Source of the DNA: Patescibacteria group bacterium | GTDB lineage: Bacteria; Patescibacteriota; Gracilibacteria; JAYELJ01 | DNA length: 44,029 bases | Direction: 5' to 3' | Assembly (NCBI GenBank): GCA_034717395.1 | Contig: JAYELJ010000049.1 | Location: 1-44,029 of the forward strand | Shown: positions 1-44,029 of the stretch, piece by piece | Layout: every line of letters starts with the position of its first letter | How positions within the stretch are numbered: the stretch's first letter is position 1 | Notes under the pieces: generated by a model | Told to the model about the DNA's origin: nothing | The model's database searches: none | The model's input: only the letters and a program-made list of their open reading frames with translations | Position numbers and translations under genes: made by a program

Positions 1-72
1 AGAACTTTCATTATTTGCAAAAAACATTCATATACTCGGATCTTACTAACTTATACTTTTATTTCAAATTCC

Positions 73-1188
73 ATGAAACATATCTTTCGCTTTATTCTCC
101 TATATCTATTTGTTTCTATCCCATCTGCACAAGCAGAGAGTTTTTTTGTAGATATCCCAGAAGATCATTGGGGTTATCCTTCTGCTCAATATGCTCAAGA
201 AAATAACTTTTTCAATATTGAAAACAAACAATTTCTTCCAACACAAGCTCTTACCCGTGGAGAAGTCGTTCAGATGATTCTTGTACAATCAGAAACAGAG
301 CTTATCACAACGATAGATACAACTTCTTCATTTTTAGATGTACAAACCGGGAGCTCTCTCTTTCCATATATCGAAACAGCCTATCAAAATGGTATCATCA
401 ATGGAGTTGGATCTGGAAGCTTTGCTCCTGATCAGCCAGTAACACGCGCACAATTCCTCAAAATCCTCTTTGAGACAAATCAAGATGTACCCCCAATAGA
501 CCTGATCAATAATTTTTCGGATATACAAGAGAGCCACTGGGCTATAGGCTATATTAGCTATGCAACCAACAAAAAGCTCGTATCTGGAATCAATGGAGAG
601 TTCAAACCAGATGAGCTAGTAACTCGCATACAAGGGGCAAAAATTCTATACCAATATGCTCACCCAGATAATAGCACGGATCAACCCAACACAAAACAAA
701 GCATACACAATACACAAGCATACGAAACTCTTCTGTGGTCTATGATCAATGCTTCTCGACAAGAAGAAGGAAAAGAAATATTAATACTAAACTCAGACCT
801 TTCAACAGCTGCCCGCCAACATGCACAATTTCTTGCAGAAAATAATTTAAGATCTAGCCATTGTGGCATTATCATCGAAGATAATCAAGAATGTCCTGAG
901 ACAGCTACTCCTTTTGCTCGTATTAGCGATGCGAATATTGAATATATATCTGCAGCAGAGAATATCTGATGGGCATCATCAAATACTCGATCAATCCTGG
1001 ATACTCTCTACCTTATCCACGCTGACAAAACATACGGAATGATTTCAGAACCAGAAAACGAAAACAATCATCGTGCCAATATCTTTGGAACATTCCACGA
1101 CTTCAATCAAATCGGTATAGGTATATACCTCAAAGAAACTGATGGGAAAAAAGAACTATTTATTGTGCAGAAATTTATCGAACAGTAA
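73..1188 (+). CDS. Secreted protein with three S-layer-homology (SLH) repeats and a C-terminal CAP/SCP (YkwD-like) domain
   Basis: Track ORF 73..969 has a signal-peptide-like N-terminus (MKHIFRFILLYLFVSIPSAQA) and three SLH-type repeats (F-x-D-[IV]..W....G..G.F.P...[LV]TR). It stops at TGA 967-969. The same frame stays open to TAA 1186-1188 and completes a CAP-like domain (AARQHAQFLAENN ... GWASSNTRS ... IGIGIY). Confidence 0.65.
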
Positions 1189-2548
1189 TAAAAAAACCGG
1201 TCTGGAATCGTGTTTCAATCATATCCCCATTTTGCAACACATAGGAGTCTTTTTGTTTTTTCTTATTGATTTTTGGTTGAGCAAGCTTCCTGTAACTATA
1301 TGGATACTGCTTTTTTAAAAAATCTCCTAATACCATCCCATTATCTACTGACACTATTTTCTTTTTATTAAGTGTTACAAAAATAGTGTTTTCAAATACC
1401 GTATCAATATGAGACGACTTTCCATATTGAATATCCTGCAATGTATTATTCAAAGACTCATGTAATTTCCTTTGTTGATCTGTCATTCTCTGTGATTTCT
1501 TAAAGTTCGAGTAGATAAAATGAGCCGCTTGACCTACAGAAGCCTCTCTATCCATCTCTTCTGTTCGTACCTGAACTTCTACCTTATGAATATCATCAAT
1601 TGTAAGAGTTGTATGAATAGAACGGTATCCATTCGATTTCGGGACAGCAATATAATCCTTAATACGTGATACATCTGGTTGAAAATGAGAATGCAGCAAA
1701 GTAAGCACTTTATAACAATCGAGTTCTGTTTGTGTAATAATACGAATAGCAAATAAATCATACACCTGATCGATAGATAACCCTTTAAGTATCATCTTCT
1801 TGTACAAACTATATATATGTTTGGTCCGAGAAGTTACCGTATACGATATACCAATAGTATCAAGTTGATGTTTTATATCTTCTTCAAATGTATGAAGAAA
1901 TTGTTCACTCAATTCTTTTTCTTCATACAATAAACTTTGTACTCTCTGATACTGATCCGGATACATCATTTCAAAAGCAATATCTTCCATTTTTTCTTTT
2001 ATCTGCCAAAGTCCCATCTGCGCTGCTATAGGAGCATAAATATACAATATCTCTTTGAGCACAGAGTCAGAAATATCATATAAGGACTCTTTGTAGAGTA
2101 GTAAACGAGTATAGATATCTAATATATATATATACATAGCTCTCAGATCATGAGATGCAATGAGAAACATAGAACGAAGTGATTCTAGATTCATCTTTTG
2201 CAAATTCATATCAAAATGAAACTGATCCAATTCATATATATCATATACCAATGTTTCCACCTCTTCTCACACTAACAATTGAACTTCTTTTCTATCTGTA
2301 GCGTTATGATAATATATTGGATACAACATCGCTGCTATGATCGTATTGTAATCTGCTTCAAATTCTACTAGTATAGAAATAAAGCGATAACAATGTTTTT
2401 TATATAACTCTAAATCGACCCCTCGGTTATACGATGGATTATATTTTGTAAAAAGGTACTTCATTGATGTATAAAACAACCGAGAAGTCTTTTCTTCTGG
2501 ATAAGTCTCTTCAATACGATATAAAAGAGTATCAAATAGCTCTGCCAT
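1175..2548 (-). CDS. RelA/SpoT-homologue (p)ppGpp synthetase with a degenerate N-terminal HD region and a TGS-like C-terminus
   Basis: Track ORFs 2267..2698 and 1175..2260 share a frame and are joined by TGA 2267-2269. Synthetase motifs are YAPIAAQMGLWQIKEKMEDIAF, FAIRIIT, GYRSIHTTL and VEVQVRTEEMDREA..GQAAHFIY. Start set at ATG 2546-2548 (MAELFDTLL). Stop is TAA 1175-1177. Confidence 0.75.
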
Positions 2549-2581
2549 GAATAAAATAACAATATAAATTCTGTATCTATT

Positions 2582-3712
2582 TTGACAACCACTCCTCCCA
2601 AAACATATCGTCTTTTGTTTAACGGATTTTTCCTCAGCAAACCATATACAGGAATAGGATATCATACTCAATATATGCTTCTCTCTCTTGCAAAACAAGA
2701 GTATTATACAAAAATACTATGTCTAGTCCCTCATAACTGTACTGTACCCCAATCCCTGCAGGATATAGATACAATACAGTACATAAAAATCCCACTACTT
2801 GGAAATAACTGGATATCTAAATTCTTCTGGGAACAAATATTTGGAGCTTTATATAGCCTTTTTCATTATAAATCACCAATATACAACCCCTATCCCTGTG
2901 CATTTTGGAGCAAGAGAAAAAACAAACAAATAGCCTGTGTTCACGATATTATCCCCTATGTACACAAAGAATACCAATCATCAACCCTCACAAAACTCCG
3001 TCTCCTATATGAAAAATGGATATGTGTATCTTTTGCTCAAATAGTGAGTGTATCACAATATTCTGCAAACCAAATCAAACACATGTGGAATACTTCCAGT
3101 ATCCCCGTGATATATAATGGGTACCCAGAAAACAATTCTCATATAACAGAAAACATATTCCCCGATATTTCTCAGAAACCTACTATAAAAGCCCTCTACT
3201 TTTGAGGGTATGATACAAGAAAAAATATTGAATATATGATCCAGTCGCTTATATATTTTAATACTGACAACTCTCAAGATATAGAATTGTCTCTTGTAGG
3301 AAAACCCCTCTTTACAAATAATCTGTACCAATCTCTCGACAGTATTCATCCTGGAAAGAATCTCACCATACATAAGCTATGACACCTTTCTGAACACGAG
3401 TTATCCAATACTATTCAAGAGCATGATATGGTTATTAGCCTCTCTTCAGAAGAAGGATTTAACCTCCCTCTTCTCCAGGGTATTATGAATAAAAAAATCA
3501 TCATTGCTTCTAATATTCCAATACACCAAGAAATCTATCCATACATCCCTCTTGTTTCTCTCACATCACCACAAAAAGCCTCACAAGATATCCTGAAAAA
3601 CATTCTAGAATGAACAACACAATATGAGAAACTCTTTCAGTATTGCCAACACAAATACAACTGGGAACAAATTAGTCGTACAATAATAACAATTTTATCA
3701 CCTTCCCGATAA
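2582..3712 (+). CDS. Family GT4/GT1 glycosyltransferase
   Basis: Track ORFs 2582..3205 and 3428..3613 are in the same frame. In-frame TGAs lie at 3203-3205 (YF-G-GYDTRKNI), 3380-3382 (KL-G-HLSEHEL) and 3611-3613. A GT1 C-terminal motif is present (SSEEGFNLPLLQGIMNKKIIIAS). Stop is TAA 3710-3712. The TTG start at 2582 is uncertain. Confidence 0.7.
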
Positions 3713-3721
3713 TCCAAACCT

Positions 3722-3937
3722 ATGAATATTTTCCTATGGCTTATCTACATAACATCTATCTTATTTCTATTTATAGCCCTAAAAAGGAGTTTTGTATTAT
3801 TCCAAAATCTTAGTCTATACAAATGGAGTAAACCAGAAAGAAGAAAAGTGCAACTCAATATTGTACGAATACTCTATGTTATGATTGTGTTATCCGTACA
3901 AGTCTTCCTATTTTTCATCTATTCTCAATTATTTTAA
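3722..3937 (+). CDS. Small membrane protein with two predicted TM helices
   Basis: Track ORF with two hydrophobic stretches and a TAA stop. It sits tightly upstream of the next gene (ATG at 3940). No recognisable family. Confidence 0.4.
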   Translation: MNIFLWLIYITSILFLFIALKRSFVLFQNLSLYKWSKPERRKVQLNIVRILYVMIVLSVQVFLFFIYSQLF

Positions 3938-3939
3938 AC

Positions 3940-4452
3940 ATGTTCTCTCTCCTTGAAAATGAACATATCCATTACTTTACCAATAAACATCCTATATTAC
4001 TTATAGGGATCGTTCTTTTGCGAAGTATCAAAATTTTAATTCTCACCTGAGTATTTGTTCTATTTATACAATACATACCTACTTTCTCATTAGATAGAGA
4101 AGTGATACAATGAATATTTATCTGATTTTCTGCTATGATTCTATTTAATACACATAAATTATTCTTAGAGGTCTTTGAATACTTCTGACGAGGGGTGGTA
4201 GTATGCGATTCTCATGTAATTATCTTGCACAAAAGTTTATTCAGGGAAAACAAACAAGACATGATAGATATACTAAAAATCCAAGATATAAAAATCAATC
4301 AGCATGGAATCATCCAAGCTATCCTCAACTATGGTATTGTCAGCTTCATCCTCACATCAGGAGAAGTCAGTAAAGTTGCGCGATTTGTTCCTGATCCATA
4401 TCACCTTGTAGAACATATTCATCGGATAAAATTACAAAAAGAAACATGATAA
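3940..4452 (+). CDS. Membrane protein with a bacterial PH (bPH/YdbS-YdbT-like) domain
   Basis: The frame from ATG 3940 stays open through 5 in-frame TGAs into track ORF 4195..4449. The track stop TGA 4447-4449 is followed directly by TAA 4450-4452, which is the real stop. The N-terminus has TM helices. The C-terminus (IQDIKINQHGIIQAILNYGIVSFILTSGE) resembles bPH_2. Confidence 0.5.
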
Positions 4453-4472
4453 AAACATGTTTCTTTTTTTTT
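4436..4472 (+). terminator. Rho-independent terminator after the bPH gene
   Basis: Stem aaagaaacatg / catgtttcttt is followed by a T-run (ttttttttt). It overlaps the stop codon. Confidence 0.55.
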
Positions 4473-4539
4473 GCAACAACTTATGATAATCTAACTATAT
4501 AATCAGCATGAAAAAAACACAAAAATATGATATAATAAT

Positions 4540-6975
4540 ATGAAAAAATATTTCAAAACAAAAATAAAAATTCTGAAAAAAATACTCCAATACATATTGG
4601 TAGTGACCTTGGTAATCACTAATATACATATTCCGATAGAATACGGATATGCGAATGAAGCAGAGTTTCTTTCTATAACAACCAATGAAGATTCATATTT
4701 AGTGAATGAAAGCATACAGTACGATCTTGAATTTAAGACACCACAAGATATTTATGGAATCGAATTTACTATTCCCTATAACGCTGCTCTTCAGTACCCT
4801 TCTGACATATCTCCGGAAAACTCAATAGGAGACTACAGCATCATACAAAACGAACAAACCAAGAGAAAAGTTCTGTGGGATGAAACCCCATACGGAAAAC
4901 ACTTTACAGTCATTCAGAATAAAAATTATGGTTTCTTTTCTAAAGACTCTCCAATCATTTCATTCCATATCAATCCTTTATTAGCAGGGAACCAAACCTT
5001 CTCCCTTACAGATGTTTCTTTTATCAATAGCTCGATTGAAATTCAGAACCACAATGATATTAGCAAAAGCATACAAATCTCATTACCTGATATCAATGGT
5101 TTCAAATATGAGAGTATCGATGATAGTAGTATTAAAATATCTTGGGACGAAATAGAAAACACCTTGCTCGATTATTATATTATCTATAAAAAGGCCCAAG
5201 GTGATACGAGTTTCAGCGAATACAAAAAAGTAAATAATAATTATTTCTATGAAGATATCTTAGAGAAAAACAATACCGAATATAAAGTCATAGGAAGTTC
5301 TAATAATATCAGAAGCTCATTAAACTCTGCACCATCCCTACTGTTTTCTCATAATGATACTAACGCTCCAACTACAGTAAGCTACATTATAACTACCGAA
5401 TCGAATGAAGGAATTCATCTTCTCTGGCCAATGAATCCTGAAAAAGATATTCTTCATTACAATATTTGGAAACAGAGTCCAAACGAAGAATTTATCAACA
5501 TAGGTCAATCACAAAGCAATAGTTTTCTTGATACAGATGTTCAATACCAACAAACATATCAATACTTTATTACTGTTCAAGATAACAACCAAAATATTTC
5601 AAGTGATTCAGAAATTATCTCCATCACCTATTCTATAGAAAAAGAAACAAGTATTCCTATATCAGATAATTGTTCTGAGAATATGTATTTCAACTGAGAG
5701 ACTGAATCATGTGAACAGATTTCGGATTATCCTGAAAATATTATTTTCCTAGATGCTGATAATGATAATATGGATGATAGTTGGGAAACAAAGCACTGAT
5801 TAGACCCAACAGACCCAAATGATGCATACCAAGATCCAGATAAAGATCTTTTGCCAAATATACAAGAATTTAAATATCAAACAAAACCTCGATTAGCAGA
5901 CAGTGATAAAGATGGATTTTCTGATAATATGGAGGTTCTCGAATGATCTGATCCAAATGATCTATATAGCTATCCAACAGACAATAATATAAATGGCTTA
6001 CCAGATGGATTTGAAAACACGCTTATCAAACAAAACCTTATTGCTCAAGACCAAGAAGTAGAAAGATTACGATCTCTTGATACGGATGGTGATGGATTAA
6101 GTGATGAAAAAGAATTATTACTGGGTACTGACCCTGAAAACCCAGATACCGATGGAGATGGACTCAATGATTGATCAGAGATCCTTGAATATCAAACAGA
6201 TCCTCTTTCCTGGGACGATATCGATCTTCTCCTTCAAAATATCGAACACCCGATTATTACAAATATATGAAAACATAATATTACTACAGATAACCAGCCA
6301 GTAATTAAAGGATTCTATAAACCTGAAGCTACACTCCAATTCTTTGCTCAATATCGCAATACTATCGAAAAGATTGCGCTTGGAGAAGTAACTATAGAAG
6401 AAGATGGTATATTCTTCCTCAAATCAAACACAGAACTCTCCGATGGTGAAATTCATATAATTATGTATGAAGACCTTACTCAATCAGAAACAAAACATAC
6501 AGGAATATTAGAAATCAATAGCAGCTTATCTGTATCAGCCCCTCAAATACTACTATTTGAGGGAAGAAAAATTGATATACATAGTACAGACATCATCACA
6601 ACAACGAACCAACAACCAAAAGTATACGGAAACAGTTATTATGGAAGTGATATTCGTGCTACTTGGCAGAGTCTTATTACAAGCTCCAGTCTTATATCAG
6701 ATACCAATAGTGGATGATTTGAAATTAAACCACCAAAAAAATTAGAAGCAGGAGAAGAACATACACTATCAATCTATAGTATCACACCAGATTGAGTACA
6801 AAGCAAAACAATTCAATTACAATTCTTCATAACAAATACAGATAACTATCTATCAACAAATAGTCTTAAAATAAGCATGCAGAGCACCCCTCTGATATTA
6901 TTTGAACTCTTTTTAATTTTAATTAGCTGATTTCTCTTCTTCTTTCTTATTGTAAAGCGAAAAGAAAATACTTAA
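4540..6975 (+). CDS. Large cell-surface protein: N-terminal signal/anchor, cohesin-like domain, FN3-like domains, thrombospondin type-3 (Ca-binding) repeats, C-terminal TM anchor
   Basis: Track ORFs 4540..5697 and 6463..6717 are in the same frame. About 8 in-frame TGAs are present, for example 5797-5799 in H-G-LDPTDPND. Repeats follow the pattern D-x-D-x-D-G-x-x-D...GTDP ([34 protein letters not shown]). The C-terminus is hydrophobic and followed by KRKENT. Stop is TAA 6973-6975. Confidence 0.75.
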
Positions 6976-7003
6976 ACTAATTATACATACTTTCTTCTAT
7001 TCT

Positions 7004-7480
7004 ATGAATAAACAACAATCATCACACATATCGATAGAGTCATTATTTCACTATCAAGCCAAGGATTATCTATCTCATCATATGAATGAAATTATTCTAT
7101 GATCTGTAGAAACTATGCTGTGACAATATGATGTCGATAATAAAACCATATACTGATTAAAAACAGTACTCGATGAGCTCTGTAATAATGCATCAGAACA
7201 TGGTTCAGAACCATCCTCTTTTGTTCAATGTAAAATAGGTATTAAGAATAATGTCTTCTATATTACTATTGAAGATCCCGGTGATGGAAAACCAGAATTA
7301 ACACCAAGACAATTGCGTAATTTTATCATTCACAAAAACAAAGATATCCTGAAACATGAATGAAAAAGAGGTCGTGGCCTTACATTCATTGTTAACAAAT
7401 TAGCCGATAGTCTTCATATAACAAAGAGTTCGAAATGAGGTATTAAAATATCTTTTACAAAGAATCTTTTTTCTTCTTAA
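7004..7480 (+). CDS. Anti-sigma-factor-type serine kinase (HATPase_c_2; RsbW/SpoIIAB-like)
   Basis: This gene is absent from the track because it contains 5 in-frame TGAs. The frame is open from ATG 7004 to TAA 7478-7480. N-box, G1 and G2-like motifs are present (ELCNNASEHG, IEDPGDG, GKRGRGLTFI). Confidence 0.6.
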
Positions 7481-7501
7481 TATATAAAATTTCTATTTAC
7501 T

Positions 7502-7867
7502 ATGTCTTCTATAGATATTCAGTTTCAAACAATTGAGAACAAAACAACTCCTACTTATATTATTACTCTTGTGGGGAAATTTGATGAAACAAACATCAGT
7601 GTAAAAGCTCCAGAGATTGATAACTTTATCAGTGAAAATGTCACTGCTGGATCAGCAGTTATATTTGATGTGACAGACCTTTCTTATATAAATAGTAAAG
7701 GTATTGGTTCTTTTTCCGAATGGTATATGACATTGGAATCTCAAAATACTCGTATGATTATCAGCGGTATGTCTGAAGAAATGCGTACTATTTTTGATAT
7801 TGTGTCACTTCTTGATATATTTGAAACATATGACAATAATAATCTTGCTCTCGACTCTATTTCATAA
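7502..7867 (+). CDS. STAS-domain anti-sigma-factor antagonist (RsbV/SpoIIAA-like)
   Basis: Track ORF with a STAS signature (FDVTDLSYINSKGIGSF) that includes the phosphorylatable Ser position. It lies directly downstream of the kinase. Stop is TAA. Confidence 0.7.
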   Translation: MSSIDIQFQTIENKTTPTYIITLVGKFDETNISVKAPEIDNFISENVTAGSAVIFDVTDLSYINSKGIGSFSEWYMTLESQNTRMIISGMSEEMRTIFDIVSLLDIFETYDNNNLALDSIS

Positions 7868-7884
7868 TAATTCAAGCTCCTTCT

Positions 7885-8172
7885 ATGATTCTTGAATATA
7901 TAATTATTAGCCTTCAGATATTCTTTGAACTTCTTTCATTGAGTATATTCCTATATGTAATCCTCAGTTGGTTTGTTTCTCCTTCTCAGTTTAATAAAAC
8001 TATTTTCCTAAGATATATTAGCAAAATATTTAACACTGTCATACAGCCAATCAGACACATAAGCCCTCGTATATGAGTTCTTGATTTGTCCCCTATTATT
8101 GCTATTGTACTTATAGAAATTGTTAAAGTAATCACTATATCCACCTTGTCTCAAATTATGATAGTTCTCTAA
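7885..8172 (+). CDS. YggT-family membrane protein
   Basis: Track ORF 7885..8076 stops at TGA 8074-8076. Read-through gives P-R-I-G-VLDLSPIIA, which matches the YggT G-x-[IL]-D-x-SP motif. Stop is TAA 8170-8172. Confidence 0.65.
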
Positions 8173-8186
8173 TACAAGAAGAAAAA

Positions 8187-8213
8187 ACATCCAAACTAAT
8201 TCTGGATGTTTTT
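8187..8213 (+). terminator. Rho-independent terminator after yggT
   Basis: Stem acatcca / tggatgt is followed by ttttt. Confidence 0.5.
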
Positions 8214-8250
8214 AATTATATTATTTCTCCACACAGGATAACAAACAACA

Positions 8251-8290
8251 AAACCCCCACATAATCCTAAGATTATGTGGGGGTTTCTCT
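8251..8290 (-). terminator. Strong hairpin terminator downstream of 5S rRNA (possibly bidirectional)
   Basis: A 13-bp perfect stem (cccccacataatc / gattatgtggggg) has a 4-nt loop. On the minus strand it is followed by ttttgttgttt. Confidence 0.6.
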
Positions 8291-8352
8291 ATCTTTTTAT
8301 ACTATACAAAGAAAACACCTTGTAATAATATAAATAAAAAAAGAAGAACAAA

Positions 8353-8470
<118 letters not shown>

Positions 8471-8514
8471 ATTACCCTCCTTTTTCTATATATATATAAT
8501 ATAGGGACAGTATA

Positions 8515-8590
8515 CAATAATTTATATTCAATATATGAGATGCATATCTATATCTTACCAGTAAATACTAGTTGATACAAGCAAACTAAA
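8515..8590 (-). other. 3' half of the long processing stem bracketing 23S rRNA
   Basis: This segment is reverse-complementary in blocks to 11574..11660. The shared blocks are attttttagttt, tatcaactagta, atgcatc and gaatataaattattg. Confidence 0.6.
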
Positions 8591-8591
8591 A

Positions 8592-11573
<2,982 letters not shown>

Positions 11574-11576
<3 letters not shown>

Positions 11577-11660
11577 TTTTAGTTTTAAATACTTATATCA
11601 ACTAGTAATTACTAGAGATACAGAAGATGCATCATCATATTCAGTGAATATAAATTATTG
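11574..11660 (-). other. 5' half of the 23S processing stem
   Basis: Pairs with 8515..8590 (see that entry). Confidence 0.6.
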
Positions 11661-11723
11661 CATTCTCTTTGTGATAAATACCACAAAGCCCTATATGTTA
11701 AAGATCAATTCGAAACACTTTTT

Positions 11724-11800
11724 TGGTGGAGCATAACGGATTCGAACCGTTGACCTCCTGCGTGCAAGGCAGGCGCTCTAGCCAACTGAGCTAATGCCCC
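11724..11800 (-). tRNA. tRNA-Ala (anticodon UGC), CCA encoded
   Basis: The reverse complement is ggggcattagctcagttggctagagcgcctgccttgcacgcaggaggtcaacggttcgaatccgttatgctccacca. It folds as a cloverleaf, carries the G3:U70 pair and has anticodon loop cttgcac. Confidence 0.95.
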
Positions 11801-11821
11801 AAATCCATTCTATTTTTCAAC

Positions 11822-11898
11822 TGGTGGGCGTACCTGGATTTGAACCAGGGACCTCATGATTATCAGTCATGCGCTCTAACCAGCTGAGCTATACGCCC
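11822..11898 (-). tRNA. tRNA-Ile (anticodon GAU), CCA encoded
   Basis: The reverse complement is gggcgtatagctcagctggttagagcgcatgactgataatcatgaggtccctggttcaaatccaggtacgcccacca. The anticodon loop is ctgataa. Confidence 0.95.
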
Positions 11899-11949
11899 AA
11901 ATCTATACAAACATAAATTTGTTAACAGCAATTTTTCAGATTTAACATC

Positions 11950-11968
11950 TGAAGTGTAATAGAGAAGT
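11950..11968 (-). other. 3' half of the 16S processing stem
   Basis: tgaagtgtaatagagaagt is the perfect reverse complement of 13631..13649. The pair brackets the 16S gene. Confidence 0.65.
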
Positions 11969-12058
11969 ACAACCAATAATAATCTCAATACATACCTATT
12001 ATAAATAATAAGTATGCTCAACCTAACTAAACATATAAATATGCTAGCTACTCCTTTG

Positions 12059-13570
<1,512 letters not shown>

Positions 13571-13630
13571 TTTGTGACTCTTAAATATCTTTTTTGTAAT
13601 ATCACAAGATAACAAAAAAGGAATTGATTG

Positions 13631-13649
13631 ACTTCTCTATTACACTTCA
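13631..13649 (-). other. 5' half of the 16S processing stem
   Basis: acttctctattacacttca pairs with 11950..11968 as a 19-bp perfect stem. Confidence 0.65.
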
Positions 13650-13733
13650 AACGTCAAAAACATTTTACTGGATTTAAACTATTTAAAAGTGTCCGAAAAT
13701 TTGAAAGAACAATTTGCTTTTGATTGCTTGAGT

Positions 13734-13761
13734 ATTCTATAGATATTTTTACAAAAGTCAA
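13734..13761 (-). promoter_or_regulatory. rRNA operon promoter P2 (proximal)
   Basis: On the minus strand the site reads TTGACT, a 16-nt spacer, then TAGAAT. It is preceded by an A-rich tract (gataaaaagttacaaaaag). Confidence 0.5.
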
Positions 13762-13827
13762 AACTTTTTGTAACTTTTTATCAGGCGAACATTTCTTAGA
13801 ATCATCTGCAATTTCAAGTGCCCAGGT

Positions 13828-13856
13828 ATTCTATTAAATTTCCCTACAGATGTCAA
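13828..13856 (-). promoter_or_regulatory. rRNA operon promoter P1 (distal)
   Basis: On the minus strand the site reads TTGACA, a 17-nt spacer, then TAGAAT. It is preceded by gataaaaagatggtaaaaag. It shares the aaaaagttttgac...tagaatac framework with P2. Confidence 0.55.
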
Positions 13857-13901
13857 AACTTTTTACCATCTTTTTATCAATAGGCTTACTGATGCAATTA
13901 T

Positions 13902-13930
13902 TTGAAAATTACTGATAATTTTGTTATAAT
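13902..13930 (+). promoter_or_regulatory. Promoter of the VirD4-like ATPase gene
   Basis: TTGAAA, a 17-nt spacer, then TATAAT. It lies about 38 nt upstream of ATG 13968 and is divergent from the rRNA promoters. Confidence 0.5.
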
Positions 13931-13967
13931 CAAAGTACTCACTTACCTTAACAAAAAACTCTAAATT

Positions 13968-16631
13968 ATGAACGATATTGTTCTTATATCTATATATGTT
14001 GTAACCTGATATAGCCTATGACTATATATAAGTTATCAGGTTATAAAATCTATTGTCTTACTCTACGTTAAAAAAAGAGCTCAAAACAACATTAAGTATC
14101 TACAAGAAGAAAGAGAAAAGATTATCATCAAGATCACCACACCCAAAACAAACAACAAATGACCAAGAATGACAGAGCAACTCCTAGAATCTCTTCACAG
14201 CCTATATAAAGACATATGATTCTGGGAGAGCTTCAAAGGAACTGACTATCAAGAACAATTTTCATTTGAGATTGTTCAAGAAAAAGGGAATATCACTTTC
14301 TATATATGGACATACAATGACCTCTATGAATTCCTTTCAAACCAGATTTATGCTCAATACCCCAATGCTGAAATAGAAATCAGTGATGACTATATAGAAT
14401 CTTTTCGTGATTTTCAATCAGGAGACATGGTAGAACTCGAGCTTGAAGAAAATGAACTTTACCCTGTAAAAACTTTCAATCTCCTACAAGGAGGAAGTAA
14501 AGACGAATCAATTGATTCTTTGTCTGCTCTTCTAGCCCCTCTTTCAAATCTAGACCACAAACAAGAAACTATTATATTTCAATACATATTGACCCCAGAG
14601 CATGAGAAATGGAAAGAGAGCTCTCATAAGCTTGAACTTGCCATTGAAAAACAAGAAACTATAGCAAATAAAATAGCATCAGCATCTAAATTCCCTTTGT
14701 TGCTTAACATAGCCCTTCTCCCTTTCTCTATATTAGTCAAAATTATTCAAAAACTTGGAAAAAAAGAAGAAAACACCGAAGAAGAACAAAAAGAAAGCAA
14801 AGGTCTCAGCGACAAGGACAAAGGAAAGATACAAGCATTACAACAAAAAGAAGAGAAACCAGCATTTAGATGTATCATTAGAGCAGCTTATCTCAGAAAA
14901 GATCAGGATAAATCTTTCTCTAAAACAAAGATGCAGTCTATTACTGGTTCATTTAGACAGTTTAACAGTCAACACAATTCATTCATTCATAAGAAGCCTT
15001 TTCTTAAAGAGGGGCTCTGGGGGAAAAAACGAGATCTATCTTTTAAAGAAATCTATTCATTACTTAAAACACGATCTTTCAATAAACCAGGGATTCTTCT
15101 TAACATCGAAGAGATAGCAAGCGTATATCATTTGCCCAATACAAATGTTAATGTACCGAATATCCAATACACACCATATCAGAAACTTGAAGCACCCGTA
15201 AATCTCCCAACACCAGAAAATACAGATGAAGCTCTTACCATGATGGGATATACCAATTTCAGAAATCAGAAGAAACTATTCGGAATGACACCGAATGACA
15301 GAAGACGACATCTCTATGTCATATGAAAAACAGGTATGGGGAAATCAACCATACTAAGCAACATGATTCATGAAGACATCCAGATGGGACGAGGGGTTTG
15401 TGTTATCGACCCTCATGGTGACCTTGCTGACGACGCATTAGCATCTGTTCCTAAACACAGAGTAAAAGATGTTGTTCTCTTTGATCCTTCTGACCGAGAT
15501 AATCCAGTAGCTCTGAATATGTTTGATAATGAAGACCCTAATAAAAAACCTCTTATTGCCTCTGGTATTGTAGCGGTACTAAAAAAACTCAATGCTGATT
15601 CATGGGGACCCAGACTCGAATATATTCTAAGAAACACTACACTAGCACTTCTCGACTTCCCTGGAAGCACATTTCTTGGAATACTCCGCATGTATACAGA
15701 CGAGTACTTTCGAAACAGAGTGGTTAAGGAAATTCAAGATCCTGTAGTAAAACGATTTTGGATCGAAGAATTTGGCAAGCTAGAACAAAAACAAATATTG
15801 GAACAAGTAGGGTCTATTCAAAACAAAGTAGGACAATTCTTATCTAATTCTATTATTAGAAATATATTAGGTCAGACCAAGAGTAGTATTGATATTCGAA
15901 AAATTATGGATGAAGGGAAGATACTGATTGTAAACCTCTCAAAAGGGAAGATTGGAGAAGATAATGCTACCCTGCTTGGATCTATGCTTATCACAAAAAT
16001 ACAGTTGGATGTAATGGGACGAGCTGACATGAAAGAAGAAGATCGAAAAGATTTCTATCTCTATGTGGATGAATTTCAAAACTTTGCTACTGATTCATTT
16101 GGAACTATACTTTCTGAAGCTCGTAAATACAAACTCAACCTTACCATGGCCAACCAATATGTTGCACAAATGCCTGATTCTGTAAGAGATGCCGTATTTG
16201 GAAACATTGGTTCTATGGTTACGTTTCAAGTAGGTGTAGATGATACCCCTCTATTTGTAAGACAATACGGAGAACAAGTTACAGAGACAGATCTTATGGA
16301 GATCGGGAAATTCAAATACTATACAAGAATGCTTATCAATGGTATGCCATCCAATCCATTCTCTGTTGATGCACTTCCACCACCACGAGATGAAGTGGAC
16401 CATAATACTATTATTGAAGCTATTCGATACTCACGAGACAACTATACAAAAAAATCTTCAGAGGTAGAAGAAGAAATTGATAGCTGGGAGAAAAAATATG
16501 AAGATCCAAAAAAAGGAGAGAAAGAAAAAAAACTTGCTGATAAAAAATCAGCATATGAAGCCAAAAAAGCACAGCTTATTAAAGAAGGGAAATGGGATCC
16601 CGCAGGATTTAACAAAAAGAAAAATGGATAA
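13968..16631 (+). CDS. Membrane-anchored VirD4/TraG/TraD-like (type IV coupling-protein-like) P-loop ATPase with a Lys/Glu-rich tail
   Basis: The frame from ATG 13968 is open through 5 in-frame TGAs and joins track ORFs 14427..15326 and 15336..16631. The N-terminus has a TM helix. TGA 15324-15326 supplies the first Gly of Walker A (YVI-G-KTGMGKST). A Walker B/TraM-recognition-type motif is present (FYLYVDEFQNFAT). Stop is TAA 16629-16631. Confidence 0.7.
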
Positions 16632-16635
16632 ATAT

Positions 16636-16666
16636 AAAAAGCACACAATTTGACTGTGTGCTTTTT
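16636..16666. terminator. Bidirectional terminator between the convergent ATPase gene and hisS
   Basis: Stem aaaaagcacaca / tgtgtgcttttt has a 7-nt loop. A/T runs flank both sides. Confidence 0.6.
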
Positions 16667-16667
16667 A

Positions 16668-17933
16668 TTAATTTATAAACTTATCTGTAAAGAATGGAAG
16701 AATCTCTTCGAAGACTATTCTTTCTTGTGAATTATCTTTCATATCCCTAATTAAAGCATTTCCTTCTATGATCTCCATTTCCCCTAATATTACAGCATAC
16801 TGAGCCTGATATCTTTCTGCTACTAATAGCTGTGACTTGAGCGGTCCAGAACCTAAACTCATCACTGTTTTTATTCCACTATCCCTCATATCATTCATAA
16901 GAGCAAAAGCCTTCTTCTTCGCATTTTCTCATAGTGTTACCAGAAGAACATGAATATCATCCTTATCTTCAACTAAGATATCTTGAGCATGAATAATATC
17001 CATAAGAACATCTATTGATCATGAAAACCCAAACGCTGGAATCTCCTTCGTAGAACCCATCTTTTGAGAAAGAGAATCGTGACGTCCCCCTGTTCCAAGC
17101 AATACAGACATATCTCCTGATGTGTATTTTACTGAAAACACAATATCATTATGATTCTCTAGAGATACAGAAGGAACTCCTTCTGATACATATGGCAATT
17201 CCATAATATCTAAAAAATCCTTAACCTTCTGATAATGATCTTTTGATTTTTTATTAATGTAACTGTCTGATAATGGTGCAAGGTCTGAAAGAATTTTACA
17301 ATCCTCTTCTGCACATGTTAATAAAGAAAAAGGAGATTCTTCTTCCAAAGACTTTCTACAATCATCACATAAGTTTCTTTCTTTTCCTGTATAATAGTTC
17401 ATCAGCGCTAATCGATATTTCTCTTTTGATTTATCATCTCCGAGACTATGTATAACAAACTGAATATTTTCTGCAATACCGAGATCTTGATAGATTTTAT
17501 AGAGAACGCTCATTCATTCTGCTGCAATAACAGGGTCTTTTTGTCCTATAATTTCAAATCCATATTCATAATAAGAACTAATCATATCACCTTCTTTTCT
17601 AAACATTTCTTGTAGATGATATAACTGTACTGGTTGCACCCACTCTTTCATATCGTTCTCTAGATAAGAACGCATAATAGATGTAGGACTACACGAACGC
17701 AAAGCCTGTGTCTTTGAAATAGTACAAATGTTCTCTTTATTTAATACAGACTCTCCTATACCAACAGGCTCTATTCCCGATGTAGTAATCCTACGAAAAC
17801 CTGACTGCCTCATTCTCTTACGCAAATACTTTTTAAAAAAGGTTGCATATTTATGAGCAGAAGGAAGAACATCTCCTGAAACACCTAGTGTCTTTTCATT
17901 CTCTGAATCAATAAGCCGAATATTCTCAGACAT
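16668..17933 (-). CDS. hisS: Histidine--tRNA ligase
   Basis: Four same-frame pieces (track ORFs 17514..17954, 17019..17513 and 16668..16898, plus an untracked piece) are joined by TGAs at 17514-17516, 17019-17021 and 16929-16931. Class II motif 3 is present (GTGGRHDSL....IPAFGFS-G-S). The anticodon-binding domain lies at the C-terminus. Start is ATG 17931-17933 (MSENIRL). Confidence 0.85.
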
Positions 17934-17998
17934 AGTATATATTAAAAATAACAAATAAAACTAATGGTTTGGTATTTATCAATATAGCAAAAATATTC

Positions 17999-18862
17999 TT
18001 ATTCATCAATATGATAATTCGTATTTGTTACAAAAATAGTTTCAATTCATCAGGTATTTAAAGCACTTAGAACTTGATTATGAGGGTGTCTATATATATT
18101 ACCATCTCCAAACTGAATCACTCATGTTTGAGGATCTATATAAGAAAGCCAATCTGCAGAGGAACTAGAAGACGATCCATGATGAGCTAGTTGTAATATA
18201 TCTATATCCAGACCCTCTTGGTACCTATCCATAATGATGGATTCTATATCTTTTGATATATCTCAGGTAAGTAAGATAGCTCTATCATGAAATTGTATCT
18301 TATGCACCAGAGAAGTATTGTTTATATCCGGCACTCTTTTTTGAAATACAGCATGTCAGTCAAAAGGGTACAAAGTATCTATAAAAATATTATCTGATAC
18401 AGATAAGTCATCATTTATATCTCCTTGCACAATATTCATTCCTAGATTTTTTTCTTTTATAGAGGCTGATAGAACATTCTCATACAAAAGACTTTTCTTT
18501 AACACCCCTGTTATATGAAGGTTTTCAATATTGTATGTTTCGAGTAAATACAGCAATCATTCCATATGATCTCTATCTGGGTGACTTATATACACATGTT
18601 CTATGGTTCGATCCCAAAAAGGGATTTCTTTGGATAATGGGTGCGCTATATTTGCATAGGCTCCAGTATCAAATAAAAAATCTGTTCCATCTTCCAATCT
18701 CAACAGAAATGAGTGGCCTTGACCAACAGCTAAGAAGACACCTTTTTCTCTATCTTTTTTATATTCCAAAAAAATGAGAAAGAGAGATGAACAAGAAAAC
18801 AATACTGTTATTAGGATACGAAAACACATAAGAATTAGAAAATTACTATTATTTTTTGACAT
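17999..18862 (-). CDS. Membrane-anchored metallo-beta-lactamase-fold protein of the ComEC/Rec2 C-terminal type
   Basis: Track ORFs 18557..18862 and 18356..18556 continue in frame to TAA 17999-18001 through 6 in-frame TGAs. The N-terminus has a TM helix. Motifs are ISHPDRDHME-G and LQLAHHGSSSSS, as in ComEC beta-lactamase domains. Confidence 0.65.
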
Positions 18863-18936
18863 TATAGCGTCTTTCTACTAGAATGCATAGGCTTTGAAAA
18901 ATAGCTTCTGTTTTATTTCATATACTCTTTACTCAT

Positions 18937-19083
18937 ATGTTTGGAAAGAAAAAACAAAGACGTCGTGCTCGAGTACATGGGTTCCTGCGTCGTATGCGTA
19001 CTCCGGATGGACGTAATGTAATCAAATCAAGACGCCGTAAAGGTCGTCATGTACTTACAGTTCGCCCTTCGAAAATCAAATAA
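18937..19083 (+). CDS. rpmH: 50S ribosomal protein L34
   Basis: Not in the track because it is under 60 aa. The ORF encodes [48 protein letters not shown], followed by TAA. Confidence 0.85.
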
Positions 19084-19095
19084 TCACCCTATTCT

Positions 19096-19461
19096 TTGCT
19101 TCCGAAACAAAATAGATTCCATAACAAGAAATATTTTCTTCGTGTACAACGTATAGGAAAACAAAAGAGAGCGAGCATACTATATGCTCGCTTTCTTTTT
19201 CAGAAAATCAAAAAACCAAATAGGTTTGCTGTTGTAGTTAGTCGAAAATTTGATAACAGAGCTGTAAAACGAAACCTAGTCCGTAGGAGAGTCTATCAAG
19301 CTATAGAAGAAGCGCAGTGGCACTTGCCCCAGGGTCAGGATATTATAATCTATTTACAAGCTGGTATATTTGAAAAATGAAGTTCTCAAGTACCAAAATA
19401 CAGTGATATACTACAGGATATCAAATCACTTCAAGCCAATAATAGAAATCATAAACGATAA
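19096..19461 (+). CDS. rnpA: Ribonuclease P protein component
   Basis: Track ORF 19096..19380 (FAVVVSRKFDNRAVKRNLVRRRV) follows rpmH as in most bacteria. Read-through of TGA 19378-19380 reaches TAA 19459-19461. The start is TTG. Confidence 0.7.
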
Positions 19462-19472
19462 AAACTTGCATT

Positions 19473-19510
19473 AAGAAGCTCAATATATTAAAATTATTGA
19501 GCTTCTTTTT
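19473..19510 (+). terminator. Rho-independent terminator after rnpA
   Basis: Stem aagaagctcaata / tattgagcttctt is followed by ttt. Confidence 0.55.
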
Positions 19511-19715
19511 CCTTGTTTATATATATTCCTTTCTGTGAAATAGGTTATTGGTTTATCTTATTTTGATTGTTTCAATACAAAACAGAGCTTCTAACGAACA
19601 TCCCTGTCTACAAGCTTAAATATATTTTATTCCGCATGTCTTCCCGATATGCCGTCTGAGATATATTTAGTAAAAAGAGGTTTTATAATGTTTATATCGT
19701 TTTTATATATATACT

Positions 19716-20144
19716 ATGTCAAAAAAAGCTAGTAAAATTGTAAAACTTCAAATTGATGCAGGTAAAGCGAACCCTGCTCCACCGGTAGGGACTGCTCTTG
19801 GTCCTACTGGAGTAAATATGCAAGAATTCTGTCAGCAATTTAATGACAGAACAAAAGATCTTATGGGATTTAAAGTTCCTGTTGCTATCTATATCAACGA
19901 CGATCGCACATTTACTTTTGAAACAAAACAACCTCCAATGTCTGGACTTATCAAGCATGAGCTTGGTATCCAAAAAGGTTCTGGAGTACCAAATAAAGAT
20001 AAGGTGGGGCATCTTACAGTAGATCAAATGAGATCTATTGCTGAACGCAAAATGCAAGACCTTAATGCAAATGATATTGAAGCAGCTATGAAACAAGTAG
20101 CTGGTTCAGCTCGTGCTATGGGTATCACTTCTGATGCTGTATAG
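19716..20144 (+). CDS. rplK: 50S ribosomal protein L11
   Basis: Track ORF with the L11 signature ([34 protein letters not shown]). Stop is TAG. Confidence 0.9.
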
Positions 20145-20165
20145 TCTATATCATTGAAATCAAAG

Positions 20166-20204
20166 ATAACAAAAAACTCACCAATTTGGTGAGTTTTTTG
20201 TTAT
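20166..20204. terminator. Bidirectional terminator between rplK and secY
   Basis: A 17-bp stem (ataacaaaaaactcacc / ggtgagttttttgttat) surrounds a short aatt(t) loop. Confidence 0.65.
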
Positions 20205-20215
20205 GAAAAACTTTT

Positions 20216-21505
20216 CTATAGTTTCTCATAATCATTCATATTCAAGTAACCATTAATTTGGCGAATAAGGTCTAACACAACTCCTACAATAATAAGAAGA
20301 GATGCTCCTGAAATAAGAAATGGTACAGTACCAAAATTCATTTCAGAGAATACATTTGAAAGAACAAGAGGGAATGCTGCTATAAAAGCAAGAAACAGCC
20401 CACCCCATAGATTCAAACGCATAGAAACCATAGAAAGATATGATGATGTTTCTTTTCCAGGACGAACACCTGTTATATACGAACCTCTTTTTTGTAGATT
20501 ATCTGCAATTTCTTCTGGTTTGAATGTAATTGATACATAAAAATATGTAAAAAAGAAAACAAAGATAAAAAGAGCAATAATATACCCCCATGATGTTCCT
20601 GAACCCGATGTCTGAGCAAGAACAGATTGAGCTGTCTCACGAATCCAAGGAGTTGTCGCATTCACAAAGAATGAAGCAAGAATAGAAGGGAAGAGAATCA
20701 TAGATGTCGCAAAGATGATTGGGATCATCCCTGCTTGGTTGATACGAACAGGAAAGAATGTTGGAGCTCCCGCTGCACTACGACCTGTATATGATAGTGA
20801 AATTTGTCTTTTAGACTCATTTACTAACACTATAAATACTGTAAGAGCAAGAGTTACCAATGCAAGGATTCCAAGCATTACATAAAGCTTTTGATTTCCT
20901 TCTGCGATCTGTACTCCTGAAAACAGAAGAGCAGGGAGAGAAGATATAATTCCCGTCATAATGATAAGAGATATACCATTCCCTATTCCTTTTTCTGTCA
21001 TAAGTTCTCCCAGCCACATAAGAAATATAGTTCCTGCTGTGATTGTAAGAATAATAGGAATAAGAACAGAGAGAGAACCAATATTATTAACCACAGGAAC
21101 TTGTTGATTCATCAACATAATCATCCCATACGATTGCATAATAGCTAAAGGCACAGTAAGCCAACGAGTATACTTTGAAAGCACACGACGCCCAGACTCA
21201 CCTTCTTTTTGTAGAGCTTCCATACTTGGAATAATTACTCAAAGAAGCTGAATGATAATCACAGCATTAATATAAGGAGCAAGCCCCATAAGAACTACTG
21301 AGAAATTCTGAAGTTGACCACCTGTAAGCAAAGAAAATGCACCAAGTACTTGTGATCCCTCCATAAGCACACGTATCGCATCAAGATTAGCTCCTGGTAC
21401 TGATACATGTGATATAAGACGGTAAACAACAAGTGCAAGAATAGTAAACAGAATCTTATTACGAAGCTCTGTTATAGAAAAAATCTTATGGAAACTTTCA
21501 AACAT
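20216..21505 (-). CDS. secY: Preprotein translocase subunit SecY
   Basis: Track ORFs 21239..21514 and 20216..21223 are in frame and joined by TGA 21239-21241. SecY motifs and 10 TM segments are present. It is the last gene of the r-protein cluster. Start is ATG 21503-21505. Stop is TAG. Confidence 0.9.
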
Positions 21506-21524
21506 AACTTGCAAGGTGTTAATA

Positions 21525-21968
21525 TTAAGATAAAGAAAGCGAAGATCCTGCTTTTGAAAGAGATTCTAATGCAAGTTTTGATGCCTTTTCTGCTTCAATC
21601 ACAAGTTTTTTAGAAACTTCTCCATTTGCAAGGATTTTTACTGGAAGCTTTTCAGATCCAATAAGTCCTGCTTTTTTCATCATAAGTTTTGTTACTGTTC
21701 CTTCCTCAAAACGATTGAGAGAAGAAAGAGAAACAGGTTGGTTCTCTTTACGGTTAGGATTACGGAATCCACGTTTTTTTGGCATGCGCTGAATAAGAGA
21801 AGTTTGACCCCCTTCAAATCCATGACGAACTCCACCTCCACTACGTGCATTTTGACCATTACATCCACGACCAGAGTATGTACCCAAGCCTGAACCATTC
21901 CCTCTTCCTACTCTCTTACGAGAGAATGAAGATCCTGGGTTTGGTTTCAATGTATTTTGCTGAAGCAT
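21525..21968 (-). CDS. rplO: 50S ribosomal protein L15
   Basis: Track ORF with a Gly/Arg-rich L15 N-terminus (RVGRGNGSGLGTYSGRG). It sits in the spc-cluster position. Confidence 0.9.
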   Translation of the reverse strand: MLQQNTLKPNPGSSFSRKRVGRGNGSGLGTYSGRGCNGQNARSGGGVRHGFEGGQTSLIQRMPKKRGFRNPNRKENQPVSLSSLNRFEEGTVTKLMMKKAGLIGSEKLPVKILANGEVSKKLVIEAEKASKLALESLSKAGSSLSLS

Positions 21969-21981
21969 AAATATAAATATG

Positions 21982-22446
21982 TTATGATTTTATTTCTGCA
22001 AGTGCGTATAATGCCGCTTGAGCATTATTAATACGATTAGTTGATCCAAGACGTTTTGCAAGTACATTTTTGTATCCTGCTAGGTCGAGAACCGTACGAA
22101 GCGAGCTCCCTGCAATAATCCCAGTCCCTTCTGCAGCAGGAAGGATCAGAATTTTTGAGGCTTTAAATTTAAGAGAAATTTCATGAGGAAGAGTACCAGT
22201 CTCTGTTATAGAAACACGAAGCAAATTTTTCTTTGCCTGAGCAACTGCTTTTTGGATAGCAGTTACAACTTCAACTGATTTCCCCATACCAATTCCAACT
22301 TTACCTTTTCGGTTTCCTACTACGACAGTAGCACGAAAACGCATACGACGACCACCTTTTTGAACACGTGTTACACGATCCAATTGAATAATTTCTTCAA
22401 AAAATTCAGAGGCCATTTTTCATTTCATCGCTTTTGGTTTAGCCAT
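21982..22446 (-). CDS. rpsE: 30S ribosomal protein S5
   Basis: Track ORF 21982..22416 (RVTRVQKGGRRMRFRATVVVGN). An in-frame upstream extension MAKPKAMK-G(TGA 22420-22422)-K gives a normal-length N-terminus. The start is uncertain (22446, 22428 or 22416). Confidence 0.85.
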
Positions 22447-22468
22447 GTTGAAACAGAATGTTTAAAAG

Positions 22469-22816
22469 TTAAAACTGAAGTCAAGCATCTCTTGCTCCAT
22501 CAGCAAGAGCTTTTACACGACCATGATAAAGGAATCCATTACGATCGAAAACGATTTTTGAAATCCCTTTACCTTTTGCTAGTTCGGCAATTTTTTGCCC
22601 AACTTGTTTCGCCTTTTCTGATTTTGTTCCTGTCATCTCTTTAAATTGAAGATCTGATGCAGAAGCAAGAACTACGCCTGCTTGGTCAATAATCTGCGCA
22701 TAAATTGATGCATTCGAACGAAAAACAGATAAACGAGGACGATCTGAGCTTGTCGTGATAGTTGCTGAGATACGCGTCTTACGACGCATACGAGCAAAGT
22801 CTTTCGAAATAGACAT
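22469..22816 (-). CDS. rplR: 50S ribosomal protein L18
   Basis: Track ORF 22481..22816 ends at TGA 22481-22483. Reading it as Gly gives ...KALADGARDA-G-LQF, then TAA 22469-22471. This reproduces the canonical L18 C-terminus AGL-x-F. Confidence 0.9.
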
Positions 22817-22843
22817 AACAACAGAATAAATTACAAATAATAA

Positions 22844-23386
22844 CTATTTGGCTGATTTACCAGCTTTACGACGAACATATTCTCCTTCGTAACGAATACC
22901 TTTCCCTTTGTACGGTTCTGGCTTACGAAGTTTGCGGATATCTGCAGCAATTTGACCAACAGCTTGTTTGTCTATTCCTGATATCACAATAATATTTTTG
23001 TTCCCCGGGTCTATAGATAAAACAATTCCATCCATAGGTTTGATAACAACAGGATGAGAAAACCCTAGACTCAGATTAAGATCTTTTCCTTGAACTTGAG
23101 CTTTATACCCAACCCCAACGATTTCTAGACGTTTTTCAAAACCTTTTGTTACTCCATCTACTGCATTTTGAATGAGTGTACGTGTAAGCCCATGCAATCC
23201 TCTTTCTTCAGGAAGGTCTGAGTTACGCGTTACAACCACTTCCTTTTCTTCAACTGTAACATTGACTTTTGAGTGACAAGGAACAGAAAGATCACCTTTT
23301 GGTCCTTTTACAAGCAAATTACTACCTACAAGAGAAGCAGTAACACCAGAAGGAATAGCTACCGGTAATTTTCCAATACGAGACAT
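22844..23386 (-). CDS. rplF: 50S ribosomal protein L6
   Basis: Track ORF beginning MSRIGKLPVAIPSGV. Cluster position fits. Confidence 0.9.
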   Translation of the reverse strand: MSRIGKLPVAIPSGVTASLVGSNLLVKGPKGDLSVPCHSKVNVTVEEKEVVVTRNSDLPEERGLHGLTRTLIQNAVDGVTKGFEKRLEIVGVGYKAQVQGKDLNLSLGFSHPVVIKPMDGIVLSIDPGNKNIIVISGIDKQAVGQIAADIRKLRKPEPYKGKGIRYEGEYVRRKAGKSAK

Positions 23387-23472
23387 GGAAGAATAGTTTA
23401 AAAACTAAAAAGTGAAATATTATGAGTTATACAAAAGTTATTCATATACAATTCATAATTTTCAATTTACTA

Positions 23473-23853
23473 TTAATATACAAGACACACATATTCACCA
23501 CCTAGGCCTTGTTTGTATGCATCTTTTCCGGAAATAACCCCTTGTGAAGTAGAAATGATAGAAATACCATGACCATTACGCACAGGTTTGATTTCTGAAG
23601 CTTTTACATACATACGTTGACCTGGTTTGGATACACGACGGAGTGTCATAGCACTATTTGGCTTAAGAGTTATTTCTAACTCTTTAAATTTACCACTTTC
23701 AACAACTTTAAGGTCTTGAATGAAGTTTTTTTCCAATAACACTTTTACAACCGAATGTTTCATTTTTGAATATGGAGCCATTACAACATTCTTACGAGAC
23801 ATTTGTCCATTACGGATGCGTGTAAGAATATCGGCAATTGGATCGAATATCAT
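23473..23853 (-). CDS. rpsH: 30S ribosomal protein S8
   Basis: Track ORF. Start set at ATG 23851-23853 (MIFDPIADILTRIRNG). Confidence 0.9.
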   Translation of the reverse strand: MIFDPIADILTRIRNGQMSRKNVVMAPYSKMKHSVVKVLLEKNFIQDLKVVESGKFKELEITLKPNSAMTLRRVSKPGQRMYVKASEIKPVRNGHGISIISTSQGVISGKDAYKQGLGGEYVCLVY

Positions 23854-23910
23854 GAAAATCCAAATATAAAAAATATAAAATTTCAAATATAATTAAGAGA
23901 AAGATATATC

Positions 23911-24135
23911 CTACCAAGAAGATTTTTTGAGACCAACCACTTGACCTGAATCGGCAAGCTGACGGAAACAAATACGACAAAGTTGGAATTTACGCATATA
24001 TCCGTGTCGACGACCGCAAATCTGACAACGACGATAATTACGAACACCCATTACTGGAGTTCTCCCGTCTTTCAGAGCGCTAAGATAGCGCTGATTGAGC
24101 CGTCTTGTTTTCACAATAAGAGCTTTGCGAGCCAA
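23911..24135 (-). CDS. rpsN: 30S ribosomal protein S14 (zinc-binding type Z)
   Basis: Track ORF with [22 protein letters not shown] (CxxC...CxxC) and a C-terminal W. The start is TTG. Confidence 0.85.
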
Positions 24136-24155
24136 AGTACTAGAGGGTTAAAGAT

Positions 24156-24692
24156 TTATTTTTTGAAAGGAAAGTTGAGCGCATTTAATAGAGCCAAGCC
24201 TTGTTCTTTCGTTTGAGCTGTTGTTGAAAGAGTTATTTGAAGTCCATGGACTTTATTTAAATCTTCTACAACAATTTCTGGGAACACTGATGTTTCACGA
24301 AGCCCAATGTTAAAATTTCCTTGATTATCAAATGATTTATTTGAAATACCACGGAAATCTCGTACACGAGGAAATGCGATTGTCAGTAATTTCTCTAGAA
24401 AATCAAACTTTTTCTGACCACGAAGAGTAACAGAAAGAGCAACAGGCATCCCTTCACGAAGTTTGAAATTTGATACAGATTTTTTTGCGAGACGAAGTAC
24501 TGGTTTTTGTCCAGTAATGAGACGAAGATTATTTTCAATATGAGAATAATCTTTCATTCCTTTTGTAACAAGAGAACCTATACCCACCTGCACAACAATC
24601 TTATCAATCGTCGGTACTTCCATAGAATTTTTAATTCCTAGTTCTGATTGAACTTTTGGAAGTACTTCATTTTTATAAGTTTCAACAAACAT
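24156..24692 (-). CDS. rplE: 50S ribosomal protein L5
   Basis: Track ORF with L5 motifs (NFKLREGMPVALSVTLRG, FPRVRDFRG). Confidence 0.9.
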   Translation of the reverse strand: MFVETYKNEVLPKVQSELGIKNSMEVPTIDKIVVQVGIGSLVTKGMKDYSHIENNLRLITGQKPVLRLAKKSVSNFKLREGMPVALSVTLRGQKKFDFLEKLLTIAFPRVRDFRGISNKSFDNQGNFNIGLRETSVFPEIVVEDLNKVHGLQITLSTTAQTKEQGLALLNALNFPFKK

Positions 24693-24715
24693 AAATAATG
24701 ACGTTAAAATAAAAT

Positions 24716-25018
24716 TTATGAAGCAAGGGATTTTCCTGATTTTTTAGAAAAACGTACTTTCTGTCCTTTTTCAGTACGATACCCAAGACGAACTGGAGTA
24801 TCATTTTCCAAGAACATTACATTTGAGACATGGATAGATGCTTCTTTCGAAACGATTCCTCCTTTTTGTCCCTCTGAAGGTTTTACATGTTTTTTCACCA
24901 TATTAATACCTTCAATAATGACACGATTTTCTTGTGGAAAAGATTGAGTTACCTCTCCTTTCTTCCCTTTATCCTTCCCCGCAACAACAAGCACTGTGTC
25001 ACCTTTTTTAATTTTCAT
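24716..25018 (-). CDS. rplX: 50S ribosomal protein L24
   Basis: Track ORF with the KOW motif (MKIKKGDTVLVVAGKDKGKKGEV). Confidence 0.9.
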   Translation of the reverse strand: MKIKKGDTVLVVAGKDKGKKGEVTQSFPQENRVIIEGINMVKKHVKPSEGQKGGIVSKEASIHVSNVMFLENDTPVRLGYRTEKGQKVRFSKKSGKSLAS

Positions 25019-25060
25019 ACGTTAGAGTAAAAAATAATAAAAAATGGAAAATAAAATTAT

Positions 25061-25432
25061 TTAAAGAACTTCTGGAGCTAGGGAAACAATTTTTCCAAAA
25101 CCTTTATCACGAAGTTCTCTTGCAACAGGACCGAATACACGAGTCCCGCGAGGATTTTTACTTGAAGGATCTACAATAACTGCAGCATTTTCATCAAAAC
25201 GGATATAAGAACCATCGATGCGACGAATTGAATGTCTTTGACGCACGATAACAGCTTTTACTACCGCTTTCTTTTTTACTACTCCTTTTGGAGTAGCCTC
25301 TTTTACTGCAGCTACAATAATATCTCCAACCTGAGCGTAGCGACGACGAGAACCACCCAACACTTTAATACACATGATGGATTTAGCTCCCGAGTTATCT
25401 GCTATGTTCAATACAGTTTGAGCCTGAATCAT
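25061..25432 (-). CDS. rplN: 50S ribosomal protein L14
   Basis: Track ORF beginning [17 protein letters not shown]. Confidence 0.92.
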
Positions 25433-25476
25433 CGCAACAGATAAAATAAAATTATAAATACGTATTAACTAGAGAA

Positions 25477-25701
25477 TTATTCTGAAACTACTGTCCAACA
25501 TTTGTTTTTACTCATAGGACGAGTTTCTTCTATAGTTACTGTAGAACCAAGAGCATATTGGTTATTTTCATCATGAGCAAAAAACTTTTTGGTAACACGA
25601 TAACGTTTTTTGTATTTTGAGTGCATTTTATATGAATCCACTGCAACAACGATCGTTTTATCCATTTTTGTACTCACAACTACTCCTTTTTTTGTACGCA
25701 T
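25477..25701 (-). CDS. rpsQ: 30S ribosomal protein S17
   Basis: Track ORF (KKGVVVSTKMDKTIVVAVD...YKKRY). Confidence 0.9.
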   Translation of the reverse strand: MRTKKGVVVSTKMDKTIVVAVDSYKMHSKYKKRYRVTKKFFAHDENNQYALGSTVTIEETRPMSKNKCWTVVSE

Positions 25702-25704
25702 ACC

Positions 25705-25899
25705 TTAGTTTTTTTGCTTAAGAAGTGTAAGAATTCGAGCTATCTGCTTCTTTGCTTTATAATAAACATGCGATCGAGCATCTTGTTTTGCACGAAGATT
25801 GATAAGAAGCTCATATGCTTCTTTTCGAGTTTCTTTTAACAAAAGATGAAGATCTGAAACAGATTTTGCTCGAAGATCTGTAATTGAAAGAATATTCAT
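25705..25899 (-). CDS. rpmC: 50S ribosomal protein L29
   Basis: Track ORF 25705..25905. ATG 25897-25899 is preferred as the start, with TTG 25905 as the alternative. The sequence is L29-like (LRAKSVSDLHLLLKETRKE). Confidence 0.85.
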   Translation of the reverse strand: MNILSITDLRAKSVSDLHLLLKETRKEAYELLINLRAKQDARSHVYYKAKKQIARILTLLKQKN

Positions 25900-25905
25900 A
25901 ATCAA

Positions 25906-26316
25906 TTAGTGCATCTTAGAGATTATTTTGGTTTTCACTGGCAACTTATGAGAAGCCAATGTCAAAGCCTCTTTTACAAGTTCGGGACTAATTCCATCGA
26001 TTTCGAATAGAACATGTCCTGGCTTCACTCTTGCAACATAATGATCAACAGCTCCTTTCCCTGACCCCATAGGGACCCCTTCTGATTTACGAGTAACCGG
26101 AAGATGAGGGAAAACACGGATCCATATTTTACCACCACGTTTAGTTTGTCTTGCAATTACACGACGAGCAGCCTCAATTTGACGTGCAGTCAAACGACCT
26201 GGCTCAAGTGTCTTCAGACCAAAAGACCCAAAGGATACCACAGTACCGCGAGAAGCGACACCTTTGATTTTCCCTTTAAAATATCTTCTGAATTTTGTTC
26301 TTTTTGGAAGTAACAT
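25906..26316 (-). CDS. rplP: 50S ribosomal protein L16
   Basis: Track ORF beginning [19 protein letters not shown]. Confidence 0.92.
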
Positions 26317-26331
26317 AAGAATCTTACTTAA

Positions 26332-26967
26332 TTACTTATTAAATACATCTCCTCGGTAAATCCATACCTTGATACCGAGTTTTCCATAAGTAGTTAACGC
26401 TTCACTATGAGCATAATCAATATCAGCACGGATTGTTTGAAGCGGAATTCTTCCTTCAGAGACAAATTCTCCTCGAGCGATTTCAGCTCCATTCAAACGA
26501 CCACCAATATAGATCTTTATACCTTTCGCTCCTGCTTCCATAGCTTTTTGCAAATATTGTTTTGCAACACGGCGATATGAAGCACGACGTTCGATAGCCA
26601 TAGCGATATTATCAGCAACTACTTTTGAATCAAGATCAGGACGTTTTACTTCCTTCACTTTAATATCAATCTTACGTGTTTGTAATAAAACAGAAAGATC
26701 CTTATTAAGTTGAGCGAGTGATTCACCATCGCGACCAATTATCATCCCTGGTTTTGCTGTGTGAATAGCAACAATAATTCCATTTGTTGTTCTATCTATC
26801 TCTATAGAAGAAATAGATGCTTCTACAAATTTCTTTTGAATATATTTTCTGATTTTTACATCTTGAAGAAGATATTCAGAATATTGTTGTTTTTCAGCAA
26901 ACCAATTAGATTTCCATCAGCGGACAGTTCCTACTCGAAAAATATACGGATGAACTTTTTGACCCAC
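26332..26967 (-). CDS. rpsC: 30S ribosomal protein S3
   Basis: Track ORF 26332..26745 covers only the C-terminal two thirds. The frame continues upstream through TGA 26917-26919 to GTG 26965-26967, giving the canonical N-terminus (M)GQKVHPYIFRVG. Confidence 0.9.
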
Positions 26968-26993
26968 AACAAACTGGTTTAAAAGTATAAAAA

Positions 26994-27320
26994 CTAAATC
27001 GATTTAAGAGTAACATTAACATGAGAAGATCTTTTAAGGATGCGATGCGCACGACCACGAGAAACCGGGTTGATACGTTTCATCACAATACCTTTTGTAA
27101 TCATTAAACTATCAAGAGTCAATTGATCACGAGAAAATCCTTCATTGTTCTCCGCATTTGCAACGGCAGATTTTAATGCTTTGTACAATAGATCAGCAGC
27201 TTTTTTGTTTGTAAAACGAAGGATATCCATCGCTTCAGAAGCATTTTTACCGCGTATCATTTTTGCAACAAGATTAAGTTTCTTTGGTGAAATGCGAACA
27301 TTTTTAATATGTGCTTTCAT
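26994..27320 (-). CDS. rplV: 50S ribosomal protein L22
   Basis: Track ORF (KNVRISPKKLNLVAKMIRGK). Confidence 0.9.
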   Translation of the reverse strand: MKAHIKNVRISPKKLNLVAKMIRGKNASEAMDILRFTNKKAADLLYKALKSAVANAENNEGFSRDQLTLDSLMITKGIVMKRINPVSRGRAHRILKRSSHVNVTLKSI

Positions 27321-27346
27321 GCAAATTTTAAAGATAACAAATAAAA

Positions 27347-27616
27347 CTATTTTCTTTTCTTGTCTGAACCGTGCCCACGAAATGTACGTGTAACAGCGAA
27401 TTCTCCAAGCTTATGACCAATCATTGGCTCTGTTACCATAACTGGAATAAATTTATTCCCATTATGAACTGCAAATGTATGACCAACAAACTGTGGTGGT
27501 ATAGCACTTGCACGAGACCAAGTCTTAATAATTTTTTTCTTACCATCTCCTATGTTTTCCACCTTCTTTAAAAGACGTAAATCGATATACGGACCTTTTT
27601 TAAGAGAACGTCCCAT
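27347..27616 (-). CDS. rpsS: 30S ribosomal protein S19
   Basis: Track ORF ([12 protein letters not shown]...HNGNKFIPV...MIGHKLGEF). Confidence 0.92.
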
Positions 27617-27658
27617 AATTTATTTAAAATTAGAAATCTAGAAGCTAGGAAATAGCTT

Positions 27659-28501
27659 TTATTTTTTACTACGAGCTCTTGTACGTGCAATAAAATGATC
27701 AGACACTTTATTACGACGTGTTTTCACACCAAGAGCAGGTCTTCCCCAAGGAGTTTTTGGACCTTTACGGATACCAACGGGCTGATGCCCTTCTCCTCCA
27801 CCATGAGGATGATCTACTGGATTCTTCTGAGAACCACCAACTTTTCCTTTTTTCCCAAGCCAACGTTTACGCCCAGCTTTTCCAAGACAAGTAAGTGAGT
27901 GATCTCCATTAGAAACCTGACCAAGAGTCGCAAACGACTCTTTCGAAACATAGCGAACTTCTCCCGAAGGAAGTTTCACTTGTGCGTATTCTCCATCAAG
28001 AGATGTTAGAACAGCACTTGTTCCAGCACTACGAACAACAGTATTCTTTTCACCAAGAACCACTTCCACCTCATGAATAAGCTGTCCTACCGGAATACTT
28101 TTCAAAGGAATTCTGTTTCCTGGTTTAATACTTGCTTTTTCCGCACAGATAACTTTATCTCCTACTGCAAGCGCATCTGGAGCAATCATATAACGTTTGT
28201 CTCCATCCGCATATACAAGCAACGCGATAAATGCCGTTCTATTTGGATCATATTCAAGTGTTTTTACTGTTGCCGGCACCCCGAATTTTTCTTTACGAGA
28301 ATGATCAATAATACGATATAGTCGCTTATGACCCTGCCCACGACCTCTCATAGTGATTTTCCCTTGGTTATTGCGACCCCCTGTTTTCTTAAGAGAAACA
28401 GTCAATCCTTTTACCGGACGAGATTTTGATAATTCACTATAGTCAATCGTACGAAGTGTTCGTAAACTCGGAGTTATTGGCTTATACTTTTTGATTGCCA
28501 C
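27659..28501 (-). CDS. rplB: 50S ribosomal protein L2
   Basis: Track ORF 27659..28510. The likely start is GTG 28499-28501 ((M)AIKKYKPITPSLR). The motif GGGEGH is present. Confidence 0.92.
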   Translation of the reverse strand: MAIKKYKPITPSLRTLRTIDYSELSKSRPVKGLTVSLKKTGGRNNQGKITMRGRGQGHKRLYRIIDHSRKEKFGVPATVKTLEYDPNRTAFIALLVYADGDKRYMIAPDALAVGDKVICAEKASIKPGNRIPLKSIPVGQLIHEVEVVLGEKNTVVRSAGTSAVLTSLDGEYAQVKLPSGEVRYVSKESFATLGQVSNGDHSLTCLGKAGRKRWLGKKGKVGGSQKNPVDHPHGGGEGHQPVGIRKGPKTPWGRPALGVKTRRNKVSDHFIARTRARSKK

Positions 28502-28521
28502 AATAAACAAAGGTTAATTAA

Positions 28522-28818
28522 TTACGAACGTTTGATTTTTGTAATATCAAGTGAAGACGCATCTCCTGCTACCGTAATCGTTGCTCTTTTTTGTGTAGAG
28601 CGACGCACGACTTTCTTTCTTCCAGAATCTCGAAATTTACGAGGCAAGATTTGCATATTTACTGACTTAACCGAAACGTCATAGAGATTCTCAAAAGCTT
28701 GTTTTACAATTGTCTTTGTCACATCAGCTCCTACGATAAAAACGAATTTGCTTTGTGTTGACGATTGAAAACTCTTTTCAGAAATAACCGGTTTTTTAAG
28801 AACAGAAATATAGTTCAT
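28522..28818 (-). CDS. rplW: 50S ribosomal protein L23
   Basis: Track ORF. Cluster position and sequence (VLKKPVISEKS) fit L23. Confidence 0.88.
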   Translation of the reverse strand: MNYISVLKKPVISEKSFQSSTQSKFVFIVGADVTKTIVKQAFENLYDVSVKSVNMQILPRKFRDSGRKKVVRRSTQKRATITVAGDASSLDITKIKRS

Positions 28819-28833
28819 TAGTTCACGATAATA

Positions 28834-29460
28834 TTAAGAAGCCCAAATGGTATTCATTTTGTCTACTGCACCTTCTGACACAATAATTGAACGGTATTTG
28901 AGAAGATCAGCAACATTAAGATACTGAACATCAAGTGTTTTAATATGTTCGATGTTACGAAACGAACGAACAAGTACTTCGCTGTCATCTGCATGAACAA
29001 CCAAGACACTTCTCTCTACTGGCAATTTTTGAAGAAGTTGAGCCGCTTCTTTTGTTTTCGGAGCCTGAATATCAAATCCAGACAAACCAAGAACAGCGTT
29101 CGACTGAGCTTTCTGAGTTAAAGCTCCAAACAAAGCAAGTCGTCTTTGTTTCTTCGGCATATCTTTTTCATAATTTCTATCATTTGTAGGTCCAAAAATA
29201 CGACCCCCTTTAATCCATTGAGCTGCACGGATAGAACCTTGACGAGCACGCCCAGTTCCTTTTTGTCTCCATGGCTTTCTTCCTCCTCCTCGACGATCAC
29301 TTCGACCTTTTGTGTGTGCAGTTACCTGACGCATATTTGCAAGCTGACGAAGAAGAGCCTTATGAATAAGATCTTCATTTACCGGAGCTGCAAAAAACGC
29401 ATCATTCACCTCCACTGTTTTTTCCACCTGACCTTTCAGGTTGTAAAAATCAAGTTTCAT
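28834..29460 (-). CDS. rplD: 50S ribosomal protein L4
   Basis: Track ORF (TKGRSDRRGGGRKPWRQKGTGRARQGS). Confidence 0.92.
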   Translation of the reverse strand: MKLDFYNLKGQVEKTVEVNDAFFAAPVNEDLIHKALLRQLANMRQVTAHTKGRSDRRGGGRKPWRQKGTGRARQGSIRAAQWIKGGRIFGPTNDRNYEKDMPKKQRRLALFGALTQKAQSNAVLGLSGFDIQAPKTKEAAQLLQKLPVERSVLVVHADDSEVLVRSFRNIEHIKTLDVQYLNVADLLKYRSIIVSEGAVDKMNTIWAS

Positions 29461-29480
29461 GCATTTAGCAAGTTAAATTA

Positions 29481-30068
29481 CTAAGATTGCTTTCTAAGTA
29501 CTAGGGTTCCGTTGTTAGCCCCAGGAAGAGATCCTTTTACAAAAAGAACACCATTCTCTGAATCTACCTTACAAACCTTGAGTCTACTCAAAGTTGTTTT
29601 ACGAGCACCCATGTGCCCAGGCATTTTTTTACCAGGCATCACTCGTCCAGGATTTGTAGCGCCAGACGTCCCCCCGATTGCTCGAGTGTATTTCCCACCA
29701 TGACTCTGAGGTCCTCGTGAAAAATTCCAACGTTTGATTGCACCAGCAAAACCTTTACCAATAGATGTACCTGTTACACGAAGAAGATCTTCTTCTGTGA
29801 AATTCTCAGCACTAAGTAGAGAGCCTTTTTCAAAACCAGAAACATCATCTATACGGTATTCCGCATAACGTTTGTACTTCTGAGGAGATACTTTCCCTTC
29901 TTTTTTAGAAGAAGCACCAACCACAATAGCACTATAACCATCCGTTTCCACTGTTTTGATTTGAGTTACCTCGCAAGGTTCTACTTTTACAGCAGTTACA
30001 GGAGTAACAACTCCTTCTTTCGAAGTAAGAGATGTCATTCCCATTTTCTTTCCAATCAAAATCGACAT
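29481..30068 (-). CDS. rplC: 50S ribosomal protein L3
   Basis: Track ORF (LIGKKMGMTS...GKGFAGAIKRWNF). Confidence 0.92.
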   Translation of the reverse strand: MSILIGKKMGMTSLTSKEGVVTPVTAVKVEPCEVTQIKTVETDGYSAIVVGASSKKEGKVSPQKYKRYAEYRIDDVSGFEKGSLLSAENFTEEDLLRVTGTSIGKGFAGAIKRWNFSRGPQSHGGKYTRAIGGTSGATNPGRVMPGKKMPGHMGARKTTLSRLKVCKVDSENGVLFVKGSLPGANNGTLVLRKQS

Positions 30069-30132
30069 AACTAAGAAAGAAATAAATAAAAATGATTAGA
30101 GTAGCAAGGTAAGTCAGCATAACGCGACCTAT

Positions 30133-30189
30133 CCCGACACTTACAGACAATCATCATAACATAATTATGATTATCTGTAGTATGCCGGG
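30133..30189 (-). other. Long imperfect hairpin in the unusually long rpsJ-rplC spacer
   Basis: On the minus strand the sequence is atcccggcatactacagataatcataa-ttatg-ttatgatgattgtctgtaagtgtcgggat. About 25 positions pair, counting G-U pairs and one bulge. Confidence 0.5.
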
Positions 30190-30216
30190 ATGGAACCACA
30201 TTTAGCATCGATACAA

Positions 30217-30531
30217 CTACATCTTAATTTCTAACCCTACACCAGCAGGAAGACTGAGTCTTGAAAGAGCATCAACCGTTTTGGCTGTTGTTCCACTAAG
30301 ATCAATAAGTCTTTTATGAGTTCTTCTCTCGTACTGAAGACGAGATTTTTTGTTCACAAAAGTTGAACGCAAAATAGTGAATTTCTCTGTTTTCACTGGT
30401 AGTGGAATAGGCCCTGTTACAGACGCTCCACTTCTTTCCGCAGCTTCGATGATCATTTTAGCTGATTGATCAATCAGCTTGTGATCATACGATTTTAGCT
30501 TAATACGGATGCTGTCTTTTGAAGCCACCAT
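30217..30531 (-). CDS. rpsJ: 30S ribosomal protein S10
   Basis: Track ORF ([16 protein letters not shown]...[10 protein letters not shown]). Confidence 0.92.
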
Positions 30532-30593
30532 ACTAGAATAGTAAGATAAGAAAATAATGAACAGTTGTTCTTTTTCAAGAATAACGCTGTGAA

Positions 30594-30622
30594 ATTCTAT
30601 TACAAAATACTATTTTTGTAAA
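30594..30622 (-). promoter_or_regulatory. Candidate promoter of the S10-spc cluster
   Basis: On the minus strand the site reads TTTACA, a 17-nt spacer, then TAGAAT. It lies about 60 nt upstream of the rpsJ ATG. Confidence 0.45.
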
Positions 30623-30789
30623 CCTTTTTTACAAGAAAAGAGTCCTTCTTTATATATGTCAGAAAAAATATGCTGCAAAAAGAGGACTTTCTTAATCAAA
30701 AACAATGAACTAAGAGCCTTGTAAAAAACAAATTCTACACAAAATATAAAACATTAGATATACGTCAAAATGAATAACCAGAAAAAAAT

Positions 30790-30818
30790 TTGTATAGATG
30801 TTTTTATTCCCTTATACT
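30790..30818 (+). promoter_or_regulatory. Candidate ftsAZ promoter
   Basis: TTGTAT, a 17-nt spacer, then TATACT. It lies about 34 nt upstream of ATG 30852. Confidence 0.45.
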
Positions 30819-30851
30819 CAAGCGAGAATCTTTTTAATTTCACACACATAT

Positions 30852-32099
30852 ATGTCTCGAGAAAAAGTCATTGCAAGTATCGATATCGGATCACAAAAAG
30901 TACGGTCTGTAATAGGTGTTCTTTCTGGAGAAGGGAAAAATGCTAAGGTTAATATTATTGGCTTAGGAGTTACCCCTTCTACTGGACTAAGAAAATGAGC
31001 CGTTATTGATATCGAAGAAACTATTCATTCTGTTATCCATTCCATAGAGGATGCTGAAAGAATGTCTGGTGAACATATCAAAGAAGTCTATGTATCTCTT
31101 GGAGGAGATCATCTAAACTCTCACACTTCTACTGGTGTCATATCGGTAGGAACTGGTGAAATCACTGAAGAAGATGTATATAGAGTCCTAGAAGCTTCCC
31201 AAGCAGGACAAATGAATAATGCAAACCAACGCATTATACGAACAATAGCAAGAAACTTTAGCATTGATGAACAACACGGCATCAAAGATCCTGTTGGCAT
31301 GTCAGGAAGAAGGCTTGAGGTCGATTCTCATATCATCACAGGGAATGACAATCATATAAAAAACCTTGAACGTTGTATAACAGGAGCAGGGTTGCATGTT
31401 GCTGACTTTATTCCTGCTTCATTAGCTGCTGCAGAATCAGTACTCAACAGACGACAAAAAGAACTTGGAGTAGTTTCTATAGATATTGGAGCAGGATCTA
31501 CAAGTCTTGTAGTATACGAAGAAGGAACTCCTATATATACTTCGATTCTACCAATCGGAGGAGAAAGCATTACAAACGATATTGCTATTGGGCTTCGAGT
31601 ATCACTCGATACGGCAGAGAAGCTCAAACAAGAATATGGTCATGCTATTCCAGAAGAAGTTTCTAAACGAGAAGAAATTCATCTCAAAGATATTTCTAAA
31701 GTAGATACTCATTCTGTAGAGAAACACCAGCTCAGCTTGATCATATCTGCTAGACTGAATGAGATCTTCTATATGATCAAAGAAGAACTCAAATATATTC
31801 ACCGAGATGGAATGCTTCCTGCTGGAGCAATCATCACAGGAGGAGCTGTTCGTATGCCTGGGGTAGCTGATATAGCACGAGACACTCTCAACTTGCCAGT
31901 ACAAATTGGATTCCCGCAAGATATTGATGGGATTGTCGAACATATAGATGACCCAAGTTATGCTACTGCTATTGGACTTCTTCTCTACGGAGGAAGACAT
32001 GGAAGCAAATCTAACAACGGAGCATCTCCTATAAATATTAAAATGCCTGATTTTCTTGGAGCATTTGGAGATTTATTTAAAAATCTTCTCCCAAAATAA
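30852..32099 (+). CDS. ftsA: Cell division protein FtsA
   Basis: Track ORFs 30798..30998 and 31062..32099 are in the same frame. TGA 30996-30998 falls in GLRK-G-AVIDIEET, a conserved Gly of FtsA. The start is MSREKVIASIDIGSQK. Actin-fold motifs are present. Confidence 0.88.
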
Positions 32100-32146
32100 A
32101 AAATAAAAAGATCTTTCTTTATAATATTTAAATCATTTGTAATCCT

Positions 32147-33325
32147 ATGTTAGATATCACTCCTGAATTCAATCCAGTTGCAAAAATTAAAGTCATCGGT
32201 GTCGGTGGTGGAGGTAATAACTCGATCAACCGTATGATCAAAAGCAATATCAATGGTGTTGATTTTATCGCTGTAAATACTGATGCTCAAGCATTGAGCC
32301 ATAATCAAGCGACAAACAAAATCAATATTGGTAAAACATCTACTCGTGGTCTTGGTGCTGGCGCAAACCCAGAAGTAGGAAAACGTGCTGCAGAAGAGTC
32401 TGTAGAAGAAATCAAAGCTCTTCTCGAAGATACTGATATGGTGTTTGTTACTTGTGGCCTCGGAGGAGGAACCGGTACAGGAGCTACTCCTACTATTTCT
32501 GCTATTGCAAAAGAAATGGGAATCTTGACTGTTGGTGTGGTAACAAAACCTTTTTCATTTGAAGGAGCTCGCCGTCGCACTCTTGCAGAAGATGGTCTGA
32601 ATGAACTTCGTGAAAATGTTGATGCAATCATCACTATTCAAAATGACAAAATCCTTTCTATCATTGATAAACGCACTCCTATCACAGATGCATTTACTAT
32701 CGTTGATGAAGTGCTTCGTCAAGGAGTACAAGGGATCTCAGATCTTATCACACAACATGGTATGATCAATGTAGATTTTGCTGATGTACGCACTATCATG
32801 GAAAATGCTGGTGATTCAGTTATGGGTATTGGACATGGCACAGGCGACAATCGTGCGGTTGAAGCTGCTCGTGCTGCTATTGACTCTCCACTCCTTGAGC
32901 TTTCTATTGCAGGGGCAAAAGGGATTATTATCAACATCACAGGAGGAAATGATCTTTCTATGTTTGAAGTAGAAGAAGTATCGAAGATCATTACTGAATC
33001 TGCTGATATTGATGCAAATATTATTATTGGTACAGCACTTGATGAAAACTTTAGCGGAGAGCTGAAAGTAACAGTGGTTGCTACTGATTTTGATGAAGAA
33101 TCTGCTCGTCGTGCTGAAAAAGCAATGAAACAAAATCGCCCAGCGATGAATTCACCATTTGCTCGTCAGGCATTCGATAGCAGCCAAAGTGCTCCTCGTA
33201 CGATGAGTACACCACAACCATCAACTACTCCACAACCAAGACAACAATCATCATCACAGTCTCCTGCTCAAGGGTCTTCTGATGAACTTGATATTCCTGC
33301 TTTCCTTCGTACAAAGATTAAGTAA
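32147..33325 (+). CDS. ftsZ: Cell division GTPase FtsZ
   Basis: Track ORF with the tubulin signature [20 protein letters not shown] and the C-terminal peptide DIPAFLR. Confidence 0.95.
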
Positions 33326-33335
33326 AGAGTTATCT

Positions 33336-33365
33336 AAAAACCTCAGCGATTTGCTGAGGTTTTTT
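33336..33365. terminator. Bidirectional terminator shared by ftsZ and the convergent nuclease gene
   Basis: Stem aaaaacctcagc / gctgaggttttt has a 5-nt loop. Confidence 0.6.
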
Positions 33366-33366
33366 C

Positions 33367-36300
33367 TTATTCAAATAAACTGTGTATCAAGTCAACTTCT
33401 TCCCCCTTATATTCTACACTCCATGCTTCTGGCTTGAGAACAATACGACCTACAGAATTGTACTGCGCCCGAGCAGAATGAATATCTAGAATATCTCACT
33501 TCTCGACAATCACTCCATCAGGACGAGAGACTTCTATATTTCCTAGTTGAAAACTCCATGCTGTTTTTTCTTCTATTGATTGGGTCAGAGAAAAATCTTT
33601 AAACAAATCTGTTTCTGAGAGAGTAACCTGTTCTGGATCAACTATAGGCTCTGGACGAATATCTGCTACAGACTTACTCAACACTTCTATCGTATCCCTC
33701 TTGTAAAGTTTAATAGTGAGTCCTTCTTTGGTTTTCCAATATTTTCCTGTCAAAAACACTTGATCTCCTTCTCAGATATTTCCGAGATCTCTTCCTATTG
33801 CATCCAGACGAAACACACGATTCCCAGCTGCAAAATACGCATGTTTCGAATCAAGAACTTTGGTAATAATCCCCTCTATTTCTATATCTTGTTTTTCATT
33901 TGAGAAAATAATCTCTGCAATATTTGAAATTTTCTTTCTGATGACTTTATTAGTGTGTATGAGGCCTTGAGAAGAAAGTGATTTTGTTTTTTTAGAAATG
34001 CTTTTTTGCGTATGTTCTATCTCTGTATCCAACCAATCCGAGAGTATTGTTTCTTTTATCTTAGTTACAAGGGAGACTTCTTGGTCCTCTTTTCTCTGTT
34101 CTTTTTCCTGTTTGAGAGATTGTTTTTCTTCTTTCGTTTTTTCCTGAGTGTTCGTCATATATTCAGATACTACACGATCTTGCTGTTGATCAGAAACGGG
34201 AGCCCAAAGACCAAGTTCATTTTCTCGAGCGAATATTTCAGCCTGGCGAAATGGTTCCATTTTTTCAAATGGATATTTGGTATAAGCAAATGCATACCCA
34301 TCTTCAAGAATTTTCTGATTATACAAAACACTATCAAGATACACATACCCAAGAATTCGATAATATCGATCAAAGATATCTTGATCAAACTCGATACGAA
34401 CCTGTGCTTCTGTTAATTTTTCTTTTGAATACCTGGAAGCTTCGATACCAAAATATTGTACTGTTTTACGAGGATCTACGGTCTCTGGAGTATCGATACC
34501 TATCATACGAACAGGAAACACTCACTGTTCATTATTACTACAAATAAAAGTATCTCCATCTATCACTCGGTCTACCTGACATTCTATAAAATCTTCTGAA
34601 AGAAACTCTTTTCTCTCAGGACTTGTTCGTTCTTTTCGAAAACGATTAGTGAGTGGATTACGAGTCCAAGATATGTTTTCTGTAGCGGTTCTATAACTTA
34701 CACATGAGTGTTGAATATCTTCTGTATCATAGAGACAATACTTCCCATCTTTATTGATCAAAGAAAAATCTACACCTTGGTCTCATTTTGTAGTTCCATT
34801 TGTGTAATATAGAAAATATGTATTTGGGTCTAACAATTGCGACTCTTTGACTGTATACTTCTTACCTTTCTTCTCATCCTGAAAATACCACCCTTTGATA
34901 GAACAAGACTGAGAATCTTTCGAGAGAAGCTCGATATACTCTTTTCCTTTATCTGGACCTTCTGGGTTAGGGAGAATCTCTGTAATTTGAATATCAGTAC
35001 AGGCTTTCTCTCAAGTATCATGAGAGATTTGAGTCTCATGGTTCGATGAAACAGAAGATCTATATGCAGCAGTATAAGACCCTCAGCCTCAGCCACTGGA
35101 AGGCTTTTGAGTAACTGACACTATATTTTCCAAACATGTTTCTGCAGAAAATTGATCTGTAACACAATACGTAACAGAATAATCTCAGACGACATCATAT
35201 GTATGCGCATTCGGGTTACGATATTCCGTGCCAAAACCAGCATATATAAATCCATCTCCAAAATCCCAAGAATAATAGAGATTACTTCATTGGTCTGGAT
35301 CTACTGTTCCATCTCCAGTGAGATTGAGGCTATACCCGGCATATATATCCCAAGAAGGTTTAGATCATTGAAGATTCCAAGAAGGAACAGGGACTTGGTT
35401 TTTGAGTAGTTCGACTGTGATACCTGTACTGCTCGATCCTCCGTAGCTATCTGACACGGTAAGAGTAATATCGTATAAACCTGAGCCTGTGTAACTTATT
35501 TCGAGAGGATTGTTGAAACTAGAACCTGTACCTCTCAGCACCGATCCGTTCCCGAAGTCCCAATCATAGTACAGAATATCCCCATCTGGGTCGGTGGAAT
35601 TCTCTCCGGTGATGTTGATAGATCCATTTTCTACTCCGAGAACCACTACTCCAGATGTGGAGAACTCAGCATTTCCTTGAAGATCTACCTGTGCCACAGG
35701 AACTGCATTAACCCAGGTGTTTTCTTCTCCTGGAGTTGGGTGATCAAATAGTTCAATACTTGCTCACGAAGAAAAATTTCGAATCCACGATTGATCTTCT
35801 CCTGTAATATCATAAGAAAAAGTATCTACAGAGTATCATTGATAAAAAAGTTCGAGCCAACCAGCGCTATTACTCAAATTGGATGCAGAAAATTCTTGCC
35901 AAAAATATGCATCCTCTAACCCATCAAACCAAACTAAAGGAATAATAATATATTCACCTGGTTGTATATATTCCGGAACTACTTCATAGAATATCAAATC
36001 AGAAAAATCTAAATTCCAATAAAAAGCATCTACCCCATCACTATTGGAGAGAGACAGATACATATCTTCCATTGCATATGACTGAACACCAGCATTATAT
36101 AACTCTATCCATTCATACCCAGTATCTGATCCTGTTGGATTTGCATACACCTCAGATACCCATAAAGGGACTGACTGCCAAACAAAAACCTCTTCTGTGA
36201 TTGCTTCTACTGATATATATGAACCTGACACGGTCCATACTGGAGAAAGCGTATAAGAAAGATCTGTATACACAGTAGCTCCTGTATCAAGAAATATGCC

Positions 36301-36957
36301 TGTGCCTGAGATATTCTCTGACAACAGAGCACACGTTCCTGAAACACAGCGATCTATATCAACCAGATACTCTATACCTGCAAAACTCTGACTCTGCTCC
36401 CAATACACCGAAATATCAGACCCAGAAATACTATATCCTCTACCAGACAAAACAATACCATCCAAAAAATCTATGGTGTTCGACTGACCTGGAGTTGCTA
36501 GCCCACCAGTGTATCCATAATAAGAAACCCAAGAATCACCAGCATCTGGAATACGACCAAGAGAATATCATTTTTCGAGAGAGGGAATAGCATCGGTTCC
36601 ATATTCTACAGTATCGATAATCGATCCAGAAGCATCTCTGAGTTCAACATGAGCTCAACCATTAGCCAAGGCTCTTTTTCATAGTGTTTGCAAAAAATAC
36701 CCAGTAGCTGATACCACATCTCCCGACTCAAAAGTATGTTTCTGTTTATCATTGGACCACACACTAGCACCACTGAGGTTTACCGACCCAGACCCTGAAT
36801 TATATATCTCAATCCACTCTTGCTCTCCTGATTCTGGGGCAGAAAGAAACTCGTTGATATATAACTGTGCAGATGCAGTACCATATCAACAAGTAATCAT
36901 ACATACTCCTACTATAAGAAAGGAGAATATCCGAGACAGATAAGAAGAGAATATCAT
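33367..36957 (-). CDS. Secreted multidomain nuclease: signal peptide, 3 lamin-tail domains (LTD), 2 PKD domains, staphylococcal-nuclease (SNase) domain, Lys/Glu-rich linker and an uncharacterised C-terminal domain (~1196 aa)
   Basis: One frame is open from ATG 36955-36957 to TAA 33367-33369 (3591 nt) through 16 in-frame TGAs. It joins track ORFs 35836..36465, 35365..35697, 34522..34761, 33772..34521 and 33496..33759. LTD motifs are LYINEFLSAPESGEQEWIEIYNSG, WVSEVYANPTGSDTGYEWIELYNAG and ITEILPNPEGPDKGKEYIELL. PKD motifs are DPDGDILYYDWDFGNG and YYSWDFGDG. SNase motifs are VRMIGIDTPE, DRYYRILGYVY and ARENELGLWA. Confidence 0.8.
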
Positions 36958-36992
36958 ACCTCTATTGTACGAATCGGAAAGTTTTGAGCAAG

Positions 36993-37024
36993 AAAAAACC
37001 ACATCCAAAGATGTAGTTTTAAAA
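36993..37024 (-). terminator. Rho-independent terminator after rplI
   Basis: On the minus strand, stem aaaactacatc / gatgtggtttt is followed by ttttcttg. Confidence 0.5.
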
Positions 37025-37031
37025 CAAACAA

Positions 37032-37481
37032 CTATTCAGCAATTACGTTTACTGTAATTTTTGTAGTGATTTCATCTGAAAGTTTCACAGATACTGCATA
37101 CTCACCTGTTTCTTTGATATGCGCTGGACAATCAACAAGGTTTGAAATTTGAAGTTCTACTCCTGCTTTTTCATTAAGAGCAAGAAGAATTTCTGCATCT
37201 GTTACTGAACCATACAGATGTGTTCCTTCTGATACTTTTCCTGCAAATTCAAGAGCTGTATCTTTGATTTTTTCAAAGATTTCTCCTGCAGCTGCAGAGA
37301 TTTTTTCTTGTCCTTTCTGAGCGTTTGCACGACGAGCAAGAACTTCGTTGTATGTTTCTTTTGTAAGAAATGTAGCAACTCCTTGTGGAATAAGGAAGTT
37401 ACGAGCATAACCTGGACGAACATCAACGATATCATCACGTTTTCCAAGTTTTGGAACACTAGTAGTAAGAATAATTTTCAT
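37032..37481 (-). CDS. rplI: 50S ribosomal protein L9
   Basis: Track ORF (MKIILTTSVPKLGKRDDIVDVRPGYARNFLIPQG). Confidence 0.9.
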   Translation of the reverse strand: MKIILTTSVPKLGKRDDIVDVRPGYARNFLIPQGVATFLTKETYNEVLARRANAQKGQEKISAAAGEIFEKIKDTALEFAGKVSEGTHLYGSVTDAEILLALNEKAGVELQISNLVDCPAHIKETGEYAVSVKLSDEITTKITVNVIAE

Positions 37482-37558
37482 AGTCTTTTTGAGTTAGGTA
37501 TTGATAATATACCAAGCAAATATAATTTGCCTGTCCTTAAATATAAAAAGGCGGAGCT

Positions 37559-37587
37559 ATTGTATAAGAGTTTATACAGATTGTCAA
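37559..37587 (-). promoter_or_regulatory. Candidate rplI promoter
   Basis: On the minus strand the site reads TTGACA, a 17-nt spacer, then TACAAT. It starts 11 nt after the lepB stop. Confidence 0.45.
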
Positions 37588-37597
37588 AAATAAGCGA

Positions 37598-38233
37598 TTA
37601 TTTTAGATCATCAATCAGCTGTGGTGTAGGGAGAACATCGACCCAAGCTTTTCCTACAATACGATCGAGAGATACCGCCCCTTTGGTAGACGGATCAGCT
37701 GTATACCACGAACGAGAATCACTCGAAGCTCTTCTATTATCACCAACTACAAAGTACTCATCTACCCCGAGAGCTATGCGTGCATTTTGTTTATTTGGAA
37801 GATAGGTATTGCCTGAATTAGATGCTGTAAGATAATCATTCGGGAGCTTGTTTCCATTGGGATATTGATCATTGTAGATATACATATTTCCTTTGTTGAA
37901 TTCAATAGTATCGCCTGGAGCACCAATAACCCTTTTTACATAGAAATTCTCTTCACTGCTAGGCGGATGAAGCACTACGACATCTCCATATTCTGGATCA
38001 GAAAACCAATACGAAGAACGAGCAACCAGGATAAAATCTTCATTCTGAAGGTTGTCTTGCATACTGTTTCCCGATACACGGAATGGCGATATGAATGAAT
38101 AACGAATAGAGAATACAATAGCAAATATCACAATAACATTGAGTATTGTTTCGAGAGAAACTCTCAAGATCTCCTGTCTGTTTATTTTCTGAGATACCGG
38201 TTCACTATTTATATTGGGTGTTTCTGAAGACAT
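37598..38233 (-). CDS. lepB: Signal peptidase I
   Basis: Track ORF with a TM helix followed by FRVSGNSMQDNL (catalytic Ser box), YVKRVIG and GDNRRASSDSR. Confidence 0.88.
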   Translation of the reverse strand: MSSETPNINSEPVSQKINRQEILRVSLETILNVIVIFAIVFSIRYSFISPFRVSGNSMQDNLQNEDFILVARSSYWFSDPEYGDVVVLHPPSSEENFYVKRVIGAPGDTIEFNKGNMYIYNDQYPNGNKLPNDYLTASNSGNTYLPNKQNARIALGVDEYFVVGDNRRASSDSRSWYTADPSTKGAVSLDRIVGKAWVDVLPTPQLIDDLK

Positions 38234-38256
38234 ATGAAATTATATTGAAAAATAAA

Positions 38257-39828
38257 TTATTTCCTTGCTATTTTCTTTCCAAGCCCTGGAATTATAACAA
38301 ATACCACTACCGAGAAAAAGATAAAAAATACTGCAAGCCAATAATATTTAGAAACAGAAGCTGGCAGAACCTCTATATAGATATCTTGACTAATTTGTTC
38401 GCTGCTATTATCTATTGCTACAAGTTCAATACGATATACCCCTAAACTATCAAAGGAATAGGACAACTCCGTTTCATGAGACAGGAGTCTTCCTTGATAT
38501 AGCCACTGGAGAGATTCGATAGATCCATCTATATCATAGACATCCACGGCAGAGAGAGAAAACAATTCTCCTTTTTCTACCTGTACTGAATTGGGAATAT
38601 TCACAAAAACAGGAGCTTTATTATATCACTGAGTATCCTGGTTATCTCCTATTCCATCACTATCGGTATCTTTCCATTCTGTATTATCCAGAGGAAATAG
38701 ATCATCTATATCCGCTACTCCATCATTATCATCATCAGAGTCTTTTGTGTCTCCGATGCCATCCCCATCGGTATCTTTCCATTCTGATGGTTCATTTGGA
38801 AATGGATCTGCAAAATCTGCTACCCCATCATTGTCATCATCCATATCAGCATTATTTCCTATTCCATCGTTATCAGTATCTATAGACTCCGTTGGGTTGT
38901 AAGGGAACTGATCCTCCGAATCAAGAACACCATCATTGTCCATATCAGGATTGGTGGGATCCAACCCTTTTTCTATCTCCTGCGTATCAGATATACCATC
39001 GTTATCATCATCAGCATCTTTTGCATCTCCGATACCATCTCCATCTGTATCTGCTACTTCTTCTTTATCTGTTGGAAAAGCATCAACTATATCATCAACT
39101 CCATCATTATCATCATCAGCATCTTTTATGTCTCCTAAACCATCTCCATCTGTATCTTGTACTTCTGTATCATCGAGAGGAAAATGGTCCTCTTTATCTG
39201 ATACACCATCTCTATCGGTATCATAATTAAGAGGGTTTGTGCCTCTTTGAATTTCCTCCTGATCGGTATATCCATCTCCATCATCGTCAATATCTGTATT
39301 GTTCCCAAGACCATCCCTATCGGTATCGAGCCATTCTGTTGGATCAAAAGGAAAATCATCATAAATATCTTCGACATTATCCCCATCATCATCTAAATCA
39401 TCTCTATCTCCGATCCCATCCCCATCAGTATCTATATCTACAAACATTTTTGAAAACAGCTGCTTAGTAACACTCCCATTGTATTCTACTATCTGAGCCT
39501 CGAAATCATGATCCCCATCTGTAGCGACCCAATCAAAAAACACTGTATCTGAAGATCCTGCTACCACTGAGATAGCCTGATCTACACCTACCTGCTGACC
39601 TCATTGCAAAGTATCAATCACACGAACGAGACCAGTCGCATCCTCATCTCCACTATTTGAAACTTTGATATAAATACGAACAGAATCTTCTGCTAAGATT
39701 TGCTCTGGAATATGCCAAACATCCGTAGAACGAATAAATAGATCAGTAGCAGCAAATGCAAAAGGAGCTGTTACTAACAAGCAACAACTTAGCACTACAG
39801 CCGACACTGTTTTTATCGATGTATACAT
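38257..39828 (-). CDS. Secreted, C-terminally anchored surface protein: signal peptide, CARDB-like domain, about 9-10 thrombospondin type-3 Ca-binding repeats, Ig/PKD-like domain, TM anchor
   Basis: Track ORFs 39601..39828, 38626..39567 and 38257..38604 are in the same frame. They are joined by TGA 39601-39603 and TGA 38626-38628. The total is 1572 nt. Repeats follow the pattern DTDGDGIGDxKDxDDDNDG. Stop is TAA 38257-38259. The ATG directly abuts the yebC stop (TAAATG). Confidence 0.75.
38640..39440 (-). repeat. Intragenic tandem array of about 105-nt (35-codon) Asp-rich repeat units
   Basis: For example, 39004..39051 and 39109..39156 match at about 42 of 48 positions by eye (atcatcatcagcatctttt...ccatctccatctgtatc). 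Further diverged copies lie near 38728 and 38830. Confidence 0.7.
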
Positions 39829-40548
39829 TTATTTCAAGTTAGAAGTAACATCTACCACATCATCTATTTCATCTAGCAGATCTATTAATTTTTCTGTGTG
39901 AGTTCTTTCTTCCCCTTGTAGATCAACTTCTTGATTTGGGATCCAATCGACAGAAGCGTATTCTACTGAATACCCTGACTCTTTGAGCTGAGATTCTATT
40001 TCAAAGAAAATGTCTGGGGAAGATGTGATTTCCACAGAGCCAGATTCTGATACCACATCTTCTGCTCCTGCATCGATAGAAAGAAGCTCTATATCATCGG
40101 TAGATTGGCCCTCTCCGGCCTGTACAATAATCACTCCTTTTCTTTCGAACATCCAGGCTACAGACCCAGAATCAGCAAGACGCCCCTCATTTTTCATAAG
40201 AACGAGACGAATATGATTTACCGATCGGTTGCTATTGTCTGTAAGGACATTGATCAATATAGCAGCTCCTCCTGGACCATACGCTTCATACTGAAGCTCT
40301 GACATTGCTACGCCCTTAGAACCTTCTCCAGTTCCTTTTTTGATAGCTCTATCTATCGCGTCTTTAGACATACTTTGTTTTTTGGCTATATCTACCGCTA
40401 CACGAAGAGTGTTATTGGTTTCTATATCTCCACCTCCCTGGCGAGCTGCCATAGTAATATTACGAGAAAACTGAGTAAATAGTTTTCCTTTCGAAGCATC
40501 TTGTGCTGCTTTTTTATCCTTTATTTCATGCCATTTACGACCACCCAT
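39829..40548 (-). CDS. yebC: YebC/PmpR-family transcriptional regulator
   Basis: Track ORF (KWHEIKDKKAAQDASKGKLFTQFSRNITMAARQGGGDIETNNTLR). Confidence 0.88.
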   Translation of the reverse strand: MGGRKWHEIKDKKAAQDASKGKLFTQFSRNITMAARQGGGDIETNNTLRVAVDIAKKQSMSKDAIDRAIKKGTGEGSKGVAMSELQYEAYGPGGAAILINVLTDNSNRSVNHIRLVLMKNEGRLADSGSVAWMFERKGVIIVQAGEGQSTDDIELLSIDAGAEDVVSESGSVEITSSPDIFFEIESQLKESGYSVEYASVDWIPNQEVDLQGEERTHTEKLIDLLDEIDDVVDVTSNLK

Positions 40549-40586
40549 AACACAGATAATAGATTTTAGATAATAGATTAAATATA

Positions 40587-40949
40587 CTATACTTCTGCCA
40601 ACTTTTTACGCACCGCATCTACTTTCTTTTGTCTCTCTATCTCATACCCTTGTTTTTTGAAGTACATTATTACTTTTTCCCACTCAAGAGCCGCTCTCTG
40701 TCTTTTTTTGTCAATAACAGGTTTTCCTTTTCCTTCTTCTTTTGTTTCCATTTCTTTAAAATCTGCTACTTCTTTCTCAAATACAGCAAGAAGTTTTTGT
40801 ATTCTTTGAACTCCTAGAACTGGAAGTTTATTGATAATCTCTATTTTCTTTTCTGATGGAATGGAAAGAGCCATCTCTAACGCAGAAAAGAATCCTTCTT
40901 GATCATAATCAAAGGGAGTCTCCGGTATATACTCTGCAGGAAAATTCAT
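40587..40949 (-). CDS. Hypothetical protein (120 aa, Lys/Glu-rich C-terminal half)
   Basis: Track ORF with a TAG stop. It has a promoter-like site upstream. No recognisable family. Confidence 0.45.
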   Translation of the reverse strand: MNFPAEYIPETPFDYDQEGFFSALEMALSIPSEKKIEIINKLPVLGVQRIQKLLAVFEKEVADFKEMETKEEGKGKPVIDKKRQRAALEWEKVIMYFKKQGYEIERQKKVDAVRKKLAEV

Positions 40950-40980
40950 AAAAACAAAATAAAGAGGAAATATCCCCTTT

Positions 40981-41010
40981 ATTATACCTTGAAGCCATGA
41001 CTAATATCAA
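40981..41010 (-). promoter_or_regulatory. Candidate promoter for the 40587..40949 gene
   Basis: On the minus strand the site reads TTGATA, an 18-nt spacer, then TATAAT. Confidence 0.4.
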
Positions 41011-41021
41011 GAATCTTTTGT

Positions 41022-42008
41022 TTACAGGAAATTATAAGACATATAACTTACATAAAAAATGAGCAAGAGAATTCCTTCTGTCTTATTGATCGACATCCCC
41101 CTAATAGCAAAGATGTAAAACAGAAAACTTACCCCGAGGAGAATGAAAGCATCGAGCAACAATTTGGTATCAAACAAAAGAGGAGACACTGTTGCAGAAA
41201 TACCCAACACAAAGAGAAGATTGAATATATTTGACCCCACAACATTTCCTACTGCGAGATCGACTTCTCCTTTGCGGGCAGCAATGATCGAAGTCGCAAT
41301 CTCCGGGAGAGATGTTCCTATTGCAAGCACAAATAAACCAATCACTGACTCTGGTATAGCAAAATAATTTCCCAGCCAAGTAGCAGAATCAATAATCACG
41401 CTAGCTCCATACACCAAAGCAAGTAAGCCAAGGATGATATACACAAGACTTTTAGTAAGAGTAAGTGGTGGAATTTCTTCGTCTGGAGTAGCATCAGCAA
41501 ACTCTGCATCTGCAGTATCTTTTTTAGAGTTTTTTATAATAAAAAATAAGTACATCATAAACAGAGCAAGCCCTATGATATAGAGAATCCCTTCACTTCG
41601 AGAAATTATATTTTGTGTTATTCCTGGATTGATCCAGCTATCAAACATAAAGATCACTAACATTACCGTTGCCAGGAGCATATAGGGAATCTCTTTTTTC
41701 ACAGTACTTGATTGCACTTTAAGTACCGCAAAGAGACTCGCAAGACCAAGAACCAAAGCAATATTGGCAATATTCGAACCAATAATATTCCCAACCGCAA
41801 AATCATTTTGTCCAGACATGCTGGCACTGAGAGACACCATCAGCTCAGGAAGCGATGTTCCAAGAGAAATAATAGTCAGCCCAATAATCACAGTAGGAAT
41901 TCCAAACCCTCGAGCAATAGATGAAGAACCCTCCACCAACTTATCTGCCCCTCCAATAAGAAGAATAAAACCTATAAATAGTAACCCTGATTGTATAAGA
42001 AGATCCAT
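41022..42008 (-). CDS. Ca2+/Na+ (CaCA/YrbG-family) antiporter
   Basis: Track ORF with two alpha-repeat motifs (GTSLPELMVSLSA..GNIIGSNIANI and GTSLPEIATSIIA..GNVVGSNIFNL). Confidence 0.85.
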   Translation of the reverse strand: MDLLIQSGLLFIGFILLIGGADKLVEGSSSIARGFGIPTVIIGLTIISLGTSLPELMVSLSASMSGQNDFAVGNIIGSNIANIALVLGLASLFAVLKVQSSTVKKEIPYMLLATVMLVIFMFDSWINPGITQNIISRSEGILYIIGLALFMMYLFFIIKNSKKDTADAEFADATPDEEIPPLTLTKSLVYIILGLLALVYGASVIIDSATWLGNYFAIPESVIGLFVLAIGTSLPEIATSIIAARKGEVDLAVGNVVGSNIFNLLFVLGISATVSPLLFDTKLLLDAFILLGVSFLFYIFAIRGMSINKTEGILLLIFYVSYMSYNFL

Positions 42009-42025
42009 TTGTATAGAGTGTATTA

Positions 42026-43129
42026 ACTAAAAATTCGTAAAATATCTTGGTAGGTAACCGATACCATAAACACAAGCAGCAGTATCATTCCTCCAGCATG
42101 AATATAATTTTCCCATTTCACTGAAAGACCACGCCCAATGACTCACTCTATCAGAAGAAAGAATGCGCGACCCCCATCCAAAGCAGGGAATGGAAGTGCA
42201 TTGAGCACCGCGAGAGAAATAGATATCAGAGCAAGGAATTTGAGCCCTTCGGTCCACCCAGCATCTGCTGCAGCAGATGTCATCTGTACAATACCCACTG
42301 GACCAGAAAGACCTTCTGGAAGAGCAAATGATTCTATAAGTGTATTAAATAGCGTCACAAAACCTTGGATTGATCTATCTACTAGGTGTATCGCATCTTG
42401 GCAAGAGGTGATAAATGCATCCACTATCCCTAGCTGGATTTTATCGAGCTCTATACCAAGAACCAGCATCATCCCGAGCTTTCCTGTGCTATCAGGGGTA
42501 GCAGTTATTTGAATCAGATCTTCTGATTCTCCTCGTTTAATATCCAGAATAAATTGAGATTTGTCTTGTATTGCTTGCTGATAGGTTTCAAGATCACGAA
42601 CTTGAATGTCATCTATGGAAACAATCAGGTCACCAGATATCAGACCAATATCTTCTGCCAAAGAACCTTCTATCACCTGGTGTACCATAATCGAAGCATC
42701 TTTTTCTTCGATCATTTGATTATAGTATTGATTTCCTTCCATCGGTGTCACTCCTATCATATACGCTGTCATCATGATCCCAATCGCAGCAATAAAATTG
42801 AATATCACTCCTGCTGAGATGATAAGCAACCTCTGCCAAGGATTTTTCCCGGTATACGAATCAGGCTGATCGGATATTTCCAGATCTTTTTTAGGATCAA
42901 AATCTGATTGCCCTTTGAGCTGAACAAAACCCCCAATAGGAAGCCAATTGAGAGAGTAAATAGTATCTCCAATTTTCTTTCCCCACGCACGAGGAGGCAT
43001 CCCGATTCCAAACTCTTCCACTTTGACCCCTGTTACCCTTGCAGCCAAATAATGACCCAGCTCATGGATAAATATAAGAAAAGAAAATCCAAGAACTACA
43101 AATAAAATATTTAAAATCGTATCGAACAT
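42026..43129 (-). CDS. rseP: RIP site-2 metalloprotease RseP (M50 family)
   Basis: Track ORF 42143..43129 carries HELGHYLAA, a PDZ region and NALPFPALDGG. The frame continues through TGA 42143-42145 to TAG 42026-42028 and adds the last TM helix. Confidence 0.88.
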
Positions 43130-43162
43130 ATCCGCAAAAAATAGTAAAAAATAAAGTGTTTT

Positions 43163-44029
43163 CTATGAAGGACCGAGGAGGTGTTTCCCAACCTGATAAC
43201 TATCTCCTGCTCATAACGTAAGAACAAGATACTGTTTTTCTGGATCAGAATCAATGAACTTTTGGATGTATTCAGCACTATGATCAAAATCTGGAATATA
43301 ACACACATCGTTATCATTATCTGCTATAGCACGAGCAAAGGTATAACTCAATGAAGCATCATCTTTTTCTTCACGGGCTGATGCGAATATATCATTGATA
43401 ATCGTCAGATCTGCATCTGCAAAACTCTGTACAAACCCATCCCACAATTCACGCGTACGAGTATAGGTATGAGATTGAAAATCACAAATAATAAAATGTT
43501 TTGGGAAAAACTCTCGAAAAGCTTTCAAAGTTTTTTGGATTTCATCTGGATGGTGTCCATAATCATCATATACCAATGTGTTTTCTTTGTACTTCCCTAT
43601 ATATTCTTGCCTTCTTGTGGTTCCAGAAAACCCTTGAAGAGCTCGATGAATCTCACAAGCCCCAAAACCTTGTCATCGTAAATATGCAATAACAGCAAGG
43701 GCATTGGAGATGTTATGCATACCTGGCACAGCTATCTGAAAATTCCCAATTGGTTTTCCTTTTTCGTATACCAAGAACTGTTGATTTCCTGAGATAATAC
43801 TCGTACGGAGAGCATAATAATCTGCTTCTTTATCATCAATAGAATATGTGATCACTTTTGATGAAATATTGAGTGTATCTTTTTCTTTGTGTTCAATAAC
43901 AACCGACCCTTCTGCATCAAGAGAATCAACAAATTCTTGAAAAGCTGATACATAATCATCTTCTGTTTTGAAATAATCTGGGTGATCATAGTCAATATTG
44001 GTAATGATAATATCTTGTGGCTTATACTG
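43163..44029 (-). CDS. murC: UDP-N-acetylmuramate--L-alanine ligase, 3' part (5' end lies outside the window)
   Basis: Same-frame pieces are joined by TGA 43673-43675 and TGA 43211-43213. Motifs are ITNIDYDHPDYF, VPGMHNISNALA, DDYGHHPDEI and LVLTL-G-AGD. Stop is TAG 43163-43165. Confidence 0.85.

Follow-up and report, generated by a model that had tools for sequence, protein, structure and literature searches.

The window (the whole 44,029-nt stretch of DNA analysed here) carries an rRNA operon, a ribosomal protein cluster and, when TGA is taken as a sense codon, a curated set of 47 intact genes comprising 11,940 codons. In-frame TGA codons number 65, matching the roughly 65 counted by hand in an earlier note on this DNA, all ten positions quoted there being genuine in-frame TGA codons. 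They are spread over 20 of the 47 genes. These 20 account for 7,836 codons, or 66% of the total, and are given below after the two clusters, with the positions of their TGA codons.

8354..13569, minus strand: rRNA operon (16S, tRNA-Ile GAU, tRNA-Ala UGC, 23S, 5S), from Rfam and ARAGORN
21525..30531, minus strand: S10-spc ribosomal protein cluster
73..1188, plus strand: SLH and CAP-domain secreted protein (Pfam SLH, CAP); TGA 967, crossed by the CAP alignment
1175..2551, minus strand: RelA/SpoT and HD_4 protein, start approximate (Pfam RelA_SpoT, HD_4); TGA 2267
2636..3712, plus strand: GT4/GT1 glycosyltransferase, start approximate (Pfam Glycos_transf_1); TGA 3203, 3380, 3611
3940..4452, plus strand: membrane protein with no family match, from the ORF reading; TGA 4048, 4111, 4123, 4186 and 4447, the last followed directly by TAA
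4540..6975, plus strand: large secreted TSP3-repeat protein with a C-terminal membrane anchor (Pfam TSP3_bac); TGA 5695, 5797, 5944, 6172, 6268, 6715, 6793, 6928
7004..7480, plus strand: HATPase_c_2 anti-sigma-factor-type kinase; TGA 7100, 7121, 7154, 7361, 7436
7885..8172, plus strand: YggT family protein; TGA 8074
13968..16631, plus strand: DUF87/TraG-type P-loop ATPase; TGA 14007, 14019, 14160, 14217, 15324
16668..17933, minus strand: histidyl-tRNA synthetase (HisRS); TGA 16929 (aa 335), 17019 (aa 305), 17514 (aa 140)
17999..18862, minus strand: ComEC-type metallo-beta-lactamase domain protein; TGA 18047 and 18050 (in tandem), 18122, 18263, 18356, 18557
19096..19461, plus strand: RNase P protein (rnpA); TGA 19378
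20216..21505, minus strand: SecY; TGA 21239 (aa 89)
21982..22446, minus strand: ribosomal protein S5; TGA 22420 (aa 9, in the variable N-terminus)
22469..22816, minus strand: ribosomal protein L18; TGA 22481, four codons ahead of TAA
26332..26967, minus strand: ribosomal protein S3; TGA 26917 (aa 17)
30852..32099, plus strand: FtsA; TGA 30996 (aa 49)
33367..36957, minus strand: secreted LTD-PKD-LTD-SNase nuclease (Pfam LTD, PKD, SNase); 16 TGA, at 33496, 33772, 34522, 34783, 35011, 35083, 35089, 35185, 35287, 35365, 35764, 35836, 36568, 36655, 36679, 36886
38257..39828, minus strand: TSP3-repeat/PKD surface protein (Pfam TSP_3, TSP3_bac, PKD_4); TGA 38626, 39601
42023..43129, minus strand: RseP-type site-2 protease (M50 and PDZ); TGA 42143
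43163..44029, minus strand: C-terminal part of MurC, running past the window edge; TGA 43211 (fragment aa 273), 43673 (aa 119)

The longest stop-to-stop ORF measures 434 aa under the standard code and 1268 aa once TGA is sense, whereas control reassignments of TAG and TAA extend it only to 440 and 495 aa, respectively. Within the window, the 47 genes end in TAA (36) or TAG (11) and none in TGA, so that no gene needs TGA as its stop, as the earlier note had also stated; neither an in-frame TAA or TAG nor a frameshift occurs within this gene set. The codon is found in essential genes (secY, hisS, ftsA, murC, rpsC, rpsE, and rplR), and the pieces flanking each TGA invariably share one frame, the domain alignment carrying on beyond it. 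Single-domain Pfam alignments run unbroken across TGA in SecY, tRNA-synt_His, L18p, RNase P, YGGT, M50, Lactamase_B, HATPase_c_2, DUF87, LTD, and PKD, and PDB alignments likewise cross the in-frame TGA positions, including that of SecY. The fragmentation described earlier was also recovered, with HisRS containing three TGA codons (four pieces), SecY one, S3 one at codon 17, and the nuclease 16, among them the two in a linker reading GGC TGA GGC TGA GGG. That UGA acts as a sense codon, here in 20 of the 47 window genes, is thus beyond reasonable doubt.

The meaning of the codon was addressed by two independent tests. In the first, the Pfam scoring of TGA columns that had been proposed as a check of the glycine assignment, nine residues were placed in turn at 41 TGA sites in 16 families and rescored, giving totals of 924.7 bits for G, 899.1 for A, 891.3 for S, 889.3 for N, 879.9 for T, 874.4 for R, 863.8 for D, 858.6 for C, and 852.8 for W; glycine thus leads Ala by 25.6, Cys by 66 and Trp by 72 bits. 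It was the best residue in ten of the families and not in the other six, notably tRNA-synt_His, HATPase_c_2, and CAP. In the second test, each of the 20 amino acids was scored by log-odds at 22 homologue columns, which gave +22.3 for G, +2.5 for T, and negative values for every other residue (W −52.2, C −39). The method was validated on two genomes making heavy use of code 25, L025, in which 79% of 142 TGA columns are G, and L040, in which TGA accounts for 78% of the Gly codons. Glycine (translation table 25), the assignment made in the earlier note, is therefore the best-supported meaning of UGA, as judged from these sequence comparisons.

Single sites in favor of glycine are the L18 column, at which 20 of 21 standard-code genomes have G and where readthrough restores the full conserved C-terminus GLxF; HisRS X335, with G in 34 of 46 aligned sequences (PDB entries and homologues) and 11 table-4 "W" artefacts in addition; FtsA (G in 3/3 solved sequences); and MurC X273 (G in 2/2 solved sequences, the alignment going on to the C-terminus). 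In the nuclease, G is the most frequent aligned residue at X101, X130, X374, X557, X591 (99/121), and X625. Glycine also scored highest in Glycos_transf_1 (covering TGA 3203 and 3380; 32.0 bits, with none of the eight other residues above 28.5), TSP3_bac of the 4540..6975 protein (50.6 versus at most 47.5), YGGT (43.6 versus at most 41.3), Lactamase_B (four TGA; G 31.9, A 26.7, W 19.9), and HD_4, whose alignment crosses TGA 2267, and three paralogous repeat copies carry G at the position of TGA 5797. The Walker A motif has the consensus [AG]xxxxGK[ST], and TGA 15324 lies at its first position (xKTGMGKST); the corresponding DUF87 scores are 39.2 bits for G, 39.1 for A, and 32.4 for W. The view that TGA codons occupy conserved glycines is correct for L18, HisRS X335, FtsA, MurC X273, Walker A, the metallo-beta-lactamase, the glycosyltransferase, PKD, and TSP3, but not throughout, and several of the examples given in the earlier note are less strong than presented there. 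At SecY X89, 111 of 120 close relatives have Thr, and 6 of 17 distant ones have G, with the recoded genome L025 sharing the TGA; variable columns are found at HisRS X305 (A/V/F) and X140 (I/C/M/S/L), both with hydrophobic or small residues, S3 X17 (D/T/G/N in standard-code genomes), S5 X9, and MurC X119 (T/E/D). The glycine formerly assigned to TGA in HisRS motif 3 was one column off, the conserved residue being in the column after TGA. One domain alignment covers all five TGA codons of the HATPase_c_2 protein, where R (47.5 bits) exceeds G (41.2). The columns crossed in RNase P and M50 are uninformative, as are the five sites in the membrane protein lacking a family match, and for about one-third of all TGA sites the protein or segment has no informative homologue.

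The sites in Thr, Ala, Val, or Asp columns, the modest Pfam deficit of Ala and the second rank of Thr in the column test might be taken to indicate that UGA is sense but not purely Gly, specifying another small residue (Ala, Ser, or Thr) or being decoded ambiguously, with Gly competing against residual RF2 or a near-cognate tRNA-Trp; PMC8629427 remarks on U34 wobble under this code as a source of ambiguity between UGA and UGG. However, Ala, Ser, or Thr is hard to square with the invariant-Gly sites in L18, HisRS X335, FtsA, MurC X273, PKD X591, and SecY of the sister lineage, and Gly exceeds every tested alternative in total. In the SecY of that closest relative (L035, 71% identity), TGA occupies two invariant glycines, at which the window has GGT and GGA. 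The rarity of TGA in ribosomal proteins (3 of 3,102 codons versus 62 of 8,838 in the remaining genes window-wide) would fit slow or leaky decoding, but a low-abundance cognate tRNA explains avoidance in highly expressed genes equally well. We therefore regard a mixed or non-Gly small-residue reading as very unlikely.

Less likely still is UGA as Trp (translation table 4), the reading used by Mycoplasmatales and by several insect endosymbionts, with which the window shares the change of UGA from stop to sense, an AT-leaning reduced genome and an expected loss of RF2, although those organisms belong to another phylum. Public gene callers took this reading, so that the SecY sequence P0002 and the HisRS sequences P0156–P0166 (4–7% W) carry W at TGA, and Trp is marginally the best residue in the weak CAP match (26.7 versus 25.3 bits). 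Against this, Trp was the worst of the nine residues in the Pfam test and strongly negative in the columns, the conserved Trp columns of the window are encoded by TGG in 8 of 8 cases and never by TGA, and the W residues in the databases occupy invariant glycines, at which an NCBI twin sequence has G (P0154 versus P0156).

The standard code has in its favor solely that table 11 is the default, and would require the TGA codons to be either genuine terminators in pseudogenes, the genome being in decay, or errors of sequencing or assembly. Yet all 65 interruptions are TGA, essential genes are hit, and Logan contigs from an independent public assembly of SRA run SRR26901930 are 99.98–99.99% identical to the window; real stops are refuted in practice by the 65:0:0 distribution of in-frame TGA, TAA, and TAG together with domain continuity, which renders this explanation barely credible. 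Although UGA is a selenocysteine codon in many bacteria, the chance of its meaning selenocysteine, or cysteine as in Euplotes, is negligible, being excluded in practice by the distribution of 65 sites per 44 kb in structural, ribosomal, and surface proteins. No affected family is a known selenoprotein family, and Cys scored low in both tests.

UGA is a minor glycine codon here (65 of 853 Gly codons, 7.6%; 5.4 per 1000 codons), avoided in ribosomal proteins, and the organism is a light TGA user. The code chosen bears on every annotation of the window: table 11 splits or truncates the 20 TGA-bearing genes with their 66% of coding codons, and the public gene calls on the SRR26901930 contigs of the same organism show this fragmentation, breaking exactly at the TGA codons. 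Table-4 calls put false tryptophans at Gly sites, and W-laden sequences from the clade already stand in public protein databases, distorting alignments, HMMs, and trees.

The tRNA genes found in the window with Rfam and ARAGORN are those for tRNA-Ile(GAU) and tRNA-Ala(UGC) only. Glycine identity in tRNA depends on the elements G1:C72, C2:G71, G3:C70, and U73. Neither a tRNA with a UCA anticodon nor a release-factor gene is present in the window or in the relatives' loci examined. By analogy with the Gracilibacteria/Absconditabacteria radiation, for which UGA = Gly, a tRNA-Gly(UCA), and RF2 loss have been reported (PMC8629427; 10.64898/2026.05.24.727570; PMC13293708), a dedicated tRNA-Gly bearing a UCA anticodon would decode UGA and would presumably be charged by glycyl-tRNA synthetase; release factor 2 may have been lost, and it is proposed that RF1 would therefore terminate only at UAA and UAG.

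The organism lies within this radiation of the Patescibacteria. The ribosomal proteins group with those of CPR genomes, and L30 (rpmD) is absent at the spc locus, where the rpsE–rplO gap is 13 nt, although uL30 is possibly encoded elsewhere. It is most probable (about 0.93) that the window derives from an uncultured member of the Patescibacteria (CPR) within the Gracilibacteria/Absconditabacteria radiation and that its ribosomes translate UGA as Gly, following NCBI translation table 25. This code was already known in 2013 and is found here in a new, poorly sampled lineage, so that the finding is only modestly novel. Table 25 is used by "Candidatus Gracilibacteria" (BD1-5/GN02) and Absconditabacteria (SR1), together corresponding to GTDB class JAEDAM01 (PMC8629427, PMC13293708, 10.64898/2026.05.24.727570), and these sources cite Campbell 2013, Rinke 2013, and Hanke 2014. 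The window resembles JAEDAM01 in reading UGA as Gly with stops at UAA and UAG only, in being of CPR type without L30 at the spc locus and with large secreted surface proteins and a nuclease, in its GC content (37%, inside the reported range of 21–53%), and in its place in the ribosomal-protein tree, where it groups with a heavily recoded genome of the Patescibacteria. In contrast, JAEDAM01-type loci use TGA far more, with 46.7 per 1000 codons in L040 and 104 TGA versus 60 GGN at conserved Gly columns in L025. The MurG-PAP2-HisRS synteny common to two recoded HisRS groups is not shared by the window HisRS.

The nearest named relatives by SecY and HisRS are Peregrinibacteria, Gracilibacteria, Abawacabacteria, and "Patescibacteria group". 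The trees, all of them distance-based (neighbor joining for the concatenated ribosomal proteins), draw on sparse sampling, and within these limits the window, the recoded L025, and L039 form a clade in 98 of 100 ribosomal-protein bootstraps, L025 pairs with the standard-code L039 in 78–96% of quartet bootstraps, the SecY tree places the window and P0002 as sister to standard-code sequences of class Gracilibacteria (83%), and the window is sister to two recoded groups in the HisRS tree (96%). In the SecY and ribosomal-protein trees it is not nested within the heavily recoded branch, and its lineage may fall beyond the limits of JAEDAM01, the classic recoded class. The recoded sister of the window, P0002/L035, comes from Logan SRR17886269. 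The GTDB class Gracilibacteria includes table-25-like genomes in the orders GCA-2401425 and JAYELJ01, which the authors of the gTranslate preprint suspect to be misplaced JAEDAM01 members (10.64898/2026.05.24.727570); these recoded genomes stand beside or among standard-code lineages of the Peregrinibacteria/Abawacabacteria type, as do the window and P0002/L035 in the SecY tree. We consider only tentatively, and as rather doubtful, that the two together split off outside JAEDAM01, either within the standard-code class Gracilibacteria (Peregrinibacteria/Abawacabacteria) or adjacent to it, and use UGA for Gly at a low level that may reflect an early stage. If so, the change of UGA to Gly would be older than thought and reversed in standard-code lineages, or would have arisen more than once in the radiation. 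Lineages using UGA lightly, such as this sparsely sampled and moderately GC-rich one, are useful for the timing and number of UGA = Gly origins.

Closest by sequence are the standard-code members of class Gracilibacteria (Peregrinibacteria, Peribacterales, Abawacabacteria; often labeled "Ca. Gracilibacteria" at NCBI), with 52–56% identity in SecY and 33–38% in HisRS, and in these TGA is a stop, whereas in the window it never is. L14 of L039 ends in ...APEVL-TGA, overlapping the start of L24; L037 also has TGA stops, and the genes of L038 are over-extended by table-25 annotation.

When TGA is read as sense, the longest stop-to-stop ORF in the window (44,029 nt, GC 37.2%) is extended from 434 aa in the standard code to 1268 aa, compared with 440 and 495 aa in the control reassignments of TAG and TAA, respectively. 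The set curated in this manner comprises 47 genes (11,940 codons), closed by TAA in 36 cases, by TAG in 11, and by TGA in none; 65 in-frame TGA codons are spread over 20 of these genes, which together account for 66% of the coding sequence (7,836 codons), and none of the 47 contains an internal TAA or TAG. All ten TGA coordinates quoted in the earlier note are in-frame TGA codons, and the linker among them indeed reads GGC TGA GGC TGA GGG. In Pfam alignments made with X at each TGA position, single domain alignments cross TGA in SecY, tRNA-synt_His, HGTP_anticodon, Ribosomal_L18p, Ribonuclease_P, YGGT, Peptidase_M50, Lactamase_B (four TGA), HATPase_c_2 (five TGA), DUF87, Glycos_transf_1, HD_4, CAP, LTD, and PKD, and the alignments of HisRS, SecY, FtsA, and MurC to solved structures are also continuous over TGA. 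The ORF at 3940–4452 ends in TGA-TAA (4447–4452), its last residue being Gly or the pair being a tandem stop, and the ComEC-type MBL gene has tandem TGA codons (18047–18052) 15 codons ahead of its TAA.

The window sequence is not an assembly artefact, because the independently assembled Logan contigs of SRA run SRR26901930 match positions 15231–27920 and 39823–44029 with one mismatch each. The standard-code gene calls on these contigs show the damage predicted from UGA recoding: MurC is split into 118 + 121 aa, SecY into 88 + 335 aa, and HisRS into pieces, with S3 called at 137 aa and L18 at 111 aa. The contig matching 39823–44029 (L033) stops exactly at the right end of the window, 44029, inside murC, which suggests a breakpoint common to both assemblies (e.g., at a drop in coverage or a repeat) immediately past that position. 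A scan of metagenome contigs for this right end gave no match, an exact-sequence look-up of the window FtsZ returned no record, and the literature search found no mention of the SRA and assembly accessions.

As to the amino acid inserted at UGA, nine candidate residues were placed at 41 TGA sites in 16 non-redundant Pfam families, and the hmmscan bits were summed.

Summed bits in the Pfam substitution test, by residue placed at TGA
Gly, 924.7
Ala, 899.1
Ser, 891.3
Asn, 889.3
Thr, 879.9
Arg, 874.4
Asp, 863.8
Cys, 858.6
Trp, 852.8

Gly is the top residue in 10 of the 16 families, including L18p, YGGT, DUF87 (Walker A), Glycos_transf_1, Lactamase_B, LTD, PKD_4, TSP3_bac, and HD_4, and effectively the top in HGTP and SecY (within 0.5 bit of the best residue); it is clearly not the best in tRNA-synt_His, HATPase_c_2, and CAP. 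Furthermore, 22 TGA columns were scored as log2-odds for all 20 amino acids, with column residues taken from standard-code ribosomal-protein clusters (32 loci), SecY and HisRS relatives, nuclease-domain HSPs, and PDB alignments. The totals were +22.3 for Gly, +2.5 for Thr (inflated because the SecY site is counted twice), −12.9 for Asp, −17.5 for Asn, −18.7 for Ser, −23.3 for Ala, and −52.2 for Trp. Gly thus ranks first in both tests, bearing out the earlier claim that UGA is a sense codon, most likely for Gly (table 25). Of two heavily recoded loci serving as positive controls, L025 (Patescibacteria UBA6489, 27.5% GC) gave 79% Gly over 142 TGA columns, and in L040 (GCA_028698305.1, 22% GC) TGA accounts for 78% of the Gly codons. 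A six-frame ORF-coverage metric was rejected as a code classifier, being GC-confounded and usable for the extreme case of L025 alone.

Beside the reading of UGA as Gly, a partly ambiguous or inefficient decoding of the codon is retained as a residual possibility. Reading UGA as Trp (table 4) is rejected, since both amino-acid tests are against it and the window uses TGG at all eight of the conserved-Trp columns of standard-code genomes. Pseudogenes or sequence errors are rejected on the 65:0:0 ratio of interrupting TGA, TAA, and TAG codons, the continuity of frame and domains, and the independent assembly. Selenocysteine or Cys is dismissed, as the wrong kind of proteins is affected and the scores are unfavorable.

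The further claim that TGA falls on conserved glycines was borne out in part (X with a number denotes the TGA-encoded residue at that position). It holds for L18 X112, which is Gly in 20 of 21 genomes and where readthrough restores the conserved C-terminal GLxF; for FtsA X49 (3 of 3), MurC X273 (2 of 2), and PKD X591 (99 of 121); for the first Walker A residue of the DUF87 ATPase, counted among the strong glycine sites; and for HisRS X335, which is Gly in 34 of 46 sequences and W in 11 others, these W being TGA of recoded relatives translated by table 4 (…QLWDEAK in P0156 versus …QLGDEAK in its NCBI twin P0154). It does not hold for SecY X89 (TGA in L025; 111 of 120 close relatives have Thr, and 6 of 17 distant ones have Gly), HisRS X140 (I/C/M/S/L) and X305 (A/V/F), or the variable columns of S3 X17, S5 X9, and MurC X119. 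The HisRS motif-3 example proved to be one residue off, because the motif-3 Gly sits in the following column. With such examples corrected, the earlier observation and interpretation stand: the genetic code is an established one, seen here in a new and poorly sampled member of a known radiation. For annotation, the reading of UGA as Gly is essential; scientifically it is modestly novel, unless the outlying position of the organism in the trees is confirmed.

The closest relative, represented by P0002, the SecY of locus L035 (Logan SRR17886269; 71% identity), has two in-frame TGA codons in SecY, both at invariant glycines (LLT-G-GQL and WL-G-E) that are GGT and GGA in the window; the sister lineage is therefore also recoded, with TGA and GGN replacing each other between the two. 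Both TGA codons are translated as W in the database, and public databases hold table-4-translated proteins of this radiation with W on invariant Gly (SecY aa 62 and 166; P0002 = L035 753–2042), as well as HisRS sequences with 4–7% Trp (P0156–P0166). Hidden code-25 sequences can be recognized by an excess of W at columns of conserved Gly. The opposite annotation error seems to occur in L038, apparently annotated with table 25, whose YceG (11821–12870) runs four codons beyond a TGA stop. L038 and L039 (labelled ‘Ca. Gracilibacteria’ at NCBI) were rejected as low-usage code-25 genomes, both terminating at TGA; L14 of L039 (5859–6227) ends in …APEVL-TGA and overlaps the L24 start. Another relative locus, L036, has neither in-frame TGA nor TGA stops.

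TGA occurs at 5.4 per 1000 codons, or 7.6% of GGN + TGA, in the window, compared with 28.8 per 1000 in the two off-frames; given its low frequency relative to L025 and L040, the window is a light UGA user. Ribosomal-protein genes, among them the cluster at 21525–30531, have 3 TGA in 3,102 codons compared with 62 in 8,838 elsewhere, a depletion of about 7-fold, which suggests that UGA is selected against where expression is high, e.g., because its tRNA is of low abundance or its decoding slow. According to PMC13293708, citing Campbell 2013, this radiation uses tRNA-Gly(UCA) charged by GlyRS and has lost RF2, and by analogy UGA would be decoded in the same manner in the window organism. Criteria for these decoding elements are described in PMC8629427. 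Neither tRNA-Gly(UCA) nor a release-factor gene was found in the window or the fetched relative loci, ARAGORN detecting no tRNA(UCA) in 13 relative loci.

Among named taxa, those closest in SecY (52–56% identity) and HisRS (33–38%) are ‘Ca. Peregrinibacteria’, Peribacteraceae, ‘Ca. Gracilibacteria’, Abawacabacteria, and ‘Patescibacteria group’. The protein-representative search was queried with P0001, a SecY fragment without TGA; the L2 search of genome contigs, relying on six exact 8-mer peptide patterns that miss true relatives, gave only 45–56% relatives of mixed phyla. In a concatenated NJ tree (18 proteins, 2,841 columns, 24 taxa), the window, recoded L025, and L039 form a clade in 98 of 100 bootstraps, within which quartets favor pairing L025 with L039 (78–96% of bootstraps). 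With wider sampling, the SecY tree places the window and P0002 as sister to standard-code Gracilibacteria-class sequences (83%), and the HisRS tree (G, W, and X masked) places the window as sister to two recoded groups (96%); the branches in all these trees are long. The recoded HisRS contigs, L040 and L041, are without ribosomal proteins and therefore of no use for improving the ribosomal-protein tree. Published work assigns table 11 to GTDB class Gracilibacteria (Peregrinibacteria, Abawacabacteria), in agreement with L038 and L039, and table 25 to class JAEDAM01 (BD1-5 + Absconditabacterales) (10.64898/2026.05.24.727570; PMC13293708). The former, a 2026 preprint, also reports genomes assigned by GTDB to class Gracilibacteria (orders GCA-2401425 and JAYELJ01) that resemble table-25 genomes and have no RF2; the window may come from a lineage of this kind.

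The ribosomal protein complement is CPR-like at three loci: rpmD (L30) is absent between rpsE and rplO (gap of 13 nt, 21968–21982), rplK (L11; 19716–20144) stands alone with no adjoining rplA (L1), and rplI (L9; 37032–37481) is present. The secY region (18940–21505) lacks adk, map, infA, rpmJ, and rpsM after secY and has a convergent rpmH-rnpA-rplK block instead, unlike the standard-code relatives L037 and the contig of P0006 (Peregrinibacteria), in which adk and map follow secY. The rRNA operon is arranged as follows.

8354–8468, minus strand, 5S rRNA
8586–11580, minus strand, 23S rRNA
between 23S and 16S rRNA, minus strand, tRNA-Ala(UGC) and tRNA-Ile(GAU)
12059–13569, minus strand, 16S rRNA

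At 13968–18862, a DUF87/TraG-type coupling ATPase adjoins hisS and the ComEC-type MBL domain gene, and the ATPase and MBL protein may represent DNA-uptake machinery; in the two heavily recoded HisRS groups (L040 and L041), a PNPase…MurG-PAP2-HisRS neighbourhood takes the place of this arrangement. Large secreted or surface proteins include an LTD-PKD-LTD-SNase nuclease of 1,196 aa (33367–36957), two thrombospondin-type-3 repeat proteins (4540–6975; 38257–39828), and an SLH+CAP protein (73–1188), a set that fits an episymbiotic or predatory, DNA-scavenging lifestyle. The SLH/CAP gene (plus strand) converges with a RelA/SpoT gene (minus strand), and the 3′ ends of the two share 14 nt (1175–1188).

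Follow-up and report, generated by a model that had tools for sequence, protein, structure and literature searches.

A DUF8128-containing, coupling-protein-like ATPase of a Gracilibacteria-class genome as a probable member of a core Patescibacteria family of conjugative origin

The 887-residue ATPase described here is, with a probability of about 95%, an ordinary member of a core Patescibacteria family in which a DUF8128 domain precedes a VirD4/TrwB-like ATPase, and which traces back to an ancient domestication of conjugative elements from archaea or monoderm bacteria. Its gene lies in a stretch of 44,029 nucleotides, the whole of which was analysed and is referred to below as the window. The host belongs to the Patescibacteria, class Gracilibacteria, on the basis of genetic code 25 and of the named relatives. 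A sequence-only reading of the window had proposed a chromosomal, possibly repurposed ATPase rather than a conjugative element. This proposal has stood: there is no relaxase or integrative conjugative element context, the GC content is typical of the genome, the family is near-universal, and repurposing is plausible, having already been suggested (PMC12102498).

The gene and its flanking signals

Under translation table 25, in which UGA encodes glycine, the gene is a single open frame (Table 1), in agreement with the earlier joining of its parts into one coding sequence of about 887 residues. Five in-frame TGA codons are present (G14, G18, G65, G84 and G453). Codon 453 specifies the first glycine of Walker A, which is glycine in 49 of 49 homologues, and codon 65 corresponds to glycine in 46 of 49; across the whole genome, code 25 lifts coverage by long open reading frames from 60% to 81%. 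Table 11 splits the gene into pieces of 299 and 431 amino acids with a break within Walker A, and with that table it would be annotated as two broken fragments. In the N-terminal half of the gene, 14 of the 20 listed differences from a strain variant found in another sample are synonymous and 15 fall at third codon positions, a pattern expected of a coding frame under purifying selection.

A sigma70-like promoter is predicted, from its match to the consensus, 38 nt upstream of the ATG. It points away from the rRNA operon, and the gene is monocistronic, lying between the rRNA genes and a hisS paralogue. Judging from its sequence, the hairpin downstream is likely to serve as a common terminator for the ATPase gene and the convergent hisS-like gene. 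The junction between the 16S rRNA end and the ATPase gene is spanned by contigs of two samples, and the gene matches its contig in GC content (35.5%) and GC3 (0.28). Of the two flanks originally named, rRNA and hisS, the former is indeed present, while the ‘hisS’ proves to be a degenerate paralogue that scores 174.8 bits with TIGR00442, below the cut-off of 286.75; contig C103 carries the true hisS (432 bits). The adjacency to rRNA carries no signal, since an rRNA operon was seen beside the family gene at none of 100 related loci (20 from the class and 80 from the phylum; rRNA operons are often unassembled).

Table 1. Features of the ATPase locus, in window coordinates
Feature	Position	Strand	Remarks
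16S rRNA	12059-13569	-	5' end at 13569, 398 bp from the ATPase ATG
Two promoter-like sites, divergent rRNA operon	13856-13828 and 13761-13734	-	consensus match
Sigma70-like promoter TTGAAA-17-TATAAT, extended -10 TG	13902..13930	+	11/12 consensus match; predicted
CDS: TM anchor, DUF8128, coupling-protein-like ATPase, charged tail	13968..16631	+	887 aa, code 25
N-terminal TM helix, residues 4-22, two UGA=Gly codons inside	13977..14033	+	Kyte-Doolittle 1.8
DUF8128 domain, residues 46-400 (355 residues)	14103..15167	+	PF26449 on homologues
Helical insert in second DUF8128 module: hydrophobic 239-257, K/E-rich loop 262-297	14682..14858	+	model
RecA-fold ATPase with all-alpha insert, residues 421-814, TrwB/TraD-like	15228..16409	+	Pfam, PDB sequence matches, trees
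Walker A GKTGMGKST, residues 453-460, first Gly = UGA codon	15324..15347	+	motif
Walker B FYLYVDE, residues 696-702	16053..16073	+	motif
Lys-rich C-terminal tail, residues 842-887	16491..16628	+	52% charged
Likely bidirectional terminator, 14-bp hairpin, A/T runs on both sides	16634..16668	.	sequence

Domain architecture and the kind of ATPase

The N-terminal transmembrane helix noted at the outset is upheld by hydropathy and kept in 46 of 49 homologues; in the predicted model a helix spans residues 2–48. The following region of about 400 residues, in which no motif had been recognised, turned out to be PF26449 (DUF8128), a family matched by all 120 listed homologues (Atlas features give 0.95 for a homologue). 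The Pfam version run on the query ATPase lacked PF26449, so that this region scored nothing there, and none of the papers searched was found to name DUF8128.

In a predicted model, DUF8128 consists of two tandem beta-alpha-beta-beta-alpha-beta modules, the fold of the VirB4/TrwK N-terminal domain. The domain model, fold searches and complex prediction were run on homologue P0002 in place of the query, so the VirB4-like fold of the query is a transfer by homology; the two are 29% identical in this domain, and the order of strands and helices agrees with the query's full-length model. The P0002 model (pLDDT 87) aligns with TrwK residues 32–424 at Z 13.9 (rmsd 4.0, 246 residues aligned), the next best structural match reaching Z 8.3. 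With Foldseek (E 2.3e-5), all seven matches at E <0.001 are R388 T4SS entries with TrwK. A homodimer prediction for the same domain returned no answer (score 0.00), and its profile did not match the genome's own VirB4. A VirB4-like N-terminal domain is not described in PMC12102498 or PMC10633639.

Within the second module, the hydrophobic stretch possibly contacts the membrane. The Lys/Glu-rich insert and the Lys-rich tail, both singled out in the sequence-only reading, are present (56% and 52% charged) and unconserved: the loop is variable, with pLDDT <50 at residues 265–279, and the tail differs in sequence and in length, from 2 to 115 residues in sampled homologues.

Walker A and Walker B of the ATPase are largely invariant among homologues, and helices at residues 524–648 lie between the two strands that bear them. 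The original assignment to the coupling-protein type is favoured by several comparisons. TrwB and DotL were the only matches in a PDB sequence search, TrwB_AAD_bind scores 24.8 bits against a cut-off of 20.5 and TraG-D_C 21.5 against 22, and in three trees the ATPase is sister to four reference type IV coupling proteins (T4CPs), TrwB, TraD, PcfC and TrsK, with support of 86–90, a node starred in none of the three. These were quick trees, in which YjgR stood in for archaeal HerA and CedD. The ATPase is closest to TrwB and TraD, with AU tests leaving its grouping with VirB4 (p 0.13), HerA-like YjgR (0.11) or FtsK (0.40) unrejected. The VirB4 profiles PF19044, NF045971 and TIGR00929 do not match the query ATPase, and in 34 of 50 homologues one such profile gives no more than a weak match (best E 1e-6).

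It is very unlikely that a HerA- or FtsK-type translocase of DNA repair or segregation has been mislabelled here as a coupling protein. DUF87, the HerA central domain, does give the best Pfam score (37.9 bits), an archaeal HerA is the top Foldseek row for the full ATPase model (E 3.8e-9), and the AU tests permit such a grouping. However, the DUF87 score is not decisive because the model is promiscuous and also matches this genome's VirB4 and FtsK, and the target-normalised TM-score of the ATPase model is higher for TrwB (0.54) than for HerA (0.42). Domains specific to HerA and FtsK are absent: the HAS barrel (PF09378) was not found in this assembly and gave only weak matches across the phylum, in frames of 460–490 residues, and no FtsK Pfam domain (alpha, motor or gamma) matched the query. 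No nurA-like neighbour was recognised, a complete FtsK is encoded on contig C4, and the plasmid relatives discussed below are located in conjugation operons.

An anti-phage role was also considered and rejected, PADLOC yielding only weak partial matches (mad8 at about 60 bits, HerA at <30) without defence context.

Like the T4CPs TrwB (R388), TraD (F), DotL (Legionella) and PcfC (pCF10), the query has an N-terminal anchor and a RecA-fold ATPase with an all-alpha insert, and its Walker B is followed by an E-x-R-K-Y motif; T4CPs are nearest by NCBIfam as well as by PDB sequence search and tree. Canonical T4CPs usually have two TM helices. The query differs from these four in its one predicted TM helix, in the 355-residue VirB4-like domain before the ATPase, in an identity of just 15–17% and in having no cognate relaxase. 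It shares with VirB4/TrwK a whole-protein layout of tandem alpha/beta N-terminal domain and ATPase, and Foldseek aligns it to TrwK over about 830 columns, but the two are 7% identical in the shared domain, there is no adjacent virB3 or prgI, and a true VirB4 is encoded elsewhere in the genome.

Family spread and conjugative origin

The family is among the most conserved Patescibacteria-enriched proteins. Homologues of the same architecture number at least 8000, the named ones nearly all from Patescibacteria; the 120 listed are 40–46% identical to the query, nearly all across 89–99% of its length, and an N-terminal profile built without the query matches it at E 1e-71. DUF8128 with the ATPase occurs in 31 of 31 genomes of the class, and the N-terminal domain profile alone finds the family in 150 of 151 sampled genomes of the phylum, mostly with 2–4 matches. 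VirB4 is present in 29 of the 31; the two class genomes with the family and no VirB4 match are 79% and 100% complete. In five near-complete genomes, family members lie at least 110 kb from VirB4 or on another contig. A published survey counted 5,713 VirD4-like T4CP homologues in 2,918 Patescibacteria genomes, against VirB4 in 2,417, with just 148 of the homologues near virB4; relaxases are rare, 39 t4cp genes being near one (PMC12102498). This copy is an ordinary member of that known family, and its unlinked state has already been published (PMC12102498).

The description of the gene as an orphan holds within the window, where nothing recognisable as a relaxase, VirB4 or pilin turned up. Genome-wide it is wrong, because T4SS genes lie on other contigs; separation from virB4 is the rule in this family. 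VirB4 is encoded on C66 (367 bits, NF045971 cut-off 325), PrgI on C47 and a second ATPase paralogue on C69, and T4SS_pilin has 12 matches in the genome, 10 of them above cut-off and several arranged in arrays. The type IV pilus ATPases PilB/PilT and ComEC, which had been proposed as search targets along with VirB4, are likewise on other contigs. No family match was obtained for the incomplete ORF that precedes virB4 on C66. In GC content the VirB4 contigs fall at the upper extreme of their bin, which has 6% contamination. The comEC gene is split in two: the MBL part lies 1.4 kb downstream of the ATPase in the window, and the membrane part is 6 kb away from the paralogue on C69.

Examination of related genomes, also suggested in the sequence-only reading, showed that in the Gracilibacteria class the family gene is mostly alone with unconserved neighbours. 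At 20 class loci neither virB3/prgI nor other T4SS neighbours were found, and only one of 20 related loci had ComEC-MBL as a neighbour. Outside this class, what is conserved around the gene is a set of housekeeping genes: topA or a pair the size of secD/secF, followed by a sigma70-r4/HARE-HTH gene; in the present genome the latter is on C8, apart from the ATPase.

The closest described counterparts are SEML1_0293 and SEML1_0142 of Ca. Southlakia epibionticum and other Patescibacteria T4CP homologues, which are from the same phylum, chromosomal, multi-copy, relaxase-free and unlinked to virB4 (PMC12102498, PMC10633639). SEML1_0293, a protein of 921 aa, matches the three Pfam families found in the query (PF10412, PF12696 and PF01935) and is in the same deep clade, as judged from gene order (topA, sigma70-r4/HARE-HTH gene, ATPase) and sizes. 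It is not a strict one-to-one orthologue, a second Gracilibacteria paralogue branching closer. Apart from code 25 and its position alone beside an rRNA operon, the query differs in no substantial way from the published homologues.

The N-terminal domain is shared with plasmid relatives in Peribacillus (E 3e-20), B. subtilis (6e-18) and Haloferax pHV1 (1e-8). Plasmid relatives lie directly upstream of a replication-relaxation (Replic_Relax) gene in conjugation operons, and one in Embleya follows prgI and a VirB4-like gene and precedes Replic_Relax. This position is that of the coupling protein and, together with the DUF8128-like domain, suggests a conjugative origin and a possible donor of the family. 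More broadly, DUF87-annotated plasmid coupling proteins (Bacillus, Staphylococcus, Streptomyces/Embleya, haloarchaea and Sulfolobus pNOB8 ORF1025) belong to the same ATPase subfamily at 22–38% identity, those of Bacillus and Haloferax carrying a DUF8128-like N-terminal domain as in the query. They are found in conjugation operons, the Bacillota and Embleya ones before Replic_Relax, whereas Patescibacteria carry theirs on the chromosome, with no such partner gene.

These plasmid relatives, the closest outside Patescibacteria, and the 39 t4cp genes near relaxases could also point to the remnant of a conjugative or mobilisable element integrated next to the rRNA operon. Such a remnant is extremely improbable. 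The locus has none of the hallmarks of an integrative conjugative element (integrase, relaxase, clustered transfer genes or deviant composition), and searches of the assembly, which is 82% complete, found neither of the relaxases PF13814 and PF03432. The frame is intact with its own promoter and terminator, GC and GC3 match the contig, strain differences are mostly synonymous and the ATPase branches with its class-mates. PF13814 is found in just 2 of 151 class genomes. Since protein-secreting T4SS are likewise without relaxases, the missing relaxase rules out a conjugative role only. A T4SS or conjugative element just outside the window had been named as evidence that would tell against the original proposal; none complete lies beside the gene, although a dispersed T4SS gene set exists in the genome.

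Possible functions of the family

Our preferred model, held tentatively and at a little under even odds, is that the ATPase acts in trans as the substrate-recruiting motor of a dispersed, relaxase-less T4SS-like apparatus (VirB4, PrgI/VirB3 and VirB2-like pilins) which would move protein or DNA at host contact. The N-terminal helix, seen in the hydropathy profile, would anchor the protein in the membrane; the VirB4-like domain, by analogy with VirB4, may form a membrane-proximal docking platform; and the C-terminal domains, with their ATPase motifs and fold, would assemble into a hexameric ATP-driven ring by analogy with TrwB, DotL and HerA. The 2–4 paralogues per genome may share or divide this motor job. 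VirB4, PrgI and pilins co-occur with the ATPase in the genome, unlinked to it, and the archaeal CedD provides a precedent for an unlinked VirD4-like motor in a relaxase-free system (PMC11823120). Co-occurrence of the family with VirB4 proves little, as both are near-universal. The essential T4SS of these epibionts was described as having no coupling protein in its own locus.

Alternatively, and somewhat doubtfully, the protein may be a T4SS-independent housekeeping motor, exapted to a membrane machine of its own in which the VirB4-like domain replaces the need for VirB4, and working with small partners such as the sigma70-r4/HARE-HTH protein in chromosome handling, cell division or budding, or envelope protein export. 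One protein does combine a VirB4-like front with a coupling-type motor, the family is wider than VirB4 both in the class and in the survey, and linkage to housekeeping and sigma70-r4/HARE-HTH genes is kept in Saccharibacteria and other classes. The corresponding gene SEML1_0294 is essential (PMC10633639), and exaptation was left open by PMC12102498. Yet the gene stands alone here and at most Gracilibacteria-class loci, with the HTH partner on C8, the genome already has a complete FtsK for segregation, and the linkage may merely mirror slow genome rearrangement.

A CedD-like importer of host or environmental DNA, which would serve recombination or supply nucleotides and enter through a T4SS-like channel or ComEC and type IV pili, seems quite improbable. 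CedD resembles the query as a chromosomal, membrane-bound VirD4-like ATPase apart from its VirB4-like partner and without a relaxase (PMC11823120). Both paralogues are near a half of the split comEC, PilB/PilT are present and DNA import is the favoured hypothesis for the Patescibacteria T4SS (PMC12102498). However, the query scores only 27 bits against the CedD cut-off of 600, CedD is shorter (profile of 527 aa), a ComEC-MBL neighbour is rare, and comEC is not needed for S. epibionticum growth. DNA import is proven for CedD (PMC11823120) and hypothetical for the query.

For the family as a whole, rather than for this copy, it is conceivable, if unlikely, that it forms a self-sufficient VirB4/T4CP hybrid motor at the core of an undescribed, nearly universal Patescibacteria translocation machine, maybe preserving an architecture from before VirB4 and coupling proteins split. 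One paralogue is essential in the sole species tested.

Several observations stand against the trans-acting motor model, among them the two class genomes that have the family and no VirB4 match, the AU results, and the GC content and bin contamination noted above for the VirB4 contigs. The conserved neighbours in other classes are housekeeping genes and not T4SS genes, and the clade-matched SEML1_0293 was called non-essential while the T4SS cluster of S. epibionticum is essential (PMC10633639). Normalised reads for SEML1_0293 drop over passages (5817, 2940, 1372), and SEML1_0142 scores as essential already at the first time point, before most T4SS genes do (PMC10633639 Table S1). If they hold, the VirB4-type nature of DUF8128 and the pairing of plasmid relatives with Replic_Relax would allow sharper experiments, and with one essential and one non-essential paralogue in S. 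epibionticum the question is testable now.

Reading frame and architecture of the ATPase

The gene contains five in-frame TGA codons and no other stop, and translation with table 25 gives a single 887-residue protein. Across the 0.91-Mb assembly, the share covered by long ORFs is 81% with code 25 and 60% with table 11, so the recoding is genome-wide. The first glycine of Walker A is itself encoded by TGA, and that column is glycine in 49 of 49 homologues. In two brine samples, contigs span the junction between the 16S 5' end and the ATPase gene, and a strain variant of the gene carries mostly synonymous differences (14 of 20). The gene is real and intact. Its predicted promoter, close to consensus, lies 38 nt before the gene and diverges from two promoter-like sites predicted for the rRNA operon; a predicted 14-bp hairpin 3' of the gene could act for this gene and the convergent one alike. 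All of these are consensus matches.

Code 25, genome size and named relatives (Gracilibacteria, Peregrinibacteria, Peribacteria) place the host in the Patescibacteria class holding Gracilibacteria; the nearest relative among the genomes compared is at class level. UGA encodes glycine in this genome, yet accounts for only ~8% of glycine codons in long ORFs. Some class-mates have 20–40 TGA per gene of the ATPase family, but table 11 is the code of most of them. The assembly, 82% complete and 6% contaminated, yielded no tRNA with a UCA anticodon.

Features of the ATPase protein and of related or neighbouring genes
Location	Strand	Feature
13968-16631	+	ATPase gene
Residues 4-22		Hydrophobic helix
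Residues 262-297		Charged loop
Residues 453-460		Walker A
Residues 696-702		Walker B
16668-17954	-	Degenerate histidyl-tRNA synthetase paralogue
17999-18862	-	Stand-alone ComEC/Rec2 metallo-beta-lactamase domain with N-terminal hydrophobic stretch
7004-7867	+	Anti-sigma kinase (HATPase_c_2) and STAS pair, just past 5S rRNA
L170:4656-5804 (contig C8)		sigma70-r4 + HARE-HTH gene, unlinked to the ATPase

The protein parts listed in an earlier, sequence-only reading are all present: an N-terminal helix, a middle region (355 residues), both Walker motifs, a charged loop and a Lys-rich tail, the last two being the least conserved. The middle region, which that reading had described as lacking any recognisable motif, proved to be PF26449 (DUF8128). 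In a full-length model (pLDDT 79) two tandem alpha/beta modules precede the ATPase, and Foldseek aligns ~830 columns of it to TrwK, the VirB4 of R388; the ATPase domain alone matches TrwB, DotL, Cag-beta and HerA. When DUF8128 was modelled from the homologue P0002 (pLDDT 87), the model matched TrwK residues 32–424 with Z 13.9 (rmsd 4.0, 246 aligned, 7% identity). The next match, an ESX-3 chain, scored much lower (Z 8.3), and every Foldseek match at E < 0.001 was an R388 T4SS entry containing TrwK. By these model comparisons, DUF8128 has the VirB4 N-terminal fold, a likeness not named in the literature searched.

Mycobacterial type VII secretion chains of ESX-3 (second) and ESX-5 (eleventh, Z 6.0) also appear among the fold matches, hinting at a common membrane-proximal fold, at Z values where chance likeness is common. 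Some homologues (P0005, P0008, P0023) carry an S1 RNA-binding domain (PF00575) instead of the charged tail, which hints that the C-terminus may contact nucleic acid.

Family, class and origin

A protein search returned at least 8000 homologues. The best 120 of these share 40–46% identity, nearly all over almost full length, and in all of them DUF8128 precedes DUF87/TrwB_AAD_bind/TraG-D_C. The family occurs in 31 of 31 class genomes tested, and across the phylum a search with only the N-terminal domain has matches in 150 of 151 genomes, typically two to four in each, either fused or as a separate protein of 420–480 residues. The ATPase is a core gene and no rarity, a typical representative of a near-universal Patescibacteria family that is already published and functionally unsolved. 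Trees divide the Patescibacteria copies into two or more ancient clades, with support of 96 and 99. Besides the window ATPase and its class-mates, the first includes split forms from other classes as well as the Saccharibacteria copies that follow topA and a sigma70-r4/HARE-HTH gene; the second contains another copy from the same assembly (contig C69, 34% identical). Many genomes of the class have an extra paralogue of 690–755 residues (L171-L178) which begins directly at DUF8128 with no obvious N-terminal anchor and branches beside the Saccharibacteria copies. Several of these genomes encode it next to Cys-rich proteins of 545–565 residues; it was not found in the present assembly.

The suggestion of a coupling-type ATPase is favoured by scores with coupling-protein rather than VirB4 models, and by three trees placing it as sister to TrwB/TraD/PcfC/TrsK (support 86–90), but AU tests reject none of the VirB4, HerA and FtsK alternatives. 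A fair statement is that the protein is a coupling-protein-like motor on a VirB4-like front. A HerA/FtsK role, compatible with the AU tests and with the HerA fold match, is very improbable; a full FtsK is encoded elsewhere in the assembly.

Relatives occur on 388 plasmids, mainly of Streptomyces, Bacillus, Staphylococcus, Clostridium, haloarchaea and Sulfolobus, with the N-terminal domain shared by sequence with Bacillus and Haloferax examples. On plasmids of Peribacillus, B. subtilis, S. aureus and Embleya, the next gene after that of the ATPase encodes a replication-relaxation protein; both belong to a conjugation operon in which a VirB4-like ATPase is encoded separately. These relatives occupy a true coupling-protein slot, and from this position the architecture appears to work as a coupling protein on mobile elements. 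The Patescibacteria copies are thus best read as putative domesticated descendants of mobile-element genes which have lost the relaxase. That the gene is a mere mobile-element relic is scarcely credible.

Genomic setting and possible function

The ATPase is an orphan within the window only, since T4SS-type genes lie on other contigs. A VirB4 above the CD1110-family cut-off is on C66, and the assembly also encodes PrgI (C47), 12 T4SS-pilin matches, PilB- and PilT-type ATPases and a split ComEC. By GC content the VirB4 contigs fall at the upper margin of the bin, but 29 of 31 class genomes encode a VirB4 in any case. Searches of the assembly for two relaxase families found neither, and Replic_Relax is scarce in the class (2 of 151 genomes). 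A VirB4 piece on C2, 99% identical to the C66 gene, is probably a strain or assembly duplicate and part of the contamination.

In five near-complete relatives each family member lies at least 110 kb from virB4 or on a different contig. This agrees with a survey of 5,713 VirD4-like homologues across 2,918 Patescibacteria genomes, of which 148 are near virB4; exaptation was considered possible, and T4SS genes are especially dispersed in Gracilibacteria (PMC12102498). The flanking rRNA operon was correctly recognised, but the downstream gene is not the main hisS. Since class loci show no conserved neighbourhood and no rRNA was seen at any of 100 related loci, the rRNA-adjacent position looks incidental.

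The hisS paralogue is under the hisS cut-off and 23% identical to the true hisS (C103), with the motif 2 region eroded and the anticodon-binding domain kept. The membrane part of ComEC is encoded by its own gene on C69, where the second ATPase paralogue lies 6 kb away.

The sole genetics for the family is a Tn-seq study of Ca. Southlakia epibionticum, whose T4SS cluster is essential and described as without a coupling protein; two family-like genes, SEML1_0293 and SEML1_0142, lie away from it (PMC10633639). SEML1_0293, which by gene order belongs to the clade of the window ATPase and is not a strict orthologue, was called non-essential; its reads drop over passages (5817, 2940, 1372), and those of non-essential neighbours are flat or rising (PMC10633639). 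The ATPase may act in trans as the motor of a dispersed T4SS, a tentative reading with a probability of about 0.45. The frame, motifs, fold and distribution and the lack of linkage are observed, whereas oligomer, partners, cargo and direction are inferred. SEML1_0142 is essential throughout (PMC10633639). An independent housekeeping machine is a less likely reading. CedD-like DNA import has precedent (PMC11823120) and is improbable here.

The sigma70-r4 + HARE-HTH gene, which directly precedes the ATPase in Saccharibacteria and other classes, is essential in S. epibionticum (SEML1_0294; PMC10633639).

What the first reader, a model, noticed from the sequence alone, without database searches (positions are those of the whole stretch)
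33367..36957. A ~1196-aa secreted LTD-PKD-SNase nuclease hidden behind 16 UGA codons
A single 3591-nt frame encodes the following, in order:
- a signal peptide;
- two lamin-tail domains, which are linked to extracellular nucleases and nucleic-acid or surface binding in other bacteria;
- two PKD domains;
- a third lamin-tail domain;
- a complete staphylococcal-nuclease domain (VRMIGIDTPE ... DRYYRILGYVY ... ARENELGLWA);
- a Lys/Glu-rich linker (QEKTKEEKQSLKQEKEQRKEDQE);
- a C-terminal region of about 250 aa that I cannot assign.
In the standard-code track it looks like a field of unrelated small ORFs. For a reduced-genome CPR-type organism, a very large extracellular nuclease is a plausible tool for harvesting host or environmental DNA as a nucleotide source. 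This domain order and the unknown C-terminal module may be undescribed.
Basis: partly seen in the sequence, partly recalled or inferred. Interest (0 to 1): 0.75.

Follow-up and report, generated by a model that had tools for sequence, protein, structure and literature searches.

The report
Secreted multidomain nuclease, UGA-as-glycine bacterium
This is a real, intact 1196-codon gene for an exported staphylococcal-type nuclease on a long stalk of binding domains, in a bacterium that reads UGA as glycine; it is an ordinary kind of enzyme, but the public annotation has cut it into fragments by using the wrong genetic code.

Summary
Window 33367-36957 is one frame of 1196 sense codons plus TAA. 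It holds 16 in-frame TGA and no TAA or TAG (chance about 1e-27).

All six catalytic and Ca-binding residues of S. aureus nuclease are kept. TGA falls on conserved Gly positions and never on Trp, so it is read as glycine (code 25).

GenBank holds this contig annotated with code 11. There the gene appears as a 244-aa "thermonuclease family protein" and an 87-aa hypothetical.

The domain order is not unique. Metagenomic proteins P0007 and P0010 and loci L025, L031 and L081 carry the same LTD-(PKD)-LTD-SNase core. LTD-bearing extracellular nucleases are already described (ExeM, and an Izemoplasma protein).

Only the last ~275 residues are orphan. They have no family hit and no sequence relative. 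Low-confidence models suggest a helical linker followed by an OB-like barrel.

The most likely role is extracellular breakdown of DNA and RNA for nucleotide salvage. That role is inferred, not shown.

Verdict: a new member of a known kind, of modest interest.

The parts
33367..36957 (-). Whole gene: ATG at 36957-36955, 1196 sense codons, TAA at 33369-33367. The 16 in-frame TGA codons are read as Gly.
   Evidence: TGA codons lie at 36886-8, 36679-81, 36655-7, 36568-70, 35836-8, 35764-6, 35365-7, 35287-9, 35185-7, 35089-91, 35083-5, 35011-3, 34783-5, 34522-4, 33772-4 and 33496-8.
36868..36957 (-). Probable Sec signal peptide (residues 1-30): MIFSSYLSR, then the hydrophobic stretch IFSFLIVGVCMIT, then CGYGTASA with cleavage before Q.
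   Evidence: This is the only strongly hydrophobic 19-residue window in the protein. The A-S-A motif was read by eye. No SignalP run was possible.
36598..36879 (-). Lamin-tail domain 1 (residues 27-120)
   Evidence: Pfam PF00932, 59.3 bits, E 5.6e-16.
36160..36597 (-). Unassigned region between LTD1 and LTD2 (residues 121-266)
   Evidence: No Pfam or NCBIfam hit. No paralogue in the window.
35812..36159 (-). Lamin-tail domain 2, divergent (residues 267-382)
   Evidence: PF00932, 29.7 bits, E 9e-7. This is below the stand-alone cut-off of 34.3.
35413..35634 (-). PKD domain 1 (residues 442-515)
   Evidence: PF18911 47.9 bits and PF00801 42.4 bits.
35113..35346 (-). PKD domain 2 (residues 538-615)
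   Evidence: PF18911 37.3 bits and PF00801 37.1 bits. The TGA at codon 591 sits on the conserved PKD glycine: 57 of 79 aligned homologues have G there.
34693..35004 (-). Lamin-tail domain 3 (residues 652-755)
   Evidence: PF00932, 49.7 bits, E 5.6e-13.
34195..34566 (-). Staphylococcal-nuclease (SNase, thermonuclease) catalytic domain (residues 798-921)
   Evidence: PF00565, 81.6 bits. Staphylococcal nuclease chains in the PDB match at E 8e-17. Residue mapping: D21 to D802, R35 to R817, D40 to D822, T41 to T823, E43 to E825, R87 to R867.
33892..34194 (-). Lys/Glu-rich linker, predicted helical (residues 922-1022)
   Evidence: Helices in the AF2 single-sequence model, at low confidence. No family hit.
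33658..33891 (-). Beta-rich module, possibly an OB-fold (residues 1023-1100). Tentative.
   Evidence: Two AF2 models give 5-7 strands at pLDDT 51-73. The best Foldseek matches are nearly all OB-fold proteins (YgiW, LysRS N-domain, PAN/Mpa, IF1), but none reaches E 1e-3.
33370..33657 (-). Orphan C-terminal tail (residues 1101-1196), with no transmembrane or sorting signal
   Evidence: Not modelled (pLDDT about 30). The only sequence matches among 1.84 billion representatives are the fragments of this same gene.
36995..37020 (-). Terminator-like hairpin after rplI (L9), upstream of the nuclease start
   Evidence: sequence. TTGCTC-N16-TACAAT follows it. The TACAAT ends 6 nt before the ATG. This was read by eye and was not flagged by the scan.
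33336..33364 (.). Two-way terminator-like hairpin (A-run, 13-bp stem, T-run) between the converging stops of ftsZ and the nuclease gene

Best explanation
The region is one intact gene of a Patescibacterium that decodes UGA as glycine (code 25).

Its 1196-aa product has a Sec signal peptide and is exported. No C-terminal membrane anchor or sorting motif is visible, so it is either released or held on the cell surface through its binding modules.

Three lamin-tail (Ig-like) and two PKD domains form an extended stalk or binding part. The SNase domain is the catalytic part. By homology it is a Ca2+-dependent, sugar-nonspecific endo/exonuclease that cuts DNA and RNA to 3'-phosphorylated mono- and oligonucleotides. 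A charged helical linker then leads to a beta-rich module, possibly an OB-fold, that would hold the nucleic-acid substrate.

The most likely physiological role is to break down environmental or host/prey nucleic acid outside the cell. That would give an organism expected to lack nucleotide synthesis something to salvage.

What is shown: gene integrity, code, domain order and catalytic residues. What is inferred: export, activity, substrate binding by the C-terminus, and the nutritional role.
For: - Gene integrity: 1196 codons with no TAA or TAG, p about 1e-27.
- Domains: significant LTD, PKD and SNase hits along the frame. NCBIfam thermonuclease NucI gives E 9e-34.
- Catalysis: all six catalytic and Ca-ligand residues of S. 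aureus nuclease are kept.
- Code: TGA sits on conserved Gly. G is the commonest residue in homologues at codons 101, 130, 591 and 625, and W never appears. The FtsA TGA aligns with G of solved FtsA.
- Housekeeping genes also carry in-frame TGA: FtsA, SecY, RseP, a Mur ligase, HisRS and RelA/SpoT.
- Export: hydrophobic N-terminus with an ASA site, and 10 of the 12 cysteines lie as close pairs within the extracellular-type domains. The signal peptidase I gene lies two genes upstream.
- Transcription: terminator-like hairpins bracket the gene.
- Analogues: ExeM has LTD plus OB regions plus a nuclease domain (PMC6085458). An Izemoplasma 1049-aa protein with LTD, a nucleic-acid-binding domain and a nuclease domain sits in DNA-degradation loci (PMC8289736).
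- Need for salvage: the Absconditabacterium Vampirococcus lacks nucleotide synthesis and is thought to live on host DNA (PMC8080830).
Against: - No activity, expression or localisation data exist.
- SignalP was not run.
- The OB-fold reading rests on models with pLDDT about 45 and Foldseek E >= 0.018.
- No nucleotidase, phosphatase or nucleoside transporter lies beside the gene in this window, unlike the Izemoplasma loci.
- In Saccharibacteria, comEC was dispensable for growth. This weakens the general claim that CPR bacteria feed on DNA (PMC10633639).
- In ExeM, the LTD was dispensable for DNA degradation.
- No orthologue of the full protein was found, so conservation of the architecture within its own lineage is unknown.
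Confidence: 0.72

Rival explanations
1. It is a host- or prey-directed weapon or adhesin. The LTD/PKD stalk and the orphan C-terminus would bind the host cell surface. The nuclease would then degrade host nucleic acids at the contact site, as part of an epibiotic or predatory lifestyle, rather than foraging on free DNA.
For: Absconditabacteria such as Vampirococcus are predatory epibionts with large PKD-bearing surface proteins (PMC8080830). The window encodes other large surface proteins (TSP3 repeats, SLH). The C-terminal module is lineage-specific, as host-recognition parts often are.
Against: No toxin-delivery domain, anchor or immunity gene was seen. The lifestyle of this organism is unknown. 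This reading overlaps with the best explanation: same enzyme, different substrate source.
Confidence: 0.18
2. It is a competence-associated nuclease. It would nick or cut incoming duplex DNA at the surface to feed the type IV pilus/ComEC uptake route, in the manner of EndA or NucA.
For: Com genes are widespread in CPR bacteria. The window holds a membrane protein with a metallo-beta-lactamase domain, resembling the C-terminal domain of ComEC, at 18002-18874.
Against: Known competence nucleases belong to other folds and are small and membrane-bound. This protein has no anchor and is not next to com genes. Staphylococcal nuclease degrades DNA and RNA to small 3'-nucleotides, which does not suit preserving a strand for uptake.
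Confidence: 0.07
3. It is not one gene. It is either a decayed pseudogene or a set of separate short genes, as in the public code-11 annotation. Alternatively, UGA is read as Trp (code 4).
For: GenBank lists a 244-aa and an 87-aa protein here.
Against: All 16 interruptions are TGA and none is TAA or TAG. Domain matches run across the TGA codons. Essential genes in the window have in-frame TGA too. TGA aligns with conserved Gly and never with Trp, and Trp is still encoded by 25 TGG codons in this gene.
Confidence: 0.02

Closest known systems
Staphylococcus aureus nuclease A / thermonuclease family (Pfam PF00565; PDB 1STN, 1EY0 and others)
   Same: The catalytic domain matches at E 8e-17. D21, R35, D40, T41, E43 and R87 are all conserved. 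It is secreted through an N-terminal signal peptide.
   Different: The staphylococcal enzyme is a single domain of about 150 aa. Here the domain sits at residues 798-921 of a 1196-aa protein. The NCBIfam NucI equivalog score is 116 against a cut-off of 250, so this is not an orthologue.
Uncharacterised metagenomic LTD-(PKD)-LTD-SNase proteins: P0007 (1145 aa), P0010 (1173 aa), P0027 (1012 aa), and loci L025, L031, L081
   Same: They share the same order of modules. P0010 aligns collinearly with residues 521-903 (90 bits), P0007 with 647-924, and L031 with 541-919.
   Different: Those proteins use the standard code. After SNase they continue with another LTD and, where the end of the protein is seen, a C-terminal transmembrane anchor. 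This protein instead has a K/E helical linker and an orphan beta-rich tail with no anchor. Identity is only 24-29%.
ExeM / Xds extracellular nuclease of Shewanella and Vibrio (PMC6085458)
   Same: It is a signal peptide plus an N-terminal LTD plus nucleic-acid-binding (OB) regions plus a nuclease domain, and it degrades extracellular DNA.
   Different: Its catalytic domain is of the endonuclease/exonuclease/phosphatase type, not SNase. It has one LTD, no PKD, and a GlyGly-CTERM anchor. The NF033680 model scores 14 bits against a cut-off of 1300.
Bacillus subtilis YhcR, and the Ca. Izemoplasma 1049-aa LTD/nucleic-acid-binding/nuclease protein (PMC8289736)
   Same: Both are large secreted nucleases that combine binding modules with a nuclease domain, and both are linked to nucleic-acid scavenging.
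   Different: From my own knowledge, YhcR adds a 5'-nucleotidase domain and an LPXTG anchor; neither is present here. The Izemoplasma gene sits in a locus with nucleotidases and transporters. This gene sits between rplI and ftsZ.

Membership tests
SNase / thermonuclease superfamily (PF00565) | Significant match to the family model over its whole length | tested here: met
   76.3-81.6 bits against a cut-off of 21, covering profile positions 2-106 of 107.
SNase / thermonuclease superfamily (PF00565) | Catalytic Arg35, Glu43 and Arg87, and Ca2+ ligands Asp21, Asp40 and Thr41 (S. aureus numbering) | tested here: met
   They align to R817, E825, R867, D802, D822 and T823.
SNase / thermonuclease superfamily (PF00565) | Ca2+-dependent DNase/RNase activity | not testable with these tools
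   This needs expression of a UGA-recoded construct.
Staphylococcal NucI / EcnA equivalogs (NCBIfam NF047694, NF047969) | Score above the equivalog cut-off | tested here: not met
   116.5 against 250, and 60.4 against 180. It is a family member, not an orthologue.
Lamin-tail domain (PF00932) | Model match above the gathering score | tested here: met
   Whole protein 123.7 bits. Copies 1 and 3 score 59.3 and 49.7 bits. Copy 2 scores 29.7 bits, below 34.3 on its own.
PKD domain (PF18911 / PF00801) | Model match above the gathering score, in two copies | tested here: met
   47.9 and 37.3 bits against a cut-off of 27.
ExeM/Xds-type extracellular nuclease (NF033680) | EEP nuclease domain, GlyGly-CTERM anchor, and score above the model cut-off | tested here: not met
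   14.2 bits against 1300, matching the LTD only. There is no C-terminal hydrophobic segment.
OB-fold nucleic-acid-binding module (PF01336 / YgiW-like), for residues 1023-1100 | Sequence or confident structural match to an OB-fold | tested here: inconclusive
   No Pfam or NCBIfam hit even at E 10. hhalign against OB regions of P0017, P0042 and P0128 gives P >= 0.01. The AF2 models have pLDDT about 45. The top Foldseek hits are OB-folds, but with E >= 0.018.
Genetic code 25 (UGA = Gly; Gracilibacteria/Absconditabacteria) | In-frame UGA in essential genes, falling on conserved glycine positions | tested here: met
   By eye: the first Gly of the Walker A motif in the ATPase at 13965-16628, and the H-x-H-x-D-H...G and LTGD motifs of the MBL protein.
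Genetic code 25 (UGA = Gly; Gracilibacteria/Absconditabacteria) | tRNA-Gly with anticodon UCA and no release factor 2 | not testable with these tools
   The only tRNAs in the window are Ala(UGC) and Ile(GAU). The rest of the genome is not available.
Sec-exported protein | Cleavable N-terminal signal peptide | tested here: inconclusive
   Hydropathy and an A-x-A site support it. No dedicated predictor was available.

The most novel reading that the evidence does not exclude
The last ~175-275 residues have no relative among 1.84 billion representative proteins. They could be a new lineage-specific module that targets the nuclease to a particular host-cell surface or nucleic-acid form. That would make this a contact-dependent predatory nuclease of a code-25 epibiont, not a general DNA forager.
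Probability: 0.1. Interest if true: 0.55.

Novelty: new member of a known kind. Interest (0 to 1): 0.3.

Why it matters
There are two practical points.

First, the public record of this genome was annotated with the standard code. This gene, and every other gene with UGA, is therefore broken into fragments there. The nuclease is visible only as a 244-aa "thermonuclease family protein". Re-annotating with code 25 would change the predicted proteome of this MAG.

Second, published models of how Absconditabacteria get nucleotides rely on pilus/ComEC uptake of host DNA and do not mention an extracellular nuclease (PMC8080830). A large exported SNase enzyme gives a testable alternative or complementary route. 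The enzyme class and the module logic are already known, so the advance is incremental.

Tried and rejected
- The + strand reading is full of stops.
- Exhaustive phmmer of the C-terminal 237 aa against 1.84 billion representatives returned only the two fragments of this same gene. One caveat applies: relatives in code-25 genomes are themselves fragmented in such libraries, so short pieces could be missed.
- Pattern scan of GTDB genomes with the whole protein found no orthologue and not even the source genome. It found only LTD/PKD-level matches in Bacteroidota, Melioribacter, Saccharibacteria and others.
- Metagenome scan with the C-terminus found nothing.
- Metagenome scan with an SNase alignment gave 80 loci. 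Code-25-aware ORF calling on them found no match to residues beyond 960. The long "TGA-rich" ORFs there (L069, L040, L048, L061, L034) are read-through artefacts in high-GC, standard-code contigs.
- hhalign and phmmer of the C-terminus against OB regions of the LTD-OB proteins P0017 and P0042 were not significant.
- PDB sequence search and NCBIfam on the C-terminus and on the 150-275 region (which spans the unassigned residues 121-266) found nothing.
- The two AF2 single-sequence models were both of low confidence.
- No paralogous module exists elsewhere in the window.
- A lipoprotein signal was considered and rejected. Neither Cys19 nor Cys23 has a canonical lipobox.
- Taxonomy finer than "code-25 Patescibacteria" could not be obtained, because no rRNA reference library was available.
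Full report
**1. The observation**

The coordinates are right, but the gene is on the minus strand. The + strand translation of 33367-36957 is full of stops. The reverse complement reads as a single frame.

The frame has 1196 sense codons and ends in TAA. It is interrupted by 16 TGA codons and by no TAA or TAG. With the local base composition, the chance of 1196 codons free of TAA and TAG is about 1e-27. In 200 shuffles of 10 kb, the longest such run was 229 codons.

Under code 11 the region is a scatter of ORFs of 40-249 aa.

**2. The genetic code**

TGA is a sense codon in this organism, and it is read as glycine.

I aligned the protein, with X at the TGA positions, to 189 database homologues. 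At the informative positions glycine is the commonest residue:
- codon 101: 12 of 24
- codon 130: 5 of 11
- codon 591, the invariant PKD glycine: 57 of 79
- codon 625: 8 of 17

Tryptophan never appears at any TGA position. Trp is still encoded by 25 TGG codons in this gene.

Housekeeping genes in the window also carry in-frame TGA: FtsA, SecY, RseP, a Mur ligase, HisRS and RelA/SpoT. The FtsA TGA aligns with a Gly in solved FtsA structures.

No tRNA-Gly(UCA) lies in the window. The only tRNAs are Ala and Ile, inside a 16S-Ile-Ala-23S-5S operon. The tRNA side of the argument is therefore untested.

**3. The public record**

GenBank already holds this contig (48.5 kb), labelled "Patescibacteria group bacterium". 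It was annotated with the standard code. The gene appears there as MEA3304598.1, a 244-aa "thermonuclease family protein", and MEA3304597.1, an 87-aa hypothetical protein. Both are 99-100% identical to pieces of this frame. The full-length protein is not in the 15-billion-protein collection.

**4. Anatomy**

Pfam gives the following:

| Module | Residues | Score |
|---|---|---|
| LTD 1 | 27-120 | 59 bits |
| LTD 2 (divergent) | 267-382 | 29.7 bits, E 9e-7 |
| PKD 1 | 442-515 | 47.9 bits |
| PKD 2 | 538-615 | 37.3 bits |
| LTD 3 | 652-755 | 50 bits |
| SNase | 816-919 | 82 bits |

NCBIfam's staphylococcal NucI model matches residues 788-918 at E 9e-34, but well below its equivalog cut-off.

Aligned with S. 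aureus nuclease, the Ca2+ ligands D21, D40 and T41 and the catalytic residues R35, E43 and R87 correspond to D802, D822, T823, R817, E825 and R867.

The N-terminus is the only strongly hydrophobic segment and ends in A-S-A before Q31. There is no C-terminal hydrophobic anchor. Ten of the 12 cysteines lie as close pairs inside the extracellular-type domains, and the other two are in the signal peptide.

Residues 121-266 have no family match.

**5. The C-terminus**

Residues 922-1196 have no Pfam or NCBIfam hit, even at E 10, and no PDB sequence hit. An exhaustive phmmer search of 1.84 billion representatives returned only the fragments of this same gene.

Two AlphaFold single-sequence models were poor, with mean pLDDT 45 and 44. 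They agree on long helices up to about residue 1020 and a 5-7-strand module at about 1023-1100 with pLDDT 51-73. The last 95 residues are not modelled.

Foldseek against the PDB gave no match at E <= 1e-3. The top lists are almost entirely OB-fold proteins: the coiled-coil-plus-OB N-domains of proteasomal ATPases, YgiW, the anticodon-binding OB of LysRS and AsnRS, Ten1 and IF1.

An OB-fold after a nuclease domain would fit the pattern of ExeM and YhcR, and LTD proteins P0017 and P0042 end in PF01336 OB-folds. Direct comparisons with those were not significant. I therefore call the module "possibly OB-like" and the tail unassigned.

**6. Context**

The gene is the last in a same-strand run: Mur ligase, RseP, Ca2+/Na+ exchanger, YebC, a secreted TSP3-repeat protein, signal peptidase I, ribosomal protein L9, then the nuclease. 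It converges on ftsA-ftsZ.

A terminator-like hairpin follows rplI. A two-way hairpin separates the nuclease and ftsZ stops. The gene therefore looks like its own transcription unit. No nucleotidase, phosphatase or nucleoside transporter is adjacent.

**7. Relatives and novelty**

The domain order is not unique.
- P0007 has the order LTD, PKD, LTD, SNase, LTD, then a transmembrane anchor.
- P0010 aligns collinearly with residues 521-903, and P0007 with 647-924.
- P0027 has LTD, SNase, LTD.
- A metagenome scan added L031 (LTD-PKD-LTD-SNase-LTD, collinear with 541-919), L025 (1049 aa) and L081.

All of these use the standard code and differ after the SNase domain. None matches residues beyond 960.

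No close orthologue was found in GTDB species genomes or in JGI metagenomes.

In the literature, ExeM combines an LTD, OB regions and a nuclease domain (PMC6085458). Ca. Izemoplasma DNA-degradation loci encode a 1049-aa protein with a lamin-tail domain, a nucleic-acid-binding domain and a nuclease domain (PMC8289736).

This is therefore a new member of a known kind. Its one original part is an orphan tail.

**8. Function**

By homology, the protein is an exported Ca2+-dependent nuclease acting on DNA and RNA.

CPR bacteria, including the Absconditabacterium Vampirococcus, lack nucleotide synthesis and are thought to live on host DNA taken up through pili and ComEC. That paper mentions no extracellular nuclease (PMC8080830). 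An exported SNase would supply small 3'-nucleotides for salvage. That is the role I consider most likely.

The rivals are a host-directed contact weapon and a competence helper.

Two cautions apply. In Saccharibacteria, comEC is not needed for growth (PMC10633639). In ExeM, the LTD is dispensable for DNA degradation. No experiment bears on this protein itself.

**9. Verdict**

- Observation: confirmed.
- Interpretation: partly supported. The claim of an undescribed domain order fails. The unknown C-terminus stands.
- Interest: modest. The main practical consequence is that the public annotation of this genome uses the wrong code.

Noticed in passing
whole window; GenBank proteins MEA3304597.1 and MEA3304598.1: The public record of this contig (48.5 kb, 'Patescibacteria group bacterium') was annotated with the standard code. 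Every gene that contains UGA is split or truncated there.
   Followed up: partly
window 18002-18874 (-): A protein of about 290 aa with an N-terminal membrane segment and a metallo-beta-lactamase domain (PF00753, 36 bits). It has 6 in-frame TGA, several on conserved Gly of the H-x-H-x-D-H...G and LTGD motifs. It resembles the C-terminal domain of ComEC without the channel part.
   Followed up: partly
window 38260-39828 (-) and 4495-6972 (+): Two large secreted proteins with thrombospondin type-3 (Ca-binding) repeats and C-terminal transmembrane anchors. One lies three genes upstream of the nuclease, near a Ca2+/Na+ exchanger (41025-42026). The nuclease is expected to need Ca2+, but the link is only positional.
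   Followed up: partly
window 13965-16628 (+): An ATPase of about 820-888 aa of the HerA / TrwB-TraD coupling-protein type (DUF87, TrwB_AAD_bind, TraG-D_C). A TGA sits on the first Gly of its Walker A motif.
   Followed up: partly
window 73-1185 (+): [quoted passage not shown] SLH proteins are noted as typical of Absconditicoccaceae in bioRxiv 10.1101/2024.03.08.584096.
   Followed up: partly
window 36957-36992 (-): TTGCTC-N16-TACAAT lies just upstream of the nuclease start, and the TACAAT ends only 6 nt before the ATG. A transcript starting there would be leaderless or nearly so. The AGAGG before the ATG is too close to act as a normal ribosome-binding site.
   Followed up: no
window 8354-13569 (-): A complete rRNA operon: 16S, tRNA-Ile(GAU), tRNA-Ala(UGC), 23S, 5S. 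Its G+C is about 44%, against about 35% elsewhere in the window. The 23S match spans 2995 nt for a 2925-position model.
   Followed up: no
loci L025, L031, L081; proteins P0007, P0010, P0027: A recurring, unnamed family of 1000-1170-aa metagenomic proteins with LTD-(PKD)-LTD-SNase-LTD. Where the C-terminus is seen, they end in a transmembrane anchor. It appears uncharacterised in the literature searched.
   Followed up: partly
window 35083-35100 (-), residues 620-626: A Gly run, S-G-G-G-G-G-S, in the PKD2-LTD3 linker is encoded as GGN-TGA-GGN-TGA-GGN. Two of the 16 TGA codons therefore sit inside a poly-glycine linker.
   Followed up: no
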